From a virus, in the IMG/VR virus record IMGVR_UViG_3300044617_001156: a stretch of 64,000 bases of DNA. One strand, written 5' to 3'. How positions within the stretch are numbered: the stretch's first letter is position 1; every line of letters begins with the position of its first letter. The position numbers and the translations under genes were made by a program. The notes under the pieces are model-generated. The model searched no databases. It saw only the letters and a program-made list of their open reading frames with translations, and was not told the origin of the DNA. Shown here in pieces: positions 1-64,000 of this stretch.

Positions 1-1
1 A

Positions 2-3000
2 GTCATCTATAAAGCAAGTGGTGATTACGGCCACCCAATTCAAAGTGATAGTGTAAGTGGTGGTTGGTATTTAACTGTTTCTGGAATTGGAACTGAGAAC
101 AACATTTACTCTACAATTGTTGGTCTTGGAACTACTGGTCTTGGTGAAGCAACATCAAGAACCTATATTATGAGAAGACAGGATGACCGTAAGTTAGATG
201 ATAAGATTTATAAAGTTCGTTATGTAATTCCAAAGGATAGTTCTACAGTCGCACGTCCTCCACTGGAAGGATATGTAATTCAAGAAGCAAATAGTGGAAT
301 TGGTACTGGTACTGCTGAAATTCAGAAGTATTTTGCTTCTTCAGCAACTCTTCTAAATTCTACAGAACTCAGAAACTTCAATTTCATTGCTGGAGCAACT
401 TGGAGTTCAAATGCTGTAACCGTTACAACTGAACTTCCACATTACCTCTCCGTTGGTTCTGAAGTTATAATTCAGAACGTTACTCCAACAGGATATAATG
501 GTACTTATACTGTTACAAGCACTCCAACATCCAGACAATTTACTTATGCTCTGACTACAAACCCTGGTGTTTTTGCTACAAATACAGTAGTACGTAACTC
601 AGACCTACCAAGATTTACACGTAAGAGATATAACGACACCTATTACATTTACAGAACTGAAGAAGTTCATGAGTACATACCAAACGTTCAAGATGGTGTA
701 TATCATCTCACCATCTTAAACTCATCAAACTCACCTTCTGTTGCTCCATTCACTAATCAGAAGTTCTCTCAACCAGTTCAAAATCTCTACCCACAACTGA
801 ATAGAGATAATCCAGATACTAATCCTGAGGCTTCTACTTCTTTTGCTATATCATCACCAGTCGGTCAAGTTGTTATTAATGACCCCGAAAGGTCAATTAC
901 TAGAGAAGCACTACAAAAGAACCTTTCTGATAATTACGTTGGTGCTGGACTTACTAACATTGTATCCTCAAGTGCTACCGTACATACAATCTATACCAAT
1001 AAGGATCATGAGTTTGCTGGTATTGGTACAATTACACTTACTACCACAGGAAGTAATTATCTAGAAGGTACTTATTATGGTGTTGGATTAACTGGAGGAA
1101 GTGGTTCTTCAGCAAGTGCTAAAGTTACAGTCAATGCAAGTGGAAATGTAACTGCGGTTTCAATTATGTATCCTGGTGGTGGTTATGTCGCATCAGATAC
1201 TCTTTCTGTTGTACCACCTGTTGGTGTTGGAACCACTGCTGGATTTGCACCAGCAACCATTACCGTAAGTTCTATTCGCAATAGTGTTGGTGAAGTCATT
1301 CGTGTCTATGGAGTTTCCAACAAGCAATATGAGAACTATAATACTCACTACAGAATTACTGCAGTCAATGGACCAAAGCAACTGAGTGTTGTTTCTAGTT
1401 CTACAGTAAGTGGATTTACTGGAACTGGTATTGGAGCAACTGCTACTGCTGACGCATCTTATATTCTTGCTGGAAGAAGTGTTGGTGTTTCAAGTGTTGT
1501 CTATAATGCTTCTACTGGAACCGCAACTCTTGGTTTCTCAACCAGTCACGGATTTAGAGTTAATCAGAAGATTATTCTCTCTGGAGCAACTGATAACTTC
1601 TTTAATGGTGAGTTCATTGTTTCTAATGTAACTAGCGTAACATCAGCAGCCATTAACACTGGTGTTTCTACAACAACTCCTGTTACCACTGGAACAATTG
1701 TCGCTCATAGAGCAGTTCTAAGTTCTTCTGCTGGAGAAGACCCCACAAATGAGAATAGAAGTGGTAGATTGTCTTATGAGTATGCTGGCATTACTACCGT
1801 CTCAGGTTCTGTTCTGAACTACAATGCACCAGACAACACTACAATTACAATTCCAAATGCCGTTTCTCTTGGATTAAAACTAGGTGATTATCTACTGATT
1901 GATGATGAAATCTTTAGAATTCGTGCTACTGTTGCCGGAAATACCATTAGTATCTTCAGAACTCTCTTTGGTACTCCAAGACAAACGCACCCAATTAATT
2001 CAGTTGTACGCACTATTCACGTACATCCTATTGAATTCCGCAGAAACTCAATCATTCGTGCCTCAGGTCATACCTTCGAATATCTTGGTTTTGGTCCCGG
2101 TAACTATTCATCAGCACTTCCAGATAGACAAGACCGCATTCTAAGTCCTGCTGAAGAAATTCTATCACAATCCACCAAGTATGATGGTGGTGCGATCGTA
2201 TTCTCTGGAATGAATAATGATGGAGATTTCTATACTGGTAATAAGATTATCAAGTCTTCTACAGGTCAAGAAGAGATTTATGATTCGCCAATTCCTTCTG
2301 TCTCCGGTGAAGAAGATTTAAGTGGAAGTATCACATCCGAAATCATTTCTTCTTCTGACTTGTTTATCTTCCGCTCACTCAAAGTTGAAGGCGGCGGCGA
2401 TAAGAACTTAATCAGTGAGTTCTCTGGTCCTGTCGTATTTAATAATAAAGTCACTTCAAGCAATGGAATTGAAGCAAGAGACCTATACTTACAAGGCGAA
2501 AATGAAGTCTCAAGAAAGTTCAGTGTAGCAGATGATAAACCAACTTATGCTGGAAACTATGGTGATGTTGTTTGGAATGCTATACCTCAAGAGGATAGTT
2601 CGAGTGGTTGGATTTATACCATCAATAACGAATGGTTACCTTTTGGTAAAGTTGGTAATACTAAGATTGGTGTTTCCACCGGAACATTCAATACTTATGT
2701 TGGACTTGCAACTCAACTGAACTTCGATGCATATGGAATTGATTTCGTTGCAACTTTAGGTAATACTGGACTTGCAACAGTTTTTCTTGATACAACACCT
2801 ATTTTCGATGCAATTCAAGCAGTTGGCGTAGGAACTACAGCATCTATCGTATATCTTGATGATATTTCCCCTTCTTTCAACGGCATCACAACTTCATTCC
2901 CACTTTCTGTGGGCGGAACTTCTTACACTCCAGCAAGCAGCAATCAATTATTAATTGCTCTTAGTGGTATAGTTCAACTACCATCCAGAAGTTTCAATAT

Positions 3001-3910
3001 TTCTGGGTCAAATATTATCTTCAATCATCCGCCAAATTCTACTTTAGAATTCTATGGAATTGCATATGGTGGTTCAACGACTTTTGTAAGCAGTCCAGGT
3101 CTACCAAATAAATCAGTACAGTATAATAATGGTGGAAGATTTGCAGGGGTTCCATCTCTAATTTACAATGATATTGGAAATACTTTAGAACTTTCCGGGT
3201 CTTCTTCAGGAACACTTTTAGATATCAATCAGTCAGGTGGAGGACATGCTCTAACTGTTGAAGATTTCTGCATCGCAGGTACTGGTTATGTGGGTCTTGG
3301 TTCTACTGCACCAGCTGCAAAACTTGATATCTTTGCTCCATCCCAAGAAGCAATAAGAATTCGTTCTTCTAGTGGTACTGGAAATATTATTACTATTGAA
3401 AAACAACCTAATGATACTCAACCTATTATCTTTGACGCTCAAGGTAATCTAGGTATTAATACATCATTTGCTTCTGAAAAATTTGAAGTTCTAGGTAATG
3501 CTAAAGTTCATGGTGCTCTTCGTATAACTGATACCACCACACCTTATTACATAGGCATCCAAGCACCCGTTCTTGAAAGAAATTACAACTACATCCTACC
3601 AAATTCTTATGGAACAAATGGTCAGGTTCTAGTATCTAATGGTGTTGGTGGTCTCAGTTGGACCAACAACGGTGGAATGACCAGTAGTAATATTGCTGCT
3701 GGCGCTGGAATAAGTGTTAGTTATGCTACTGTTGATGGACAGACAGTGGCAACTATCAGCAACTCTGGAGTTTCTGGAATTGTTGCTGGTGCTGGTATAA
3801 CAATAAGTCCAGCAGGCGGAACTGGAACTGTTACAATTAGTGCAACTGGTTCTGGTTCTGCTGCTGGACCTTATCCATTCACCACTCGCGGATTTAGTAT
3901 TCCTATCTGA
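2..3910 (+). CDS. Large tail-fibre/virion structural protein, 5'-truncated by the window edge
   Basis: The frame is open from base 2, so the ATG at 170 is internal. Thr/Ser/Gly/Val-rich beta-structure; HTFEYLGFGPGNYSSALP motif typical of large cyanophage structural proteins; fibre motifs VGLGSTAP and GTNGQVLVSNG. Confidence 0.75.
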   Translation, partial: VIYKASGDYGHPIQSDSVSGGWYLTVSGIGTENNIYSTIVGLGTTGLGEATSRTYIMRRQDDRKLDDKIYKVRYVIPKDSSTVARPPLEGYVIQEANSGIGTGTAEIQKYFASSATLLNSTELRNFNFIAGATWSSNAVTVTTELPHYLSVGSEVIIQNVTPTGYNGTYTVTSTPTSRQFTYALTTNPGVFATNTVVRNSDLPRFTRKRYNDTYYIYRTEEVHEYIPNVQDGVYHLTILNSSNSPSVAPFTNQKFSQPVQNLYPQLNRDNPDTNPEASTSFAISSPVGQVVINDPERSITREALQKNLSDNYVGAGLTNIVSSSATVHTIYTNKDHEFAGIGTITLTTTGSNYLEGTYYGVGLTGGSGSSASAKVTVNASGNVTAVSIMYPGGGYVASDTLSVVPPVGVGTTAGFAPATITVSSIRNSVGEVIRVYGVSNKQYENYNTHYRITAVNGPKQLSVVSSSTVSGFTGTGIGATATADASYILAGRSVGVSSVVYNASTGTATLGFSTSHGFRVNQKIILSGATDNFFNGEFIVSNVTSVTSAAINTGVSTTTPVTTGTIVAHRAVLSSSAGEDPTNENRSGRLSYEYAGITTVSGSVLNYNAPDNTTITIPNAVSLGLKLGDYLLIDDEIFRIRATVAGNTISIFRTLFGTPRQTHPINSVVRTIHVHPIEFRRNSIIRASGHTFEYLGFGPGNYSSALPDRQDRILSPAEEILSQSTKYDGGAIVFSGMNNDGDFYTGNKIIKSSTGQEEIYDSPIPSVSGEEDLSGSITSEIISSSDLFIFRSLKVEGGGDKNLISEFSGPVVFNNKVTSSNGIEARDLYLQGENEVSRKFSVADDKPTYAGNYGDVVWNAIPQEDSSSGWIYTINNEWLPFGKVGNTKIGVSTGTFNTYVGLATQLNFDAYGIDFVATLGNTGLATVFLDTTPIFDAIQAVGVGTTASIVYLDDISPSFNGITTSFPLSVGGTSYTPASSNQLLIALSGIVQLPSRSFNISGSNIIFNHPPNSTLEFYGIAYGGSTTFVSSPGLPNKSVQYNNGGRFAGVPSLIYNDIGNTLELSGSSSGTLLDINQSGGGHALTVEDFCIAGTGYVGLGSTAPAAKLDIFAPSQEAIRIRSSSGTGNIITIEKQPNDTQPIIFDAQGNLGINTSFASEKFEVLGNAKVHGALRITDTTTPYYIGIQAPVLERNYNYILPNSYGTNGQVLVSNGVGGLSWTNNGGMTSSNIAAGAGISVSYATVDGQTVATISNSGVSGIVAGAGITISPAGGTGTVTISATGSGSAAGPYPFTTRGFSIPI

Positions 3911-4270
3911 TTAACCTGCTTCGGGGATGACTACGATATTAAATGCGCCACAATTAGCAAAAAAAGTCTGACCCGGAGCAATCATCAATTCGGTTGGTAG
4001 TGCTTCGGCAAGATTTTCAGGCCCTCCTAGTGCATTATTTGCAGTAGAAGAAGAGCTATTAAATGAACTAGTATCTGAATTATAATATGCTAAGTTTCTA
4101 CCAATCGCCAATAATCCTCTGGTTATTACGCTCGCCCCAGACCAAGATATCTGTATATTTGGAATAGTAGGACTATTAGCAGCCATATAATTAATCACAA
4201 TTCTCACATTCTGTCCTGTGTTATTTGTATAAGTTACCACACCAGTACCACTTAATACCTGAGAAGCCAT
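3911..4270 (-). CDS. Small late protein, probably virion-associated (119 aa)
   Basis: Clean ORF converging on the upstream gene, with its own ATAAATA late promoter at 4295-4301 on the minus strand. Confidence 0.65.
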   Translation of the reverse strand: MASQVLSGTGVVTYTNNTGQNVRIVINYMAANSPTIPNIQISWSGASVITRGLLAIGRNLAYYNSDTSSFNSSSSTANNALGGPENLAEALPTELMIAPGQTFFANCGAFNIVVIPEAG

Positions 4271-4294
4271 ATTTACCCTTGAAATACTTTTTTA

Positions 4295-4314
4295 TATTTA
4301 TTAATTCATAAATA
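4295..4314. promoter_or_regulatory. Back-to-back T4-type late promoters
   Basis: TATTTAT at 4295-4301 (minus-strand ATAAATA) and ATAAATA at 4308-4314. Confidence 0.7.
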
Positions 4315-4352
4315 AGTAAAAAGGGTGGATAGTGAAACCCTAGGAGAAAGCC

Positions 4353-5804
4353 ATGAGCGTCCAAAAACCATTCGTCGTAAAGAATGGAATAGAAGTCAAT
4401 TCCAATCTTATTTTTGGCGACATAGTAACTGATAGAGTTGGTATCGGAACCACAAGACCAACAGACACTTTACAAGTCGTTGGTGGTATTGCAGGTACTT
4501 CAATTAATATATCAGGTATTGGTACGATACCCTCACTCAGAGGAACCACACTAAACTACTTAACAGGTAATATCGTTACTGGTATAATTACCAGTATCAG
4601 TGGAAGCACTATCAACTATAGTGGTATTGTAACTGGTGGTTCTTATAGAGTAGGAAGCACAGAAGTCATTAGTTCAGCGAGAGAACTAAAGAATATTGTT
4701 TCTCTTGATGCTATCACTACAGCAACAATTGAAAGTGCAATAGCAAACGCACCAAATACTTTCACTGACCTCAACGTAACTGGTATTAGTACTTTAAATA
4801 CCGTTGGAATTTCATCAAACTTAAATGTTGCTGGTATTAGTACTTTAAATACCGTTGGAATTTCATCAAACTTAAATGTTGCTGGTATTAGCACTTTAAG
4901 CACTGCTGTAATTTCTTCAAACTTAAATGTTGTTGGTATTAGCACCTTAAGCACTGCTGTAATTTCATCAAACTTAAATGTATCTGGTGTCAGTACGTTA
5001 GGTAATGTTAGAATTACTTCTGGTATTGTTACGGCATCATCAGGTATCGTCACCTACTATGGTGATGGTTCATACCTCAATCTCGCAGCAAACCCAGGCA
5101 TGGGTGTGGGTATTGCTACCGCTGGAGGAACTGTAGGTTCTGGGGCAACTATCTTAGATTTCCGTGGTCCTGGTATCTCTACGATTACTGTTTCCTCTGG
5201 TATTGCTACCATCAATATCACTGGTGGAGGTGGTGGTGGAGCAGTTAGTATTGGTTCTACAGCACCCCCAGCACCAACGAATGGTGACTTATGGTATAGT
5301 CCTGAGTATGCTAGAACCTTCGTCTGGTATGATGAAGTCGCATTAGGTATTGGAAGTACTGCCGTATGGGTTGATGCAGCTCCCTTTAATATAAATCTAT
5401 CACAACTTGGTGATTTACAAGTTAATAGTTTAGTTGTTGTTAATCATACTGATTTAAATACTTTAGATGTAAGTGGTATTAGTACATTAGGTAACGTAGT
5501 TTCATCTGGTATTATCACTGCTGTTGATTTTAACTCTACTTCTGATGAGAACTTAAAGCATAATGTAGAGACTGTACATAACGCATTAGACACTGTAAAT
5601 TCACTCAGAGGTGTGAAGTTCCAATGGAAGGAAGATGATAGAGTATCTTATGGTGTAATCGCACAAGAACTTCAACAAGTCTTACCTGAACTTGTAAGTG
5701 CTGGCGACATTAAAACTGTGAATTACAATGGTATTATTGGAGTTCTGATAGAAGCAGTGAAGGAACTTAAGGCAGAAATAGAAGATCTTAAAAATACTAA
5801 ATAA
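4353..5804 (+). CDS. Tail fibre protein with C-terminal intramolecular chaperone (peptidase S74-like)
   Basis: RVGIGTT fibre motif; C-terminal TSDENLK...GVIAQE...VNYNG..GVLIEAVKEL signature. Confidence 0.85.
   Translation: MSVQKPFVVKNGIEVNSNLIFGDIVTDRVGIGTTRPTDTLQVVGGIAGTSINISGIGTIPSLRGTTLNYLTGNIVTGIITSISGSTINYSGIVTGGSYRVGSTEVISSARELKNIVSLDAITTATIESAIANAPNTFTDLNVTGISTLNTVGISSNLNVAGISTLNTVGISSNLNVAGISTLSTAVISSNLNVVGISTLSTAVISSNLNVSGVSTLGNVRITSGIVTASSGIVTYYGDGSYLNLAANPGMGVGIATAGGTVGSGATILDFRGPGISTITVSSGIATINITGGGGGGAVSIGSTAPPAPTNGDLWYSPEYARTFVWYDEVALGIGSTAVWVDAAPFNINLSQLGDLQVNSLVVVNHTDLNTLDVSGISTLGNVVSSGIITAVDFNSTSDENLKHNVETVHNALDTVNSLRGVKFQWKEDDRVSYGVIAQELQQVLPELVSAGDIKTVNYNGIIGVLIEAVKELKAEIEDLKNTK
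4780..4990 (+). repeat. 51-bp tandem repeat x4 (17-aa unit GISTLNTVGISSNLNVA)
   Basis: Units start at 4780, 4831, 4882 and 4933 and are near-identical at DNA level. Confidence 0.9.
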
Positions 5805-5833
5805 GATTAGTATAGCCTAGTGGAGACACGAAG

Positions 5834-6025
5834 ATGGCGATTAAAGTCAATAATGTCGATGTTATTGATAACAATCGAAAGTTTATTCCAGTTACAATTC
5901 AAGCAGATGGAACTGTAGGAACTGCTGGAAGTGTCCTTGCTTCCACAGGATCCGGAATTCAATGGATCACTGTAAGTAGTGGTAGTTCCAAGGGATTTAC
6001 TTATTTTGCAGCAGCAACTGTTTAG
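5834..6025 (+). CDS. Short fibre adaptor protein (63 aa)
   Basis: GTAGSVLASTGSGIQW fibre motif; late promoter CTAAATA at 5797-5803; GGAG RBS. Confidence 0.65.
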   Translation: MAIKVNNVDVIDNNRKFIPVTIQADGTVGTAGSVLASTGSGIQWITVSSGSSKGFTYFAAATV

Positions 6026-6038
6026 GGGAATAATATAA

Positions 6039-6356
6039 ATGGCAAACGGAAGATTAGCAGCAGTTACTCCAACTGCAAATACAGATACTTTATTGTATCA
6101 AGTTCCATCAACATCAACTGCAAGCACTGTAATTAATATCTGCAATACGAATACTTCATCTGCCGGTATTCGCATTTCAATTGAAAACAGTAGCGCAGTA
6201 GGAATTGCATCAACCAACTGTATTGAATTTGATACAATAGTTTCGGCAAAATCTGTTCTTGAAAGAGGTGGAATTGTTTTAGGAAATCAACAGAAACTGT
6301 TCTGCAATTCATCAATTTCTGGTGTTAACTTTATTGTTTACGGGTACGAAGAATAA
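6039..6356 (+). CDS. Small virion/fibre-associated protein (105 aa)
   Basis: Operonic; beta-rich sequence of a type common in phage fibre loci. Confidence 0.6.
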   Translation: MANGRLAAVTPTANTDTLLYQVPSTSTASTVINICNTNTSSAGIRISIENSSAVGIASTNCIEFDTIVSAKSVLERGGIVLGNQQKLFCNSSISGVNFIVYGYEE

Positions 6357-7711
6357 TGTCTAGAAATTTCGATTCATCAACAAGACTTTCTAATACCGCA
6401 AGTTTTTCTAGGTATGCTCCCTTACAATTAGATTTTGAAAGCCAAATTCTAATTACCTCCAATACAACTTTCATTGTTCCTCCAAATGCTAAGGCAGTTA
6501 AGTTTACTGCAGTAGGTGGAGGACAAGCAGGTGTTGGAACTACTTCTGGACCTGGAGCAGGATATTTTGAAAAAACTTTTTATGGTCCATTTATTGGACT
6601 TACAACAAGTTTTCAATTGACTATTGGAGCTGCAAATGGTGGTAATACAATTCTTAGAGATAGTGCAGGAACCACACTCGCAACAGCATTTGGAGCAACT
6701 GCAATTAGTACTGGTGCAACTGTAGGTGTTGGAGGAACTGCATTTGGAGGTGATCTAAACGCTCAAGGTTCTCCTGGTGGAATAACACCTGGAGTTGGTG
6801 GAGCATCTGGTGGTGCATTAGGCAATAGTGTTTATGATGCAACATATGCTGGTCGATGGGTTTATTTTAAAGAAAGTATTGTAAATGATAGCGTAAGAAA
6901 TTATTTTGTTAATACTTTAGAACTTAGTAGAGGTTCTAGAGTCACAACAATAGGATTTAATACTTTAGGAACTGTTACCGCGCAATATGGTGCTTTGATA
7001 AATCCTTCAGGACCAGGAGCAACTGTTGCTGGTATATTTGCTAATGGTGCAGGTGTTGGCGGTGCCGGTGGTTTTGGTGGAGATGGCGGTACCGGCGGCC
7101 CTGGTGGTTATGGAGGTAATGGCGGCGTTGCACCATATTCTGGCGGTACTGGAGGTTCTGGCGGTTATGGGGGCAGTGGAGGTCCTGGAAGGTCACCAGG
7201 TCCTGGTGGAGCTCCAGGTGGTGCTGGTGGTGCTGGCGGTTATGGTGGTGCCGGCGGAGCAGCATCTAGTGGAGTAGGAGGTCCAACAGGAACTACTCCG
7301 TATACTGGAGGTTTTCCTTCAGGTGGTGCTGGTGGTGCTGGTGGTGCTGGTGGTACTAGTGGTTTTGGTGGTGGAGGCGGCGCAGGAGGTTTTGGTGCTG
7401 CTGGTGGTCCTGGTGCTCCAAGAGTGTCTCGGCCCATGGGTCCTACTGGCGGATCTGGCGGTCCTGGCGGTCCTGGCGGCCCTGGCGGTCCCGGTGGTTT
7501 TGGTGGAGGAGGAGGCAGGGGCGGTGTCGGGGGAGCTGGTGGACTAGGGGGTCCAGGAGCATTATTACCGGCGACACCATATCAACCATCATCTCCAGGA
7601 GCACCAGGAGCAGCGGGTGCTGCTGGTGTCACAGGAACTCCGGGAAACGGAGGCGCTGGAGCAGTATATATTGAATGGACTATGAAAGAACCAAATAAAT
7701 TAGGAGTATAA
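6356..7711 (+). CDS. Glycine-rich (GGX, polyglycine-II-type) adhesin-like protein with many Pro residues
   Basis: F.VP..A..V...AVGGG and GGAGAVYIEW boundaries of a glycine-rich domain; long GGPGG/GGAGG tracts. Confidence 0.75.
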   Translation: MSRNFDSSTRLSNTASFSRYAPLQLDFESQILITSNTTFIVPPNAKAVKFTAVGGGQAGVGTTSGPGAGYFEKTFYGPFIGLTTSFQLTIGAANGGNTILRDSAGTTLATAFGATAISTGATVGVGGTAFGGDLNAQGSPGGITPGVGGASGGALGNSVYDATYAGRWVYFKESIVNDSVRNYFVNTLELSRGSRVTTIGFNTLGTVTAQYGALINPSGPGATVAGIFANGAGVGGAGGFGGDGGTGGPGGYGGNGGVAPYSGGTGGSGGYGGSGGPGRSPGPGGAPGGAGGAGGYGGAGGAASSGVGGPTGTTPYTGGFPSGGAGGAGGAGGTSGFGGGGGAGGFGAAGGPGAPRVSRPMGPTGGSGGPGGPGGPGGPGGFGGGGGRGGVGGAGGLGGPGALLPATPYQPSSPGAPGAAGAAGVTGTPGNGGAGAVYIEWTMKEPNKLGV

Positions 7712-7714
7712 GAA

Positions 7715-8335
7715 ATGTCAATTTACGCAGTTATAAACAAAGATACTAATTCTGCTGTAAATATCATTAATGTTGAAGATGAAAAATTCATTTTCTTAGG
7801 TCCTGATGAATATTATGCTCGTGCAAATAGAGCAGTTCGAATTGGAATGCTTTATGATAAACAAACTGGCACATTCCCAGAAGTAGGTGATAGAGGCGAA
7901 CTATTAGATTTAAGAGATGAAGTAGAATCTTTAATTACATCTCACCAATTAAAGATAGCAGAAAATTCTCATATGACTCCAGAACAACTGGAACCTCATA
8001 CCAATTATATAAGTCAATTGCAATCTATTTTGGCACTTGATTCTTATGTCGAAATGAAATCTCAGTTTGATACTATTGGACCCGAACCGGAATTTCCCCC
8101 CAAACCAAGAGAAATCACTCAAGATGTTTTCAGAAGTGTACTGAATCTTTCAGAAAAAATTCTCTGGGATAATCCAGAAATAGGAACAATACAACAAAAG
8201 GCAACAATTAATACTCTTAAGATGGACTTTCCTCATTATGGAGTTGAAAGTATGAGTGATGAACTTTCATTATTGGAGCAAGTTGAATTCTTTACACCAG
8301 AACGACTCACTGAAGTTACACGAGCACTTTCATAA
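7715..8335 (+). CDS. Putative fibre assembly/partner protein
   Basis: Follows the Gly-rich gene; N-terminal YAVIN..AVNII resembles the ORF at 30863 in the same syntenic position. Confidence 0.5.
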   Translation: MSIYAVINKDTNSAVNIINVEDEKFIFLGPDEYYARANRAVRIGMLYDKQTGTFPEVGDRGELLDLRDEVESLITSHQLKIAENSHMTPEQLEPHTNYISQLQSILALDSYVEMKSQFDTIGPEPEFPPKPREITQDVFRSVLNLSEKILWDNPEIGTIQQKATINTLKMDFPHYGVESMSDELSLLEQVEFFTPERLTEVTRALS

Positions 8336-8353
8336 TTCTTTACTTTCTTTACA

Positions 8354-9031
8354 ATGATACCTAAAATTATTCATCAAACTGGACCTGACAGAAAAAAGTG
8401 GCATTCAATCTGGAAAGAGTGTTCCGAAAGTTGGAAGAACACCTTTCCAGATTTTCAATATATGTACTGGACTGATGATGACATAAGAAATCTAGTCAAA
8501 GAACAATATTCAGAATTTTTAGAATTATACGATGCTTTCCCGCATCATATAATGAGAGTTGATTTTGCAAGATTCTGCATTTTACATTCTTATGGTGGAA
8601 TTTATGCAGATCTCGATATGTATTGTTATAAAAACTTTTATGATTTACTAAAAAGAAACCTTTATATTGCAGAATCTTGGAGTGAATGGGGAGAAAAGGT
8701 TCAGAATTCATTAATGATTTCTACGCCAAATCAAGAGTTCTGGGAAAAATGTATGTTTTTTTCTGGCGTTAAGTTTCTCTCAAATCATCAAAATTATTTT
8801 GATGATTATATTTTAGAATCGTGCGGTCCTAAGTTAATTTCTAGAATCTTAGATCCTTCTGTCAAATTTCTCCCAAAGGAATTGTTTAATCCTAAAGTTG
8901 AAAACCAGTTTAGTTTGTGTTGTGATAATGCAGAAAAATATAAAACTGCTCTCGATGACTTCAATAATTTAAAAAAAGAAAAAACTATTTTTACCAGACA
9001 CTTTTTAACTGGAGAATGGCCTACTAGTTGA
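8354..9031 (+). CDS. Glycosyltransferase, GT32/OCH1-like (DXD)
   Basis: MIPKIIHQT start; RVDFARFCILHSYGGIYADLD motif. Confidence 0.9.
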   Translation: MIPKIIHQTGPDRKKWHSIWKECSESWKNTFPDFQYMYWTDDDIRNLVKEQYSEFLELYDAFPHHIMRVDFARFCILHSYGGIYADLDMYCYKNFYDLLKRNLYIAESWSEWGEKVQNSLMISTPNQEFWEKCMFFSGVKFLSNHQNYFDDYILESCGPKLISRILDPSVKFLPKELFNPKVENQFSLCCDNAEKYKTALDDFNNLKKEKTIFTRHFLTGEWPTS

Positions 9032-9071
9032 AATAAATAATATTGACTGAATAATATAAAGAGTTTGAACT

Positions 9072-9707
9072 ATGGCATTTCAGAGTATCTGGTTTGAAAC
9101 CGGATTAAATCAAAAAATCATAGACATCATCGAAGAAGATCTCAAAGATAATTTCGATTCGCAACTACAAGACTCACGAGTTGGTGATGGTGATTATGGA
9201 ACAGTAGATAGAAATAAAAGAAACGCAAAAAATGCATGGGTTCCTACAACACACTGGGTTGCTGGTTTCGTATGGCATTACGTGCAGAGAGCAAATAGAG
9301 AAAACTTTCTTTATGATTTAACAAATATTGATGGAGAATCACTTCAATACACTGTGTATGGCGAAGGTGAATATTATGGTTGGCATAATGATGCGGGTAT
9401 TTCCACGTATTACAAACCAGTATCGTCAGGTAATCGCGGGCATACTGGAGACTGTTTAAGCGACTTTGTAAATGAAAACTGCGAGAAAGTAAGAAAGTTA
9501 TCTTTTAGTTTGCTTTTATCTGATCCTGATACTTATGAGGGTGGTAATCTTCAATTATTAGATGAAACGGGAAAGTCTTATATTTCTCCACGACAAAAAG
9601 GAACCATTATTCTTTTTGATTCTAGAACACAACATAGAGTTCAAAAAGTAACTAAAGGTGTTCGCAAGTCATTAGTTGGTTGGGTAGTTGGTCCACGTTT
9701 TAAATAA
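9072..9707 (+). CDS. 2OG-Fe(II) oxygenase (prolyl-hydroxylase/PKHD-like)
   Basis: WHND, RKLSFS, YEGG.L and HRVQKVTKGVRKSLVGW motifs; late promoter ATAAATA at 9033-9039. Confidence 0.9.
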   Translation: MAFQSIWFETGLNQKIIDIIEEDLKDNFDSQLQDSRVGDGDYGTVDRNKRNAKNAWVPTTHWVAGFVWHYVQRANRENFLYDLTNIDGESLQYTVYGEGEYYGWHNDAGISTYYKPVSSGNRGHTGDCLSDFVNENCEKVRKLSFSLLLSDPDTYEGGNLQLLDETGKSYISPRQKGTIILFDSRTQHRVQKVTKGVRKSLVGWVVGPRFK

Positions 9708-9722
9708 GAATGAGGTGATAAT

Positions 9723-10439
9723 ATGGCAGAACAAATGACACAACAAGAACTTGACTATCAAGAAAGAGTCAATTCTGGAACATCACCAACAAATAATAAG
9801 GAGTTTGATAAGAATGGATACCTAGTCTTAAGAAATCTATGGGATCCAAAAGATCTTTACTGTGAACCACCAACAATCAAAGGTCAATATAATTACTTTG
9901 GAAAAATTGATAAGTTTAACCATAATCCTGCAGAAAATCAGGTAGAAGGTTCAACTTCAAGGTATTATTATCCACCTTATAAGTACGCCCATTCGCAAAT
10001 TCGAATGAAACTTGAAAAAGCGATTGGCAAAAAACTTTATAATACTTATTATTATGACCGCTTTTATAATCCAGGGCAAGCACTGACTAAACATGCAGAT
10101 CGTCCAGCATGTGAGATTTCAGTTACAGTCCATGTGGGATCTAATATCAAAACTCCATGGCCTATTTGGATCAAAACACCGGACATTTACACGAGTGATG
10201 AAAAAACCAATGTTATAAGGAGAGGCGAAAATCGCTCAGTGATTTTAAATCCTGGTGATGGTATGATTTACAAAGGATGTGAAAGACCTCATTGGAGAGA
10301 TCCAATGCCAACCGAATATCATAGAACTTGGTATGGTAAGAAAACAGAAAAGGAAGGTTTATATTATCATCAAATCTTTTTCCACTATGTTCTTGCCGAT
10401 GGCATTCGTTCACATTATGCAGGTGATTCTGGAAATTAA
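9723..10439 (+). CDS. 2OG-Fe(II) oxygenase-like protein
   Basis: HADRPACEIS, PGDGMIYKGCERPHWR and QIFFHYV motifs (HxD...H triad). Confidence 0.8.
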   Translation: MAEQMTQQELDYQERVNSGTSPTNNKEFDKNGYLVLRNLWDPKDLYCEPPTIKGQYNYFGKIDKFNHNPAENQVEGSTSRYYYPPYKYAHSQIRMKLEKAIGKKLYNTYYYDRFYNPGQALTKHADRPACEISVTVHVGSNIKTPWPIWIKTPDIYTSDEKTNVIRRGENRSVILNPGDGMIYKGCERPHWRDPMPTEYHRTWYGKKTEKEGLYYHQIFFHYVLADGIRSHYAGDSGN

Positions 10440-10444
10440 TTTTT

Positions 10445-11266
10445 ATGAACTTTATACCATTAACAAGTTTACCTAGAAGTGGATCAACTTTACTTCTTTA
10501 CATTCTAAATCAGAATCCAAAATTTACAATTGGACCTGATTCTGAAATCGGTCAGTTACTGAATATTAATAAAGAATTTATATGTAGTAGTATATCACAT
10601 TTCCAATTACCCCACGAAACCGTTTCGGATTGTTTTTACAATTTTTGTAGGTCTGGGGTAGATTCGTGGATTAAAACAATCTCAGAACCAGAAACTATTT
10701 TCGTAGATAAGTCTAGACACTGGTTAAAAGATTTGGATTATATTTTTCAACTTTTCCCAAAATTAAAAATAGTAGTTACAATCAGAGATTTAAGGTCCGT
10801 CATAAATTCCTTCGAAAAAATATCACAAGATTCTTTATTCGTTAATAGATCAGATTCATTTCATACAATACACGAAGATCTACAATACCAAAGAGTAGAT
10901 AATATTTTAAATTTAGATTATCTCAGAGATGGATTATTTTCGCTAAGACAACTCATAGATATTCCAAAAAAATATAAGAACCAAATCTTTATTTCCAGAT
11001 ACGAAGATCTTATTGAAGACCCACAAAATCAGTTAAATGAGATTTATGATTTTCTTGGACTTGATCGATACACACATGATTTTAATAATTTAACTCAAGA
11101 TTTTTATAATGATAATCCATATCAACCCTTTGGACGCCATAAGATAAAATCAAAAATAGAAAAATCAAACACAGAAAGTTCTCTAAGATTAAGAGAGGAT
11201 ATTCAAGATATGATTTTTAGTCATTATCACTGGTACTTTAAGGAATTCTATCCAGAAAAATTATGA
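10445..11266 (+). CDS. Sulfotransferase
   Basis: LPRSGSTLL PAPS-binding loop; DKSR.W, RD...V.NS and RYEDL motifs. Confidence 0.9.
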   Translation: MNFIPLTSLPRSGSTLLLYILNQNPKFTIGPDSEIGQLLNINKEFICSSISHFQLPHETVSDCFYNFCRSGVDSWIKTISEPETIFVDKSRHWLKDLDYIFQLFPKLKIVVTIRDLRSVINSFEKISQDSLFVNRSDSFHTIHEDLQYQRVDNILNLDYLRDGLFSLRQLIDIPKKYKNQIFISRYEDLIEDPQNQLNEIYDFLGLDRYTHDFNNLTQDFYNDNPYQPFGRHKIKSKIEKSNTESSLRLREDIQDMIFSHYHWYFKEFYPEKL

Positions 11267-11841
11267 ATATTGTCAAACTATATGATACATTTCCCATTTA
11301 TTTGATTAAAGATTTCGAACAAGTTGAAGATAGTTTAAGAATTGCTTTAATGGCAGTTGTTTTAGAAAATAAAGTTCGAAACCATAGAGGAAAAGGTGGT
11401 TCTTTTTTAATTGATGAAGACTATAAAAATTTCTTCAAAAGTCTTTATAGTAAATTTTTCGAATTCTCAAAAACTATATTTGGAGATTTTACCACCTCAA
11501 ATAATAACGAAAGTTGTTGGTCTTATGCAAGTAATAAATTCGATCATGGTCCAGGATTATTACATAATCACCGGAATACTTCAACAATAAATTCGGTTTA
11601 TTATTTGAATGTTCCACAAACAGTATCAATATCTAATGGATCAATATCTTTTATATTAAATGGGGAGACATTTTCATATAAACCTGAAAATGGAGATCTA
11701 TTAATTTTTCCAAATTATCTAAATCATAAGATTAATTTTCTAGACGATGAAGAATATAGAATTTCTATTAATATGGAAATTAAATGTGAAGAGTCTTCAG
11801 AAGAATTATTTTCAAAAGTGGATATTTTAAATATTACATAA
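11263..11841 (+). CDS. Putative 2OG-Fe(II) oxygenase (TIGR02466-like)
   Basis: HNH...SVYYL, GDLLIFPNYLNH and RISI motifs. Confidence 0.8.
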   Translation: MNIVKLYDTFPIYLIKDFEQVEDSLRIALMAVVLENKVRNHRGKGGSFLIDEDYKNFFKSLYSKFFEFSKTIFGDFTTSNNNESCWSYASNKFDHGPGLLHNHRNTSTINSVYYLNVPQTVSISNGSISFILNGETFSYKPENGDLLIFPNYLNHKINFLDDEEYRISINMEIKCEESSEELFSKVDILNIT

Positions 11842-11862
11842 ATACCTAAAAAGTATAAGATA
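11838..11862 (+). promoter_or_regulatory. Late promoter and leader shared by the propeller-fibre genes
   Basis: ATAAATACCTAAAAAGTATAA; near-identical copies at 13938, 21438 and 32688. Confidence 0.75.
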
Positions 11863-13941
11863 ATGGCTCTTAACTTCCCAGATAGTCCTACACTGAATCA
11901 AATATACACTGATAGTACTTCAGGTTTTTCTTATCAGTGGAATGGAACAGTATGGATAAGTTTTACACCATCATCTACGGGTAATATTAAAGTACTGGAT
12001 GATATTTCAGGTTCTTTCAATGGTTCTACACAGACCTTTGCATTAACCTCATCAACTATTGCACTGGCCCCACCAAACCCACAATCAGTCATTGTAAATC
12101 TTGGTGGTGTTGTACAAGACCCAAGTGATGACTATACAATCTCAGGGTCAAACATCATATTCTCCACACCGCCGACAGCAGGTCTTACATTCTCTGGTAT
12201 TGTCTTAGGTGTTGCAGTTCCTGTTGGAATTTCAACTGCAGATGCATACTATCGTCAGATTTATACACCAACAGGAGTACAGACCTCATTTAATTTCGTC
12301 AATGGATATACGGTAGGTTATCTGGATGTTTATCATAATGGTGCAAAGTTAGTTCCAGCAACAGACTACACAGCAACTGATGGCCTTAATTTCTCACTGA
12401 TTACTGCAGCACAATCAGGAGACGTTGTAGAAGCAATCGGATATAGAGTATCTGCAGTTACGATTGTAAATGGAAACTTAAATTCCTTAACCGTCAGTGG
12501 AATTTCAAGTCTTGCTGGTGCTACAAACCTTGGAAGTACTCTAAACGTAACTGGAGTTTCTACATTAGGTACTGTAAGAATTGCTTCAGGTATCGTTACT
12601 GCATCATCAGGTATTGTTACTTATTATGGTGATGGCAGTAATCTAAACTTAACAGGTAATACAACTGCTGGTGTAACTTCCACAAGTTCAGTCAATACCG
12701 TTGGTGTTGTTACTGCAGGTATCATTGATAGTTTTATTCCAGTAGATCAGAAGTTAGTAAGCACCAATTTAACTATTAATAACGGCCAAGAGAACATTAG
12801 TTTTGCCGAAGAATTAGTAGTTGATACTGGTTCGATATTCACAGTCAGTGCTGGAAGCACTGTGAGAATGAATGCTCTCGATACCATTAATGCATCTATA
12901 GTATCTGCTTCGGTAGATTTAGATATTCCTAGTGGTACTATAGCACAAAGACCTTCTGCTCCTACTTCAGGTTCTTTTAGATACAATAGTACATATGGTA
13001 TTCTAGAGTTTTATGATGGAACTAATTGGAGATTAGTATCATTAGGTGAACCATTATTTTCAAGTTCATCTAGTATCGGCGTCTTTGGTGGGGGCAGTTC
13101 ACCAATAAATGTAATAGATTACATAACCATAGAAACTACAGGAAATGCTGCTAACTTCGGAACCCTTACTGGAGCTCGCCAATCACTTGCCGCGTGTTCT
13201 TCCATTGCCAGAGGTGTTTTTGGTGGTGGTTTTGTTCCAGCAACTCCATCAGGTATAAGTTTAAGTGCAATAGATTACGTTGCCATAATATCTAGAGGAA
13301 CTGCCACTAATTTTGGAACCCTTACTGGAGCACGCTATAATTTAGCAGCGTGTTCTTCAAGCACTCGCGGTGTCTTTGGTGGTGGTAATAATGGTTCTAA
13401 CATCATAGATTACATCACAATAGCATCTACAGGAGACGCTATTGACTTTGGTGACCTTACTGTAGCACGTGGTGGTATTGCTGCATGTTCTTCTAGTACC
13501 AGAGGTGTTTTTGGTGGAGGTTATTTTACAGCACCATTTCCAGGAACACCATCAATTTATGCCACAATAGACTACATCAACTTCACATCCGTGGGAAATG
13601 CTACTAATTTTGGTTCACTTTCAACAAACCGCCGAAGTCTAGCAGCATGTTCTTCAAGCACCAGAGGTGTCTTTGGTGGTGGTTATACTCCATCACTAAC
13701 AAACGTAATAGACTTTATCACCATAGCATCCACAGGTAGCGCAACTGACTTTGGAGATTTAACTACTGCACGCTCTGGTTTAGCAGCTTGTTCCTCAAGT
13801 ACCAGAGGTGTCTTTGGTAGTGCAAATATAATGGACTACATTACAATAGCATCCACAGGAAATGCGCTTAACTTTGGTTCTTTTTCCACGTCACGTAGTG
13901 GATTAGCAGCCTGCTCCAACGCACACGGTGGTCTCTCATAA
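11863..13941 (+). CDS. Fibre protein with C-terminal six-repeat kelch-like beta-propeller (paralog 1)
   Basis: MALNFPDSP N-terminus; LDDISGSFNG domain; six RGVFGGG..IDYITIASTGNA.DFGDLT..R..LAACS repeats. Confidence 0.75.
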   Translation: MALNFPDSPTLNQIYTDSTSGFSYQWNGTVWISFTPSSTGNIKVLDDISGSFNGSTQTFALTSSTIALAPPNPQSVIVNLGGVVQDPSDDYTISGSNIIFSTPPTAGLTFSGIVLGVAVPVGISTADAYYRQIYTPTGVQTSFNFVNGYTVGYLDVYHNGAKLVPATDYTATDGLNFSLITAAQSGDVVEAIGYRVSAVTIVNGNLNSLTVSGISSLAGATNLGSTLNVTGVSTLGTVRIASGIVTASSGIVTYYGDGSNLNLTGNTTAGVTSTSSVNTVGVVTAGIIDSFIPVDQKLVSTNLTINNGQENISFAEELVVDTGSIFTVSAGSTVRMNALDTINASIVSASVDLDIPSGTIAQRPSAPTSGSFRYNSTYGILEFYDGTNWRLVSLGEPLFSSSSSIGVFGGGSSPINVIDYITIETTGNAANFGTLTGARQSLAACSSIARGVFGGGFVPATPSGISLSAIDYVAIISRGTATNFGTLTGARYNLAACSSSTRGVFGGGNNGSNIIDYITIASTGDAIDFGDLTVARGGIAACSSSTRGVFGGGYFTAPFPGTPSIYATIDYINFTSVGNATNFGSLSTNRRSLAACSSSTRGVFGGGYTPSLTNVIDFITIASTGSATDFGDLTTARSGLAACSSSTRGVFGSANIMDYITIASTGNALNFGSFSTSRSGLAACSNAHGGLS

Positions 13942-13956
13942 ATACCTAAAAAACTT

Positions 13957-15027
13957 ATGGCTAACCTAAGAGTTGATACCATCAAAAATAGAAGTGGTGA
14001 TAATGGACCAATCTTTGAAGGAAACCTAAGTTTTTCTTCTACCTCACATATGGTTCTACCAAAAGGAACAACAGGAGAAAGACCTGTTGGAGTTTCCACC
14101 GGTTCTATGAGATATAATACAGATACCAGTCTTGTAGAGTATTGGAATGGAACTTCTTGGTCTTCCGTAAGTACTTTTGATAGTAGTTTCCGTGGTGTCT
14201 TTGGTGGTGGTAGTCCAATCTCTACAATAGATTATATTCTGATTGCTGGAAGTGGTGGCAATTCAAATAACTTCGGAGACCTTACTGTACCACGCTATAA
14301 TTTAGCAGCGTGTTCTTCAAGCACTCGCGGTGTCTTTGGTGGTGGTGTTCCTACGGTAAACGTAATTGACTTCATTACAATAGCATCTACAGGAAACGCA
14401 ACTGACTTTGGCGATTTAACTGTAGCACGTGGATATCCTGCTTCATGTTCATCAAGTACTAGAGGTGTCTTTGGTGGTGGTTATGCTCCATCATCATCAA
14501 ACGTAATTGACTTCATTACAATAGCATCTACAGGTAATGCCACTGACTTTGGAGACCTTACTGTAGCACGTCAATATCTTGCTGCATGTTCCTCAAGCAC
14601 TCGTGGTGTCTTTGGTGGGGGTCTTGCTGGACCAACAGCATCAAACGTAATAGACTTCATTACAATAGCATCTACAGGAAACGCAACTGACTTTGGAGAC
14701 CTTACAACAACATCTTATTATGTATCATCTTGTTCCTCAAGCACTAGAGGTGTCTTTGGTGGTGGCGCTCCTGCGACAAACACAATAGATTACATCACTA
14801 TAGCAACTACAGGAAATGCTATTAACTTTGGAAACCTTACAGTCCCACGTTATGCGACAGGATCTTGCTCTTCAAGCACTCGCGGTGTCTTTGGTGGTGG
14901 TGTTCCTGCGGCAAACATAATAGACTACATTACCATAACAACCACAGGAAATGCTATTAACTTTGGAACCCTTAGTGTAGCACGTTCTAGTCTTGCTGCA
15001 TGTTCAGATTCACACGGTGGTCTCTAA
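13957..15027 (+). CDS. Beta-propeller fibre-tip protein (paralog 2)
   Basis: LPKGTTGERP..GSMRYNT stalk followed by six repeats. Confidence 0.75.
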   Translation: MANLRVDTIKNRSGDNGPIFEGNLSFSSTSHMVLPKGTTGERPVGVSTGSMRYNTDTSLVEYWNGTSWSSVSTFDSSFRGVFGGGSPISTIDYILIAGSGGNSNNFGDLTVPRYNLAACSSSTRGVFGGGVPTVNVIDFITIASTGNATDFGDLTVARGYPASCSSSTRGVFGGGYAPSSSNVIDFITIASTGNATDFGDLTVARQYLAACSSSTRGVFGGGLAGPTASNVIDFITIASTGNATDFGDLTTTSYYVSSCSSSTRGVFGGGAPATNTIDYITIATTGNAINFGNLTVPRYATGSCSSSTRGVFGGGVPAANIIDYITITTTGNAINFGTLSVARSSLAACSDSHGGL

Positions 15028-15078
15028 TAATACACTAAAGAAAATCAAATAAATACTCCAGAACATTCGTAATATGAT

Positions 15079-15972
15079 ATGACTGAAAATACTTCAGCAA
15101 TTACTACACAAGAATTCACACCAAGCGCAGAAATATCTATTAGTTCTCTAAAAAGCGAACTTACACAATTACCAAAAGAATATTCTCCAATGTTACAAAA
15201 CATTCAGGAGAATTTACCTGTTATTCAAGCAACATCAGAGAACTTCTATAAGTCTCATTCACAATATATGAATGCGACTGTAGATATCACTGACCTTACA
15301 CCACTTCATAGTGTTCGGCATATTCTAGCACGTGTTGAACGTAAGAAAGCAGCACTTGCCGAAGCACAAATCAAGAGACGTAAGGATGATATTGAACTTC
15401 GCCGTAAGCAAAAGCAACTAGAAGAAACCACTGATGAGTTTGATCGCGAACTTCTAGAGATTGAAATCATTGAACTGATGAATGGTTTAACCTCTGGTGA
15501 GAATTACATCAAGGGTGCAATTCGGGAAATGTCCTTCTTGATGACCCAATATCAATCGGTTCTTGATAAACTAGGTAAGGAACACCTAACTGAAGAGGAC
15601 TTTGAAGAAGATGAAAAGCGTTATCACGTGATGACTGCTCTGAAGCAAGCACTCAATGCATCCCGTCCCCGTGGTGGTTTGATTGACGAAGGAAACTCCA
15701 TTTATCTGTTTGATATTGGAGTCAACGTCGCACACGCACAAGCAGAAATCTTCAATTATCTCAAACAAGAACAAGAGATGATTGAAAATGGGCTTGCTCC
15801 ATCACATGAAATGACGATGGAATGGTTGGAAAGGTGTGCTGATAAGTTCAAGGACTGCGGAACCCGATTTGCAGAAAGTCGTGGTCTTATTCCATTGGAC
15901 CAGAAATCATTAGCACAACCAGAACCAGTACAATTACTGAAAGGAACTACTGAACCTACTGAAGAGAACTAA
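15079..15972 (+). CDS. Coiled-coil protein of unknown function
   Basis: Charged helical sequence; late promoter ATAAATA at 15049-15055. Confidence 0.7.
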   Translation: MTENTSAITTQEFTPSAEISISSLKSELTQLPKEYSPMLQNIQENLPVIQATSENFYKSHSQYMNATVDITDLTPLHSVRHILARVERKKAALAEAQIKRRKDDIELRRKQKQLEETTDEFDRELLEIEIIELMNGLTSGENYIKGAIREMSFLMTQYQSVLDKLGKEHLTEEDFEEDEKRYHVMTALKQALNASRPRGGLIDEGNSIYLFDIGVNVAHAQAEIFNYLKQEQEMIENGLAPSHEMTMEWLERCADKFKDCGTRFAESRGLIPLDQKSLAQPEPVQLLKGTTEPTEEN

Positions 15973-15975
15973 ATT

Positions 15976-16707
15976 ATGAACTTCCATCTTGCTATCGGCA
16001 CACCAATGTATGGTGGTGCTTGTACCAGTGAATATACACAATCACTTTTAGCACTCACGGAAAGTGTAAAGAATAGTGGAAATGAGATTACATCAATCTT
16101 TCTTGGAAATGAAAGTCTTATTCAACGTGGAAGAAACACGATTGCTTATCACTTTCTAAACAGTTCTGCGACACACTTAATGTTTATTGATGCAGACATT
16201 AAGTTTAGTCCAAGAGATATTGCAAGAATGATTGCTGCCGATAAGGAACTCATTATTGGTCCAGTACCACTGAAAGGTATTGACTGGGAACAAGTGAGAA
16301 CGGCTGCATTGGAAGGCAAACAAGACCTTTATTCACATACTGGTGTCTTTAATATCAATCATCTTCCTGGACATTCAATGGTAAGTGAAGATGAACCATT
16401 TGAAATTGAACACGGCGGTGCTGCTTTTATGATGATAAGACGTGATGCTTTTGAAGCACTTATTCCTCATACTCCAACGTATGTAAATGGTGGTCGTTCA
16501 GTTCCTCCTGGTGCTGAGGTACACGATTTCTTTCGTGTAGAAATCAAACCAGAAACAAAACATCTACTCTCTGAGGATTATTTCTTCTGCGAGAGTTATC
16601 GTAAGATTGGTGGAAAAACTTGGATTGCCCCCTGGGTTCAAACGGGACATTTTGGTTCCTACCTATTCAACGGTAACTATTCAGAATTCGCTAAGTCTAA
16701 TAAATAA
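15976..16707 (+). CDS. GT-A fold glycosyltransferase-like protein
   Basis: ESLIQRGRN, HLMFIDADI (DXD) and LSEDYFFC motifs. Confidence 0.75.
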   Translation: MNFHLAIGTPMYGGACTSEYTQSLLALTESVKNSGNEITSIFLGNESLIQRGRNTIAYHFLNSSATHLMFIDADIKFSPRDIARMIAADKELIIGPVPLKGIDWEQVRTAALEGKQDLYSHTGVFNINHLPGHSMVSEDEPFEIEHGGAAFMMIRRDAFEALIPHTPTYVNGGRSVPPGAEVHDFFRVEIKPETKHLLSEDYFFCESYRKIGGKTWIAPWVQTGHFGSYLFNGNYSEFAKSNK

Positions 16708-16726
16708 CTAAAAATACCAAAGAACA

Positions 16727-17077
16727 ATGGCTATAACCCATCAAATGATAAAATACCGTCTCAATCCAGACGGAACCGTACCTGAATTCTTATGTAAAGA
16801 AGGTATGGGTGGTATTTTTCTAAAGTATGACCCAACCACTCCAGCACCACAAGACAATATTATGTTTGGTCTTAGTGAGTATCCAGTAACTACAGATACT
16901 CCTGGTATCGTTGGTATTCTCACAACTAAGACCGAACTCACCGCATATCTCAATGAGGTTCTTGCTGGTGCTACTCAACCAAACCCAGAAGACCCCCAAG
17001 GCGAACCCATTCCAGTAGATATCCCTGCTCAAGTAGAATGGGCGTGGGGCATTTATAAAGCACAAAACGGTCTCTAA
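16727..17077 (+). CDS. Hypothetical late protein (116 aa)
   Basis: Late promoter ATAAATA at 16700-16706; coherent ORF. Confidence 0.65.
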   Translation: MAITHQMIKYRLNPDGTVPEFLCKEGMGGIFLKYDPTTPAPQDNIMFGLSEYPVTTDTPGIVGILTTKTELTAYLNEVLAGATQPNPEDPQGEPIPVDIPAQVEWAWGIYKAQNGL

Positions 17078-17094
17078 TATTTCTTTCCTACATA

Positions 17095-17898
17095 ATGACT
17101 AAATCATTCTTTTTTGACTCCGGACTTCCACGTTCCGGTTCAACTGCTTTCTCTTCCATACTCAATCAAAACCCACAAATTCACGCAGGGGCATTGTCTC
17201 CTGCGTTTGAATTAATGTATCAAATTCAATCTTATTTTGAAATCAGCGAACAAGCAAAGGCATATCCAAAACCAGAGTGTAATTCAAAGATTATCTCCAG
17301 TGTCCTAGAGAACTACTATAGTGATACAGAGAAACCTTATATTGTAGATAAAAGTCGTGCGTGGATAGGTCAAATACCATTCATAAGACAATATATTACA
17401 CAGAACCCCAAGATTATTTGTACGGTAAGACACCCACTAGATATTCTTGCTTCCTTTATTGATTTAATTCATAAGCATCCTAATGAGGTTTCATTCTTAG
17501 ATAAGGCGTTGATTTCTCAAAGAATATCACTGACTGACGATAATCGATGCGAGTTTCTAATGTCTCCTTCTGGAGTTGTTTTTAATTCAATGAATGGATT
17601 AGCAAAAGCATTCCACGAAGGTGATAGAAATTGTATTCACTTGATTGATTATGATGACTTAGTGAATAATCCAGAAGAAGTAATGAATGGTGTCTATGAG
17701 TTCTTGGAGTTAGAACCTTATCAACACGACTTCAATTCCATTACCAATAGTCACCGCGAAAGAGACACTGAGGTTTATGGACTAAGCACAATGCATCAGG
17801 TTAAAGGAACACTTGAAAAAACTTCACGTTCTTATTCTGATGTGCTGAGTGATACTGTGATAAATAAATACAGAAATCTTGATTTTTGGAACAAATAG
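17095..17898 (+). CDS. Sulfotransferase
   Basis: GLPRSGST, DKSRAW and R.P.DILAS motifs; paralog of the ORF at 10445. Confidence 0.9.
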   Translation: MTKSFFFDSGLPRSGSTAFSSILNQNPQIHAGALSPAFELMYQIQSYFEISEQAKAYPKPECNSKIISSVLENYYSDTEKPYIVDKSRAWIGQIPFIRQYITQNPKIICTVRHPLDILASFIDLIHKHPNEVSFLDKALISQRISLTDDNRCEFLMSPSGVVFNSMNGLAKAFHEGDRNCIHLIDYDDLVNNPEEVMNGVYEFLELEPYQHDFNSITNSHRERDTEVYGLSTMHQVKGTLEKTSRSYSDVLSDTVINKYRNLDFWNK

Positions 17899-18120
17899 AT
17901 GTCTGAGATCAGAGTTGATAAAATACAACCTGTGCTTAATGGAGGAACTGTTACTCTTACGGGTATCACTACATTCTCTGGTACTGGTTCATTGACGCCT
18001 CCTGGAGGTCTTCCAGAGCAAAGAACTTCGGCACCAAGAGCGGGGCAGATTAGATTCGTTCAGGGTGATCTTGGAAATGCTGTAGAATATTATAACGGTA
18101 CTACTTGGACGCAGGTATAA
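17899..18120 (+). CDS. Stalk-only paralog of the propeller fibre proteins (73 aa)
   Basis: SEIRVDKI..P.G..EQR...GQIRF...EYYNG..W, ending before the propeller; late promoter at 17860-17870. Confidence 0.65.
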   Translation: MSEIRVDKIQPVLNGGTVTLTGITTFSGTGSLTPPGGLPEQRTSAPRAGQIRFVQGDLGNAVEYYNGTTWTQV

Positions 18121-19220
18121 TGTCTTCTCTTAAAATCACAAATATCTCAAATAAGAATAATAATAGTGGGGCAGTTATCTCAGGTATCTCTACTGTCTCG
18201 AGTGGAAATTTTACGTTGCCTTCGGGTACAACGGGACAAAGAGTAGGAATTGAATCTGGTTCTCTGAGATATAACACCACAGATAATATTTTAGAGTTTT
18301 ATACTGGAACTAGTTGGCTTGCAATTTCGCAGACTTCTACTTCACTATTTTCTCGCGGTCTTTTTGGTGGTGGTTTAGTCTCACCTGCATTATTAAACGT
18401 AATAGACTACATCACCATAGCAACTACAGGTAATGCTATTGACTTTGGCGACCTTACAGTAGCACGTCGTAATCCAGCGGCTTGTTCTTCAAGCACTCGT
18501 GGTGTCTTTGGTGGTGGTTATGCTCCATCAGTAACAAACACAGTAGACTATATCACTATAGCATCAGTAGGAAATGCTACTGACTTTGGTGACCTTACTG
18601 TAGCACGTCCTGCGGCAGCAGGTTGTTCCTCAAGTACTAGAGGTGTCTTTGGTGGTGGTCTTACTACCCCAACAGAATCAAACGTAATAGACTACATCAC
18701 CATAGCAACTACAGGCAATGCCACTGACTTTGGTGACCTTACTTTAGGACGCCGAACACCGGCAGCTTGTTCTTCAAGCACCAGAGGTGTATTTTCTGGT
18801 GGTTATAGTCCAACAATCACAAATGTAATAGATTACATTACTATAGCATCAGTAGGAAACGCAATTGACTTTGGCGATTTAACTGCAGCAAGTCGTACCC
18901 AAGGCGGGTGCTCATCAAGCACTCGCGGTGTTTTTGGTGGGGGTCTTGCTGGACCAGCAGCAACAAACACAATAGACTACATCACCATAGCAACTACAGG
19001 TAATGCCACTGACTTTGGTGACCTTACTGACGCACGTTATTTATTAGCAGCGTGTTCCTCAAGTACTAGAGGTGTCTTTGGTGGTGGATATAGTCCAAGT
19101 AAAAGCATAATGGACTATATTACCATAGCAACTACAGGAAATGCAACTAACTTTGGAGACCTTACTCTAGCACGTGCTTATCTAGCAGCTTGCTCCAGCA
19201 ACCACGGCGGTCTTTTATAA
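18120..19220 (+). CDS. Beta-propeller fibre-tip protein (paralog 3)
   Basis: The ATG at 18120 overlaps the upstream TAA and is preferred over the track start at 18105; six repeats. Confidence 0.75.
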   Translation: MSSLKITNISNKNNNSGAVISGISTVSSGNFTLPSGTTGQRVGIESGSLRYNTTDNILEFYTGTSWLAISQTSTSLFSRGLFGGGLVSPALLNVIDYITIATTGNAIDFGDLTVARRNPAACSSSTRGVFGGGYAPSVTNTVDYITIASVGNATDFGDLTVARPAAAGCSSSTRGVFGGGLTTPTESNVIDYITIATTGNATDFGDLTLGRRTPAACSSSTRGVFSGGYSPTITNVIDYITIASVGNAIDFGDLTAASRTQGGCSSSTRGVFGGGLAGPAATNTIDYITIATTGNATDFGDLTDARYLLAACSSSTRGVFGGGYSPSKSIMDYITIATTGNATNFGDLTLARAYLAACSSNHGGLL

Positions 19221-19223
19221 GTT

Positions 19224-19817
19224 TCACCAGCACCACAGCACTCCCGAGTAACGAAGACCAGAAGTAACCTCATCAACACGATGAGGATAAAGAAATAAAC
19301 TAGGCCAAGCAATAATTGATCCTGCTTTTGGTTTGACCTTATAGTCATCCCAGAAGACTAATTCACCACCTTCATAATCATCATTAAAACAAATAATCAT
19401 ACTCAACACAGGAATACCTTGTTCGGGTGGAGTAAATAATGACTTAATGTGATCTATGTGGCAACGCATAATTTGCCCTGGAACATAACGATTAAAACGG
19501 ATTTTAGAGAACTTATTCATAATTTGAAGAGTTCTCTCACCACCACCTTCAAATAAGACCTTCTCATTATAAGAAGCACCAGCAGCAATCACATAAGGTG
19601 TGAGAAGTGCTTGAAGTTCTTCAGTGGTATTCTGTACGTCAAGTTCTTTGGTTGGTTCGCTATTAAAAGTACCTGCCTGAGCGTTATACCAGGTGTGTGG
19701 TTTCCATTCACGATTTCCAATATCTTGGATAACGTAATCGCAAATATTCTTAGGTATCAGACCTTCCTCTACAACAATCAGGTCTTTTAGTTTGCTTTCT
19801 GGTTGATTTAATGTCAT
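19224..19817 (-). CDS. Prolyl 4-hydroxylase-like 2OG-Fe(II) oxygenase
   Basis: HID, NDDYEGGEL and YPHRVDEVTSGLRYS motifs; start reassigned to the ATG at 19817, which overlaps the upstream stop. Confidence 0.85.
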   Translation of the reverse strand: MTLNQPESKLKDLIVVEEGLIPKNICDYVIQDIGNREWKPHTWYNAQAGTFNSEPTKELDVQNTTEELQALLTPYVIAAGASYNEKVLFEGGGERTLQIMNKFSKIRFNRYVPGQIMRCHIDHIKSLFTPPEQGIPVLSMIICFNDDYEGGELVFWDDYKVKPKAGSIIAWPSLFLYPHRVDEVTSGLRYSGVLWCW

Positions 19818-20752
19818 ATTACCTCTGCGGATTTTAATGGTCTTGCCTGTTCGCACTTACGGCAGAATGCTTGTTGGAACTTTGCCTTCTGAGTTTGATA
19901 TTCTTCTGAGTTCAGTATTTCTCTTAGTGATTGTTCTCTTATGTTACCACAACTATAGTCCTGATGGTAATCGTGACAACAATAAAACACATTACCATTC
20001 ACACCGAAATATAAGTTCTCAAAGTAACCAGCAGAACATCCAAGTGGTTGGTCTCCCCAATCAATTTCACCATGAGCAATCTTCTGGGTATCACATTCTG
20101 CACCATCGAGTGTTCCTGCACGGTCAACTAGTCCAGTCATAGAGAAGTTAATCCCCGGAGGACAACGTTGGAACTTTTCATAAACCTTAAGAAACTCTTG
20201 TTTATGATTTTCGCTTCCATCACCATTCACAATGACTGTAATAGGAAAGTTCAACCTAGAAGAATTCTCAAAGAGATACATTAACTGATAGTACATTCGG
20301 TACATTACAGAAACCGAAGAACCAGTCATATCTTTCCACTTCTTCTCATCCATCGTTGGAATATTCAATCGAAACTGCTTGATATTCTGTGGATTTTCAA
20401 TCAACCAATCAGTGAGTTCAGTGGTAATCATACTTCCATTGGAAATATGTTCGTAACGGAACCCAAGGTCCGTCATGATTTGCAGTTTCTCTTTGAATGT
20501 ATCATCTAGATTTGGTTCATTATAAGTTGCAAATGAGATATCATTGAACTCTTGAATGCTGTAAACTGAACGGATTTCAGTGAGTATTCTTTTAAATAAA
20601 TCCAAGTCCATACACTGCTTAGGTGCAGGAGTATCATAAGCATTTGGACAGAACCAACACTTGTAGTTACAATGAGTATTATTTTCTATCTGTGCAATAC
20701 GATATCCAAATCCGTGAAACTCTGGAAGTGGACGTGCTAATGCTGAAGTCAT
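19814..20752 (-). CDS. Radical SAM protein with SPASM/twitch domain
   Basis: CNYKCWFC (CxxxCxxC); C-terminal C..G.V..CCHD..GN...C..C. Confidence 0.9.
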   Translation of the reverse strand: MTSALARPLPEFHGFGYRIAQIENNTHCNYKCWFCPNAYDTPAPKQCMDLDLFKRILTEIRSVYSIQEFNDISFATYNEPNLDDTFKEKLQIMTDLGFRYEHISNGSMITTELTDWLIENPQNIKQFRLNIPTMDEKKWKDMTGSSVSVMYRMYYQLMYLFENSSRLNFPITVIVNGDGSENHKQEFLKVYEKFQRCPPGINFSMTGLVDRAGTLDGAECDTQKIAHGEIDWGDQPLGCSAGYFENLYFGVNGNVFYCCHDYHQDYSCGNIREQSLREILNSEEYQTQKAKFQQAFCRKCEQARPLKSAEVI

Positions 20753-21378
20753 TTATTCAAAGGAAGATAAGTTAGACTATCAATGGAACCCAGAGAGTTC
20801 TTTGCAAAGGTATTAAATGCAAGACTAATTCTTGGAAGGTCTGCTTTATTTTCAGGAACACTATGAGTAAGATTAGATGGGAACAGGATAAGTTCTCCAC
20901 TATTCAAAGGAAGCAAGAACGTTGCACTATTAAAGTTATTCTGCTTTTGAATGTTTAGATTGAATGAATGAGTGTTTGGATTACGGAACTCAATCGGTGG
21001 TAGGTTCTCATTGATTTGGAAATAAAACACACCACTTACAATACTATTAGGATGTACGTGTTCGTGATGTTTCTTTCCTTTCTCACAGATATTACTCCAT
21101 GCCTGGGTAATCACAAGTTCATCAGTACATTCAAGGACATTATGTACGTAAAACTTAAGGTATGCTTCAATGAACTCGCGGATGGATGCAAGTTCAGGTT
21201 CATCTAGCAGAAAAGTATTGGTTGATTGCTTCGCGTATTCTTTCTGCGACTTTTCGTTTAACTTATGTTCTAAAGACTTTACGTATTCTAGTTCCTTTGA
21301 AAAGTCTTTATGGTACTTGGAAATAAGAACTGGTTTTGGAAAGAGTTGAATTAATTCAGGTTGTTTCGGGGTTTCCAT
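20749..21378 (-). CDS. Putative 2OG-Fe(II) oxygenase (TIGR02466-like)
   Basis: HVHPNSIVSGVFY, LFPSNLTHSV and RISLAFN motifs; minus-strand late promoter CTAAATA at 21412-21418. Confidence 0.85.
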   Translation of the reverse strand: METPKQPELIQLFPKPVLISKYHKDFSKELEYVKSLEHKLNEKSQKEYAKQSTNTFLLDEPELASIREFIEAYLKFYVHNVLECTDELVITQAWSNICEKGKKHHEHVHPNSIVSGVFYFQINENLPPIEFRNPNTHSFNLNIQKQNNFNSATFLLPLNSGELILFPSNLTHSVPENKADLPRISLAFNTFAKNSLGSIDSLTYLPLNK

Positions 21379-21411
21379 AAACAAATAAGATTATTGATTT
21401 TCAGTATACGA

Positions 21412-21444
21412 TATTTAGAGAGAAAGCACAAGGGGTTATAAATA
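21412..21444. promoter_or_regulatory. Divergent late promoters
   Basis: TATTTAG at 21412-21418 (minus strand) and TATAAATA at 21437-21444 (plus strand). Confidence 0.7.
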
Positions 21445-21462
21445 TCTAAAAAGTATAATAAG

Positions 21463-22749
21463 ATGTCCTCTAGAGCAGCCAGACTTGCTGGATTTTCTAC
21501 AAGTATCTCACCACCAAGTAACTTAACAGTTGGTGTTGTAACTGCTACAAGTTTCGTTGGAAATGTAACGGGAACTGCAACAGGATTAAGTGGAACTCCA
21601 AATCTTAATGTTGGCGTGATTACTGCAACTTCTTATAGAGGTGATGGTTCTCAATTAACTGGTGTTGGTATTGGTGCTTCTAGTAATGTAAATACAACGG
21701 GTATTGGTACTTTTGGTACTGTTGTTGCTACTAATGACCTTGATATACCGAATGGAACCACTGAACAAAGACCTTTAGTACCAGTAACAGGTTCTATAAG
21801 ATATAATACCCAGTCTTCTGTTATTGAAGTTTATGATGGGTCATCGTGGAAAGGTGTAAGTTTATTAAATACTACTTTAAGTGGTGATATTGGAGTTTTC
21901 TCAAGTTTTAACGAAACTTATTATATTAATATTGCATCAACTGGTAATGCCTCTGATTTTGGAGACCTTAATTTAACAAAAAGAACTCATGCTGCATGTT
22001 CTTCAAGTACTAGAGGTTTATTTGGTGGAGGAACCTTCCCCTTTAGTGCTCCAACACCTGTTTTTCTGTCTGATATACAGTACAACAATCTATCAACAAC
22101 AGGAAATAATAAGTATTTTGGTGAGTTAACGGTAGCACGTACCCAACTTACTGCATGTTCTTCAAGTACTAGAGGTGTCTTTGGTGGTGGTATCATTACT
22201 CCAGCAGCAAATAATACAATAGACTACATCACCATAGCATCACTAGGGAATGGAACTGACTTTGGTGATTTAACCGTAGTACGTAGTAGTCTTTCTGCAT
22301 GTTCCTCAAGCACCCGTGGTATTTTTGGTGGAGGTACTCCATTATCAAACATAATAGACTACATCACCATAGCAACCACCGGTAACGCAACTGACTTTGG
22401 TGACCTCACAGTAGCACGCAGTAGTCTTGCTGCATGTTCCTCAAGTACTAGAGGTGTCTTTGGTGGTGGTCTTACTACCCCAACAGAATCAAACGTAATA
22501 GACTACATCACCATAGCATCAGTAGGAAATGCAACTGACTTTGGAGACTTAAGTGTAACACGTAGATCTCTTGCCGCATGTTCTTCATCAACTAGGGGTG
22601 TCTTTGGTGGTGGTTATGGTCCAACAGCATCAAACACAATAGACTACATCACCATAGCATCAGTAGGAAATGCACTTGACTTCGGTGATTTAACTATGCC
22701 TATTTCTAATCTTTCTGGATGCTCTAATGCACACGGTGGTCTCTCATAA
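21463..22749 (+). CDS. Beta-propeller fibre-tip protein (paralog 4)
   Basis: GVVTATSF.G shaft motifs, stalk domain, six repeats, ends SNAHGGLS. Confidence 0.75.
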   Translation: MSSRAARLAGFSTSISPPSNLTVGVVTATSFVGNVTGTATGLSGTPNLNVGVITATSYRGDGSQLTGVGIGASSNVNTTGIGTFGTVVATNDLDIPNGTTEQRPLVPVTGSIRYNTQSSVIEVYDGSSWKGVSLLNTTLSGDIGVFSSFNETYYINIASTGNASDFGDLNLTKRTHAACSSSTRGLFGGGTFPFSAPTPVFLSDIQYNNLSTTGNNKYFGELTVARTQLTACSSSTRGVFGGGIITPAANNTIDYITIASLGNGTDFGDLTVVRSSLSACSSSTRGIFGGGTPLSNIIDYITIATTGNATDFGDLTVARSSLAACSSSTRGVFGGGLTTPTESNVIDYITIASVGNATDFGDLSVTRRSLAACSSSTRGVFGGGYGPTASNTIDYITIASVGNALDFGDLTMPISNLSGCSNAHGGLS

Positions 22750-22755
22750 GACCAC

Positions 22756-22784
22756 TTGACGAACACCACTAATCTCTATAGAAT
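22756..22784 (+). promoter_or_regulatory. Sigma70-type promoter
   Basis: TTGACG-17-TAGAAT. Confidence 0.6.
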
Positions 22785-22843
22785 ACCTTTGCTGGGTTTG
22801 AAGAACACCGGTATCTTAAAGTAAATAAATACTTAAAAAACTC

Positions 22844-23179
22844 ATGGCCGCAGTCGTAGCAGAGAACTTTAATCTTCAGCAAGGAGAGGACTTTGAACGG
22901 GTCTTTACGATTAAGAACCCAGACCAGTCTTTAAAGAACCTCTCAGGGTACTCTGGTACTGCTTATATGGCGAAGTATGCGAGTGATGCTACAACATATC
23001 CTTTTACTGTGGGTATTGGTACAACCACCAGTAAGATTACAATTTCAATGGCGAGTACAATTACTGCAACATTAGACCCTGGACGTTATTATTATAATAT
23101 CATTACCATTAACGGAAGTTCCAAAAAAGCAAAAGAAAGAGAAGGTTCAATCATTGTAAATGGGTCTGTTCTGAGTTAA
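22844..23179 (+). CDS. Small Ig-like/BppU-N-like virion protein
   Basis: QGEDF...F, LSGY, L.PGRYYY..I and EG.I.V pattern; late promoter at 22825-22831. Confidence 0.6.
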   Translation: MAAVVAENFNLQQGEDFERVFTIKNPDQSLKNLSGYSGTAYMAKYASDATTYPFTVGIGTTTSKITISMASTITATLDPGRYYYNIITINGSSKKAKEREGSIIVNGSVLS

Positions 23180-23220
23180 ACTAAATATCATTATGCAAAG
23201 AAAAGAAATCCAGAATTGCT

Positions 23221-26200
23221 TTGAAAAAGAAATTATTATCACCCACTGAACTCAAGCAACTTCACGCTCAGCAAGAAGAGCAGAAGAAAATTCTTGCTAC
23301 CCAAAAATTAGAAGAAGAGAAAAATAAGAAATTAGTATCACCAAAGGAACTTCTAGACCCAGTAGTAGAACCCGTACCAATCGTTGAAAGTGTAGAAGTA
23401 TCTGAGGTTCCAAAGGACCCGATTGAAGTTCTGCGTGAGCGTATAGAAGAAGTACAATATTCAATACCAGAACCAAAGGATTATGACGAAGAGATTGCTT
23501 ATCTAGAAGCAATCCTTTCTACTAAATTAAATTCAAGTGACTTAAATCTTGAACCAATTCAGAATAGACTTTATGAACTAAAGGAAGAGATTTTAAATCT
23601 TCCTGAGGTTAAGTACTATGATGATGAGATTTCAGCACTTCAAGAACAACTGAACTCCATCGTAATTCCAGAAGTCAGATATTATGATGAGGAGATTTCA
23701 AGTCTTCAGCAGGAAATAAATGCGATTGAAATTCCTGAAGTTAAGTATTATGATAAAGACGTTCGGGATATTCACGAAAGACTAGACCTCATTAAACTAT
23801 CTGAAGATAATACCTTTCAGAAGCATGAAAGTATTCTGAATGAACTTAAAACTCTTACAAAGGAACTTACAAATAACTTAGAGCAGTTATACATTCCTGA
23901 AGAGTTTGATGCGTCTGAACTTGAAAATCATATCTCTACACTTCAAGAGAATGTAGTAGAAATCAAGAATGAATTATCTTCACTACCTGAAGTGAAGTAT
24001 TATGAGAATGAATTAACTGAACTTTCTCAGATGATAGAGAATGTAAGGAATTCTATTCCAAGCATTCCAGAAATTAAATACTATGATACTGAACTTCAAG
24101 ACTTAAGTTCTTTAATTGAAGAAGTTCGTAAGAATATTCCTGAACTTCCTGAGGTTCGTTATTATGAAAATGAAATCTCAGTACTGGAACAGAAGATTTT
24201 AGACGTTGAAAATCAAATTCCAGAGCTTCCAGAACTTCCTGAAGTTAAGTATTACGATAAAGAGATTACTCAACTTGAAGATAATGTTGTTTCTGTTAAG
24301 AAATCAATCAGCGAACTGAAGAAGTTAGTTGATGGTATTGAAATTCCAGTACCAACTGATTGGTCTTCAGATATTCAATCCATTTATAGAGAGATTGAAA
24401 AACTTAAGGAAGTACCAGTCCTTGAAGAAAGTACAGATCCCTTAGTACCATTAGATCAAAAGTTCGCAACTCTTGATGATCTCCAAAATCATTATCGGTT
24501 GTTTATCAATCGTATTCAACAACAACTCGCATCACTTGGTGGTGGTGGAGAAACACGTCTAGAGTTTTTAGATGATATAGACCGTACATCAGCAAAGACT
24601 GATGGTTACGTACTGTCTTATCAGGCATCTACTGGTAAGTTCATTGGTGTTCCGATGAGTGGCGGTGGTGGTGGTGGTGGTTCAGGCATCTCCACTTATG
24701 CTGATGTTGCTGGAATTGCTACCTATGCTACCAGTGCTGGAGTATCAACTTATGCTTCGATCGCAGGTATTGCTACTTATTCAAGTACTTCTGGTATCGC
24801 CACTTATGCGACAACTGCTGGTGTAGCAACTTACTCATCAGTATCTGGAATTTCCACTTACTCAGGCATTGCTGGTATCGCCACATATGCTACTACTGCT
24901 GGAATTGCTACCTATTCTGGTATTTCTGGTATTGCTACTTATGCCTCTAATGCAGGAGTAGCAACTTATTCTACATTCAGTGGTATTGCTACTTATTCCT
25001 CTAATGCAGGCGTAGCAACTTACTCAGGCATCGCTGGTGTTTCCACTTATTCAGCAACGGCTGGAATTGCTACCTATGCTTCAACCGCAGGTATCGCCAC
25101 TGTTTCTCAAGGACTAACAGGAACTCCTAGTATTTCTGTAAGTTCATTAACAGCATCTAATGCTTCTTTTAGTGGTATTGTAACCGCATCAAATAGTGCT
25201 GTAATCAAGACAGGAACAGCAACAACGGCATTAATTGTAGAAGGTGACGCAAGAGTTATTGGTATTCTTACGATTGGTACTTCCAGTATTACCTTGGATG
25301 GTACTATTAACCAAGTCAATGTAGGCACAGGTGTTACACTTCATCATACCAATGGAGTTCAAGTAGGAGGGAATACTCTTCATACTACTGGTCTCACACT
25401 TAATCATATTAATGTCTCAGGTATTTCTACAATATCTCAGTTAGACATCACTAATGGTATCAATGTAAGTGGAGTAATTAGCGCAACTGAATTTATTGGA
25501 AACTTTAGTGGTAATTCTTCAACAGCATCTTATGCTACTAATTCTGGTATTGCTACTTATGCCTCTAGTGCTGGTGTATCAACATACTCAAGTACTTCTG
25601 GTATCGCCACTTATTCAACAGCGGCTGGTATTGCTACTTATGCTTCTACAGCAGGTATCTCCACATACTCTACAACCGCTGGTGTAGCAACATATTCACC
25701 AGTATCTGGAGTGTCCACTTATTCAAATACTGCGGGTATAGCGACTTATTCTTCAGTATCTGGAATTGCTACCTACGCTATCAACGCGGGTATCTCCACT
25801 TATGCTTCTAGTGCTGGAATTGCTACTTATTCAAGTACTTCTGGTATTGCTACTTACGCTACCAATGCTGGTATATCAACTTACGCATCTACATCTGGTG
25901 TTTCTACTTATTCAGAAACTTCAGGTATCTCCACATATGCTAGCACTGCGGGAGTATCCACTTATGCTTCTAATGCTGGTGTAGCAACTTACTCATCAGT
26001 ATCAGGAATTGCTACTTATTCAACATCAAGTGGTATTGCAACTTATGCTTCATCAGCAGGCATAGCGACTTATGCACAAACTGCTGGTATTGCTACCTCT
26101 GCTGGAGCCGCAACGACAGCAACTTATCTTGCTGATGCTGCAAATATAATTACAGGAACAATTAATAAGGACAGAATTAGCACCACAAATGCTCTGACTA

Positions 26201-27984
26201 TTCTTGGTGACCTGTATGTAAGCAATAATATTTCTTTCGGTGGAACAGCAACTCAACTTAATACGCAGCAACTACAAATTTCTGATGCTGATATTGTATT
26301 AGGTATTGGAACCTCATTCAGTCCCACAGATAACACCGCAAATCACGGTGGTGTTGCAGTTGCTTCCACAGAAGGAACACCACTTGTAGATTTAAATATT
26401 GTTCCTGGTGAAACAAACCCATCCACATATAAGAAAATTATGTGGTTCAGGGGTGATACGATTGGTACTGGCCTAACTGATGCTTGGTTATTTAACTATG
26501 GTGTTGGTATTGGTTCTACACAAGTTCCCAATGGTGTAAGACTTGCTGCAGGTGCAGTTCAATTTACACAAAATGATTTAGCAGTCGTAAGAAATGTAAA
26601 CGCATCTGGTATTGTAACCGCATCAAATAGTGCTGTAATCAAAGCAGGAACCGCAACAACTGCTCTCATTGTTGAAGGCAACACCAGAATTGTTGGTATT
26701 CTCACCATTGGTAATTCTAGTATCACCTTAGATGGTGATATTAACCAAGTTAATGTTGGTTCTGGGGTTACACTTCACCATACCAATGGAGTTCAGGTAG
26801 GTGGAAATACTTTACATACTTCTGGTCTCACACTTAATCACGTCAATCTTTCTGGTATTACAACATTAGGTACTGTAAAGATTGCTTCAGGTATCGTTAC
26901 CGCAACTTCAGGTGTTGTTACTTATTATGGTGACGGTCAATATCTACAAAACATTCTTTCTGGAGTTGGTGTTGCTACTGCTGGAGGACTGGTAGGCACT
27001 GGGGCAACTATTTTAGATTTCCGTGGTGCTGGAATTTCTACAGTTACAGTTTCTGCTGGTATTGCAACCATCAATATAGTTGGTGGTGGAGGTGGTGGAG
27101 CAGTTAGTATTGGAACTCAAGCACCACCATCACCAACAAATGGTGACTTATGGTACAGTCCTGATTACGGAAGAACTTTCGTTTGGTATGATGAAGTAGC
27201 ATTAGGAATTGGTTCTACCTCAGTATGGGTTGATGCAGCTCCATTCAATAACTTCAAAGAAGAAGAATTAACTTCAGGAAAAGCAACAAATTCATTTACT
27301 GCAACTGGAAATCAATCACTATTCCCAGTAAGTTATACTGTTGGATATATTGATGTTTATTTGAATGGTATTCGCTTAAGTGATACTGAGTTCGTAGCAA
27401 CTAATGGTTCATCAATAACCTTAACTCAACCAGCATCATCTGGAGATATTATAGATGTCGTTCAATATACATTAGGCATTGGTGCTACTGGACCACAAGG
27501 TCCTCAGGGTCCTCTATCTCAAGTTGTTGGTATTACTTCAAGCATCGTACATTACCCATTAATCGTCTCTGGTGTTGGTAGTGTAACCGCATCCGTCACA
27601 ACAACATCCAATTACTTTAGTTTCACTCCATCCTCAGGAACTTTATCCGTAAATCAATTAAGTGTTGTTGGTGTAGCAACCGCAACTGATTTTAACTCAA
27701 CATCAGACATTAATCTGAAGGAAAATGTTAAGATTATTGATAACGCAGTTGATAAAGTAAATTCTATATCTGGTATTACCTTTAACTGGAAAGAAACTAA
27801 GAAACCTTCTGCTGGTGTAATTGCACAAGAAGTAGAAAAAGTTCTCCCAGAAATCGTACATGAAAATGATGGAAATAAAACTCTGAATTATAATGGTCTT
27901 ATTGGTCTTCTGATTGAAGCAGTCAAAGAGCAACAAGAGGAAATAAATAATTTGAAGACTAGACTTGAACGTTTGGAAGGATAA
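23221..27984 (+). CDS. Giant mosaic fibre protein: acidic coiled-coil repeats, 9-aa repeats, fibre modules and S74-like chaperone
   Basis: TTG start after CTAAATA at 23181-23187; PEVKYYD repeats; AGIATYSST repeats; C-terminal TSDINLK...GVIAQE...LIEAVKE. Confidence 0.8.
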   Translation: MKKKLLSPTELKQLHAQQEEQKKILATQKLEEEKNKKLVSPKELLDPVVEPVPIVESVEVSEVPKDPIEVLRERIEEVQYSIPEPKDYDEEIAYLEAILSTKLNSSDLNLEPIQNRLYELKEEILNLPEVKYYDDEISALQEQLNSIVIPEVRYYDEEISSLQQEINAIEIPEVKYYDKDVRDIHERLDLIKLSEDNTFQKHESILNELKTLTKELTNNLEQLYIPEEFDASELENHISTLQENVVEIKNELSSLPEVKYYENELTELSQMIENVRNSIPSIPEIKYYDTELQDLSSLIEEVRKNIPELPEVRYYENEISVLEQKILDVENQIPELPELPEVKYYDKEITQLEDNVVSVKKSISELKKLVDGIEIPVPTDWSSDIQSIYREIEKLKEVPVLEESTDPLVPLDQKFATLDDLQNHYRLFINRIQQQLASLGGGGETRLEFLDDIDRTSAKTDGYVLSYQASTGKFIGVPMSGGGGGGGSGISTYADVAGIATYATSAGVSTYASIAGIATYSSTSGIATYATTAGVATYSSVSGISTYSGIAGIATYATTAGIATYSGISGIATYASNAGVATYSTFSGIATYSSNAGVATYSGIAGVSTYSATAGIATYASTAGIATVSQGLTGTPSISVSSLTASNASFSGIVTASNSAVIKTGTATTALIVEGDARVIGILTIGTSSITLDGTINQVNVGTGVTLHHTNGVQVGGNTLHTTGLTLNHINVSGISTISQLDITNGINVSGVISATEFIGNFSGNSSTASYATNSGIATYASSAGVSTYSSTSGIATYSTAAGIATYASTAGISTYSTTAGVATYSPVSGVSTYSNTAGIATYSSVSGIATYAINAGISTYASSAGIATYSSTSGIATYATNAGISTYASTSGVSTYSETSGISTYASTAGVSTYASNAGVATYSSVSGIATYSTSSGIATYASSAGIATYAQTAGIATSAGAATTATYLADAANIITGTINKDRISTTNALTILGDLYVSNNISFGGTATQLNTQQLQISDADIVLGIGTSFSPTDNTANHGGVAVASTEGTPLVDLNIVPGETNPSTYKKIMWFRGDTIGTGLTDAWLFNYGVGIGSTQVPNGVRLAAGAVQFTQNDLAVVRNVNASGIVTASNSAVIKAGTATTALIVEGNTRIVGILTIGNSSITLDGDINQVNVGSGVTLHHTNGVQVGGNTLHTSGLTLNHVNLSGITTLGTVKIASGIVTATSGVVTYYGDGQYLQNILSGVGVATAGGLVGTGATILDFRGAGISTVTVSAGIATINIVGGGGGGAVSIGTQAPPSPTNGDLWYSPDYGRTFVWYDEVALGIGSTSVWVDAAPFNNFKEEELTSGKATNSFTATGNQSLFPVSYTVGYIDVYLNGIRLSDTEFVATNGSSITLTQPASSGDIIDVVQYTLGIGATGPQGPQGPLSQVVGITSSIVHYPLIVSGVGSVTASVTTTSNYFSFTPSSGTLSVNQLSVVGVATATDFNSTSDINLKENVKIIDNAVDKVNSISGITFNWKETKKPSAGVIAQEVEKVLPEIVHENDGNKTLNYNGLIGLLIEAVKEQQEEINNLKTRLERLEG
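24685..26110 (+). repeat. Two arrays of 27-bp/9-aa repeats ([AS]G[IV][AS]TY[AS]xx)
   Basis: Arrays at about 24685-25105 and 25520-26110, visible in the translation. Confidence 0.9.
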
Positions 27985-27986
27985 TA

Positions 27987-28724
27987 ATGGGAAAGGCACG
28001 TCAGTCAGCAAATCTAGTCAGCGACGATAATATCTTCGTAGATGTTAGTAACGATAGAGTTGGTATTGGAAGCACTGCACCAACCACAAAACTAGATGTA
28101 AATGGAACAGTCAAAGCAACTAGTTTCAGTGGTAATGGAAGTGGATTAACTAATCTATCAGTATCTTATGTTCCTACTGCTGGAGTTGCTACTTATTCTT
28201 CAACAGCAGGAGTATCTACAGTATCACAAGGTCTTACTGGAACTCCTAATATCTCAGTTGGTTTCGCCACAGTATCAAATAATCTTAATGTAAGTGGAGT
28301 TTCAACATCAAATGAAGCTAGATTTTTATCAGTTGCTGAAAGAATTGTAAGAGTTGATGGAAATACAGTAAGTATTGCTTATACAACCACTGGAGCAAAT
28401 ATTGGTTTATGTACCAATCCAACGGGTAATATTACATTAGCAGTTACTGGAATTCCAACTGATAGTTCTTTTGATAACCACGCCATTTCTTTTTCAATTT
28501 TCATCAATCAAACTGGGACGGCAAGAAGTTGTACGGCAGTGACTTTGAATGGAGTACCAGAAACTATTCGTTGGGCTGGTGGTTCGTTAGCAGCTGCTAT
28601 TGTCGGTGTTACGACATTAAGAGGATATGATATTTACAATTTCACAGGAATTAATACAATTGGTTCCGCAAGTACGGCAGCAAACTATGAAGTTCTCGGT
28701 GTTGTAAATGGAGGATTTAGATAA
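27987..28724 (+). CDS. Short tail fibre protein
   Basis: NDRVGIGSTAPTTKLDVNG motif; shares the AGVATYS..QGLTGTP.I module with 23221. Confidence 0.75.
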   Translation: MGKARQSANLVSDDNIFVDVSNDRVGIGSTAPTTKLDVNGTVKATSFSGNGSGLTNLSVSYVPTAGVATYSSTAGVSTVSQGLTGTPNISVGFATVSNNLNVSGVSTSNEARFLSVAERIVRVDGNTVSIAYTTTGANIGLCTNPTGNITLAVTGIPTDSSFDNHAISFSIFINQTGTARSCTAVTLNGVPETIRWAGGSLAAAIVGVTTLRGYDIYNFTGINTIGSASTAANYEVLGVVNGGFR

Positions 28725-28727
28725 GTT

Positions 28728-29720
28728 ATGTCTCCACTTATTTCTAGGATTAGTTCTGCTGGTATTATTAATTCGACAAGTGGATTTAATGTAGGAAGAA
28801 GAAGACCTGGTTTAGCACTGGGTCTTTATGATTTTACGACATTTACTTTTACTAACGGAACACAAACTGGACCAACTGGACCTGCATTAGCAAATCTTTT
28901 ATCAGCATATAATACTGGTACAAATCCTTGGTTGAATAATACCGCATATTTTAATACTACGAGTGGAATTCAATTATGGACTGTTCCTAAAACTGGTTCA
29001 TATACAATTGATGCTTATGGTGCTGCGGGTGGTAATGGTTCTCCAGGAACCGGCGGAGGTGCTGGTGCTCGCATGATGGGAACATTTAGCCTAACTCAAG
29101 GTGATAAAATAAGAATACTTGTCGGTCAAATGGGAGCATCTTCTGGTTTAGTTGGTGGTGGAGGTGGAGGAACTTTCGTCATGAAAGAAACTGGAACTGT
29201 AACATCAGACATTTATGTAATCGCTGGTGGTGGTGGAGGAGGATATTATTCTTCTTATAATAGTGGGTCGCAGACAGGAACAACATCATCGACAGGACAA
29301 ACCGGAAGAGATGGAGGATATGGTAGAAATGCTGGTTCTGGTGGAGCAGGTCCAAATGGAGGAAGTATCTCTCCAAATTTAAACGATGGTGGAGGAGCAG
29401 GTGGCGGATTAACTGGTAATGGAGCAAGTAGTCCATATTCAGCACAAGCAGCTGCTGGTTCTGGTGGAAATTCTTTCAGTAATGGTGGTAATGCAGCCAC
29501 TGGTAAGAGTTACCCCGGTGGTTTTGGTGGTGGTGGTTCCGGAGATTGGTATTCTTGGACCGGCGGCGGTGGCGGAGGAGGATATGGCGGTGGAGGTAGT
29601 GGATCTTATTATGGAAACGGTGGAGGTGGAGGTTCCTATAATAATGGAACCAGTCAAACAAATACATCTGGAGCAAGGTCAGGTGCTCATGGACAAGTAA
29701 TCATAACCTTCGTTTCTTAA
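28728..29720 (+). CDS. Glycine-rich protein, ALK/LTK-like glycine-rich domain
   Basis: FTN...TGPTGP, GIQLWTVP.TG.Y.I.AYGAAGG, ILVGQMG, GGGGGTFV and VIAGGGGG motifs. Confidence 0.75.
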   Translation: MSPLISRISSAGIINSTSGFNVGRRRPGLALGLYDFTTFTFTNGTQTGPTGPALANLLSAYNTGTNPWLNNTAYFNTTSGIQLWTVPKTGSYTIDAYGAAGGNGSPGTGGGAGARMMGTFSLTQGDKIRILVGQMGASSGLVGGGGGGTFVMKETGTVTSDIYVIAGGGGGGYYSSYNSGSQTGTTSSTGQTGRDGGYGRNAGSGGAGPNGGSISPNLNDGGGAGGGLTGNGASSPYSAQAAAGSGGNSFSNGGNAATGKSYPGGFGGGGSGDWYSWTGGGGGGGYGGGGSGSYYGNGGGGGSYNNGTSQTNTSGARSGAHGQVIITFVS

Positions 29721-29769
29721 GACACTAAAAGAGTTCTAATAGAATAAATAGATGTAAAAAGAAATAAAA

Positions 29770-30849
29770 ATGTCTTTAATTCGCTCAAGATTAGTAGGAG
29801 ATGTTGTCTCCGGTTCGACATTTGCCGGTATTGTAACAGCAACTGGTTTTCAAGGGAATTTAGTAGGCAATGTAACTGGTAATGTAACTGGAAACGTCAC
29901 TGGAAATGTAACGGGTAACCTTACTGGAAACGTCACTGGAAATGCAAATATAGGAATTCTTACAGTAACATCAACAATTACTGTAGGTAATAGCACTGGT
30001 AACGCAGGACAATATCTCCAGTCTACTGGAGTTGGTGTTACCTGGGCAGATATCAGTACTTTTATAGGTGGGCGTGATTCTATTCTAATTGGTTTTAATT
30101 CTGTAGGTCTTAGAAGTGATAGTGGTAATGGAAGATTAGAAGTATTTGGAACTGGCAATTTTAGAGTGTATGACTCTCCAGGAACATTTGTAGTTAATCC
30201 TGGCATTTCATCAATTCGAGTAAGAGTTGTTGGTGCTGGTGGTAATGGAAGTCCATCAACATTAGGTCCAAGCGGCAACCCCGGAGTCAGCGGTGGTGGT
30301 GGAGGAGGTGGAGGATATGCCCATAAAGTAATCACTAGTTTCTCAGCACCAAGAACTTATACTGTTACCGTAGGAACTCCTGGTGGAGGAACAAGTTCTT
30401 TTGGAAGTGAGGTTTCGGCAACTGGCGGTTCAGTTGGATCAATTATCTTTGGAGGAACAGGTGGTTCTGGTATCAATGGAGATTTTAATGCAACAGGAGC
30501 TACAGGTCCATCAGTTTCACCAGGTGTGTTCCCACCAACGGGCGTTGGAGGAGGCACCGGTGCACCTGGCGGTGCTGCAGGAACTCAAAAAGGAAATGGT
30601 TCTGGTATCAATGTTCCGTCACCAGCAACCCCATCAACTACAAGACGTTTTATAAATAGATTTCCTTTTGATATTTTTGAAAGTGAATTAAGCGTCGGTA
30701 ACGGTGGCAGCTCCGGTTCTGGTGGCGGCCCATCTTTATCTGGCAGCCCAGGAGGAATTGGTGGCGGTGGTGGAGGTGGAGTTGGAGGTTTTCTTCAAGC
30801 GGGTGCTGGTGGAGCCGGTGGTCGCGGTATTGTAATCGTAGAATGGTAA
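29770..30849 (+). CDS. Fibre protein with Pro-containing glycine-rich tip
   Basis: About seven GNVT repeats; RVRVVGAGG and GGRGIVIVEW motifs; late promoter at 29744-29750. Confidence 0.75.
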   Translation: MSLIRSRLVGDVVSGSTFAGIVTATGFQGNLVGNVTGNVTGNVTGNVTGNLTGNVTGNANIGILTVTSTITVGNSTGNAGQYLQSTGVGVTWADISTFIGGRDSILIGFNSVGLRSDSGNGRLEVFGTGNFRVYDSPGTFVVNPGISSIRVRVVGAGGNGSPSTLGPSGNPGVSGGGGGGGGYAHKVITSFSAPRTYTVTVGTPGGGTSSFGSEVSATGGSVGSIIFGGTGGSGINGDFNATGATGPSVSPGVFPPTGVGGGTGAPGGAAGTQKGNGSGINVPSPATPSTTRRFINRFPFDIFESELSVGNGGSSGSGGGPSLSGSPGGIGGGGGGGVGGFLQAGAGGAGGRGIVIVEW

Positions 30850-30862
30850 GGAGGTAAAAACC

Positions 30863-31408
30863 ATGCGTTACGCACTCATCGAAAATAATGTAGTCAAAGA
30901 TGTCTTTGAAGAACCAAATGGTTTTTCTATTCAAGAATGTTTTTGTCCTGAATTAGCATCTAAGTATATTCCGTGCCCTATTAATATTGCAGAGGGTGAC
31001 TTTTATGACCCCAACACCAACCAATTTGACGAAAACCCAGATAAGAAATTCCCATCTTATGCTGATTGGTTTAATTCAGTAACAAATAAGAGAAGTCAAC
31101 TCTTATCATATGCTTTGGAATTAAATCCAACAATCAATGGTCTTCCAATGAATTTTTCAAGACTCACAGAATATAAAACTGCATTGAGTCTTGTAATTTC
31201 TGGTGTTGACGATGTAGTAGAAATTGATAGAAAAGAATTTACTGGAGATGATTTTAAATTAATGATTAATGCTCTTAAGAAGTTCAATGAAGATAAGCAA
31301 TCAGTTGAACTAGACCACTTAAATAAAATCAATTCTTTAAATCATGCATCACATATTGATGCTTATGATTTCACCACTGGATGGCCAGAGACAACCATTT
31401 CAATCTGA
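30863..31408 (+). CDS. Tail fibre assembly-like protein (DUF4376-like)
   Basis: MRYALIEN N-terminus; C-terminal IDAYDFTTGWP. Confidence 0.6.
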   Translation: MRYALIENNVVKDVFEEPNGFSIQECFCPELASKYIPCPINIAEGDFYDPNTNQFDENPDKKFPSYADWFNSVTNKRSQLLSYALELNPTINGLPMNFSRLTEYKTALSLVISGVDDVVEIDRKEFTGDDFKLMINALKKFNEDKQSVELDHLNKINSLNHASHIDAYDFTTGWPETTISI

Positions 31409-31436
31409 ACTAGATAATACATCTTACATTTAAATT

Positions 31437-32111
31437 ATGATTTCGTCATATTTTACCGAACAGAAATTTGACCTCAATAAGATACCACCAGTCATAAATC
31501 CTGAGGAATTTAAACATAAAACTCAGGAATTTTGGTATCTAAAACATCATGACTACCAACCATTTGTATTCGTAGATGATGTATTTGGTGAAGATGAGGT
31601 CAATCAAATCATCAAACTTGGAAATCTTTATGTAGAAGAACAAGCATATACTGGCGGAACAATTGGTGCAATCAACAAAGAAATTCGTGCATGTAAACTT
31701 GCTTGGATGTTTCCAAATAACTACACTGAGTGGATTTATCGAAAAATTACTGATGTAGTCAATCAAGTTAATGAGCAGTACTTTAAGTTTGATTTGACCA
31801 AATTGGAAACTTTACAATTTACAAAGTATAAGGAAGAAGAAAGTGGATTTTATGAGAAACACACTGACCCAATACCAGGTCAATATCTACCAGAAAATCG
31901 TAAGTTAAGTCTTGTCGTTCAACTTTCAGACCCCAGTGAGTATGAAGGTGGAGACTTATGTTTGCATACAGCAAAGGACCCTACAGTTATTGAAAAGAAA
32001 AAAGGAAGAATAATATTCTTTCCATCATACACATTACATGAAGTTAAACCAGTTACTCAAGGTACACGATATACCTTAGTTGGTTGGACACATGGACCAG
32101 CATTTAAGTGA
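31437..32111 (+). CDS. 2OG-Fe(II) oxygenase (PKHD-like)
   Basis: HTD, RKLSLVVQLSDP.EYEGG and HEVKPVTQGTRY motifs; paralog of 9072. Confidence 0.9.
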   Translation: MISSYFTEQKFDLNKIPPVINPEEFKHKTQEFWYLKHHDYQPFVFVDDVFGEDEVNQIIKLGNLYVEEQAYTGGTIGAINKEIRACKLAWMFPNNYTEWIYRKITDVVNQVNEQYFKFDLTKLETLQFTKYKEEESGFYEKHTDPIPGQYLPENRKLSLVVQLSDPSEYEGGDLCLHTAKDPTVIEKKKGRIIFFPSYTLHEVKPVTQGTRYTLVGWTHGPAFK

Positions 32112-32115
32112 GGTT

Positions 32116-32688
32116 ATGATGAGTTTTAAGAAAAAAGGATATCAAGTTATCAGAAACTTTCTAGAACCAGAGTTTGTAAGTTTTATTCAAGAGTATTTCT
32201 TCGTAAGAATTAATGCAGCACAAGCAACTGTTGACCCTCAAGCACCCTTCAGTTACTCATTTTATGCTGACCCATTGATTGAAACAGTTCTTGGAAAGTC
32301 ATGTAAACCTTTAGGTGAACTTGTAGGTCTAAGACTATTACCACAATACACTTATACTAGACTTTATCAAGAAAAGGATGAGTTAGTGATTCATCGTGAC
32401 CGTCCTTCATGTGAAATCTCAGCAACTCTTTCATTAGGTTTCCCTGAAGGTGAAGAGATTAATCCAATCTACTTCAGTAAGAATGAGGATAAATCAGATG
32501 CAACTGAAATTAAATTAAATCCAGGAGACCTTTGCTTATATCGTGGATGTGATTTATATCACTGGAGAGAACCTTTTAAGAACCAATGGTATCTTCAAGC
32601 ATTTCTGCATTATGTGGATGGTAATGGACCTTATAAAGACCAACTTTATGATGGAAGACCATTCCTAGCAATGCAGAAGCAATCTTAA
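32116..32688 (+). CDS. 2OG-Fe(II) oxygenase-like protein
   Basis: HRDRPSCEIS and HWRE motifs; paralog of 9723; start reassigned to the ATG at 32116 after a GAGG RBS. Confidence 0.8.
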   Translation: MMSFKKKGYQVIRNFLEPEFVSFIQEYFFVRINAAQATVDPQAPFSYSFYADPLIETVLGKSCKPLGELVGLRLLPQYTYTRLYQEKDELVIHRDRPSCEISATLSLGFPEGEEINPIYFSKNEDKSDATEIKLNPGDLCLYRGCDLYHWREPFKNQWYLQAFLHYVDGNGPYKDQLYDGRPFLAMQKQS

Positions 32689-32712
32689 TAAATACCTAAA
32701 AAGTATAAAGAG

Positions 32713-34068
32713 ATGTCGGTTACTAAAGCTCAACTTATAGGTAATGTATCGGCAGGAGCAAGTTTTTCTGGTATTGTAACTGCTACTAGTTTCAGAGGAG
32801 ATGGTAGTGATCTTACTGGTGTTGGTATTGGAACCACTGGGTCTGTTAATACTATAGGTATTGGTACTTTTGGTACTGTAGTTGCTTCGAATATTAATGT
32901 TTCTGGTGTAATCACTGCTACAAGTTTCAGTGGAGATGGCTCTGGATTAACTGGTGTTGGTGTTGGTTCTAGTGATAGCATTAACACTACAGGTATTGGT
33001 ACTTTTGGTACTGTTGTTGCTACTGCAGACCTCGATATACCTAGTGGAACTACGTCACAAAGGCCTTCTGTTCCAACTGCAGGTTCCTTTAGGTACAATA
33101 ATGAATTTGGATTTTTAGAATTTTACGATGGATCCAATTGGAGACAAATATTATTAGGTTCTCAATTAGTTCCAGCTGGTGCTGGTATCTTCGCTGGTGG
33201 TTCTCCTAGCACTTACGATGCGCCCTCATTAAACATAATAGACTATATCACCATAGCAAACACAGGAAACGCAACTGACTGGGGTGACCTTAGTGTATCA
33301 CGTTTTTCTCTTGGTGCATGTTCTTCAAGTAGTAGAGGTGTCTTTGGTTCAGGATATGTAGCTCCATCCCAGATTCAAGTAAATGTAATAGACTACATTA
33401 CCATATCAACCATTGGTAACGCCATAGATTTTGGTGACCTTACTGTAGTACGTAATGGTGCGGAGGGTTGCTCTTCAAGCACTCGCGGTGTCTTTGGTGG
33501 TGGTTTTCTTTCTCCAGGATTTTTGCAAAATGTAATAGACTACATCACCATAGCAACTACAGGTAATGCTACTGACTTTGGAGACTTAACTGTAGCACGT
33601 CAATCTGACGGTGCCTGTTCCTCAAGCACTCGGGGTGTCTTTGGTGGTGGTACTACTCCATCAAATACAAACACAATAGACTATATCACCATAGCATCTA
33701 CAGGAAACGCAGTTGACTTTGGTGACCTTACGGTAGCACGCGGAGTATCGGCTTGCTCTTCAAGTACCAGAGGTGTCTTTGGTGGTGGTAACACTACACC
33801 AGTATTATCTAACACAATAGACTTCATCACCATAGCATCCAACGGAAATGCAACTGACTTTGGAGACCTTACAGTACGACGTTTTGCTCTTGCAGCATGT
33901 TCTTCAAGTACCAGAGGTGTCTTTGGTGGTGGTTATGCCCCAACAGCATCTAACATAATAGACTACATCACCATAGCAACTACAGGTAACGCAACTGACT
34001 TTGGAGACCTAACTGTAGCACGTACTGGTTTAGTAGCGTGCTCTAACTCACACGGTGGTCTCTCATAA
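32713..34068 (+). CDS. Beta-propeller fibre-tip protein (paralog 5)
   Basis: Same architecture as 21463; six repeats. Confidence 0.75.
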   Translation: MSVTKAQLIGNVSAGASFSGIVTATSFRGDGSDLTGVGIGTTGSVNTIGIGTFGTVVASNINVSGVITATSFSGDGSGLTGVGVGSSDSINTTGIGTFGTVVATADLDIPSGTTSQRPSVPTAGSFRYNNEFGFLEFYDGSNWRQILLGSQLVPAGAGIFAGGSPSTYDAPSLNIIDYITIANTGNATDWGDLSVSRFSLGACSSSSRGVFGSGYVAPSQIQVNVIDYITISTIGNAIDFGDLTVVRNGAEGCSSSTRGVFGGGFLSPGFLQNVIDYITIATTGNATDFGDLTVARQSDGACSSSTRGVFGGGTTPSNTNTIDYITIASTGNAVDFGDLTVARGVSACSSSTRGVFGGGNTTPVLSNTIDFITIASNGNATDFGDLTVRRFALAACSSSTRGVFGGGYAPTASNIIDYITIATTGNATDFGDLTVARTGLVACSNSHGGLS

Positions 34069-34126
34069 GACCACTTCAAAAACCGTCACACTAAGACCCC
34101 AAAAGACCCTCAAGACGCTCTATAGT
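34069..34126 (+). promoter_or_regulatory. Early promoter with upstream CCA...AACCGTC box (long class)
   Basis: GACCACTTCAAAAACCGTCAC, with the box GTC 36 nt before TATAGT at 34121. Confidence 0.65.
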
Positions 34127-34148
34127 ATCTAAAGTTCACCAGAGACCG

Positions 34149-34253
34149 ATGAGGTACTCCAGTCTAGACCGATTGCTTTTTGTCGGCAGTTTCATCTGGG
34201 TTGCACACTGGGCAACGAAAGTATCCGAAGTAATCATTAAATCTTTATTCTGA
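34149..34253 (+). CDS. Small hydrophobic protein (34 aa; not in track)
   Basis: MRYSSLDRLLFVGSFIWVAHWATKVSEVIIKSLF; its stop overlaps the next ATG. Confidence 0.5.
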   Translation: MRYSSLDRLLFVGSFIWVAHWATKVSEVIIKSLF

Positions 34254-34681
34254 TGCACTCCCTTGATATAACGGGATATGGGGCACGTAAGAGGCGTGTA
34301 GAAGACACTGTAAGGTGGTTTCTCCAGAAGTACCTACCACGACACCATATTCACATTGAAATGCTTCACAGGGGTCTTCGTAGGGAACAATCATATGGAT
34401 ATTGCTCTGTGTCTGGAGAAGTCTATCGTCCCCGTGAGTTTCTGATTGAAATTGACCCGAAACTTGACCTTGAACTTTATACAAAGACCATCATACATGA
34501 GTTAATTCATCTTCGTCAATGGGTTCAAGGAACACTCAAAGAACGGAGAGGAAAGATGTACTACAAGAACATCAAGTGTGAGGACTTGGACTACTGGGAA
34601 CAACCCCATGAAGTTGAAGCACACTCACTTGAACAAATGTATTACGAAGACTACTTGACGGATACCCATCAGACTGTGTAG
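34253..34681 (+). CDS. HExxH zinc metallopeptidase-like protein
   Basis: TIIHELIHLRQ and downstream P.EVEA motifs. Confidence 0.7.
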   Translation: MHSLDITGYGARKRRVEDTVRWFLQKYLPRHHIHIEMLHRGLRREQSYGYCSVSGEVYRPREFLIEIDPKLDLELYTKTIIHELIHLRQWVQGTLKERRGKMYYKNIKCEDLDYWEQPHEVEAHSLEQMYYEDYLTDTHQTV

Positions 34682-34725
34682 AATACCTTTGTCGAGGTTG
34701 AAAAGAATTATAAAGCTCAGAGCTC

Positions 34726-35205
34726 ATGAAAACAGTAGAGAGACACAGATATAAGGATAAGACAATCTATGAGACCCGTAAGATAACCTTTGAACCTTAT
34801 CGGTATTCAGAACATAATATGGTTTTAGTAATGGGTCTTATCAGAAGACAACTAACACCAGACTTATTAACACCAAAGTACAGAGAAGAGAACATTCAAA
34901 ATCCAACTTACGGACATTGTTATCACTCTACTCAAGCATTATTTTATCTTATGGATACTGATGAGTTAGTACCAATGAGTGGGAAAGATTATCGTGGAGA
35001 TTATCATTGGTGGTTACAAGATGGTGAGAAGATTTATGATCTTACTGCAGAACAATATTACTCAGTAGGACAATTACCACCTTATGAGAATGGAAAACCA
35101 AGTAAATGGTATGGGTGGGGACAAAGACCCCATCAAAGGTCATTGAACCTAATCGTTAGAGTATTAGGAAAAGAGAATGTGACTGATGAGCTCCTGACGT
35201 ATTGA
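34726..35205 (+). CDS. Hypothetical protein with possible Cys-His catalytic pair
   Basis: GHCYHSTQAL, HWWL and DLT motifs; upstream TTGACG-18-TAGAAT at 34655-34684. Confidence 0.6.
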   Translation: MKTVERHRYKDKTIYETRKITFEPYRYSEHNMVLVMGLIRRQLTPDLLTPKYREENIQNPTYGHCYHSTQALFYLMDTDELVPMSGKDYRGDYHWWLQDGEKIYDLTAEQYYSVGQLPPYENGKPSKWYGWGQRPHQRSLNLIVRVLGKENVTDELLTY

Positions 35206-35207
35206 AT

Positions 35208-35235
35208 TGGGCCCTGTAAAGTGTCCTAGTAATGT
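35208..35235 (+). promoter_or_regulatory. 28-bp GGGCCC element, copy 1
   Basis: TGGGCCCTGTAAAGTGTCCTAGTAATGT. Confidence 0.85.
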
Positions 35236-35391
35236 GAGAGACAGACTATCAAGGTCACTTCTTTCACTGGTACACTTGACGGCAGTTCTCTGATCCGTTA
35301 AAATAAACAAATCAAACGACACACTGTTTGATCCCGCAATCTTCTTCTAACATACTGAAGAGGCAAGCAAAAACACATTTTTAATTTTCTT

Positions 35392-36558
35392 ATGCAAAGC
35401 AATCAAAATTTCTGTGTTCCCCTGAAGGAACGAATTTCACTTCTTGACTATTCGCTGATGCTTCAGAAGTTTAGAGCATTCAACGCACCACGTCAGTTTC
35501 AACGTCCTATCGCATGGGCTCCCGCAGATAGGAAAAAATTCTTCAACTCTATGTTGATGAACCGAGTAGAAGGCACTTTTGTCTTTGTTGATGTTACTCG
35601 TAGTATTAAAAGACTAGAAGATCTTGGAGAATATTCAGGAAAAACATATTCCTTCTTCAAGAAATTTCTTGATAGTGGATATAAGTACGTTGTTCTTGAT
35701 GGGAACAATCGTATGTCCTTTATGCAATCTCTATTCTCTGATGAATATACAATTCCCGAAGGAACGTATGAATTCATGAATGATGAACTTGGAGGAACCA
35801 TCTCTTCCTTTACTGTAAGGAAAGATAAACAAAAGTTTTCAGACCTTCCCGAAAGGGTTAGTTCGGTTCTCAAAGAACGACAAGCTTCCATTAGTCTCTA
35901 CACTCAAATTTCATTTGATGGAATGTCTGAAGTGTTCCAGAATGTGAATAGTGGTGTTCCACTGAACGCACAGGAACTTCGCAATGCTTATTCTACGGAG
36001 TGGGCTGATTACGTTCGCGAAATTTCTGATGAAATCAGCAGTCTTCTTGCAAAACTCTTCAAAGACCACCGTTTCCGTCTTAAGGGTGAAGAGTGGGTGG
36101 TAGATTGTCTTGACTTTGTTCTAAATGCAGTTACAACTGACCCAGACACCGAAGAAACAACTTGTAAAGGAATTTCTCAATCAACAAAAAACAAACTTTA
36201 TCTGAGTAATTTCCTCTGTGAGGACGATCAAAGTTTTTATTTCGATAAATTTGTTGAAATGATGGACTTCATTTCTCAGATGATTGATGATAAAATTTTG
36301 GATGTGAAAGTTCTTACACGTTCATCCGCAGTACAAAATCTTTATTGGATGATGTGTAATGGTGTTGATACTTACGAACAAGCAGTTGCTGCAGTTGAAG
36401 CACACGAAAAAGCATACAAAAATAAAGATCTCACCTACACATGCGGTGACGATGAAAAAACATTCAAAGAATGTTGTAATGGTATGAGTAAAGAAAACCT
36501 TGAATTTAGGCACATCATTTTCTCTGAAATTCTAGAAAAACTTCCTGTTGCGGCTTGA
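35392..36558 (+). CDS. DUF262 (ParB-like/GmrS-type) domain protein
   Basis: FQRPIAW, VLDGNNR and F..VNSGVPLNAQELRNA motifs; promoter TTGACG-17-TAAAAT at 35276-35304. Confidence 0.75.
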   Translation: MQSNQNFCVPLKERISLLDYSLMLQKFRAFNAPRQFQRPIAWAPADRKKFFNSMLMNRVEGTFVFVDVTRSIKRLEDLGEYSGKTYSFFKKFLDSGYKYVVLDGNNRMSFMQSLFSDEYTIPEGTYEFMNDELGGTISSFTVRKDKQKFSDLPERVSSVLKERQASISLYTQISFDGMSEVFQNVNSGVPLNAQELRNAYSTEWADYVREISDEISSLLAKLFKDHRFRLKGEEWVVDCLDFVLNAVTTDPDTEETTCKGISQSTKNKLYLSNFLCEDDQSFYFDKFVEMMDFISQMIDDKILDVKVLTRSSAVQNLYWMMCNGVDTYEQAVAAVEAHEKAYKNKDLTYTCGDDEKTFKECCNGMSKENLEFRHIIFSEILEKLPVAA

Positions 36559-36615
36559 ACCAATTCTAAAACCGTCACACTGGGGTCCTAAACGACCCCT
36601 TTTCTGTTCTATAAT
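36558..36615 (+). promoter_or_regulatory. Early promoter, long class
   Basis: AACCAATTCTAAAACCGTCAC followed by TATAAT at 36610. Confidence 0.65.
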
Positions 36616-36636
36616 AACTCTGTTACAAACCAATCC

Positions 36637-37875
36637 ATGAAATCCAATCAGTTCATCTACGTCAAACCGAAAAACTCTGAAGCAAAAGAAGTTTTTCAAT
36701 ATGATATGCGAGGACTTCATTCCTGCAAAATTCTTCAAAGGAATGGAACTGATATGCTTGTAAAGTCCATTGCTGGTGACTTTTACTTTCAAATTGATAC
36801 TGATAACGACAAAAACTGGGAACTGCTGAAATGAAAAAACTACTTGCTCTTCTTGTTTTCCTTCCGATTTCAGTATCAGCACAAGAAATTTATGCTATCA
36901 ATGTGAATAAGATGTGTGCTGCGATTGTAGGAATTCCTTATGCGTCTGATAACTTTAGTGATAAGGAATGGGAAGAATTTAAGGATTGTATGAGGTTCGT
37001 GGAGCAGTTTAAAGATTGATTAAATAGTGGTAGAATAGAAGAAGACCAATGGTTGCTCTATTACTTACGACAACCATATCCTGCTCTGAGGCCTTGAAAG
37101 TTCTTTCGCGTATTACAAGCGTTGTAGGACTTACAAGACAACAGAAGATTGAACTTATTCAAACAGTTCAACAGTCCATTCCTACGTGTCCCTTAAAAGT
37201 TGTTCCTAATGAAAGACCAAAACCCAGTAACTGATTTTGAAACTTCTGATGTTAAGTGGAACCGTGGGCTTGACCTGTTTATTGAAAGCGTTCATAAACC
37301 TGATAGTGACCTTAGACAGTGCGCTCATAACCAAAAGTGTTACAATGAACTCTTGGAAGTTCGGGAAACTGTGTTAGAATATCTGAAAACACTAAGAAGA
37401 TGAGTTCTTATACAGTATACTTTATTATCTTTGCTTGTATTGGATATTTAATCGCCACAGACCAAAGTGTCGCCAAAGCAGTTGTTTTTCTATCACAACT
37501 TGCACGTTTTGAATATGAGAAATTGAAGTGGTGGTTGATTATGAACCCAAAATCTCCCTGGGGTAGATATTCAATTCACCGTAGGTCTAATCAGTTAGCA
37601 AAAGAACTGATGAAAGAACTTGAAGATAAAACAAAATGAAGTATCTACCCTTACTTTTGGTACTGTTAGCATCTCCCGCAAATGCTATCACTTGGAACCA
37701 ATTCTGGAGACCATTTAACAATGGTTCATACTACCGTAGTCCTGTTTATTACAACTACACTCCAATATGTACTCAACTTGTTTATCACCGTGAGTATGTA
37801 CCTGGCGATGGTTTTAGATATGGATACGTAAGAACTTGGTCTGAAAGAGTAAGAGTTCCCTGTGGTTATCATTAA
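36637..37875 (+). other. Run of six small hypothetical ORFs (36637, 36831, 37049, about 37209, 37400, 37636), several with signal or TM-like N-termini
   Basis: Tightly packed plus-strand ORFs with overlapping start/stop codons. Confidence 0.6.
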
Positions 37876-37906
37876 AACCTAGATAATGTGAACCTCTAAT
37901 AAAGGT

Positions 37907-38383
37907 ATGACTGGAATAAAAATCCAACCGAATACAACGGTTTTAGTATTAAACGCAAGTTATGAACCTCTGAATTTCTGTTCTGGGCGTAGAGCAGTTG
38001 TTCTCTTGTTGAAAGAAAAGGCACAGTTTCTTTCTTCAAGAGTTATACGTCTTTTGAATTATATTAGGATACCTTTCTCTGCCCTAACATCTCATAAACC
38101 CTCACGTAGTGCGATATACAAACGTGATGGAAATAAGTGTGCTTATTGTTCTGCTACAAAAAATCTAACGGTAGACCATATAATTCCTAAATCACGTGGT
38201 GGTGAAGATACTTGGGCTAATTTAACGATTGCCTGCTCCAAATGTAACACTAAAAAGGGGAATAGAACCCCAGAAGAATGTGGAATGGTCTTAAGAACTA
38301 AACCCAGAGCACCTTCTAATAAATTAATATTCTATATGGATGTATCTAAAGTTGATGAGTGGAGACAGTATTCTTTTGGTTAA
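37907..38383 (+). CDS. HNH endonuclease
   Basis: VLVLNASYEPL, RD...CAYC, TVDHIIPKSRGG..W.N....C..CN..KG motifs. Confidence 0.9.
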   Translation: MTGIKIQPNTTVLVLNASYEPLNFCSGRRAVVLLLKEKAQFLSSRVIRLLNYIRIPFSALTSHKPSRSAIYKRDGNKCAYCSATKNLTVDHIIPKSRGGEDTWANLTIACSKCNTKKGNRTPEECGMVLRTKPRAPSNKLIFYMDVSKVDEWRQYSFG

Positions 38384-38498
38384 GTTATAGTTATGTTAAG
38401 AAACCCACACAAACCTCCTAGATAGTGGTAGAATAATGAGGTCATACAAATGAACTGAAAATTATTTGCGATGATATTCTTTGTGCGTGGAGGTTATT

Positions 38499-38672
38499 AT
38501 GCACAATTTAATTTCTTACAATCAACTTGTATCTTGGAATCATTTGGAAAAAACGATTGATGAATATGTTGAACAAGATGAACTAATTAATGATTATTAC
38601 CAATGTATAATTGAATGTAGCGATAAACAGCAAGAATGTAAACGCATATGTAGGTCTATTCTATCACTATAA
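38499..38672 (+). CDS. Small protein with four C-terminal Cys (cyanobacteria/cyanophage type)
   Basis: GGAGG RBS before the ATG at 38499; DYYQCIIEC...ECKRIC. Confidence 0.65.
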   Translation: MHNLISYNQLVSWNHLEKTIDEYVEQDELINDYYQCIIECSDKQQECKRICRSILSL

Positions 38673-38728
38673 ACCAGTTTAACAACCGCCCACCACCTCT
38701 TGACTTCAGCGTCAAGAGGTTTTATAGT
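38671..38728 (+). promoter_or_regulatory. Early promoter, long class, with -35 inside a hairpin
   Basis: TTGACT-17-TATAGT; ACCTCTTGAC/GTCAAGAGGT 10-bp inverted repeat. Confidence 0.8.
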
Positions 38729-38750
38729 AGGTTCATAGAAATCCAAAGCA

Positions 38751-39215
38751 ATGACCCACAAAGCAACTCTCAAGGTTAAATTTGATACGGAATGGACTTC
38801 TACTGGTGGAGTTTATGACGATGAAACTCTTCCAGAGGAGCATTATACTTTTGAGATTCCTGTTGAGGATATTAACAGTATGCAACTGTTCCGCTTCTTT
38901 GGAACTATTGCCCGCACGATGGGACATAATGATTTTGGTATTATGAAAGGTGCTTGTTCGCTCGCATTTAATGATATGCGTAGTTTTGAGGATATGAAAA
39001 AGGTTGCTGACGAGTATGACTTGTATCTCTCAGAAGAATATGCAAACAAAGTTATTCCTCTGGAAAACAAGATTTATGATTTGGAAAAACAAGTTCGTGA
39101 CCTGAAAGCAAAACTATCACGCTGTGAAAATCCCGATGCTCCCGATTATACAGAGGAGGAAATGAATGCGATGAAGATACACAGAGTTGTAGGCGAATAT
39201 GTAGAAAACTTTTAA
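38751..39215 (+). CDS. Hypothetical protein
   Basis: ORF directly downstream of an early promoter. Confidence 0.65.
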   Translation: MTHKATLKVKFDTEWTSTGGVYDDETLPEEHYTFEIPVEDINSMQLFRFFGTIARTMGHNDFGIMKGACSLAFNDMRSFEDMKKVADEYDLYLSEEYANKVIPLENKIYDLEKQVRDLKAKLSRCENPDAPDYTEEEMNAMKIHRVVGEYVENF

Positions 39216-39221
39216 GTACAT

Positions 39222-39279
39222 AAACCAGTTTAAAATCCGTCCATTTGCCCTTGACTTTCGCGGTCAAGGGTTTTATAGT
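39222..39279 (+). promoter_or_regulatory. Early promoter, long class, with -35 inside a hairpin
   Basis: TTGACT-17-TATAGT; CCCTTGAC/GTCAAGGG inverted repeat. Confidence 0.8.
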
Positions 39280-39304
39280 AGGTACATACAAATCCAGCAA
39301 ATGA

Positions 39305-39526
39305 ATGTCTGAACGTTCTGAAAACTTTATGAAAGCAGTATGGGAAGCACGAAACACTGGTGCTGATACTGAGGAAAAATTAGTTGCAACTATTCTTCGT
39401 TTAGTTGCTGATAATGTAAAGTTTTACAATGCTCAAAACAATGTCGTTGTCCTAGATAAAAATGATGTACTTGAGCTCTCTAATGAAATTGAACAGACAT
39501 CTCAAGAAAAAAATGAAGAGGTTTAA
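39305..39526 (+). CDS. Hypothetical protein
   Basis: First ORF after the promoter. Confidence 0.6.
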   Translation: MSERSENFMKAVWEARNTGADTEEKLVATILRLVADNVKFYNAQNNVVVLDKNDVLELSNEIEQTSQEKNEEV

Positions 39527-40495
39527 AGTCCTTGAATTTAAACATCGTGAAGACTGGGGACACGATGTATATCTAACGTTTCTTAAAGGAAGACACTTTT
39601 CCTTTATTCAACTTTCACTTGGATGGACTAACTTCCCTGGATATCCACATCTACAAGTATCCTCTGGGTGTGGTAAATTGTTTAGTATTATCTTTTGGTG
39701 CTATAAATTTGCACTTGATTTTGAAATTCTAGGACGTACTTGGAGGATTTAAATGTCTGACTTAACTCATGAAGAAATGCTTTCTATTGCTGCTCAAAGA
39801 GAACTCATAAACGAAGCACTTGAAGAACTCAACGCAATCGTATTAGGAGGACAAGATACTAGAGAGTTTTATCTCTCAGTGTCTCATATTCGTAATGTAT
39901 TAGAAAGATTGAAATGACTTATAAAGTTAGATATACTGGTTTCGGTCCATACAAAAATGTTCTTGAACCAAATCAAATTCTAACAGTGAAAGAGATGCTA
40001 CCTTATGCTTGGCACGAAAACTTTACTTTTGAGGAAGTGGAAGGTGAGTATCATACAATTTTCTTTGAGGATGTGGTAGAATGAACTACATAAAACAAAA
40101 AGGAGAACAACAATGAAAATCGGAGACGTAATGCTTGCCGCAATCTGTGGTCTGGTTATTATCACATCAGCAGTTTATGTTGATAGACACTATTCAACTT
40201 CTAATGTAGAACAGAAAGCAAAATGAATGTATCACCAGGTATGAGAAACCTATTACAGAATGTATTCACACCCAGAAGAACACTATGGGGTATTTGGAGA
40301 CGCTGAAATGACTGAAACTAACACTGAAACCAAGTACATCGTCCATTGGAATAGTATGCCTCCCTACCGAAAAGAAGCAGAATTCCCTACTCTTGAAGTT
40401 GCTGAATTTTGGTACAATAAGAAACTAGACCAAGACAAAGACCCTGATATGTACGTCAAAGAAACAACCACTTCGGTTACTTCTACAAAACTGCG

Positions 40496-40762
40496 ATGAC
40501 CCTTGAAGAAATCCTAGAAGAATACGGACAGGAAGTATTAGACAAATACTATGAACTCTTCCCAGATAAGAGTATTGAAAAGTTTCCTTATAGGTTCTGT
40601 GGTCCTGTTGGTGGATATGATGACTTTCTATTAGATGCTTATTATTCAACAGGAAGTGATGAACTTGATGAAACACTTGAAACCTTTGAAAATGGAGTGT
40701 TTCAAGAGTATTACTATTATGATGAATTGACTGCTACGGGTTTCGTATTTTACAATGATTGA
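40496..40762 (+). CDS. Very acidic small protein, possibly ArdA-like
   Basis: About a quarter D/E, aromatic-rich, ends GFVFYND. Confidence 0.5.
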   Translation: MTLEEILEEYGQEVLDKYYELFPDKSIEKFPYRFCGPVGGYDDFLLDAYYSTGSDELDETLETFENGVFQEYYYYDELTATGFVFYND

Positions 40763-41210
40763 TACTCTCAAGAAGTATAAAGTCAGAAAGTCTTATTTGA
40801 AAAGAGAAGTCTTTCATCAGGCAATCGCAGTTGCTATGGCGTCTGATGCTCCAAAGAAGATGTCTGCTGTACTTCTAGACAAGAGAAATAAAGTAATCTC
40901 TACGGGTCTTAACTCTTATGAGATTACACATACCCAGCAGTTTTATGCTGCCGTTATGGCTGCAAAGAAGTATAGGCAACCAAGTCTGAAGAAGAAGATA
41001 TACTTGCACTGTGAAATCAACTGTTTGTTAAAGGCACGAAAGCAGGGTAACAAACTGATTATCTGTAGAATTGGAGGACACGGAGGAAACGAACTTAGGG
41101 ACAGTTTCTGTTGTCCTATATGCTACTTGTATATTAAGCAAAACTGCCCTACAATCAAAGAAATTCATTGGAGTACAAACGACCAAGAATTTCTATACAT
41201 TCAAATCTGA
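40755..41210 (+). CDS. Zinc-dependent deaminase-fold protein
   Basis: HCE (HxE) and CCPIC (CxxC) motifs with the cytidine-deaminase spacing; STGLN. Confidence 0.7.
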   Translation: MIDTLKKYKVRKSYLKREVFHQAIAVAMASDAPKKMSAVLLDKRNKVISTGLNSYEITHTQQFYAAVMAAKKYRQPSLKKKIYLHCEINCLLKARKQGNKLIICRIGGHGGNELRDSFCCPICYLYIKQNCPTIKEIHWSTNDQEFLYIQI

Positions 41211-42926
41211 TAAAATGATTGATACTTCACTATTCCCACATCCAGGTCATCCAATCAGGTTAGAGTTTGGTGAGAAGAAAAATGGTACAATCTGTTGGTT
41301 CTCGTGTGAGGAACACTTAAAAAGATATCTAACCAGATATGGGTTAGATGAGAAAAAAGTAAAAATTGATTATCGTGATGAAAAACCAAAAAAGCGAACA
41401 AGAAAGGCAAAACCAAAAACTTAATCTTGTTATTGCCTTGACACAAGTTGAAAGTCTTGTTAAACTATTGGAGGGTAATGAGTATAAAAAGCACTTTTAC
41501 CAACACCTAATCCCCATACAAGTTGAATTGAACCGACAATTAAGTCATTATGGATAAAAAGTTTTACGATGATGATGCGTTCTATGTTGAGCGCAAACGA
41601 TGGGGCACTTGGCAATCTCACTATCCTGATGGTAAGGGTATTATTACTTCACTGACTGAAGAACTTTGTATTTCTGCAACACGATGGTATCTTAAAGGTC
41701 TTCAGGAGGGTTTTGATAAAACGCAATCTTATTCCGGAGAAGTCGGCGGAAAACTCTAAATATGTGTGCCTAACACACATCTAATGGAAGATTTTAAGGC
41801 AGGAGATCGTGCAATCTTCATTGGTTGCATTGATGAACAAGTTTCCTGGGGTTCTAATGATGATCCTAGGAAAGTAATGATAGAGGGAGACATCTACACG
41901 ATTGAAAAGGTAGAACCTCACTCATATCACACGAAACTTTATTTTCGTGGAATAAAAGGTAAATTTAATTCTGTTTGTTTTAAAAAGTATGACTTTAAGA
42001 ACTTTTGTAGATAAGAATGGTAATTCCTGGGAATGGGAAGAAACGCCTGAGACCATTGAAGCACTGAAACAACTTCATCAAACTGTAAAACAAAATGAAA
42101 ATCCGATTGAACCCAAACCAGCAAATGTGGGCTAATGTATTCTCCTGTGCGGTGAGAAGGTCTAATGAATGTTTTGAAGAAAAAGACCTTGACCGCCACG
42201 CAAGAGAACATACAACAGTCGTATTAGCACTCCAAAAAGGTGAAGAGTTTTGGCGTGAATTATTATGAGTGATACTGACCCCACATCTCCCTGGTATGAA
42301 TTTATTTCATACTGTCGCTGCTGTGAGAGTTTAGGTGTCCCTATTCGCTTACAATCGTTTATGCGCTATCAGCAGTATTTGAAGGAGATTGGTTTGGTAT
42401 GATTAGTAAGTTTATTCAATGGTTTATCTCTCCAAATGAAGAACCAATTATTGAAGATATCTATTCCAAACTCATTGAACTACAAGAACGCATTGAAGCA
42501 CTTGAAGTAGAGAATGTAGAGAACAGTAACTGCTTCTATGAACTTTCGAGTTCCATTGATGCTGTTGATGCACGTATAGATATCATTACTGTTGAAGGAT
42601 TTAAGAACGATGTATGAAAATTTATCACAATATGAACGAGCACTCGCAAGGTTTGGTGATAAAGTGGGTCTCATTGCAGGACTTGAAATCGCACATAAGA
42701 TGTCACCAGAAGATGCTTATCAACAAATCAAGGAACTTTACAAAGAACTTAAGAAACTCCGTAAGAAAGAAAGGAGAATCTGGGGAAACACTGGAATCGG
42801 GACTACGAAAGTGCTCTAACTGTGAGGAAATAAAACCACTTGACGAACAGCACTATCAACGTGTAAAATACTTCCGTGATGGTTTCTCTTACTACTGCCA
42901 CGACTGCTCTAAACCCAAACCAAGAA

Positions 42927-43493
42927 ATGACTGACTTTGATTACAAAAAGTATTCTCTTGAAAATCTAGAGAATTGGCTTCATGATGCGATGTCTTCTGG
43001 TGGAGCAACACCACATGAAATCTATGATGTAATTGTTGGTGTAGTAAAAGAAACCCACGAGCATCATAAACAAGAAGCAGAACAGGCAGAAGAACTTCTT
43101 AATCTTCTGAATAGTGGTTGGACTAAGGAAGAAGTTCTAAAGGATAGAGAGTACTATGAACCTTCAGGTACATTTACTTTCTCATCCTGTAGTGCTGATG
43201 ATACTTCGCCCGAATGTATGACTTCTTGGAATGATTTCTGGAGTGATGATAAGATTACATCCATTCACAATACAGAAGACGGAGACTTATTCGCTCACAA
43301 TGAAGATAAGGTAGTTAAGTGGCGTCTTCCTGTAGAGGTTGATAGTGTGAGTGGTGAGTATTATTTCACTCTACCTGAAGACCTGTTAGAGCAAACTGGA
43401 TGGAAAGAGGATGATGCTCTTCACTGGGTAGATAATGGGGATGGGTCATTTACACTTGAAAGGGTAGAGGAATCCGAAGAGACAGAACTCTAA
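42927..43493 (+). CDS. Protein with C-terminal AbrB/SpoVT-like DNA-binding domain
   Basis: YFTLPEDLLEQTGWKEDDALHW...GSFTL; start reassigned to the ATG at 42927. Confidence 0.6.
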   Translation: MTDFDYKKYSLENLENWLHDAMSSGGATPHEIYDVIVGVVKETHEHHKQEAEQAEELLNLLNSGWTKEEVLKDREYYEPSGTFTFSSCSADDTSPECMTSWNDFWSDDKITSIHNTEDGDLFAHNEDKVVKWRLPVEVDSVSGEYYFTLPEDLLEQTGWKEDDALHWVDNGDGSFTLERVEESEETEL

Positions 43494-43529
43494 TAATTTG
43501 ATAAAATAATAATAGCAATTTAAAAACTC

Positions 43530-43754
43530 ATGGCTTTATCCGAAAACGTTAAATCAGAACTTCAAGAAGCAAAGGGACATCTTCGCACTGCTCTCCGGAA
43601 CGCAGCTGTAAATGAGAAAAGTTTTGTTGCTAAAAACATTGCTGATATGATTTTCAGTCTTGATAATCTGGAACAAACTGAAGAACTTATGGATAAATTA
43701 GAGAACCGCAAATCAGGCGATAGTGGTATGTTCGGCACATTCTTTGGAGAGTGA
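43530..43754 (+). CDS. Hypothetical protein
   Basis: Coherent helical ORF, MALSENVK..L.EA..HLR.AL. Confidence 0.65.
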   Translation: MALSENVKSELQEAKGHLRTALRNAAVNEKSFVAKNIADMIFSLDNLEQTEELMDKLENRKSGDSGMFGTFFGE

Positions 43755-43854
43755 ATTGTCTTAACACTTTGTAACACTAATCTAAAGTGAATGTTAAGAA
43801 ACGCACATAATTATCTACATAGTGGTAGAATGACTGAGTATCAAGGGATAACTT

Positions 43855-44019
43855 ATGACTATTCAACGAAAGCAATCTGGTAATTTGACTGATGTTGAAT
43901 TTAATGAGATGGTAGCACTGAAGAATGCAATTAACGACAATCCTGCTACTGTAGTTCCATCAAAACTTGAAGCATTCACTGAATATCTTGTTCGCAGTCT
44001 TAGGGAAAAAGGTGGTTGA
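43855..44019 (+). CDS. Small protein (54 aa; not in track)
   Basis: MTIQRKQSGNLTDVEFNEMVALKNAINDNPATV..., lying between a promoter and a terminator. Confidence 0.65.
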   Translation: MTIQRKQSGNLTDVEFNEMVALKNAINDNPATVVPSKLEAFTEYLVRSLREKGG

Positions 44020-44024
44020 TTGTT

Positions 44025-44049
44025 AGGAGCACTTCGGTGCTCCTTTTTT
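44025..44049 (+). terminator. Rho-independent terminator
   Basis: AGGAGCAC-TTCG-GTGCTCCT followed by a T run. Confidence 0.9.
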
Positions 44050-44051
44050 AT

Positions 44052-44079
44052 TGGGCCCTGTAAAGTGTCCTAGTAATGT
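44052..44079 (+). promoter_or_regulatory. 28-bp GGGCCC element, copy 2
   Basis: Identical to copy 1. Confidence 0.85.
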
Positions 44080-44094
44080 AAGCACAACACTCAA

Positions 44095-44505
44095 ATGGGT
44101 ACCAGAAGCCGTATCGGCCTCCAACTTTCTGATGGTTCTATCCTTTCCATCTACAGCCATTTCGATGGATATCCCGAGTTCAATGGAGTAAAACTTGTAG
44201 AGAACTTCAATACTCTGGATAAGGTCAAAGAGTTGATTGATCTTGGTGATATTAGTTGCCTCTGGACGAATGTAGGTTGGAGTAATGAAACTCTAGAGCA
44301 GACTGGACCCCTTCCTTATAGTGGTCGCGGTGAAGATTGCCCCCCTCGCCTTGATGCTGACCTGTGTGAGTATCTGCTTCCTGATGGAGCAGAAGAGTAT
44401 CACTATATCTTCCGCAATGGTGAGTGGGTGTGCTACGATATGCACCAGTTTGATAACACTAAACTTCCTGAAGTTGTTGAAATCCCTGTGGAGGTAGCAG
44501 CATGA
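44095..44505 (+). CDS. Conserved phage hypothetical protein
   Basis: MGTRSRIG...IYSHFDGYP family motif. Confidence 0.7.
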   Translation: MGTRSRIGLQLSDGSILSIYSHFDGYPEFNGVKLVENFNTLDKVKELIDLGDISCLWTNVGWSNETLEQTGPLPYSGRGEDCPPRLDADLCEYLLPDGAEEYHYIFRNGEWVCYDMHQFDNTKLPEVVEIPVEVAA

Positions 44506-44902
44506 TTGGACGTTACGTTACTTACACTGTTCTCGGTGCTATGTTTATGATTGGATGGAATGTCTTTCTAATCCAACGCGATGACGCAATGTATAAACAA
44601 TATTATCGTCAGCAAGCAATGGAGAATCTGAAGAAACCACCCTCTACTGAAATCCGATGAGTTTAGCTGTTGGTATCTTTACATACCTGATGTTGATTGC
44701 TTTGGTATCACTGATTATGCTATACTATTTCAAGGTTATTCAACCAAAAGATGAGCGAAAATTTAACACCTGAAGAGAAACGACTTGTATTCAATGCCGT
44801 TCGTTATTATCAAATGCATAAGACATCATTAAATGGTAAGGATTATCAAATCTGCGACGATATTCTCAACCGTTGGTTTGATGAAGTAAAAGTAACGCAG
44901 AG

Positions 44903-45499
44903 TTAGATTATACTGTATCGCTTCAACTCTGTGTAATCAACAGTTCTCATATAGGGCATTTCATATCCACGTATGATGTGTAATTGCCCTGCTACTTCAT
45001 TCCAAGTGTAGTTATGGATTTCTTCTCCTACACTCCTCCAGTGGTAATTGAAACCGCGAAATCCCCACTGATAAACACCTAAAACCTGAATGAGTGGATG
45101 TTGGTCGTAAAACACCTTATTGGTTGATGGTACAACTCTTTCTTTAGATCGATTTCTGATTGTCTTCGCATTGTAAATGAAAGTACAGAACATTCCAACA
45201 TCAGGTATGATTTCAGTATCATCAAAGATATTGATGATTTCCAACATTATTTCCTCTGGGTCTGTAACACCAACTAGGCGTTGCTTCAGCATTTCAACTC
45301 TTGAATTTGATTTGCTGACGACATAATCAGTATCGCTCTTGATGTACTTGATGAGGTTATCTTTGGATAACTTTGTATAATCTGCCGTTAAGTTGCCCTT
45401 TGCACTATCTCTATGATAGACTGTATAACGTCTAGCAATTTGCATCAATTCTGACTTGGAGTATTGCTCTAATGGTTTTTCGTGACCTGTGAGTTCCAT
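44903..45499 (-). CDS. Late protein with a DNA-end-protector (T4 gp2)-like C-terminal part
   Basis: F.YNAKT, YDQHPLI and GFRGFNYHW motifs; minus-strand ATAAATA at 45522-45528. Confidence 0.5.
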   Translation of the reverse strand: MELTGHEKPLEQYSKSELMQIARRYTVYHRDSAKGNLTADYTKLSKDNLIKYIKSDTDYVVSKSNSRVEMLKQRLVGVTDPEEIMLEIINIFDDTEIIPDVGMFCTFIYNAKTIRNRSKERVVPSTNKVFYDQHPLIQVLGVYQWGFRGFNYHWRSVGEEIHNYTWNEVAGQLHIIRGYEMPYMRTVDYTELKRYSII

Positions 45500-45721
45500 T
45501 TTAATCAGAATTTCGTACTGGTATTTATTTTGAACTATGAATGAAAATCAAATGACCGAAGAAGAACTCATGAGTGCAGACCAAGCTTTCTGGGATTTTA
45601 TTGAAGACCAATCAGCAGAACTTGAAGTAACCGCAGATTATTTCATTTACGAATTTCTTATGTGACCTGTTGACGATTTAACTGTTTAGCACTATACTAA
45701 AGGAGTAATTTTCAAATACAA

Positions 45722-45964
45722 ATGGCGCAAAAGTTTCTCTACGTTGTCGATCACTACATTCCTTTTCCCTCTAGTGAATATGGAGGACTTTGGAATGTAA
45801 TTGCTGAAGATGATAATGAATGTTTTGATTTGATTTCATCCGAAGATGATGGAAACTTTTACGAACAACATTATACAGTTCTGAGGGAAAATATCTTAAA
45901 CGCACAAACCTTCGCACTTGCCGAAGATGTAGAGTCCAGTATCGTTGAAAGTTTTACCACCTGA
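45722..45964 (+). CDS. Hypothetical acidic protein
   Basis: PFPSSEYGGLW motif; AAGGAG upstream. Confidence 0.65.
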   Translation: MAQKFLYVVDHYIPFPSSEYGGLWNVIAEDDNECFDLISSEDDGNFYEQHYTVLRENILNAQTFALAEDVESSIVESFTT

Positions 45965-46111
45965 TTATGACTCACCACGTCGCTCACACCAATAAAATGG
46001 TGTTTGATTTGAAGCAAATGTATCAATCAAGGATTTCTCAACTACAAAGCAAAATCACAGAGCAAGAGCAAGAGATTACTAAACTTAATACATTGATTTC
46101 TCTTCTAACTA

Positions 46112-46405
46112 TTGACCGTGAGTATGATTGCTGAGTTTCCACATAAAGCACCGAAAGGGTATTCTTATGAGTTCGAAGAGTTTAAGCGCGGAGTTATTGC
46201 TATATGGCTGCATTGCAGTCGTAAGTTTGATTACAATAACGGTGCGCCAACAAGAACCATCTGGGGGTTTTATAAATCCAAGACCAGAGAATACTTTGCC
46301 CCCATTAACAGCAAGACAATCGGTGTTCGTGTAGACATCAGTGAAACAAGAAACTATACTTCAATGCCTATTAAATATCAAGGAGTAGAAAAGTTCTTTG
46401 TATGA
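46112..46405 (+). CDS. Hypothetical protein (start uncertain)
   Basis: FPHKAPKGYSY..TIWGF; part of a packed operon. Confidence 0.6.
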   Translation: MTVSMIAEFPHKAPKGYSYEFEEFKRGVIAIWLHCSRKFDYNNGAPTRTIWGFYKSKTREYFAPINSKTIGVRVDISETRNYTSMPIKYQGVEKFFV

Positions 46406-46665
46406 GTTACAATCCTCAGGTCAATGACTATGTTGAATGGACCAAAGGTGTTGAAGGATGGGTTTATTTTAGGGACGATGAGTACATTACGATTGAATAC
46501 ATTGTACGTCCTAAAGATAAAGTAAATTATCACGCTTGCCCCATTCACGCAAATGAAAGATTACTTGTAGTTTGTTATAAAGAGGATTGGAAGCAATTAA
46601 AGTATGTTAAATCACGAGGATCAGTCTATGAAGAAGAACAAAACTGCGTGGCGCTGGTGGGCTAA
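46402..46665 (+). CDS. Hypothetical protein
   Basis: ATGA overlap with the upstream ORF. Confidence 0.6.
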   Translation: MSYNPQVNDYVEWTKGVEGWVYFRDDEYITIEYIVRPKDKVNYHACPIHANERLLVVCYKEDWKQLKYVKSRGSVYEEEQNCVALVG

Positions 46666-46922
46666 AGCACTTGGTGAGAAGGCAAGTAAGTGTGATAAGG
46701 AATCCGATAGAGTTGCAATCATTCGCACCTTTATCTTTGTAACGTATTTGATTACTAATGCCTTCATTGTTGCTGGTGTAATTCGTCATTGGAATGATGA
46801 AACTAAAGTGCAAGTTATAATTGATTCTTCAATACTCCCTGAGTATCAACCACCACCACGAAAAGGTATCAATAAACCATTTGAATTTGAATAAAAATAA
46901 ATAATCAGAAAGTGCTGAAGCA

Positions 46923-47279
46923 ATGAAAAATTTTATTCAATTCTCCGAAGATATCCAACAAAGAAGACAAGAACTTCAACAGCGGAGACTGGACCAAATT
47001 CAGGCACAGAAAAAGAAAATTGCATCTCAACAAGAAGCACAGAAAGAAAAGCAACAAGCATCCGCAGAAAGGGAACAACTTAAGCAAGAAATCAAAAGAG
47101 AATTGCAATCAGAGCAAAGTCCTTCAATGGAACCAAACCTCTACAATCAATTGATTGCTAGAAGTCAAATGACTAGAAAGAGAGCAAGAGAAACTCACGC
47201 TCAGAGAGAAATGGAGCGCGAAGCAGGAGCACAGCAGGCACAGAAGCGTGCAGAGATGAAAGCAATTATGAAACGCTGA
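46923..47279 (+). CDS. Putative internal head protein
   Basis: MKNFIQFSE resembles the T4 capsid-targeting sequence; late promoter ATAAATA at 46897-46903. Confidence 0.55.
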   Translation: MKNFIQFSEDIQQRRQELQQRRLDQIQAQKKKIASQQEAQKEKQQASAEREQLKQEIKRELQSEQSPSMEPNLYNQLIARSQMTRKRARETHAQREMEREAGAQQAQKRAEMKAIMKR

Positions 47280-47286
47280 TAAACAC

Positions 47287-47314
47287 TGGGCCCTGTAAAG
47301 TGTCCTAGTAATGT
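47287..47314 (+). promoter_or_regulatory. 28-bp GGGCCC element, copy 3
   Basis: Identical to copies 1 and 2. Confidence 0.85.
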
Positions 47315-47330
47315 AATCACACCACGCATT

Positions 47331-47456
47331 ATGGATTGGTTTGACGACATCCAGGTTGAAGAACTGGAAAACTTTGATTTCATTGAAGAAGATGTGATTG
47401 AAGAGAGTGATAACAAATCATTCAATTCATATCTAAACTCCAACACCGATTATTGA
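47331..47456 (+). CDS. Acidic micro-protein (41 aa; not in track)
   Basis: MDWFDDIQVEELENFDFIEEDVIEESDNKSFNSYLNSNTDY. Confidence 0.6.
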   Translation: MDWFDDIQVEELENFDFIEEDVIEESDNKSFNSYLNSNTDY

Positions 47457-47530
47457 TTACAACAGTGTGACGCCTGAGAAAGCGTCCACTGAACCCCCCA
47501 CTGACCCTGAAACTCCTGTATTTTAATCTC

Positions 47531-47731
47531 ATGAACGAACAAATTCCTAACGTGCTCCCCCACATCCAAGAACTCAAACTTGCCTGGAGGAAACAGGATT
47601 TCGTATTTACTAAGCAGCAACAAGAAGAATACGATTTGCTTCTTGCTACTCGCCGCGAAAGGGTCAAGCAATTCTATGCTGAAGGACGTGTATTCAAGGG
47701 TTCCTATAAAGCAAAGGAAGTTGAAATCTAA
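47531..47731 (+). CDS. Hypothetical protein, probably leaderless mRNA
   Basis: The ATG lies 6 nt after the -10 (TATTTT at 47519) of a long-class promoter at 47467-47524. Confidence 0.65.
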   Translation: MNEQIPNVLPHIQELKLAWRKQDFVFTKQQQEEYDLLLATRRERVKQFYAEGRVFKGSYKAKEVEI

Positions 47732-47760
47732 ATACTAAAAAGTAGTGTTTAGATAGTACA

Positions 47761-48312
47761 ATGCGGACCTTCAATCAATTTATGTCTCTCTGCGAAGCAT
47801 CTGAACCCGATACTGCTAAGAAACTTGGCTGGGGTGGCGGTGCTTCCGTCACTCGCGCAGGTGAAGGTGGGAGAGTAGGTAAAGAACGCAAAAAGACAGC
47901 AGCAGAGTTACGTAGAACGAAAAGAGGTCCTGGTGGTACAACGGTAGCCGCCAAATCATACAAACCACGTTCCGACATTGGAACTCAGCGTCAAGCATCT
48001 ACAAGAGTTCAGCAACCTGAAAAAGAAAGAGGTTCTGCTGCATTATCTGCAAAAGAAGCACAACGCAAAGCATACTTAGAGCGCAAAGCAAGAGAGAGTG
48101 GTGGTGCTACTAAATCTAGAGAACTAGAGAAGCAAGCATCTAAACTTCTTACCAAAAAGAAAGCAGAAGCACCAAAAGGTGAGAAGATTGAAAGAACAAC
48201 CAATCGCGAATATACCCGCGATGAGAAGAAGAAAATGGTAAGAGCTGGTAAGCGTTTGCATAAGGACATTATCAAAGGTAGAGACCTTCCCGCTTCCAAA
48301 TATCAACCCTGA
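47761..48312 (+). CDS. Basic putative internal head protein
   Basis: MRTFNQFMSLCE N-terminus; K/R-rich; late promoter CTAAATA at 47728-47734. Confidence 0.6.
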   Translation: MRTFNQFMSLCEASEPDTAKKLGWGGGASVTRAGEGGRVGKERKKTAAELRRTKRGPGGTTVAAKSYKPRSDIGTQRQASTRVQQPEKERGSAALSAKEAQRKAYLERKARESGGATKSRELEKQASKLLTKKKAEAPKGEKIERTTNREYTRDEKKKMVRAGKRLHKDIIKGRDLPASKYQP

Positions 48313-48402
48313 TTCATCCAATCAACAAACAGTCCACTAGCACTCTCAGATTGACCTCTGGGGGTGCTATTTTAGTCTTTAGATACCAAACCACTGAGAA
48401 CC

Positions 48403-48600
48403 ATGAATTACGTTCAAATCCCTGTTACTACCCTTGAAACTCTGATTGAAGGTCTTCAATCTGCTGTGAATGTGTGCTATAATGTCGATAGCAAAGAACA
48501 GGAAACTGAGAGGTCTTATCCATATGCGGTAGGATATTCTCAGTCCACAATGAAGTGTATCATTGAAGACCTTAAGCGATTGAAACCCCAGAGTGACTGA
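48403..48600 (+). CDS. Hypothetical protein
   Basis: Follows a long-class promoter at 48315-48373. Confidence 0.6.
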   Translation: MNYVQIPVTTLETLIEGLQSAVNVCYNVDSKEQETERSYPYAVGYSQSTMKCIIEDLKRLKPQSD

Positions 48601-48603
48601 TAC

Positions 48604-48631
48604 TGGGCCCTCTAAATTGTCCCTATAGTAT
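48604..48631 (+). promoter_or_regulatory. 28-bp GGGCCC element, copy 4
   Basis: TGGGCCCTCTAAATTGTCCCTATAGTAT. Confidence 0.8.
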
Positions 48632-49927
48632 ATGATGAACCCGATGAAACTCCAACCACGGCCCCATCAAGAACGCGGCGATGCTGCGATGCAGAAATAT
48701 CCTAAGGGTCAGTTGATTTACCCCACGGGCGGCGGTAAGACCCTGAATATGATTATGGATGCTGTGCGTGAGTTTTCCGAGGAAGTTGTCTTTGAAAAAG
48801 AGTATCATCTCGGAGAGTTTGTTGGTGGAACCACAAATCGTAAATTGATTGTTGTAGTTGCTCCACGTATTTTGCTTACAGAGCAGCTTTCTTCCGAGTT
48901 TCTGGAGTTTATCACTAATGCTGCTGTTCTTCACGTACACAGCGGTGAAACTAGTCACAAATCTACCACAAATCCCGATGAAATCGATGAGTGGGTCTGT
49001 GATAATGTAGACAAGCATTGTCTCATCTTCACCACTTATAACTCTCTGGAGCGTCTTCAGGATGCTGATGTTGCAGTGGATACAATATATTTCGACGAAG
49101 CCCATAATTCAGTCAAGCGTAACTTTTTCCCTGCAACTGAGCACTTCGCTGCTGAGGCACGTCGTTGCTACTTCTTCACTGCTACCCCGAAACATTCCCT
49201 TGCTGTAGGTAAACCAGGCATGAATGATTCGGCAGTTTATGGTCAGGTAATCTGCAAAGTTCCTGCTCCTGAACTGGTTGCTGGTGGGTTCATTGTTCCC
49301 CCCAAAGTTATCGTCAAGCAACTGGAGATGGTTCAGGGTAAGCAGACCAACTTTGACCGCGACGCTGAGAATCTGCTGGAAACCATTGACGACAATGAAG
49401 TCAGCAAGATTCTGATTTGTGCTAAGGCAACCAAGCAGATTGTTTCGCTGGTTTCTGAGACTGACTTCTGTTCTGAGTTGGAGTCTCGCGGTTTCTCTTG
49501 GATGTACATCACGGCAAAGACTGGAGCTGTGATTGACGGCAAGAAAGTGAACCGCGAAGTATTCTTCGACACTCTATCTGCCTGGGGCAAGGACAACGAC
49601 AAGAAGTTTGTTGTTCTTCACCACTCCATCCTCGCAGAAGGTATCAACGTCAGCGGTCTGGAAGCAGTTCTCTTCCTCCGCAACATGGACTTCATTGGTA
49701 TTTCCCAGACCATCGGACGTTGCATCCGACTGCATCACGATGACGCCAAAGGTCTTCGCGATGGTAGCATCAAACCAGGCAACCTTGGTCAATACACCAA
49801 GAGTTTCGGTCTTGTCTGTGTTCCGGTGTACAGCAAGGTTGGTATCACCACCGCCAAGGCAGTTCAATCGGTTGTAGACACCATCTTCCAGAAGGGAGAA
49901 CCCGCCATCAGTGTAGTTCGCAGGTGA
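48632..49927 (+). CDS. Superfamily 2 (DExH) helicase
   Basis: PTGGGKT Walker A, DEAH, TATP, EGINV and QTIGRCIR motifs. Confidence 0.9.
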   Translation: MMNPMKLQPRPHQERGDAAMQKYPKGQLIYPTGGGKTLNMIMDAVREFSEEVVFEKEYHLGEFVGGTTNRKLIVVVAPRILLTEQLSSEFLEFITNAAVLHVHSGETSHKSTTNPDEIDEWVCDNVDKHCLIFTTYNSLERLQDADVAVDTIYFDEAHNSVKRNFFPATEHFAAEARRCYFFTATPKHSLAVGKPGMNDSAVYGQVICKVPAPELVAGGFIVPPKVIVKQLEMVQGKQTNFDRDAENLLETIDDNEVSKILICAKATKQIVSLVSETDFCSELESRGFSWMYITAKTGAVIDGKKVNREVFFDTLSAWGKDNDKKFVVLHHSILAEGINVSGLEAVLFLRNMDFIGISQTIGRCIRLHHDDAKGLRDGSIKPGNLGQYTKSFGLVCVPVYSKVGITTAKAVQSVVDTIFQKGEPAISVVRR

Positions 49928-49950
49928 GTCTCACTGAGAATGCAGTGGCC

Positions 49951-49974
49951 ATCAGGGTGAAAACCCTGATTTTT
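49951..49974 (+). terminator. Terminator-like hairpin
   Basis: ATCAGGGT-GAAA-ACCCTGAT followed by TTTT. Confidence 0.7.
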
Positions 49975-50224
49975 CTGCAATTTCACCGCAGACGACCTAG
50001 AACCCATCGACCGCAACCAAATTCACGATTTATTGGAAAGTATAATGAAAGAGGGATTTATTGTCGGCAAAGGTAACTATGCAGCGGTGCCCTATGGACG
50101 ACAACTGATGATTATTCACAATGGAGAGCAACTGAAAGTGTGTAGGACTGAAGCATCAGCAAGAAAATTTATTGACGACCACAAGAAAGGCAAAAGCACT
50201 GCTAAGTTGCCCATTGATTGAAAC

Positions 50225-50252
50225 TGGGCCCTTGAAAGTGTCCCTATAATGT
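50225..50252 (+). promoter_or_regulatory. 28-bp GGGCCC element, copy 5
   Basis: TGGGCCCTTGAAAGTGTCCCTATAATGT. Confidence 0.85.
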
Positions 50253-50285
50253 AACCACCATTCCGTGTCGATCACGGCATATTAA

Positions 50286-51032
50286 ATGTTCAAAACTGAC
50301 GGTTCCGTTCATCATGGCGGAGTAAAAAATGAAAATCAAACTATTCAGATTCTCAATGAATTGAAAATCTATTCCAACATTGTTGAAAAACGTGGCGGAA
50401 CTACTCAAAAGGCAGATGCTGTCGCTGGTGATAAGAAAATCAGCATCAAACGGAAAGAAGGTATCGCAAATGGATCATTTGACTGGTTTAACACAAGCAA
50501 GTATAATGATGTCTTAGGTAACACTTTCGATACCTTTCTTTCAAACATGAAAGAGATGCGTTCCATGCCCAAAGATCTCATCAAAGATGATGAGTTCATC
50601 TTGAAAGTGCGGGACAATTTCAATCAACTGTGTGAGTTGTCTTTGGACACTCTGAGTAGCGACCAAATTATTGATATTTTACGTCGCGGTCTGATTGATG
50701 CAAATGATGATTTTGATGTTGTAATTACCGACACTAAAACCAATACTCTGTATGTTTTTGGTGCTGATCAACATCCTGCTGTTGGTTATATCAATCAAGG
50801 ATTTACTGCTGTTCTTCAAGGTAAGGGAAAATCATCCCGAAAAGTGTTGTTTTCTGATGGCATAAATCTTTATGACTGCGGTCTGCGTATTCGTGTTACC
50901 AGTAACAATGGTATCAATGCTTTTCTTGGTTTAAGTAAAGCAAACAAGAACTCTCAGGTTGTAATCAAACTCCAACAAGATAACGTCAAACAACTACTCA
51001 TCTCCACCGAAGCGAAGAACTATGACTATTGA
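50286..51032 (+). CDS. Putative PD-(D/E)xK restriction-type endonuclease
   Basis: G..NE, KAD and ISIK pattern; overlaps a methyltransferase gene. Confidence 0.55.
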   Translation: MFKTDGSVHHGGVKNENQTIQILNELKIYSNIVEKRGGTTQKADAVAGDKKISIKRKEGIANGSFDWFNTSKYNDVLGNTFDTFLSNMKEMRSMPKDLIKDDEFILKVRDNFNQLCELSLDTLSSDQIIDILRRGLIDANDDFDVVITDTKTNTLYVFGADQHPAVGYINQGFTAVLQGKGKSSRKVLFSDGINLYDCGLRIRVTSNNGINAFLGLSKANKNSQVVIKLQQDNVKQLLISTEAKNYDY

Positions 51033-51984
51033 AATCCTACAGCAATCCGCAGAGAAAATGACTGAAATTCAACAGTCATTCGATCTTATCTACATGGATC
51101 CTCCGTTTGGATTGCAAAGGGATTTTAAGATGTTAGAGCAAGATGGTGAAGAAAAAGGATTCTCTGATAACTGGGAGTCCTTTGATGATTATATTTTATG
51201 GTATGCAGATATCATAAACAAGGCATGGGACAAATTGAATAAGGATGGGTGGATTTATCTGCACAACAACTTCATTGGTAACGCACTTGTTTTATCTCAT
51301 GTAGATCGAAAAGTGCGTGATGCCTTTTATACAAACATTTCATGGAAACGTTCTGGTCCAAAGAATAACATCAAGAACGGATGGGGTAACATTGTAGATT
51401 CAATTATGGTTCTCCGTAAGGGTAATCCATACTTTGAAGTTGAATATACAGACCTTGACTCAAAGTATGAGAAGAATAGCTTTAAGAACCAAGATGAAAA
51501 GGGATTCTATGCTCTCGCCAAAACTACAGGAGAAAAGAGTCGCCCTGGACGAATCTTTGACTATAAAGGTTACAAACCAGAGTATGGGTGGCGAGTAAGT
51601 GAAGACATGCTCAAAGAGATGGATGAGCATAACTTACTGCACTTTGGTAAGAATACAATCTACAAAAAGATTTACCTAGAAGATAGCAAAGGCGTCCCAG
51701 TTCAAAATCTATGGGATGATGTGTATTTCATCTCTCGCAGTGAATCGAACAAGCGTAAGTATCCAACACAAAAACCACTCAAACTATTGGAGAGGATTAT
51801 TAAGTCATCTTGCCCTGAAAATGGATGGGTTTTTGATCCTTTTGCTGGGTCTGGAACTACAGCAATCGCATCGCAACTTCTTGGAAGAAACTGTATCACA
51901 TGCGACATCAATCCACAGTCAATACAATTAGTGACTGAAGCAATCAAAGAAACAGAAAATCCTCTCATTTCTGCAATGAATTGA
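51022..51984 (+). CDS. Amino (N6-A/N4-C) DNA methyltransferase, beta class
   Basis: DLIYMDPPF near the N-terminus; YPTQKP..LL.RII; DPFAGSGTT near the C-terminus. Confidence 0.9.
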   Translation: MTIEILQQSAEKMTEIQQSFDLIYMDPPFGLQRDFKMLEQDGEEKGFSDNWESFDDYILWYADIINKAWDKLNKDGWIYLHNNFIGNALVLSHVDRKVRDAFYTNISWKRSGPKNNIKNGWGNIVDSIMVLRKGNPYFEVEYTDLDSKYEKNSFKNQDEKGFYALAKTTGEKSRPGRIFDYKGYKPEYGWRVSEDMLKEMDEHNLLHFGKNTIYKKIYLEDSKGVPVQNLWDDVYFISRSESNKRKYPTQKPLKLLERIIKSSCPENGWVFDPFAGSGTTAIASQLLGRNCITCDINPQSIQLVTEAIKETENPLISAMN

Positions 51985-51986
51985 AC

Positions 51987-52014
51987 TGGGCCCCTGAAAG
52001 TGTACCAGTAGTGT
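51987..52014 (+). promoter_or_regulatory. 28-bp GGGCCC element, copy 6
   Basis: TGGGCCCCTGAAAGTGTACCAGTAGTGT. Confidence 0.85.
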
Positions 52015-52030
52015 AGTTCACACGGTCCGC

Positions 52031-52276
52031 ATGACCCGCACCCGTAAGCAAACCGCAAATGTTGCTGCTGAAGTGAAAGTGCCTGAGGTTCTCATCACTC
52101 GTCAGCAATACATTCAAGACATTAAGGTTCGCTGGGAAATCCATCAGTATGAAGTCAACAAACTTCGTGAAGATGTAACCAAGTTCAGTCAAACTGTTTC
52201 TCCTTATGTGAAGCAAATGATTGACTACACGACCGAAAAGTATCAACAACTGTTCGCTCGTCGTCTGACTGCTTGA
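52031..52276 (+). CDS. Hypothetical protein
   Basis: Lies between element copy 6 and a terminator. Confidence 0.65.
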   Translation: MTRTRKQTANVAAEVKVPEVLITRQQYIQDIKVRWEIHQYEVNKLREDVTKFSQTVSPYVKQMIDYTTEKYQQLFARRLTA

Positions 52277-52285
52277 TGATACACC

Positions 52286-52312
52286 AAGGCACCATCACTA
52301 GGTGCCTTTTTT
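52286..52312 (+). terminator. Rho-independent terminator
   Basis: AAGGCACC/GGTGCCTT stem followed by a T run. Confidence 0.8.
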
Positions 52313-52326
52313 ATTGAAAATGTTAG

Positions 52327-52354
52327 TGGGCCCTGTAAAGTGTCCTAGTATTAT
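52327..52354 (+). promoter_or_regulatory. 28-bp GGGCCC element, copy 7
   Basis: TGGGCCCTGTAAAGTGTCCTAGTATTAT; ATG at element position 27. Confidence 0.85.
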
Positions 52355-53249
52355 GAAGAACACCCATCTCAATCATCCCGAAGATCAGATTCTTACAGGT
52401 GATCTATCTGTGCTGGATTGGATGTATGAATCTGATAGTTTCATCTCCACAAAAATTGATGGTGCTCCGGCTGTAGTGTTTGGAACTGACCCTGAGACTG
52501 GTAAGTTCTTCTGTGGGACAAAATCAGTTTTTAACAAGAAGAAAATCAAGGTAAATTACAGCATTGAAGACATTCTCCGTAATCACGGTAACACTCCTCG
52601 CGTTGCAGAGATTCTTATTGCCTGCTTCAACAATTTCCCCAGGATTGATAACATCATTCAAGGTGATTTCATCGGATACGGTGGAAACAGCACTTATCGC
52701 CCCAACACTATCACCTATCACTTTCCTAGTGTAGTCAAAGAAGCAATCATCTTTGCTCCTCATACGACCTATTCTGGTACAAATCTTCGTGAATGTGTTG
52801 CATCCTTTGGTGCATCAGTTCCTGAGTGTGAGAATGTGAAATGGGTGCAACCTGATGCATCTATCTGTCCTTATCGTGAGGATATTGAAGATGTGTGTAA
52901 GTTTGCAAAGCAAATGAGCACACTGTGTGAGTTCGTGAATGATAAGCAAGCAACAGAACTCAAGAAAATCATCAATTCTTACATCCGTGAGGGTAAGGAG
53001 GTTGACGAACATGAAATTGCAGAAAATTATGATGTTGATATCAACCTGCTGCGACTTCACAAACTCGTTGCATCAATCAAGACCGATTTGTTCTTCTTCA
53101 TCTCTGATGACGATAGCATCTCCTGTGAGATTGATGGTAAAGAGTCTGCGCATGAAGGGTATGTAATGACGAATCGTTTTGGAACATACAAGATTGTTGA
53201 CCGCACTCAATTCAGCCGTGCTAACTTTACACTTCAAAAGAACTGGTAA
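52353..53249 (+). CDS. Ligase/nucleotidyltransferase-like protein (DUF6267-like)
   Basis: NTHLNHPED, TKIDG (KxDG), QGDF, EGYV and KIVDR..FS motifs; start reassigned to 52353. Confidence 0.65.
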   Translation: MKNTHLNHPEDQILTGDLSVLDWMYESDSFISTKIDGAPAVVFGTDPETGKFFCGTKSVFNKKKIKVNYSIEDILRNHGNTPRVAEILIACFNNFPRIDNIIQGDFIGYGGNSTYRPNTITYHFPSVVKEAIIFAPHTTYSGTNLRECVASFGASVPECENVKWVQPDASICPYREDIEDVCKFAKQMSTLCEFVNDKQATELKKIINSYIREGKEVDEHEIAENYDVDINLLRLHKLVASIKTDLFFFISDDDSISCEIDGKESAHEGYVMTNRFGTYKIVDRTQFSRANFTLQKNW

Positions 53250-53256
53250 TGATTAG

Positions 53257-53284
53257 TGGGCCCTTGGAAGTGTCCTAGTAGTAT
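53257..53284 (+). promoter_or_regulatory. 28-bp GGGCCC element, copy 8
   Basis: TGGGCCCTTGGAAGTGTCCTAGTAGTAT; ATG at 53283 (position 27). Confidence 0.85.
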
Positions 53285-53443
53285 GAGAACCACACACCGA
53301 TTCCAAAGTTTCAAAGAAGCACTCAACTTTCTGATGAGTGAGTTTCAAATGAGCAATCAGCAAGCAACTCACTTCATCTGGGACAATCAGTTCACTATGG
53401 GAACTGACCGTGCTATTTGGATTACTGAACCTACCAACTGATT

Positions 53444-53797
53444 ATGACTACTACCATCACTGAATACGCTGCACAGAAAGATGCACAAAACACAATCTAT
53501 CTTAACATTGTTAAGTATGGTCTGATGCTATGTGATGCTCTCGGTCACGATGCGCCTGATAATTACTTCTATGAACTGGATAGTTCTGGTCGTAAGTATC
53601 ACAGAATCTGGATGTATATTGGAGACCGTCGTGATAGTATTCATGCTTTCATTGATAAGCAAACTGGTTCAGTATTGAAACCTGCAAGTGTAAAAGCGCC
53701 AGCTAAGGGTGAGAGGTACAACCTCCTCTCTATTCCTTCCCGTGAGAAGTGTTTTGAAAGTGCTGATGCTTTTGGTGGTTATCTGTACGCACGATGA
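53444..53797 (+). CDS. Conserved phage hypothetical protein
   Basis: GRKY.RI, HAFID..TG.V.KPAS.KAPAKG.RYN motifs. Confidence 0.7.
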   Translation: MTTTITEYAAQKDAQNTIYLNIVKYGLMLCDALGHDAPDNYFYELDSSGRKYHRIWMYIGDRRDSIHAFIDKQTGSVLKPASVKAPAKGERYNLLSIPSREKCFESADAFGGYLYAR

Positions 53798-54057
53798 CTT
53801 ACTCTAACCTTTCAAAGATTCGTCCGAAACTGAGAACATCAGGTAATGTAACAGGTAACTTCGGCCGCCCAAAATCAAAAGCAGGTTCATCACTGAATGA
53901 GATTGGAATGAGTACTAAAGAAAGCATTAAATGTGCTACACAGGATGAGTATCTGAATCGTCTTTATTCTGCATTTGATAATACTGATGATGCAAAGTTA
54001 AAAAAGTTTCTGTATCAAGAGATTCGTAAGATTCTTATCACACAAGGAAAGTGGTGA
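53794..54057 (+). CDS. Hypothetical basic protein
   Basis: ATGA overlap with the upstream ORF. Confidence 0.6.
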   Translation: MTYSNLSKIRPKLRTSGNVTGNFGRPKSKAGSSLNEIGMSTKESIKCATQDEYLNRLYSAFDNTDDAKLKKFLYQEIRKILITQGKW

Positions 54058-54064
54058 GAAATAG

Positions 54065-54092
54065 TGGGCCCTTGAAAGTGTCCTAGTAGTAT
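54065..54092 (+). promoter_or_regulatory. 28-bp GGGCCC element, copy 9
   Basis: TGGGCCCTTGAAAGTGTCCTAGTAGTAT; ATG at 54091 (position 27). Confidence 0.85.
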
Positions 54093-54339
54093 GAACAACA
54101 CTACCGACCGCAAGTTTCACAACATTTCCCTTGAAGATCGTGAAATGTTTGCTTACAACAACTATCAAGAGCGTAAGAAACAGCAACTCGCTGCAGTTGC
54201 ACCTGAACTGCGTATCAAATACTGCTTCGAGTTTCTGAAAGGTTACGTCGCTGAAGGTGATACTGAGATGGCAAAGCGTTGCTATGATGGTATTGCTAAG
54301 TACAGCGAAGTTCTTGACTATTCCGAAGCACACTTCTGA
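54091..54339 (+). CDS. Hypothetical protein
   Basis: Starts within element copy 9. Confidence 0.65.
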   Translation: MNNTTDRKFHNISLEDREMFAYNNYQERKKQQLAAVAPELRIKYCFEFLKGYVAEGDTEMAKRCYDGIAKYSEVLDYSEAHF

Positions 54340-54585
54340 TTCACAATGACTGGTGGCATTATCTTCCTGATCGCTTATGCAATGGGCGCAGGACATGTTT
54401 TTCTGATTCGTTATCTCTCACGTAAAGGTATTATTTGATTATGAAATACGAAGTCACTTTATACGTTTCTGGACGTAACTTCAAGGACATTGTAATTGCT
54501 AATTCACCAACAGATGCAAGAGTTACAGCTGAAGCACGCAATCCTACAGCACGTGTTGTAGCAGTCAACGGAACGTTTAAGTAAC

Positions 54586-54613
54586 TGGGCCCCCGAAACT
54601 GTACCAGTAGTAA
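54586..54613 (+). promoter_or_regulatory. 28-bp GGGCCC element, copy 10
   Basis: TGGGCCCCCGAAACTGTACCAGTAGTAA. Confidence 0.8.
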
Positions 54614-54629
54614 CACCACACATCAAACC

Positions 54630-54827
54630 ATGAACTACTACAAAATCACTGAAATTGACTTTGACTTTGGCGGTGAAGATATCACTCAAGAAGAGATTGA
54701 TACTATCGTCACTGAAACAAAAGGTTGTCTCTGGACTTCACCAACTGAAGAAGATCTAGCAGACATCATCTCAAACAACACTGGTTGGTGCATTAACTCT
54801 CTGTCCTATGATGTGATTGCTGCCTGA
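54630..54827 (+). CDS. Hypothetical acidic protein
   Basis: IDFDF..E..L.D.IS..TGWCI pattern. Confidence 0.65.
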   Translation: MNYYKITEIDFDFGGEDITQEEIDTIVTETKGCLWTSPTEEDLADIISNNTGWCINSLSYDVIAA

Positions 54828-54970
54828 TGATTGAAACTGATTTCTTTATTCTCACTCATGATCAATACCATCAATTCAATTCTGAAGCATCAGAACTTGG
54901 TTTAAGTATTGATTATTATCTCAGTGAGTTTATGGACATTGATGGACCATGGGTCATCACTGATTAAAAC

Positions 54971-54998
54971 TGGGCCCCTGAAACTGTACCAGTAGTAT
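54971..54998 (+). promoter_or_regulatory. 28-bp GGGCCC element, copy 11
   Basis: TGGGCCCCTGAAACTGTACCAGTAGTAT. Confidence 0.85.
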
Positions 54999-55020
54999 AA
55001 CCACTCACCACTGAAACCAA

Positions 55021-55338
55021 ATGACCCGCCTGATTGAACGCCAAATGAATGAAGCAATCCTGAAAGAAAAGGATTGGAAAAAGGATAACACTGAAGTTAT
55101 CAACTACAGCAACTGTTCTGATGTGTTTCTGTATGGTAATCTGATTGCTCGCATTGGCGAAACCTGGTTAGAGTTGTTCGATGGAGGTTATCAATCAGTA
55201 ACTACAAAGTCTCGGCTAAATGCTATTCTCGCTGCTCATGGTGCAGACAATGAGTATGTGTTTCAGAAGAAAGGTCAGTGGTTTGTTAACTACGAAGGCG
55301 GACCAATCCCCTTCTTCTCCGGTATGCGCCTGAACTGA
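55021..55338 (+). CDS. Conserved phage hypothetical protein
   Basis: LYGNLIA, TTKSRLNAIL and VFQK...WF motifs. Confidence 0.7.
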   Translation: MTRLIERQMNEAILKEKDWKKDNTEVINYSNCSDVFLYGNLIARIGETWLELFDGGYQSVTTKSRLNAILAAHGADNEYVFQKKGQWFVNYEGGPIPFFSGMRLN

Positions 55339-55976
55339 ATGTTGTTTAATCTAGTTCTGTTCTCATCCATCATTGTTCGCTATCACTTTCACCACTGATG
55401 ATTGAACTCCTCATTGCATCAACATTCGCTACCGCTCTGTCTTCGACTATCATCGGACAATCACTCATTGGACCTAATCTTCTTCGGACTGATTATCTCA
55501 CTGACCAAAATCAAATCATCACGATTCAAGAGACAATCACAGAACTCCCAGAAGACCAACCGTGTAACCTATGACTAAGTTTCTCATTGGAACAATCACA
55601 GGTATTATACTCTCAACAGTAGGATTCCAAGGGTTAGCAAACCTAGGTAATCGTACTATCACAACCATCGAATCATTCGCTCAATCACAACAATGAACAA
55701 CGATCAAAAGGATTCAATGCTTGCAAACATCCTAGAGCAAGTACAACAACAAATCGTTAATCTAGTAGAGAACGATCTAATCGAAGAGTCTTACTCTCTA
55801 TACAAAGAATGGGAAGAACATTTCAACAATAATATCACTGAACTAGAAATCATTACTATCAATGATCTGACTGCTATTTGATAGTAACAAGAGGAAGGGA
55901 GTTTGCCTCATCTAAGTAAACAAAGTGACTTCTGTAAAGTAGAGATAATTCCTATTCATTTGGTGATGTGGATTAT

Positions 55977-56007
55977 AGAGAGGGGAGTGGTGTCCTCTCT
56001 CTTTTTT
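55977..56007 (+). terminator. Rho-independent terminator
   Basis: AGAGAGGGGA/TCCTCTCTCT stem followed by a T run. Confidence 0.75.
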
Positions 56008-56082
56008 ATTGTCTAAAAACCTTGTTTTAATGCTTAAATGTTAGGAAATCAATAAAAAAAGGCTATTTTAAATATATCTGAG

Positions 56083-56125
56083 TTTTCAACAGCCTTGTGG
56101 AAAAGTGTGTGGAATATGTGGAAAA
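56083..56125. promoter_or_regulatory. Cluster of four DnaA-box-like 9-mers next to an AT-rich tract
   Basis: TTTTCAACA at 56083, TGTGGAAAA at 56096, TGTGGAATA at 56108, TGTGGAAAA at 56117. Confidence 0.65.
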
Positions 56126-56377
56126 ATACCCTTATGAAGTCTTATAATACCCTTTAAAGCCTCATAGACCTTGTGATCTTACGTTGCGTCAGCCTAACAC
56201 ATAAGTTCTCACACGTCAACCCCCACTTTCCCGGAATATCATAAAATCCCCACACAACTCCCAGAATACTCTGAGACCCCTCTAAAATCGCCTGTAAGGA
56301 CACTAAATACCAACACTTGACGTATGTCTCATTATCCCTTATAATTGCCTCATACAACACATTCAAGGAGAACACTT

Positions 56378-56551
56378 ATGTCGGTTGCCTACAGTCAAGC
56401 ACAGAAGCAGCGTTATCGTATTACCCTTGACATTTCAGCATATCCTGATTTCGATCCACACAACATCAACTGGAATAAGTTATTTGAACTCGAAGGATCT
56501 GAGAACTGTGAGGCATATGTAGAAGACCTAAGTCGTCCTGATAAGTGGTGA
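56378..56551 (+). CDS. Hypothetical protein
   Basis: Promoter TTGACG-17-TATAAT at 56317-56345; AAGGAG RBS; ATG at 56378; terminator at 56581-56604. Confidence 0.7.
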   Translation: MSVAYSQAQKQRYRITLDISAYPDFDPHNINWNKLFELEGSENCEAYVEDLSRPDKW

Positions 56552-56610
56552 TATAAGAGCATACAATAAGACTCCTTAAGAGACTCCTATAAGGGGTCTT
56601 TTTTAATGGC

Positions 56611-56639
56611 TTGACATACCTTACAGATCCTTGTATAAT
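56611..56639 (+). promoter_or_regulatory. Consensus sigma70 promoter
   Basis: TTGACA-17-TATAAT. Confidence 0.85.
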
Positions 56640-56723
56640 ATCTTTGTGGAGATTGATAAGTGCATTAAGAGCTTATACAATGAGCCTACCGAAGGTAATC
56701 ACGAACGTAGTGAGTGATTGAAT

Positions 56724-56751
56724 TGGGCCCCGTAAAGTGTACCGGTAGTAT
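56724..56751 (+). promoter_or_regulatory. 28-bp GGGCCC element, copy 12
   Basis: TGGGCCCCGTAAAGTGTACCGGTAGTAT; ATG at 56750 (position 27). Confidence 0.85.
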
Positions 56752-57019
56752 GACCACCACACTCACACCAATGACTAACACTCTCCAAGCAAAAGTACAG
56801 GACACCACCTATAACGGTTGGACTAACTTCCAGACTTTCAATGTTGCACTCTGGATCAACAATGATGAGGGTCTATATGATATCGCCCGTGAGACAGGTT
56901 CCTATCAGGACTTCGTTGCATATATCAGTGAGTTCATGTTGCAAACTCCTGATGGTGTAAGGTTCAATGACCCCGCTGTGAATGTGATCGAACTGAATAG
57001 CGAAGTGTTCGATTTCTGA
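56750..57019 (+). CDS. Conserved phage hypothetical protein
   Basis: YNGWTN..T.NVALWINND and TPDGV motifs. Confidence 0.7.
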   Translation: MTTTLTPMTNTLQAKVQDTTYNGWTNFQTFNVALWINNDEGLYDIARETGSYQDFVAYISEFMLQTPDGVRFNDPAVNVIELNSEVFDF

Positions 57020-57026
57020 TGATTAG

Positions 57027-57054
57027 TGGGCCACGTAAAGTGTCCTAGTAATGT
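57027..57054 (+). promoter_or_regulatory. 28-bp GGGCCC element, copy 13
   Basis: TGGGCCACGTAAAGTGTCCTAGTAATGT. Confidence 0.85.
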
Positions 57055-57341
57055 AAGCACCCAGTTCACTCCTAACTCACTCTTACTCATGTTCAAAAAC
57101 GTCATCAATCAGGTCCGCACTTTTGGTTACACGATGAAGAATCCGATGCCCCGCAAAATCTTCTTCCTGTACCACTTTGCTCCCAAGCGTTATACTGAGT
57201 TCAAAGACCTGATGAATACTCTGCACGCGGATTATCGCCAAGGTCTTATCACTGAGGAGCAGATTGATAGTGCACTCCTTGCCTTCTGATTGTAGTCCTT
57301 AAGTCACACTCACTCATTCACCACTAATCAACACTCTCGTC

Positions 57342-57587
57342 ATGAAAACCTCCACTAAGTATACCCTCAAACTCAACGATGAAGAGATGACTATGCTCCG
57401 TGATCTTGTGCGGATCGGTATGCGCTCGAAGTATTATCAGGAGTTTGTGAGTAAAGAATGTGACGACATCGATGAGGAAGATAATCAACTGAATGTGACG
57501 CTTGCTGTTACTCAATTCGTCAATCTTTGCCCACTCAGTCAAACCGAAAAAATGATGGATAAGTACATCTTCGAAGGCGTACAGTAA
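57342..57587 (+). CDS. Hypothetical protein
   Basis: Coherent plus-strand ORF in the early array. Confidence 0.6.
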   Translation: MKTSTKYTLKLNDEEMTMLRDLVRIGMRSKYYQEFVSKECDDIDEEDNQLNVTLAVTQFVNLCPLSQTEKMMDKYIFEGVQ

Positions 57588-57826
57588 GGTACACAAAGAG
57601 GAATAAGATGCGCCTCTATAAAGACACTCACCGTTCACACACTCACTAACAACGAACAACACAAATGTCTAAGACCGCAATGCTTTCTCTGCTGGCTCAA
57701 GGTAACAACGGCACTGAGATTCTTTCGATTCTGGATACACTCGTCACTGATGCGATTGCAGAGGAAGGTGATAATGAAGGGACACTGAATGTGATTGATT
57801 TCTGATACTAACTGGGTGCCCCTTGG

Positions 57827-57855
57827 TTGACACTGGGGGGCACTTATGTTAGACT
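57827..57855 (+). promoter_or_regulatory. Sigma70 promoter inside a hairpin, reading into non-coding DNA
   Basis: TTGACA-17-TAGACT with extended TG; GTGCCCC/GGGGCAC stem at 57816-57843. Confidence 0.65.
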
Positions 57856-58267
57856 TGGTGATATCAGTGAAACGGCAGTGATTGCCCGTGGTTTCTTATA
57901 GCGTAGCGGGGGCGTAGCGCGTTTAAGGCGCCCCCCGTTCCAAAAAAGGCAAACTACCCTAACCTACAGAGGTGACAATTCGACCTCTAAATATCAGACC
58001 CATAAAATTTTTCCGGAGTATTAAAAGATGGCAAAATGGATTCATAAGGGTGGATATTCCCGCCCAGACAAACGCACAGTAAAGAAAGGTGGTAAGAAGA
58101 AGTAGACCTTATTGGAACTTCTGGAAGGTTGTCTTTGCGGGGTGGTTGATACGATACCCACGGCAGTGTTTTACGATAATCGGAGTTCCCCTTGGATTTT
58201 TAATTGTTCTGATATATAATGCGGTAACAAAATAAGAGTTACTGAAAAAAATTCCGGAAAATTTTTT

Positions 58268-58462
58268 ATGACTGAAAAGGTTTATCACATATACGCAAAC
58301 GGCAAATGCATCTATCACAGTTTATCAGAGGAAAAATTCGCTGAAACCTGGGAGATGTTGCATCGTATGGTTGAGTTAATTGATGTAAAACTTTCAAAAG
58401 AAGATTTATCTTATGAGGAATTAGCAACAAACAAAGAGGTAGTTCTGAACTCATCTCATTGA
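58268..58462 (+). CDS. Hypothetical protein
   Basis: Coherent ORF; weak resemblance to the unlisted ORF 59284-59442. Confidence 0.65.
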   Translation: MTEKVYHIYANGKCIYHSLSEEKFAETWEMLHRMVELIDVKLSKEDLSYEELATNKEVVLNSSH

Positions 58463-58516
58463 TATTGACAAGGCATATATAGACTGATAAAATTGATCTG
58501 AAGGTTATTTTCACTT

Positions 58517-59284
58517 ATGGCAAAAGGATTTACAGTAAAAGCAGCATCCCCTAAGGCATCAGAAGCTGATTGGGATTATGATGCTATCAAAGAACGAATG
58601 AGAGGTAAGAGTATTGTCTTCTGTCTACCAGGACGTGGATGTTCTTTTATTTTTCTCAAAGCATTCGTACAACTTTGCTTTGATATGGTACAAAATGGAA
58701 TGAGTATTCAGATTTCTCAGGATTACTCATCAATGGTAAACTTTGCACGTTGTAAAGTATTAGGTGCAAATGTTCTAAGGGGACCGAAGCAAATTCCCTG
58801 GGATGGTAAACTGCAATATGATTATCAACTTTGGATTGACTCGGATATTGTCTTCACCACAGAAAAGTTCTGGCAACTCTGTGATCTTGCTCTGAATGAA
58901 GAAGGAGAGGATAAAGAGGTTGTTGCTGGTTGGTATGCCACAGAAGATGGTCACACGACCTCAGTAGCACACTGGTTGGAAGAAGATGACTTCCGTAAGA
59001 ATGGTGGAGTGATGAATCATGAAACCGTTGATTCTATTTCAAAGCGCAGAAAGCCTTTCACAGTTGACTACACTGGTTTTGGATGGGTACTGATTAAAAA
59101 TGGTGTCTTCGAGAATCTTGAATACCCTTGGTTTGCTCCTAAGATGCAAGTCTTTGAATCTGGTGCAGTTCAGGATATGTGTGGTGAAGATGTTTCATTC
59201 TGTCTTGATGCAATTGAGAAAGGATTTAAGATCTGGTGCGACCCTCGTATTAGAGTTGGTCATGAAAAAACTCGTGTAATCTAA
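58517..59284 (+). CDS. GT-A-like (glycosyltransferase-fold) conserved cyanophage protein
   Basis: WIDSDI, TGFGWVLI, GEDVSFC and VGHEK motifs; promoter TTGACA-17-TAAAAT at 58465-58493. Confidence 0.7.
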   Translation: MAKGFTVKAASPKASEADWDYDAIKERMRGKSIVFCLPGRGCSFIFLKAFVQLCFDMVQNGMSIQISQDYSSMVNFARCKVLGANVLRGPKQIPWDGKLQYDYQLWIDSDIVFTTEKFWQLCDLALNEEGEDKEVVAGWYATEDGHTTSVAHWLEEDDFRKNGGVMNHETVDSISKRRKPFTVDYTGFGWVLIKNGVFENLEYPWFAPKMQVFESGAVQDMCGEDVSFCLDAIEKGFKIWCDPRIRVGHEKTRVI

Positions 59285-59434
59285 TGAAATACTACGATAT
59301 CTTATATAAAGGTCGTAGAATCTATCAGAACCTCACTCTAGACGCTTGTAGTGAGGTTCTACAAGGTCTCTCAGAACGTTATGTCTCGGGAGATGACATT
59401 GATCCTAATTTAATTGAACTGGAGGAAATTTCAA

Positions 59435-59575
59435 ATGTCTAAAGGTGGAGGCAATAAGACTTTATTTGAAGCTGGAGCGCCAAAGAAAACTCGTCAAGGA
59501 CGTTCTGCTCGTACTTTACTATCAGCAACGTCTCGCAATGGACGTAAAAAGAAGTATCGCGGTCAAGGAAAATAA
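59435..59575 (+). CDS. Small basic protein (46 aa; not in track)
   Basis: GGAGG RBS; MSKGG...PKKTRQG...KKYRGQGK. Confidence 0.7.
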   Translation: MSKGGGNKTLFEAGAPKKTRQGRSARTLLSATSRNGRKKKYRGQGK

Positions 59576-59620
59576 TATAGATAGGGCAGGAAGAAATTCC
59601 TGCTTTTTTAGTATTTTTTT

Positions 59621-60340
59621 ATGGCATACTTAAATCATAATCTTCCGACAATTACTTGCTACATTCGTAATGAATTCCTTTTTAATCATAAAAAAGGTCA
59701 TGGTGAGGTAACTTTATGTGACGTTCACTCTGTAGCATCCCTAGAGAAGCACGTACCGCTCTTTGAGGCGTTTCTTGAGAATGGGGTGAACTGGACTCGT
59801 AGACCAATTCATGCATTTTGTTGGAAACCTGATGCGCCAACACCTAGATTAGAAGAATGTATGTGGTGGGATTGCTTTTCTCCTTATGTTGATGTTCAAG
59901 TTCGTTCAAGACTTGCTAACTTACGCGCTGAATTGATCAATTATCGTGGAGAAAAGAATGAAGGAACTTACATGTTCACTCTTGACTGGTCATGGGAGTC
60001 AAAATCTACACTGAATACTAACTTTAGTGAGACTCCGGAGCATAAATGTGCTCATTTTTTCAAAATGGATAATGGAAATTTCTATGCATACCCTAATAAT
60101 AAGATACTGTGGTATGACGATGCATGGACTAAGAATAGAATTACCAAAAATCCAGGTTATGAAATAGATTTAACCGAATATTCTGTCGAAAATCGTCGCA
60201 AAATAGAGACATCTGATGATTTTATGTACGAAATTACAAATATTCGGGATAGCAACCCCGTAAAAAGTTCTGATTTTAACGAATCAGGAGCAAACAATGA
60301 CCAAGAAAGTAGACAAAGACCAAAATTTCATGAAAAATGA
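59621..60340 (+). CDS. Conserved hypothetical protein
   Basis: MAYLNHNLP, WDCFS, YMFTLDW and EHKC.H motifs. Confidence 0.75.
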   Translation: MAYLNHNLPTITCYIRNEFLFNHKKGHGEVTLCDVHSVASLEKHVPLFEAFLENGVNWTRRPIHAFCWKPDAPTPRLEECMWWDCFSPYVDVQVRSRLANLRAELINYRGEKNEGTYMFTLDWSWESKSTLNTNFSETPEHKCAHFFKMDNGNFYAYPNNKILWYDDAWTKNRITKNPGYEIDLTEYSVENRRKIETSDDFMYEITNIRDSNPVKSSDFNESGANNDQESRQRPKFHEK

Positions 60341-60551
60341 GTGGGGAACTGAGTATTTGTCAAGTGAATATGGATGGGAGACTCAAATTTACAAACAAAA
60401 AATGCTTCGTGAGATAGCAAATGATGAATTAACTCCAAAAAAACATGATTTTTATCACCAAAATGAAATTCATGAAAGAATTCGTAATGATCAAGATTAT
60501 GATGACTGGGAATATGGAACTGAACCTCTTTATGAGTCAAAACCACTCTAA
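60297..60551 (+). CDS. Hypothetical protein
   Basis: AGGAG RBS; immediately upstream of gp25. Confidence 0.6.
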   Translation: MTKKVDKDQNFMKNEWGTEYLSSEYGWETQIYKQKMLREIANDELTPKKHDFYHQNEIHERIRNDQDYDDWEYGTEPLYESKPL

Positions 60552-60575
60552 ATAAGATATACTTGCATATGAAAT

Positions 60576-60977
60576 ATGCCTCTAGAGAGGATAAGTAAAG
60601 GGTTTAAAGATATTAGTATGACTTTCCAATCAAATCCTTTAAATCGGGATTTGATTGGAATTAAAAATGAGACTGCAATTGCAAGATCTGTGAAAAATCT
60701 TGTCCTTTCTTCTCAAGGAGAAAAGTTTTTTAATTCTAGTTTTGGTACGGGAGTATCAAAACTTCTTTTTGAAAATATTGATGAAATGACTGCATCAATC
60801 ATAAAGGATGAAATCACATATGTTCTTAGTACATATGAACCTAGAATTCAAATTATGGAGGTGACAGTAAGCCCAAATTATGATGAGAATGAATTTGCAA
60901 CTACAATACAGTATAAAATTGTTGGAATAGATGTACTTCCTCAGCAATTATCATTTGCATTACAACCAGCAAGATAA
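60576..60977 (+). CDS. gp25: Baseplate wedge subunit gp25
   Basis: FKDIS..F..NP, AIARSVKNLV, GEKFF..FG and YEPRI motifs; late promoter CTAAATA at 60548-60554. Confidence 0.92.
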   Translation: MPLERISKGFKDISMTFQSNPLNRDLIGIKNETAIARSVKNLVLSSQGEKFFNSSFGTGVSKLLFENIDEMTASIIKDEITYVLSTYEPRIQIMEVTVSPNYDENEFATTIQYKIVGIDVLPQQLSFALQPAR

Positions 60978-62888
60978 ATGGCACTAGTAAACTTTACAAA
61001 TTTAGATTTTGATCAGATAAAAGTATCTTTAAAGGAATACTTAAGATCAAATTCGAACTTTACGGATTATGATTTTGAAGGATCCAATCTTTCAACTATC
61101 ATAGATCTTTTGGCGTATAATACATATATTTCCTCATATAATGCTAACATGGTTAGTAATGAGGTTTTTATTGATAGTGCAACACTAAGAGAAAATGTTG
61201 TTTCTCTCGCTCGTAATATTGGATATGTTCCTAGATCTAGAACTTCTGCTAGAGCTAATATTTCTTTCTTTGTAGATACTAGTACCTTTAGTACAAATCC
61301 AATTACTTTAACTTTAAAGAGAGGAGTTGTTTGTACGTCAAACTTTGCTTTTGGTGATGTAAATTATACGTTTTCGATACAGAATGATGTCACTGTTCCT
61401 GTAGTAAACAATATTGCACTTTTTGATAATGTGGAGATTTACGAAGGTTCTTTCGTTACTGCAAATTTCACTGTTGATTCTAATAATCCAAATCAAAAAT
61501 ATACTTTAGAAAATGCTAATATTGATACTTCTTCATTATCTGTAGCAGTAAGAAATACAGAATCAAGTTCTGTTATTAGAAATTTTGTTTTTTCTGATAG
61601 TATTCTAAATGTAACTTCTAATTCTAATGTATTCTTCATTCAAGAAGTTGAAGATCAGAGATATGAATTAATTTTTGGTGATGGGGTATTTGGTAAAAAA
61701 TTAGATAATTTAAATTACATTGAAGCATCTTACATAATTACAAATGGAGAATCTGGAAATGGTGTAAGTGACTTTAGATTTGCTGGTAGATTAGTTGATA
61801 ATAATGGCAGAGTTGTTACTGATGGAATATCTTTAGTTACAACAAACGTAATATCGAGAAGTGGTAAAGAAATTGAATCTGTAGAATCTATTAAAAAATA
61901 TGCCCCTAGGATATATGCATCTCAAAATAGAGCAGTAACTGCAAATGATTATGAAAGTATAATTCCAAAAATATATCCAGAAACTGAATCAATATCGGTC
62001 TATGGTGGAGAAGATCTTAATCCACCGAGATATGGTAGAGTCTTTATTAGCATTAAACCTTTTAATGGTCCTTTTGTATCCAGTCAAGTAAAGGATAATA
62101 TAGTAAAACTTTTAAGGAAGTATAGTGTTGCCGGGATTGTTCCGGAGATAGTAGATCTAAAATATCTTTATGTTGAATTTGACACTACAATTTACTATAA
62201 CACTAATCTTGCTTCGTCTGCAGATAACGTAAGAAGCATTGTAAGTCAGAATATAACCAGGTATGCAGACTCCAGTGAACTTAATAGATATGGTGCTAGA
62301 TTTAAATATAGTAAATTTTTGAAAGTAATTGATGAAAGTAATAATGCTATTACATCAAATATTACAAAAATTAAAATGAGAAGAGATTTGTTCCCTCTCA
62401 TAAATCAATTTGCTGACTATGAGATATGTTTCGGGAATGAGTTTCATATAAAAGACCGTAATGGATTTAATATTAAATCATCTGGATTTAAGGTAAATGG
62501 TCTAGCAGATACTTTGTATATGACTGATATACCTGATTCTAATTTAAGAACTGGTAGAATTATTATTTTTAGACCCACATCACAAACTGAATTCGTGACT
62601 GTAGCATCAAATGCAGGAACAATAAATTATCAAAAAGGTGAAATTATTTTGTCTCCTATTGATTTCAGAGAAACTAGTAAAATTACTGGAGAAAATCCAG
62701 TTATAGAAATATCTGCAATTCCTAAGTCTAATGATATCATCGGATTACAGGATCTTTATTTGCAGATAGATATTAATAACAGTACTTTAAATACTGTCTC
62801 TGATGAAATTTCTTCGGGTGCCGATATATCAGGCACATCATATACAGTAACATCAAGCTACGAAAACGGAAATCTTGTAAGATCATAA
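60978..62888 (+). CDS. gp6: Baseplate wedge subunit gp6
   Basis: LDFDQIK, FTDYDFEGS, LAYNTY, FGDGVFG and QNRAVTA.DY motifs. Confidence 0.95.
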   Translation: MALVNFTNLDFDQIKVSLKEYLRSNSNFTDYDFEGSNLSTIIDLLAYNTYISSYNANMVSNEVFIDSATLRENVVSLARNIGYVPRSRTSARANISFFVDTSTFSTNPITLTLKRGVVCTSNFAFGDVNYTFSIQNDVTVPVVNNIALFDNVEIYEGSFVTANFTVDSNNPNQKYTLENANIDTSSLSVAVRNTESSSVIRNFVFSDSILNVTSNSNVFFIQEVEDQRYELIFGDGVFGKKLDNLNYIEASYIITNGESGNGVSDFRFAGRLVDNNGRVVTDGISLVTTNVISRSGKEIESVESIKKYAPRIYASQNRAVTANDYESIIPKIYPETESISVYGGEDLNPPRYGRVFISIKPFNGPFVSSQVKDNIVKLLRKYSVAGIVPEIVDLKYLYVEFDTTIYYNTNLASSADNVRSIVSQNITRYADSSELNRYGARFKYSKFLKVIDESNNAITSNITKIKMRRDLFPLINQFADYEICFGNEFHIKDRNGFNIKSSGFKVNGLADTLYMTDIPDSNLRTGRIIIFRPTSQTEFVTVASNAGTINYQKGEIILSPIDFRETSKITGENPVIEISAIPKSNDIIGLQDLYLQIDINNSTLNTVSDEISSGADISGTSYTVTSSYENGNLVRS

Positions 62889-62889
62889 A

Positions 62890-64000
62890 ATGACCGAGAG
62901 CAGAATCAAAATTAGTTCCATTGTTGAAAATCAACTTCCTGATTATGTAAAGGAAGAATTTCCGCTAGTTTCGGAATTTCTTTCGCAGTACTATCAAGCA
63001 ATAGAAAATCAAGGAAGCACACTTGATATTCTACAGAATATTGATCGTTATGTAAAAGTTGATAACTTAACTAATCTAACTGATTCTACTCAGACAACAT
63101 CTGATGTTTCGTTGTTTGATACGACAATTAATGTTGAAAGCACCTATGGATTTCCTGATTCATATGGTTTAATTATGATTGACAATGAAATTATTACATA
63201 TAAAGGTAAAACCGCTACATCGTTTACTGAATGTGTAAGAGGATTTGTTGGAATTGAAGAATATTATAATAATGATCAATTAAAGTTTTCTGATACAAAC
63301 GTAGAGACGCATTCAAACGGATCTGTAGTTGAAAATTTAAGTATTCTTTTCCTAAAAGAGTTTTTTAATAAAGTTAAAACTCAGGTCACACCTGGATTTG
63401 AAGATCGATCTTTAAATTCCGAAATTAATCAAGGACTTTTTATTAAACAGTCTAACGATTTTTATTCGTCAAAAGGAACAGCACACTCCTTTGAAATTCT
63501 TTTTAGAGCTTTATATGGTAAGGATGTTGAAGTTATTCTTCCTAGGGATTTTCTCATCCAACCTTCGGATGCTCAATATAGAATTACAAAAGATCTTGTA
63601 GTTGAAGCGATTGAAGGCGATCCATCAGACCTAGTAAACCTGACATTATATCAAGATTCAATCTATAATATTCCCGAGTCTAGGGGTACAATATCAAATG
63701 TAGAGAAAATTATTCGTGGAGATAAGGAATATTACGTAATTAGTTTAGATTTTGGTTACGATAACTTAAATGAAACTGGTCTTACTCTTGGAGATTTTAC
63801 TGTACATCCAAGAACCAGAAACATAGTAGATATTGCTTCTGGTTCTGATACTCTTACTGTAGATTCTACTTTAGGATTTCCATCTTCTGGTGTTTTAGTA
63901 GTAAATTTAGAAAATGGTACGCAGTTATCAGTTAACTATGAATCTAAATCATCGACACAGTTTCATGGTTGCATTGGAATAACACAAGATATTTCAAAAA
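62890..64000 (+). CDS. gp7: Baseplate wedge protein (gp7-like), 3'-truncated by the window edge
   Basis: ATG at 62890, MTESRIKISSIVENQLPDYVKEEFP..., later FYSSKGT..SF.ILFRALYG; follows gp6. Confidence 0.7.
   Translation, partial: MTESRIKISSIVENQLPDYVKEEFPLVSEFLSQYYQAIENQGSTLDILQNIDRYVKVDNLTNLTDSTQTTSDVSLFDTTINVESTYGFPDSYGLIMIDNEIITYKGKTATSFTECVRGFVGIEEYYNNDQLKFSDTNVETHSNGSVVENLSILFLKEFFNKVKTQVTPGFEDRSLNSEINQGLFIKQSNDFYSSKGTAHSFEILFRALYGKDVEVILPRDFLIQPSDAQYRITKDLVVEAIEGDPSDLVNLTLYQDSIYNIPESRGTISNVEKIIRGDKEYYVISLDFGYDNLNETGLTLGDFTVHPRTRNIVDIASGSDTLTVDSTLGFPSSGVLVVNLENGTQLSVNYESKSSTQFHGCIGITQDISK

Follow-up and report, generated by a model that had tools for sequence, protein, structure and literature searches.

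The window analysed here, 64,000 nucleotides of the virus record IMGVR_UViG_3300044617_001156, comes from a divergent T4-like marine phage and carries its tail-fibre module. Two tail-fibre genes, given for context only, open the fibre region (170-3910 and 4353-5804, plus strand; phrog_529 tail fiber, 7.9e-120, and fibre/baseplate C-terminal PHROGs), followed by a Gly-rich fibre-tip protein (6356..7711, plus strand). This protein is recognized by its composition (31.7% Gly, 7.5% Pro) and its GGP/GPG runs, and had no family match in Pfam and PHROG profile searches. Farther along the plus strand, positions 23221..30849 encode a long fibre that ends in an S74 chaperone (23221-27984), a small fibre protein, and a pair of Gly-rich tips (28728-29720; 29770-30849, the second with 26.7% Gly and 5.0% Pro). 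Genes in this interval match PF13884, PF12810 (weakly) and PF21722 in Pfam, as well as tail-fibre PHROGs.

Five further plus-strand genes encode six-blade propellers. PROP1 (11863..13941) is a fibre protein with a C-terminal Kelch-type propeller, PROP2 (13957..15027) is likewise Kelch-type, and PROP3 (18105..19220), PROP4 (21463..22749) and PROP5 (32713..34068) complete the set. The PROP2 AF2 model (pLDDT 90.4) matches the eukaryotic Kelch domains of KLHL12 and KEAP1 in Foldseek (TM 0.84-0.88) and shares with them six four-stranded blades and the GG doublet. The phage propellers differ in showing only 11-16% identity to these domains, in lacking a Pfam Kelch match, and in their use as a fibre tip. 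In the Kelch topology, variable loops lie on one face. By analogy, the loop that follows the GG doublet, which is hypervariable apart from one fixed Pro, would correspond to the 2-3 (B-C) loop, which lies on the face that binds ligand. Counting the loop behind each G-[IVL]-F-G-G-G strand, Pro is present in four, six, six, five and six of the six loops of PROP1 to PROP5, respectively, exactly the 27 of 30 counted in an earlier, sequence-only reading of this DNA. The interleaving of enzyme and fibre-tip genes is also as that reading described it, and each propeller gene in the window is flanked by at least one gene of the oxygenase/sulfotransferase set.

Modifying enzymes and late-type promoter boxes

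Seven 2OG-Fe(II) oxygenases had been proposed in the region, and five are borne out by Pfam matches above the gathering score. Three are prolyl 4-hydroxylase (P4H)-like proteins matching PF13640: OX3a (9072..9707, plus strand, 54 bits; phrog_61), OX3b (19224..19856, minus strand, 53.5 bits) and OX3c (31437..32111, plus strand, 71 bits). Two match PF13759: OX5a (11263..11841, plus strand, 39.6 bits; phrog_81) and OX5b (20749..21384, minus strand, 80 bits), which also exceeds the cut-off of TIGR02466 (88 bits). The remaining two, X (9723..10439, plus strand; phrog_2954, 1.5e-58) and its paralog X' (32080..32688, plus strand; phrog_2954, 7e-45; originally placed at 32116, with the start now set at 32080), are 29% identical and have an H-x-D ... 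H motif in common. Neither had a Pfam or NCBIfam match, nor X a PDB match, and we therefore call them oxygenase-like only, on the basis of motif, paralogy and phrog_2954. The “ferrochelatase” label of phrog_2954 appears to be a misannotation carried over to oxygenase-like proteins.

An alignment of OX3b relatives shows invariant H133-x-D135, H192 and R202, and retention of this HxD...H triad and Arg in OX3 counts in favour of hydroxylation. Counting against it, what OX3 matches in PDB and NCBIfam, under curated cut-offs, are PKHD hydroxylases with unknown or non-fibre substrates. The top PDB match of OX3a is to PiuC/YbiX-type PKHD hydroxylases, while OX3c matches PiuC and the prolyl 4-hydroxylase of chlorovirus PBCV-1 (5c5t, E 4.8e-4).

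Both proposed sulfotransferases are confirmed by PF13469 (10445..11266, 78 bits; 17095..17898, 68.9 bits, with an N-terminal GLPRSGST loop; both plus strand). The top PDB matches of the first are the protein-tyrosine sulfotransferases TPST1/2 (E ~2e-6, residues 5-123). The radical SAM/SPASM enzyme (19814..20752, minus strand) likewise holds up, with a SPASM match of 51 bits and a C28-x3-C-x2-C motif; its top PDB match, BtrN, covers the N-terminal part only, and among related loci it is restricted to Type I cassettes. This O2-sensitive enzyme is sandwiched between two O2-dependent ones, an arrangement that we count against hydroxylation.

The two glycosyltransferases are confirmed as well. One is of GT32 type with a DXD sugar-binding region (8354..9031, plus strand; PF04488, 65.1 bits). 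The other (15976..16707, plus strand) matches Anp1 only weakly, but has an invariant D72-x-D74 (the DxD), E200-D201 and H225; its AF2 model (pLDDT 81) adopts the GT-A fold, STIV A197 being the top match. It lies between a coiled-coil protein, A (15079..15972, plus strand), for which no known family, PDB, Atlas or isolate match was found, and C, a small Pro-rich protein of 116 aa (16727..17077, plus strand), the third member of an A-GT-C cassette.

Four T4 late promoters had been assigned to the enzyme blocks. Those at 9033, 15049 and 16700 stand, each as AATAAATA, while the minus-strand site at 21412 reads CTAAATAT and has no late box. For the minus-strand OX3b-radical SAM-OX5b cassette we found no late box, only a sigma-70-like TTGTGC-17-TATACT. 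The exact TATAAATA occurs at just two sites in the window, 30651 and 21437, the latter preceding PROP4 (21463). Placement of the ATAAATA core is clearly non-random, as 13 of its 14 plus-strand copies within bases 1-36600 sit 13-39 nt 5′ of a start codon (binomial P ~5e-18). The plus-strand copy at 9033..9039 lies 33 nt upstream of the enzyme block 9072-11841, and further boxes at 4308, 11838, 13938, 16700 and 32688 stand ahead of the 4353 gene, PROP1, PROP2, C and PROP5. Enzyme blocks and fibre genes alike are headed by ATAAATA, the former at 9033, 15049 and 16700, and late-type boxes stand ahead of most enzyme genes.

Such boxes would also suit enzymes that alter the surface of the infected cell late, masking or destroying the receptor to keep progeny from being trapped and to block superinfection, with the Pro loops co-adapted to the alterable receptor class. 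Glycans are the usual targets of GT32 and GT-A enzymes, the sulfotransferases weakly resemble the carbohydrate enzyme NoeE, and a common reading of cyanophage glycosyltransferases is that they modify the host surface (PMC12801897). We nevertheless regard this explanation as improbable: P4H-type enzymes target peptidyl Pro, the phage's own loops gave the sole Pro signal, and the link between loop Pro and oxygenases would be indirect.

Loop proline and oxygenases in related loci

We compared ~190 related loci in all, including 78 IMG/VR propeller loci divided into 14 Pro-rich and 64 Pro-poor; the propellers occur as single domains or in 12- and 18-blade proteins. The blade scaffold is constant across relatives and column 9 of the blade profile alone differs: the Pro share there is 82% for 380 non-redundant blades from Pro-rich loci vs 18% for 827 from Pro-poor loci. 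Across the ~190 loci the share of Pro-bearing blades is bimodal (about 84% vs about 20%), as is the Pro fraction by locus (0.75-0.96 vs 0-0.47). Since the same scaffold occurs in oxygenase-free phages with Pro in only ~20% of loops, these comparisons indicate that the loop Pro is dispensable for the fold, i.e. not structural.

What loop Pro tracks, in phages of several types and with different gene orders, is the pair of P4H-like OX3 and TIGR02466-like OX5. OX3/OX5 genes adjoin the propeller array in 11 of the 14 Pro-rich IMG/VR loci and in 1 of the 64 Pro-poor ones, and this single locus (L066) has a Pro fraction of 0.47. PF13640 and PF13759 genes were absent altogether from Pro-poor phage genomes of 87-100% completeness; the near-complete genomes lacking these oxygenases have Pro-poor propellers. 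Two exceptions are a locus with OX3 and X 3 kb from a Pro-poor propeller (L105) and a Pro-rich locus whose 13.6-kb contig bears no oxygenase (L099).

Sampling was also reversed, by fetching 80 loci via OX3b relatives and looking for a propeller within 6 kb. OX3b orthologs adjoin propeller arrays, and 53 of the 80 loci had a propeller within this distance, all 53 of them Pro-rich (0.60-1.0). Their three gene orders gave 293/348, 494/587 and 20/24 Pro-bearing blades. These loci bear as well on the idea that virion proteins are modified, with the main substrates being the Gly/Pro-rich tips (6356, 28728, 29770) or other fibres, through collagen-like X-Pro-Gly hydroxylation. The 6356 protein does contain GGPGGPGGPGGPGG-type runs with X-Pro-Gly sites, and collagen-like or tail-collar proteins are the predicted targets of bacterial dioxygenase and sulfotransferase operons (PMC2938197). 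Relatives of these tips are nearly absent from oxygenase-bearing loci, however, that of 6356 being confined to the window and that of 29770 reaching three other loci, and against the propellers found in 53 of 80 oxygenase-first loci we consider this idea very unlikely.

The pairing of Pro and oxygenases is seen in T4-like fragments, in ~60-kb HTVC023P-type phages, whose Pro-rich members have an adjoining 700-aa gene in common with their Pro-poor relatives, and in the siphovirus S-SKS1, where Pro is present in 23 of 24 propeller loops. The 9.5-kb propeller cluster of S-SKS1 (208-kb genome) holds the genome's only PF13759 gene, only strong PF13640 gene and only sulfotransferase, along with an X homolog. 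Among related loci the sulfotransferase is confined to those that are Pro-rich and oxygenase-bearing.

The glycosyltransferases behave differently. The GT-A gene is present in 37 of the 78 propeller loci, Pro-rich and Pro-poor alike, and is frequently missing where loop Pro and oxygenases occur. A is a near-universal neighbour of propeller genes (54 of 78, plus most genome-contig loci) and C is found in 41 of 78; by this distribution, the A-GT-C cassette (15079-17077) goes with the propeller in general and not with the Pro system. Relatives of the 8354 enzyme were not found in any of the 78 loci. The expectation that loop Pro would follow adjoining oxygenase and glycosyltransferase genes is therefore borne out for the oxygenases, and fails for the GT-A gene, which is independent of Pro. 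Because the GT-A gene does not track Pro and the oxygenases, a hydroxylate-then-glycosylate route is not supported. The dedicated pathway for decorating fibre loops suggested by the sequence-only reading thus retains the Pro/oxygenase association, the restriction of the sulfotransferase to the Pro-rich set and the late boxes, and loses its glycosylation step and minus-strand late promoter.

Few events may underlie the association. Supported branches of the propeller scaffold tree force only two or more changes, with only one independent pair supported, and an AU test did not reject placing all Pro-rich propellers in a single clade (p = 0.50), so one origin with co-transfer of the module is possible. 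On this account the oxygenases, sulfotransferases and radical SAM enzyme would be auxiliary genes with non-virion substrates (candidates being secondary metabolites, small molecules and host proteins such as ribosomal proteins or translation factors), adjoining fibre genes merely since both occupy the hyperplastic part of the genome, and loop Pro would be a co-transferred lineage trait of one propeller clade. The nearest isolate homolog of OX3b, PSSM2_169 of P-SSM2 (52.5% identity), is part of the replication module in a genome without such a propeller, ~22 of the 80 OX3b-fetched loci have no propeller within 6 kb, OX3 matches YbiX/PiuC-type hydroxylases, and genes of this kind have been taken as AMGs or metabolite enzymes (PMC9599517; PMC2938197; PMC9146016). 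This account leaves unexplained why Pro should recur at one loop position in ~1,300 hypervariable blades only beside the oxygenase pair, why adjacency is kept through three gene orders and both orientations, and why S-SKS1 has its single-copy OX5, its strong OX3 match and its sulfotransferase all within the propeller cluster, ~4.6% of its genome. We hold it to be possible, though doubtful.

Proposed modification and known systems

Dioxygenase genes of this kind have been read in other ways. Iyer, Abhiman, de Souza and Aravind (2010; PMC2938197) predicted bacterial “hydroxylate then sulfate” operons, combining 2OG dioxygenases and a sulfotransferase with collagen-like or T4 tail-collar proteins, and took cyanophage dioxygenase arrays as secondary-metabolite genes. 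In those operons, as in the window, the enzyme genes adjoin a proposed structural substrate, and in both it is a prediction that hydroxylation is followed by sulfation of the new hydroxyl. They differ in that the operons lie in bacterial genomes and encode beta-hydroxylase/PhyH-type dioxygenases, often with PAPS synthetase, and in their collagen-like or tail-collar substrates, whereas the phage system combines P4H-like (PF13640) and TIGR02466/PF13759 enzymes in phage genomes, no PAPS synthetase being seen, with a Kelch-type propeller bearing one Pro per blade as candidate substrate. HTVC023P-type pelagiphages carry “partner AMGs”, 2OG-Fe(II) oxygenases beside “ferrochelatase” (Wittmers et al., 2022; PMC9599517). 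These probably represent the same OX3/OX5/X families in the same phage type as our Type II loci; that study reads them as iron/metabolic AMGs and does not make a link to fibre proteins or loop Pro.

Giant viruses use virus-encoded hydroxylation and glycosylation to tailor their own virion proteins. The PBCV-1 enzyme, like OX3c, is a virus-encoded member of the P4H family, although the sequence likeness is weak, and PBCV-1 and the giant viruses infect eukaryotes and modify Pro-rich repeats, in contrast to a single Pro in propeller loops. Mycobacteriophages, according to Freeman et al. (2023) as cited in PMC12801897, encode transferases that decorate their own virion proteins; there, glycosylation of capsid and tail tube is experimental, whereas for the window we propose hydroxylation, possibly sulfation, of receptor-binding tips.

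Because loop Pro is fixed only beside the hydroxylase-like pair, it is probable that the phage's host-binding proteins are modified by its own enzymes. Our best reading, to which we give roughly even odds (about 0.5), is that the loop Pro is hydroxylated and perhaps then sulfated; from the gene associations we infer the propeller as substrate, Pro as the modified residue and the order of the two steps. The six-bladed Kelch-type propellers would be the receptor-binding tips, and OX3 (9072, 19224, 31437) with its constant partner OX5 (11263, 20749) would hydroxylate the loop Pro late in infection, on newly made propellers. Where present, the sulfotransferase (10445, 17095) would then act on the hydroxyl so made, leaving the binding face with a ring of modified residues that may carry charge. 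If true, such a ring would alter receptor recognition or shield it.

Kelch-type propellers and their loop proline

In bases 1-36000 of the window, tail-fibre genes (PHROG tail-fibre families) follow one another on the plus strand with enzyme genes interspersed, and a 1587-aa fibre ends in a PF13884 chaperone domain (Pfam). The protein matches are to T4-like cyanophages, which points to a divergent T4-like marine phage; a megablast search with 20 kb of the window as query found no DNA-level relative in 50,697 phage records.

Five of the fibre proteins, PROP1 to PROP5 (11863, 13957, 18105, 21463 and 32713), match no Pfam family, Kelch included, at E ≤ 0.01, and their sole match is phrog_19111, whose label gives no function. 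The AF2 model of PROP2 (13957-15027; pLDDT 90.4) aligns with the six-bladed Kelch domains of KLHL12 and KEAP1 (TM 0.84-0.88, Foldseek). Of 234 related proteins scanned with a blade profile of 46 positions, 191 have exactly six blades, 24 have twelve and one has eighteen. The PROP domain is thus modelled as a Kelch-type six-bladed beta-propeller with four strands per blade and a GG doublet. The 2-3 (B-C) loop of Kelch propellers lies, together with the 4-1 loop, on the ligand-binding face, and we take the loop directly after the GG doublet in the PROP proteins to be this 2-3 loop, so that by symmetry all six loop prolines of a propeller would sit on one face. The count of 27 proline-bearing loops among 30 in the sequence-only reading was reproduced exactly. 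Codons used for the loop proline follow the general proline usage of the same genes and are uninformative.

The propeller family is large, with at least 8000 metagenome proteins matched, and among isolates a tblastn search of phage records found the domain in S-SKS1 only. Forms with 6, 12 and, in one case, 18 blades occur among L047, L039, L015 and other loci, and as many as 13 paralogs share one contig (L004, L005). The window also holds a 73-aa ORF (17899-18120) that duplicates the linker domain preceding the propeller (..PPGGLPEQR..GQIRF..EYYNGTTW); it has its own ATAAATA boxes (17860, 17864) and runs in a different frame across the TTG start of PROP3. A remnant, a split gene and a frameshift are all conceivable.

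Oxygenases beside proline-rich propellers

Seven 2OG-Fe(II) oxygenases had been read from the sequence, and family profiles bear out five. OX3a (9072, plus strand), OX3b (19224, minus) and OX3c (31437, plus) are P4H-like, scoring 54.1, 53.5 and 71.3 bits against PF13640 (gathering cut-off 27), while NCBIfam PKHD models match OX3 below their own cut-offs. OX5b (20749, minus) matches PF13759 with 80.3 bits and TIGR02466 with 88.2 bits (cut-off 62.5); OX5a (11263, plus) matches PF13759 with 39.6 bits and falls under the TIGR02466 cut-off. Alignment of 13 OX3 sequences places the iron triad and the 2OG-binding basic residue at H133, D135 (nearly invariant), H192 and R202. The other two proteins, 9723 and 32080, are mutual paralogs with an HxD...H motif and a match to phrog_2954; searches found no PF13640 match and no Pfam, NCBIfam or PDB support for either, and on sequence we class them as oxygenase-like only.

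The label of phrog_2954 is ‘ferrochelatase’, as it is for phrog_3531, matched by OX3b and OX3c, and for PSSM2_169 of phage P-SSM2 (140630-141223), which shares 52.5% identity with the PF13640 oxygenase OX3b. Judged from these family matches, the label appears to be a propagated misannotation, and it may also touch the ‘ferrochelatase’ described as a partner of 2OG oxygenases in pelagiphages, the two having been classed as partner AMGs (Wittmers et al., 2022; PMC9599517). P-SSM2 has no propeller and carries its OX3b homolog within the replication module, and thus the OX3b subfamily is not propeller-bound everywhere.

We retrieved 78 IMG/VR loci through the propeller and called their enzymes and blades. 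The fraction of loops with proline is bimodal: the window and 14 loci (Pro-rich) lie at 0.75-0.96, the other 64 loci (Pro-poor) at 0-0.47. The sole difference in the blade profile is column 9, which is proline in 82% of 380 non-redundant Pro-rich blades vs. 18% of 827 Pro-poor ones. The scaffold is otherwise identical, so the loop proline is dispensable for the fold, and a structural role for it is ruled out.

Loop proline follows the oxygenases, a link that the sequence-only reading had proposed to test. OX3/OX5 genes adjoin the propeller array in 11 of the 14 Pro-rich loci, in some cases visible only across the full contig, and the remaining three are 11-20% genome fragments; the pair occurs in 1 of the 64 Pro-poor loci (L066, with a fraction of 0.47). 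Equally Pro-rich loops in enzyme-free genomes had been named as evidence against the idea, and the oxygenase-free contigs rated 87-100% complete (47-65 kb) are Pro-poor, with no PF13640 or PF13759 gene anywhere on them. The association also appears from the opposite direction. Among 80 loci retrieved through relatives of OX3b, a propeller lies within 6 kb in 53, and all 53 are Pro-rich (0.60-1.0), in three gene orders. In Type I, the propeller array is convergent with OX3-(rSAM)-OX5, an order that the window shows at 18105-21384, where rSAM is a radical SAM/SPASM enzyme gene (proline in 293 of 348 blades). Type II has propeller-(sulfotransferase)-OX5-OX3 on a single strand (494 of 587 blades), and in L160/161 OX5-OX3 is convergent with a glycosyltransferase gene (GT-A) and propeller (20 of 24 blades). 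Two loci are possible exceptions: L105, with OX3 and a relative of the oxygenase-like 9723 some 3 kb from a Pro-poor propeller, and L099, a Pro-rich, oxygenase-free contig of 13.6 kb. Taken together, this pattern is consistent with the OX3/OX5 pair hydroxylating, on the propeller tips that the phage itself makes, the fixed proline of the binding-face loop in every blade, a prediction to which we assign a probability of about one half.

The association extends beyond one kind of phage. The gene next to the Type II loci encodes a product that shares 48% identity with HTVC027P and HTVC023P proteins (both Pelagibacter phages), a Type II contig of 24.6 kb amounts to 40% of a genome (CheckV), and one Type II locus lies within a SAR11 single-cell assembly. 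These loci thus belong to HTVC023P-type phages and not to cyanomyoviruses, which weakens the view that the association is only a cyanophage trait. Many Pro-poor loci share a homolog of the same neighbouring gene (32-36% identity), so the proline contrast exists within one broad phage type too. S-SKS1, a 208-kb Synechococcus siphovirus, has a divergent propeller with proline in 23 of 24 loops; across the genome, a PF13759 gene, a strong PF13640 match, a sulfotransferase and a homolog of 9723 each occur once, all inside a 9.5-kb propeller cluster. The linear record has this cluster at its two ends (about 200.3-208.0 kb and 0-1.6 kb), so it is one contiguous cluster split by the record start. The PF13640 match sits in a 92-aa ORF, possibly a fragment.

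How often this arrangement arose bears on its interpretation. The propeller scaffold tree is poorly resolved: its supported branches force only two class changes, only one independent pair has support, and an AU test did not reject a single clade for all Pro-rich propellers (p = 0.50). A single origin, after which propeller and oxygenase genes were transferred together as a module, is possible. In the OX3 tree, the genes next to a propeller are spread over at least three to five clades, intermixed with clades that have no propeller nearby. On a rival account, the oxygenases act on non-virion substrates and co-transfer alone explains their link to loop proline. The unrejected single clade and the P-SSM2 homolog speak for this account. 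It leaves unexplained why proline is fixed at one loop position only beside the oxygenase pair, and why this adjacency persists through three gene orders, and we consider it somewhat unlikely.

Transferases, the radical SAM enzyme and late-type boxes

The two sulfotransferases, two glycosyltransferases and radical SAM/SPASM enzyme of the sequence-only reading were all recovered. The sulfotransferases (10445 and 17095, both plus strand) match PF13469 with 78.1 and 68.9 bits, have the protein-tyrosine sulfotransferases TPST1/2 as best PDB matches, and in 17095 hold the PAPS-binding loop GLPRSGST at the N-terminus. Among the compared loci, sulfotransferase genes are confined to those that are Pro-rich and oxygenase-bearing. 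Serine, threonine and tyrosine are equally common in Pro-poor loops, and the distribution is compatible with the oxygenases creating the acceptor hydroxyl. Tyrosine as acceptor is unsupported because the frequency of tyrosine-bearing loops is 0.26 both with and without a neighbouring sulfotransferase, and 0.28 in Pro-poor loci.

The radical SAM enzyme (19814, minus strand) has a CX3CX2C motif (C28NYKC32WFC35) and a SPASM domain (51.1 bits), with a Radical_SAM score of 29.3 bits, slightly under the cut-off of 29.5. Its PDB match, BtrN, covers the cluster-binding part alone. It is confined to Type I cassettes among the compared loci, and no homolog was found among isolates. The blade motif CSSSTR was rejected as a specific, anSME-like target of this enzyme because Pro-poor phages without the enzyme conserve the motif to the same degree.

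The glycosyltransferase at 8354 (plus strand) is GT32-like (PF04488) and was found in the window alone when set against the 78 propeller loci. GT-A (15976, plus strand) has a DxD motif of invariant D72 and D74 and an AF2 model (pLDDT 81) that matches STIV A197, Mnn9, ppGalNAc-Ts and COLGALT1 in Foldseek (E 6e-8 to 1e-5). It lies in a cassette, A-GT-C (15079-17077), between gene A (15079; a family-less coiled-coil protein of about 280 aa) and gene C (16727; about 115 aa), GT-A itself being about 245 aa. This cassette follows the last propeller gene on many unrelated phage contigs (L001-L078, L095-L123), and it also occurs on contigs binned to very diverse MAGs (Patescibacteria, Nanoarchaeia, Methanospirillum). 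A is present in 54, GT-A in 37 and C in 41 of the 78 propeller loci, Pro-rich and Pro-poor alike. Searches for A and C found no PDB profile match, Atlas lead or isolate homolog; A almost always accompanies the propeller and may therefore be its chaperone or partner. GT-A occurs with Pro-poor propellers of oxygenase-free phages and is missing from most oxygenase-bearing Type II loci. It thus belongs to a wider cassette distinct from the proline system, and the proposed order of hydroxylation followed by glycosylation has no co-occurrence support. The early region, away from the fibre genes, holds a distant GT-A paralog at 58517-59284 that retains DxD (24% identity).

Late expression was assessed from promoter boxes, a putative T4-type late promoter being TATAAATA about 10-40 nt upstream of a late gene. 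The exact sequence occurs only twice in the window. Of the 14 copies of its ATAAATA core on the plus strand of bases 1-36600, 13 lie 13-39 nt upstream of a start codon (P ~5e-18), among them three of the four late promoters previously assigned to enzyme blocks (9033, 15049 and 16700); the fourth, at 21412 on the minus strand, is not such a box. The minus-strand OX3b-rSAM-OX5b cassette has no late-type box, only a sigma-70-like promoter candidate. Boxes upstream of propeller genes (11838, 13938, 21438, 32688) share a longer consensus, ATAAATA(C/T)CTAAA(A/G), reaching the start codon, to which the enzyme-gene boxes are a poorer fit. Late-type boxes at enzyme genes would also suit modification of the host surface late in infection, a reading that would make the tie of loop proline to the oxygenases indirect and that we regard as quite improbable.

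A predicted tailoring pathway and its meaning

In the pathway that we propose, the OX3/OX5 pair would hydroxylate the loop proline of each blade and, less certainly, a phage sulfotransferase, where present, would O-sulfate the new hydroxyl. The outcome would be six sulfated hydroxyprolines ringing the receptor-binding face of every propeller. In some phages, a dehydrogenase-like radical SAM enzyme would process the product further, and the propeller, together with its tailoring enzymes, would pass as one module among phage families that are unrelated. As a complete scheme this is decidedly tentative, and we would be surprised if every step held. We know of no protein described with a sulfated hydroxyproline. 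Tailoring of virion proteins by virus-encoded enzymes is known in giant viruses and mycobacteriophages.

A close precedent is the predicted bacterial hydroxylation and then sulfation of co-encoded collagen-like or tail-collar proteins (Iyer et al., 2010; PMC2938197). As in those operons, a dioxygenase and a sulfotransferase stand beside a structural candidate substrate in the window, in Type I and II loci and in S-SKS1. Unlike those operons, which have beta-hydroxylase/PhyH families and often a PAPS synthetase, the families here are PF13640 and PF13759, and Pfam scans of the region found no PAPS synthetase. The same study took cyanophage dioxygenase arrays for metabolite genes (PMC2938197). 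A cyanomyovirus virion preparation contained a 2OG ‘prolyl dihydroxylase’ (PMC12801897). In the literature searched, we found no account of phage receptor-binding propellers with a single-residue proline signature linked to a pair of oxygenases.

The window also encodes a Gly-rich protein (6356-7711) whose C-terminal half carries GGPGGPGGPGGPGG, GGxGG runs and collagen-like X-Pro-Gly sites, and for which neither family nor relative was found. Such Gly/Pro-rich tips might be the real substrates, a reading that the collagen-like sites invite; the oxygenase link described here concerns the propeller loops, and we hold this alternative to be very improbable.

The predicted hydroxylation of the propeller loops offers a candidate site of one defined residue per blade, and the complete set is present in S-SKS1, a phage cultured on Synechococcus WH7803. 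2OG oxygenases with no known substrate abound in cyanophage and pelagiphage genomes and are commonly listed among auxiliary metabolic genes. Should some of these enzymes act on the receptor-binding propellers of the phage itself, the reading of these abundant genes changes. Phage sulfotransferases would then acquire a first function, and host-range determination in some of the ocean's most numerous viruses would gain a post-translational layer.

Follow-up and report, generated by a model that had tools for sequence, protein, structure and literature searches.

The question raised by this locus is which function is served by a short repeat that recurs at gene boundaries of an uncultured T4-like cyanomyovirus. 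Thirteen copies are present within the small-gene block of this virus, heading groups of small non-structural genes. In the window, i.e., the whole stretch of 64 kb that was analysed, they are found at 35–57 kb only, and every copy lies between ORFs. The answer favoured here, with a probability of roughly 0.6, is that the repeats are phage-specific, factor-dependent promoters joined to a translation start in one cassette for non-late genes, acting secondarily as recombination seams like the PeSL (promoter-early stem-loop) cassettes. On the best reading, they are this lineage's version of a composite gene-start cassette of several T4-like cyanophage lineages.

Distribution and anatomy of the element

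Searching the window with the consensus from an earlier, sequence-only reading, allowing up to three mismatches, returned exactly the 13 sites listed there, all on the plus strand and at gene boundaries, vs. no match in 100 dinucleotide-preserving shuffles. Several other details of that reading hold as well. Copies 1 (35208..35235), 2 (44052..44079) and 3 (47287..47314) agree at 28/28 bases, 13/13 copies have a purine at position 27, and a stop codon 1–7 nt upstream, claimed for most copies, is present in 10 of the 13 (35208, 47287, 48604, 50225, 51987, 53257, 54065, 54586, 54971 and 57027). Two copies indeed follow intrinsic-terminator-like hairpins on the plus strand: one (44025-44044, with its T-run 44025..44050) ends 2 nt before copy 2, and the other (52286-52308, with its T-run 52286..52314) is located 14 nt upstream of copy 7 (52327..52354).

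The array opens with copy 1, which is separated by 2 nt from the stop codon ending the last ORF of the tail-fibre region (34726-35205), and downstream of it lie a host-like TTGACG-17-TAAAAT site (35276-35304) and a gene with a GmrSD_N domain (35392-36558). The gene of copy 2 starts at ATG 44095 (element position 44) after a CA-rich leader, that of copy 3 at ATG 47331 (position 45). Copy 4 (48604..48631), of the CCCTATAGTAT type, precedes a helicase gene and is followed by ATGs at 48632, 48635 and 48644 (positions 29, 32 and 41). Copies 5 (50225..50252) and 6 (51987..52014; ATG 52031, position 45) are the left and right seams of a swapped cassette. As had been claimed, four copies carry an in-frame ATG at position 27: in copy 7, A27 (52353) is the start of a 298-aa DUF6267 gene; copy 8 (53257..53284), which is kept in the relative L017 (copy 497), has its ATG27 at 53283 with a 52-aa ORF; in copy 9 (54065..54092), ATG27 at 54091 opens an 82-aa ORF matching phrog_15469 from about residue 5; and copy 12 (56724..56751) has ATG27 at 56750 and a second in-frame ATG at 56771. 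The remaining copies are copy 10 (54586..54613), with a TAGTAA end and ATG 54630 at position 45; copy 11 (54971..54998), with ATG 55021 of a Kyano_Gp96-family gene at position 51; and copy 13 (57027..57054), the TGGGCCA variant closing the array, with ATG 57089 at position 63.

In IMG/VR, 90 stretches contain several same-strand copies each, and 316 unique copies (~300) were collected from its contigs. The isolates S-SM2, where the element is restricted to the syntenic small-gene block, and P-TIM68 carry diverged versions. As no such element was detected in Syn9, it is not universal in the family. A search of 596 Gb of prokaryote genomes gave two matches, a chance-level number, with none in cyanobacteria; by this search, the element is not a copied host promoter.

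The extent of 28 bp proposed earlier is too short, as 300 unique copies delimit a ~40-nt unit reaching from about -9 to +36. Its parts are here the upstream stop(s), the box A-C-TGGGCCC, the core AAAsTGT..C..TAGTRT and a G-poor, CA-rich tail. A stop (T-R-A) at -9..-7 is present in about 74% of these copies and A at -1 in 97%; T28-R29-A30 and A33 are conserved too. The tail is the 5′ end of the downstream message, consisting either of A27-T28-G29 itself or of a G-poor, CA-rich leader of 15–23 nt lacking a Shine–Dalgarno sequence, and the G-poor, CA-rich tract at 29–70 is anchored to the element irrespective of the start codon used. The core is common to the lineages (AAA-K-yG-w ... T-A-R-T-R-w-T), while the 5′ box is lineage-specific, being GGGGGGTCG in S-SM2 and GTTAGTTACC in P-TIM68 instead of A-C-TGGGCCC.

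Positions G2–C7, A11–A13, T15–T17, T23, A24, T26 and T28 hold about 2 bits each, and positions 8–10 and 14 are unconstrained. Such position-specific conservation is typical of protein recognition and not of mere homogenisation. In the 64-kb window, GGGCCC and GGGCC occur exclusively inside elements and GGCC is avoided four-fold elsewhere; the retention of GGGCCC despite this avoidance suggests recognition of duplex DNA. The imperfect dyad previously described is not a conserved structure, with positions 8, 18 and 20 co-varying as identity and not as complement. RNAalifold found no consensus pairs in the element, and its fold energy is not below that of shuffles.

The built-in start codon and transcription

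About half of the unique copies (165/316) have ATG at position 27, which opens the main ORF in 157 of the 165. Extra ATGs at positions 39–54 of these copies are in frame in 85 copies (one with two) and out of frame in none; in copies without ATG27, starts occur in all three phases. ATG27 is used by 34 of the 59 protein families headed by the element. One of them is DUF6267, whose N-terminus MKN.. lies at ATG27 here and in S-SM2, but in P-TIM68 begins 17 nt beyond the element; the Pfam profile aligns from its position 1 with residue 3 of the copy 7 protein. About half of the copies carry a genuine start codon at ATG27, with the frame constrained. Transcripts must therefore contain position 27, and a plain sigma-70 reading, with TAGTRT as -10 and a start at ~35, cannot serve the ATG27 genes.

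The surroundings of the copies bear on how these transcripts arise. The order terminator, element, DUF6267 gene is found in this window and at 11 related loci (12 in total). Host-like TTGACA-N17-TATAAT promoters exist as separate sites in the same region as the elements, and the late-type motif ATAAATA is located upstream of structural genes in 14 of its 15 occurrences (4–33 kb). From such context and from the conservation described above we infer promoter activity, its start site, and the existence and origin of a reader. The ~40-nt unit would be a phage-specific promoter of the non-late small-gene block, read by RNA polymerase with a factor and not by the host primary sigma in its normal -35/-10 mode. 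The 5′ box would be the recognition site of this putative reader, and transcription would begin at R27 or just upstream, by a few bases, so that the mRNAs would have no leader or almost none. The sequence-only reading had placed the start of leaderless mRNAs at position 27 of a promoter class needing a phage factor or alternative sigma. A non-sigma-70 promoter, with transcripts that include or putatively start at position 27, fits better than an ordinary -10 promoter, given ATG27 in 34 families, the two terminator-adjoining copies, the separate host-like promoters and the lack of any TAnnnT hexamer 6–7 nt upstream of position 27. Counting against the favoured reading, no recognisable -10 is suitably spaced for initiation at 27, and genes with ATG27 (class A) might instead be expressed by read-through from upstream, a terminator being present before only 16 of the 316 copies. 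The small ORFs of the window yielded no sigma, HTH, MotA or AsiA-like protein.

An ordinary host-type promoter is the less likely account, in which T23-A24-G25-T26-R27-T28 is the -10 hexamer of a host primary or group-2 sigma, transcription starts at ~34–36 in the CA-rich tract, and the conserved upstream bases are an operator or activator site, like a T4 middle promoter with its MotA box at -30. T23-A24-n-n-n-T28 is a textbook TAnnnT, strongly conserved (T23 99%, A24 97%, T28 95%) and common to S-SM2; the 5′ box occupies the very place of a -35 or MotA-type box, conservation extends to the purines A33 and A36, each following a C, and copies without ATG27 would obtain leaders of 7–15 nt. However, a start near 35 lies downstream of ATG27. 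In about half of the copies, and in 34 families, ATG27 inside the hexamer is a real start codon under frame constraint, and such genes, among them the DUF6267 gene behind its conserved terminator, could not be expressed from their own element. Moreover, G25 (87%) and T26 (99%) are conserved far above the -10/-9 positions of sigma-70 promoters, T28 is lost in about 4 of 10 P-TIM68 copies, and the element has no TTGACA, although good TTGACA-N17-TATAAT sites are nearby.

It is more doubtful still that the element acts on RNA without promoter function, as an intercistronic signal in a polycistronic early mRNA, for example a Shine–Dalgarno-independent (re)initiation site, a RegA operator, or a processing site giving 5′-AUG ends. 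All copies are on the coding strand with a fixed geometry, from the stop at -9..-7 via the element to a start at 27 or ~45, and the tail is G-poor and unstructured. The T4 RegA SELEX site, which we take to be AAAAUUGUUAUGUAA, loosely resembles AAAUUG...AUGUAA of the P-TIM68 version. The translational repressor gene regA is retained by cyanomyoviruses (PMC2984593), being gp160 in Syn9. Yet two copies and the conserved DUF6267 site stand right behind terminators, leaving no space for another promoter, and copy 1 opens the block directly after late structural genes. No RNA structure is conserved, the 5′ box is entirely different from lineage to lineage despite the conservation of ribosome and RegA, and the retained GGGCCC points to duplex DNA.

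Cassette exchange between relatives

Besides heading genes, several copies mark sites of exchange between relatives. The cassette between copies 5 and 6, with a 248-aa ORF and an N6/N4 DNA methyltransferase, is replaced by unrelated DNA in the relatives L069 and L001; identity with both stops between positions 7 and 8 of copy 5, and identity with L069 restarts at the 5′ edge of copy 6. L076 has copy 9 and its gene, whereas L017 lacks both, and the left break falls precisely at 54065. At copy 12, L017, L076, L054 and L028 have an additional element-plus-gene cassette between two element copies. In total, 91 of 204 breakpoints (~45%) are at most 20 nt from an element, vs. ~6% of positions and ~30% of gene junctions; the enrichment over ordinary gene junctions is only ~1.5-fold, from a count in which the pairs are not independent. 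Of the 30 breakpoint clusters in the window, 24 are away from elements. Crossover points vary, some falling within the element and others next to it. The copies evolve in concert, as non-orthologous copies of one genome resemble each other more closely than do orthologous copies of different genomes.

The copies probably also act as homologous recombination patches, since about 40 nt of near-identity recurs every ~1.2 kb. Element-plus-gene units would thereby be inserted, deleted and exchanged, and copies homogenised within a genome, as with PeSLs. Most likely, the same gene-start signal would double as a seam for gene-block swaps among relatives. Of the shuffling role suggested from sequence alone, the PeSL form stands, by concerted evolution and by several indels and replacements between close relatives that break inside the element, although about half of all breakpoints lie elsewhere; the integron analogy does not. 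That the copies are attC-type sites bounding mobile promoterless cassettes is hardly credible: the stop-site-start geometry, the short repeats between single genes or small gene groups and the presence or absence of units between relatives are reminiscent of attC arrays, but the ORFs scanned include no integrase or other recombinase family, there is neither an attC-like imperfect hairpin nor any consensus structure, crossovers vary as in homologous exchange, about half of the breakpoints are away from elements, and the element, unlike attC, carries the start of the downstream gene.

Relation to known systems

The element is a lineage variant of something already known, and it is not an integron. 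Reportedly, Doron et al. described in 2016 (ISME J 10:1437) a 'novel regulatory element' of early genes in the T4-like cyanophages Syn9 and P-TIM40. This is said to be a non-host-like motif upstream of early, small, non-structural cyanomyovirus genes and to be both abundant and conserved among these phages, whose genes of another temporal class have host-like promoters. The two elements may be related, but Syn9 itself lacks the present one, which has its homologues in S-SM2 and P-TIM68 instead.

With T4 middle promoters, where a MotA box at -30 is combined with a sigma-70 -10 and MotA/AsiA appropriate sigma, the element shares a TAnnnT-like hexamer and, ~17 nt further upstream, a conserved non--35 box for which a phage factor would be required. 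In contrast, it has no TGCTT MotA box, and its putative -10 runs into the start codon. Neither motA nor asiA is present in cyanomyoviruses (PMC2984593), and neither was seen here.

Like promoters of T7-group single-subunit RNA polymerases, the element is a contiguous, highly conserved block of ~20–30 nt around the presumed start. The sequence TTGGGCACCCGTAA, presumably the promoter of the T7-group single-subunit RNA polymerase of cyanopodovirus Syn5, occurs twice in the Syn5 genome. CCCTATAG of some copies and of S-SM2 resembles CACTATAG, and A(T/C)TGGGCCC(T/C)GTAA resembles the Syn5 sequence ATTGGGCACCCGTAA; this resemblance to the Syn5-type promoter was noticed post hoc and may be due to chance. 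T4-like cyanophages are not known to carry a single-subunit RNA polymerase gene, and the window shows none.

PeSLs have been described in the T4-type phages RB49/phi1, T4/PST and KVP40/nt-1, with none reported from cyanophages (Arbiol et al., 2010, PMC2839356; Comeau et al., 2014, PMC4122927). Both they and the present elements cluster where a T4-like genome has its hyperplastic small-gene region, form element-plus-ORF units that close relatives gain, lose or replace by crossovers within the element, and contain a G/C-run motif (GGGG..CCCC in PeSLs, GGGCCC here). Unlike PeSLs, the element is ~40 nt instead of ~100 nt long, has a lineage-specific 5′ box, often contains the start codon, and lacks a near-consensus sigma-70 -35/-10 pair, a Shine–Dalgarno sequence and an internal stem-loop or terminator, a separate terminator preceding 2 of the 13 copies only. 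PeSL-like TTGAC-hairpin-TATAGT units are also present in the window, at 38695-38728 and 39247-39279.

Composition of the element and its relatives

The sequence-only reading had placed thirteen copies of the element between 35208 and 57054, and all of these are present, all on the plus strand; shuffled sequences gave 0 matches (n = 100). Their placement at gene boundaries is borne out for the copies in the window, the upstream stop codon is 1–7 nt away in 10 of them, two lie directly 3′ of terminator-like hairpins, copies 1–3 (35208, 44052 and 47287) are identical, and position 27, counted from the T of the TGGGCCC box, is always a purine (R27). The repeat had been described as a self-contained unit of 28 bp. 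It is real, but the unit is longer, as appears from a logo built from 300 unique copies. Upstream of the box, T-R-A is found at −9 to −7 in approximately 74% of the copies and A at −1 in 97%. T1-GGGCCC7 is invariant, positions 8–10 are free, AAA (11–13), TGT (15–17) and C19 follow, and the 3′ part reads T23-A24-G25-T26-R27-T28-R29-A30, then A33 and A36, with T at position 26 in 99% of the copies. A G-poor, CA-rich tract reaches approximately +70. This tract is anchored on the element and not on the start codon, which fits a feature of an mRNA 5′ end. Separate terminators are present 5′ of 2 of the 13 copies in the window and of 16 of the 316 unique copies overall. In the TAATGTAA variants (copies 35208, 44052, 47287, 50225 and 57027; positions 25–30), a minimal start-stop ORF, ATG-TAA, lies inside the element, and the same mini-ORF is present in 17 of the 19 unique copies that have ATG at position 25.

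The imperfect dyad that had been proposed did not stand. Positions 8, 18 and 20 co-vary as identity and not as complement, defining two subtypes (CCCT..TGTCCT vs CCCC..TGTACC), and there is no conserved RNA structure: RNAalifold found no consensus pairs in the element copies, their fold energy of −15.6 does not fall below that of shuffles (−16.7), and no Rfam match was obtained over 34–64 kb. Across the whole window, GGCC (34 observed vs 87 expected), GATC (102 vs 224) and GCGC (35 vs 87) are avoided 2–4-fold, and CCCGGG is absent (0). Elements contain 13 of these 34 sites for GGCC, and all occurrences of GGGCC and GGGCCC fall inside them; the GGGCCC box is thus retained against a general avoidance of palindromes.

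Scanning IMG/VR with the core pattern returned 90 stretches, mostly with several copies each on the same strand, and within this lineage the 5′ box does not vary between contigs, even though their genes share only 70–85% identity. Among 50,697 records of isolate phages the exact element is absent; two isolates, S-SM2 and P-TIM68, carry a clearly homologous unit in a syntenic block. The S-SM2 version, AAGGGGGGTCG-N3-AAAG(C/T)GTCCC-TATAGT(G/A)T, has nine exact core matches in that phage, all on the plus strand and all at 42.7–57.1 kb, and was found only there and in one marine single-cell amplified-genome (SAG) virus. In P-TIM68 the unit reads (CACTAAAT)GTTAGTTACC-TCT-AAATTGA-N3-ATTAATGTAA. Comparison of the three versions shows that the 3′ two-thirds are common and that the 5′ 7–10 nt are wholly different between lineages. 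Syn9 has no comparable repeat: scans by pattern and by regex, together with a 14-mer census of its upstream regions that allowed mismatches, gave only late ATAAATA motifs and host-like promoters of the form TTGAC-dyad-TGCTATAAT. A literature search with the motif strings yielded no relevant paper.

Built-in start codon and proposed initiation of transcription

An ATG at positions 27–29 (ATG27) occurs in 165 of 316 unique copies, and in 157 of those the longest downstream ORF has it as its first ATG. When such copies have a further ATG at 39–54, it is in frame (85 copies, one with two) and never out of frame; copies without ATG27 have starts at 42–50, in all three phases. Past position 21, the first ATG encountered begins a real ORF in 258 of 291 copies, vs 103 of 291 at a control position. 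Among 59 protein families headed by the element, ATG27 is always present in 23, sometimes in 11 and never in 25. The DUF6267 gene (52353–53249) has an N-terminus, MKN-x-H-L-x-H-P-E-D, that starts at ATG27 both here and in S-SM2, and in P-TIM68 at an ATG 17 nt 3′ of the element; the Pfam profile of this family starts at residue 3. Similarly, the PHROG profile matching the 82-aa ORF at 54091 begins ahead of the second Met. Taken together, ORF opening, frame, families and profile starts indicate that ATG27 is translated, and the mRNAs must therefore contain position 27.

In the window as well as in 11 related loci, a good terminator stands ahead of the DUF6267 gene; copy 2 follows directly on a terminator, which leaves no space for a further promoter. 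The sequence-only reading had taken position 27 as the start of leaderless mRNAs from a non-sigma70 promoter. Since the start codon is used and terminators precede some of the copies, the simplest reading would indeed be that transcription begins within it, at or shortly before R27, and the lack of a −10/−35 fit suggests a non-sigma70 type of promoter. The candidate for an ordinary −10 hexamer is TAGTRT at positions 23–28, which matches TAnnnT and overlaps the start codon. Used as a −10, however, it would place the start near position 35 and behead the ATG27 genes, as the start codon at 27–29 in approximately half of the copies is 5′ of the predicted start site. No TAnnnT is found at the proper distance for a start at 27, and the logo of the element contains no −35 match, so that recognition would have to differ from that of the nearby host-like promoters. 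A −10 at positions 10–15 (kAAAsT; TAAATT in P-TIM68, with a start near 22) is an attractive candidate here and in P-TIM68, but was not adopted because position 15 is mostly C in S-SM2. A sigma-54 promoter is rejected on spacing and on the misfit of the GC dinucleotide. The leaderless promoters of the actinobacterial or Deinococcus type have TANNNT ending 6–7 nt 5′ of the A of ATG; positions 14–20 of the element read sTGTmCy, with no A at −11. Mimicry of a host promoter was rejected as well, with only 2 chance-level matches in 596 Gb of prokaryote genomes and none in cyanobacteria; this absence points to a phage-specific element and not to a copied host promoter. T4 middle promoters differ by their MotA box, (a/t)(a/t)TGCTT(t/c)A at −30, which is absent from the element; MotA and AsiA have no Pfam match among the window ORFs scanned, and cyanomyoviruses lack motA and asiA (PMC2984593).

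Beyond a start at or shortly before R27, the element could be the promoter of a dedicated transcription system in a T4-like phage, in which a sigma-like factor or polymerase reads the 5′ box and initiates at R27. We consider this unlikely, with a probability of about 0.15. Under such a system, the factor or polymerase would be delivered by the virion or made very early, the early mRNAs would be leaderless and need neither the host −35/−10 pair nor a Shine–Dalgarno sequence, and box and reader would co-evolve, resulting in 'private' promoters per lineage. Searching approximately 35 small window ORFs with Pfam for the putative reader gave no sigma, HTH, MotA or AsiA domain, and none of the window ORFs scanned was recognised as a single-subunit RNA polymerase of the T7-group type.

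T4-like cyanophages rank with the most abundant viruses of sea and lakes. To our knowledge, they lack the T4 proteins that redirect the host RNA polymerase, i.e., Alt, Mod, MotA and AsiA, which raises the question of how their early programme gets switched on. The element offers a sharply defined handle on this question, having a conserved core and a box that is specific to the lineage and implies a reader. Moreover, with the start codon built in, transcripts have to begin no later than position 27, and the homologous versions in the cultured phages S-SM2 and P-TIM68 make the question directly testable. Doron et al. in 2016 reportedly described a 'novel regulatory element' of early genes in T4-like cyanophages. 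The element is probably related to it; Syn9 does not have this particular element.

Some sequence resemblances were spotted after the fact and may be due to chance. Positions −1 to 13, A(T/C)TGGGCCC(T/C)GTAA, resemble ATTGGGCACCCGTAA, presumably the promoter of the Syn5 RNA polymerase, which occurs twice in cyanopodovirus Syn5 (NC_009531; 4930 and 44798). In some copies and in S-SM2, CCCTATAG resembles CACTATAG of T7-group promoters.

The element as a recombination seam

The sequence-only reading had also compared the element with integron cassette junctions and with the PeSL (promoter-early stem-loop) elements of RB49-like phages. The likeness to PeSLs held, with crossovers at elements, whereas that to integrons did not: crossover points vary, the element has no attC-like imperfect inverted repeats folding into a hairpin, and Pfam and PHROG scans of approximately 45 ORFs of the 64-kb window found no integron integrase (IntI) or other recombinase family. 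Like PeSLs, the element is intergenic, spans the distance from upstream stop to downstream start and is clustered in a hyperplastic ORFan region, and indels or replacements between close relatives cross over inside elements in three nucleotide-level events. Its role as a seam matches the PeSL concept (PMC2839356, PMC4122927). Functionally it resembles a PeSL, yet lacks two defining features, namely a strong sigma-70-like promoter close to TTGACA-N17-TATAAT, sites of which occur elsewhere in the region, and an internal stem-loop acting as terminator or attenuator. Cyanophages thus undergo modular shuffling of the PeSL kind at repeated signals for gene starts, via an element of quite different make-up.

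Between 50225 and 51987, the window has a cassette of a 248-aa ORF and a DNA methyltransferase, where the related contigs L069 and L001 have 1.5 kb of unrelated DNA; identity is lost between positions 7 and 8 of the element and is regained at the 5′ boundary of the following copy. At 56724, an extra element-plus-gene unit bounded by two copies is present in L017, L076, L054 and L028. The element at 54065 and its 82-aa gene are found in L076 and are missing from L017. At the right end of this indel sits a previously unlisted ORF of approximately 31 aa (54346–54441), encoding a hydrophobic peptide (MTGGIIFLIAYAMGAGHVFLIRYL..) that is conserved in L017. Orthologous sites carry differing subtypes in different genomes and non-orthologous copies inside one genome are identical, which points to concerted evolution.

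Breakpoints were counted in contig pairs at least 88% identical, an end within 20 nt being scored as at an element. Without de-replication of the pairs, 91 of 204 indel ends were at elements, as were both ends in 25 of 102 events; elements cover approximately 6% of positions and 30% of gene junctions. In window coordinates, however, elements account for only 6 of 30 breakpoint clusters, and most of the rest coincide with ordinary gene boundaries. The element is thus in use as a seam, but not exclusively so. Identity to contig L068 falls from 98.6% (38569–43028) to 68% inside the ORF at 42876–43493, and the boundary, within 43028–43198, is by this drop a recent recombination boundary away from any element.

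Source virus and other signals in the window

The window derives from an uncultured T4-like cyanomyovirus according to PHROG and tblastn matches, which include tail fibres and baseplate wedge proteins. No isolate phage is close to it at the DNA level; gp6 is approximately 59% identical to that of P-TIM68, S-SM2 and Bellamy, and the helicase approximately 60% to that of S-SKS1. The gene order is that of S-SM2 and P-TIM68: the tail-fibre region, a long plus-strand block of small genes, the helicase, further small genes, followed by gp25/gp6. Directly downstream of copy 1, the first gene encodes a GmrSD_N (DUF262) nuclease-type domain (35392–36558), and an HNH endonuclease gene lies at 37907–38383. 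The sole sizeable minus-strand ORF of the small-gene block (44903–45499; 198 aa) has no family match.

The late-type motif ATAAATA has 14 plus-strand occurrences at 4–33 kb, mostly 20–45 nt 5′ of structural genes (e.g., 4308, 9033, 11838, 13938, 15049, 21438, 27943, 29744 and 32688), and a single one in the small-gene block, at 46897; element copies are confined to 35–57 kb. Host-like intergenic sites, TTGACx-N17-TATAxT, are found in the small-gene block at 35276, 38700, 39251, 42840, 45670, 56317, 56611, 57827 and 58465, some with the −35 inside a hairpin, as in PeSLs. The element therefore adds a third class of signal at gene starts, distinct from both of these. PeSL-like units with TTGAC in the stem or loop of a hairpin, a T-run and TATAGT are located at 38695–38728, 39247–39279 and 48338–48379 (TAGTCT in the last). 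The first two are approximately 550 nt apart and 82% alike, flanks included, and units of this type (TTGACA-dyad-TGCTATAAT) are also present in Syn9, at 18649, 123738 and 162103.

Lastly, the stretch 57827–58105 may be a small RNA or structured leader; it has no Rfam match. It starts with TTGACA-N17-TAGACT with TG (57827–57855), followed by GC-rich hairpins over approximately 90 nt that lack a long ORF. Within it, 57943–57995 is approximately 93% identical to unannotated DNA of S-SM2 (58835–58879) and Bellamy, carries a hairpin (AGAGGT..ACCTCT) and is situated immediately 5′ of a very basic 25-aa ORF (58028–58105). The stretch also includes GTGGTT, the complement of AACCAC seen in several element tails.
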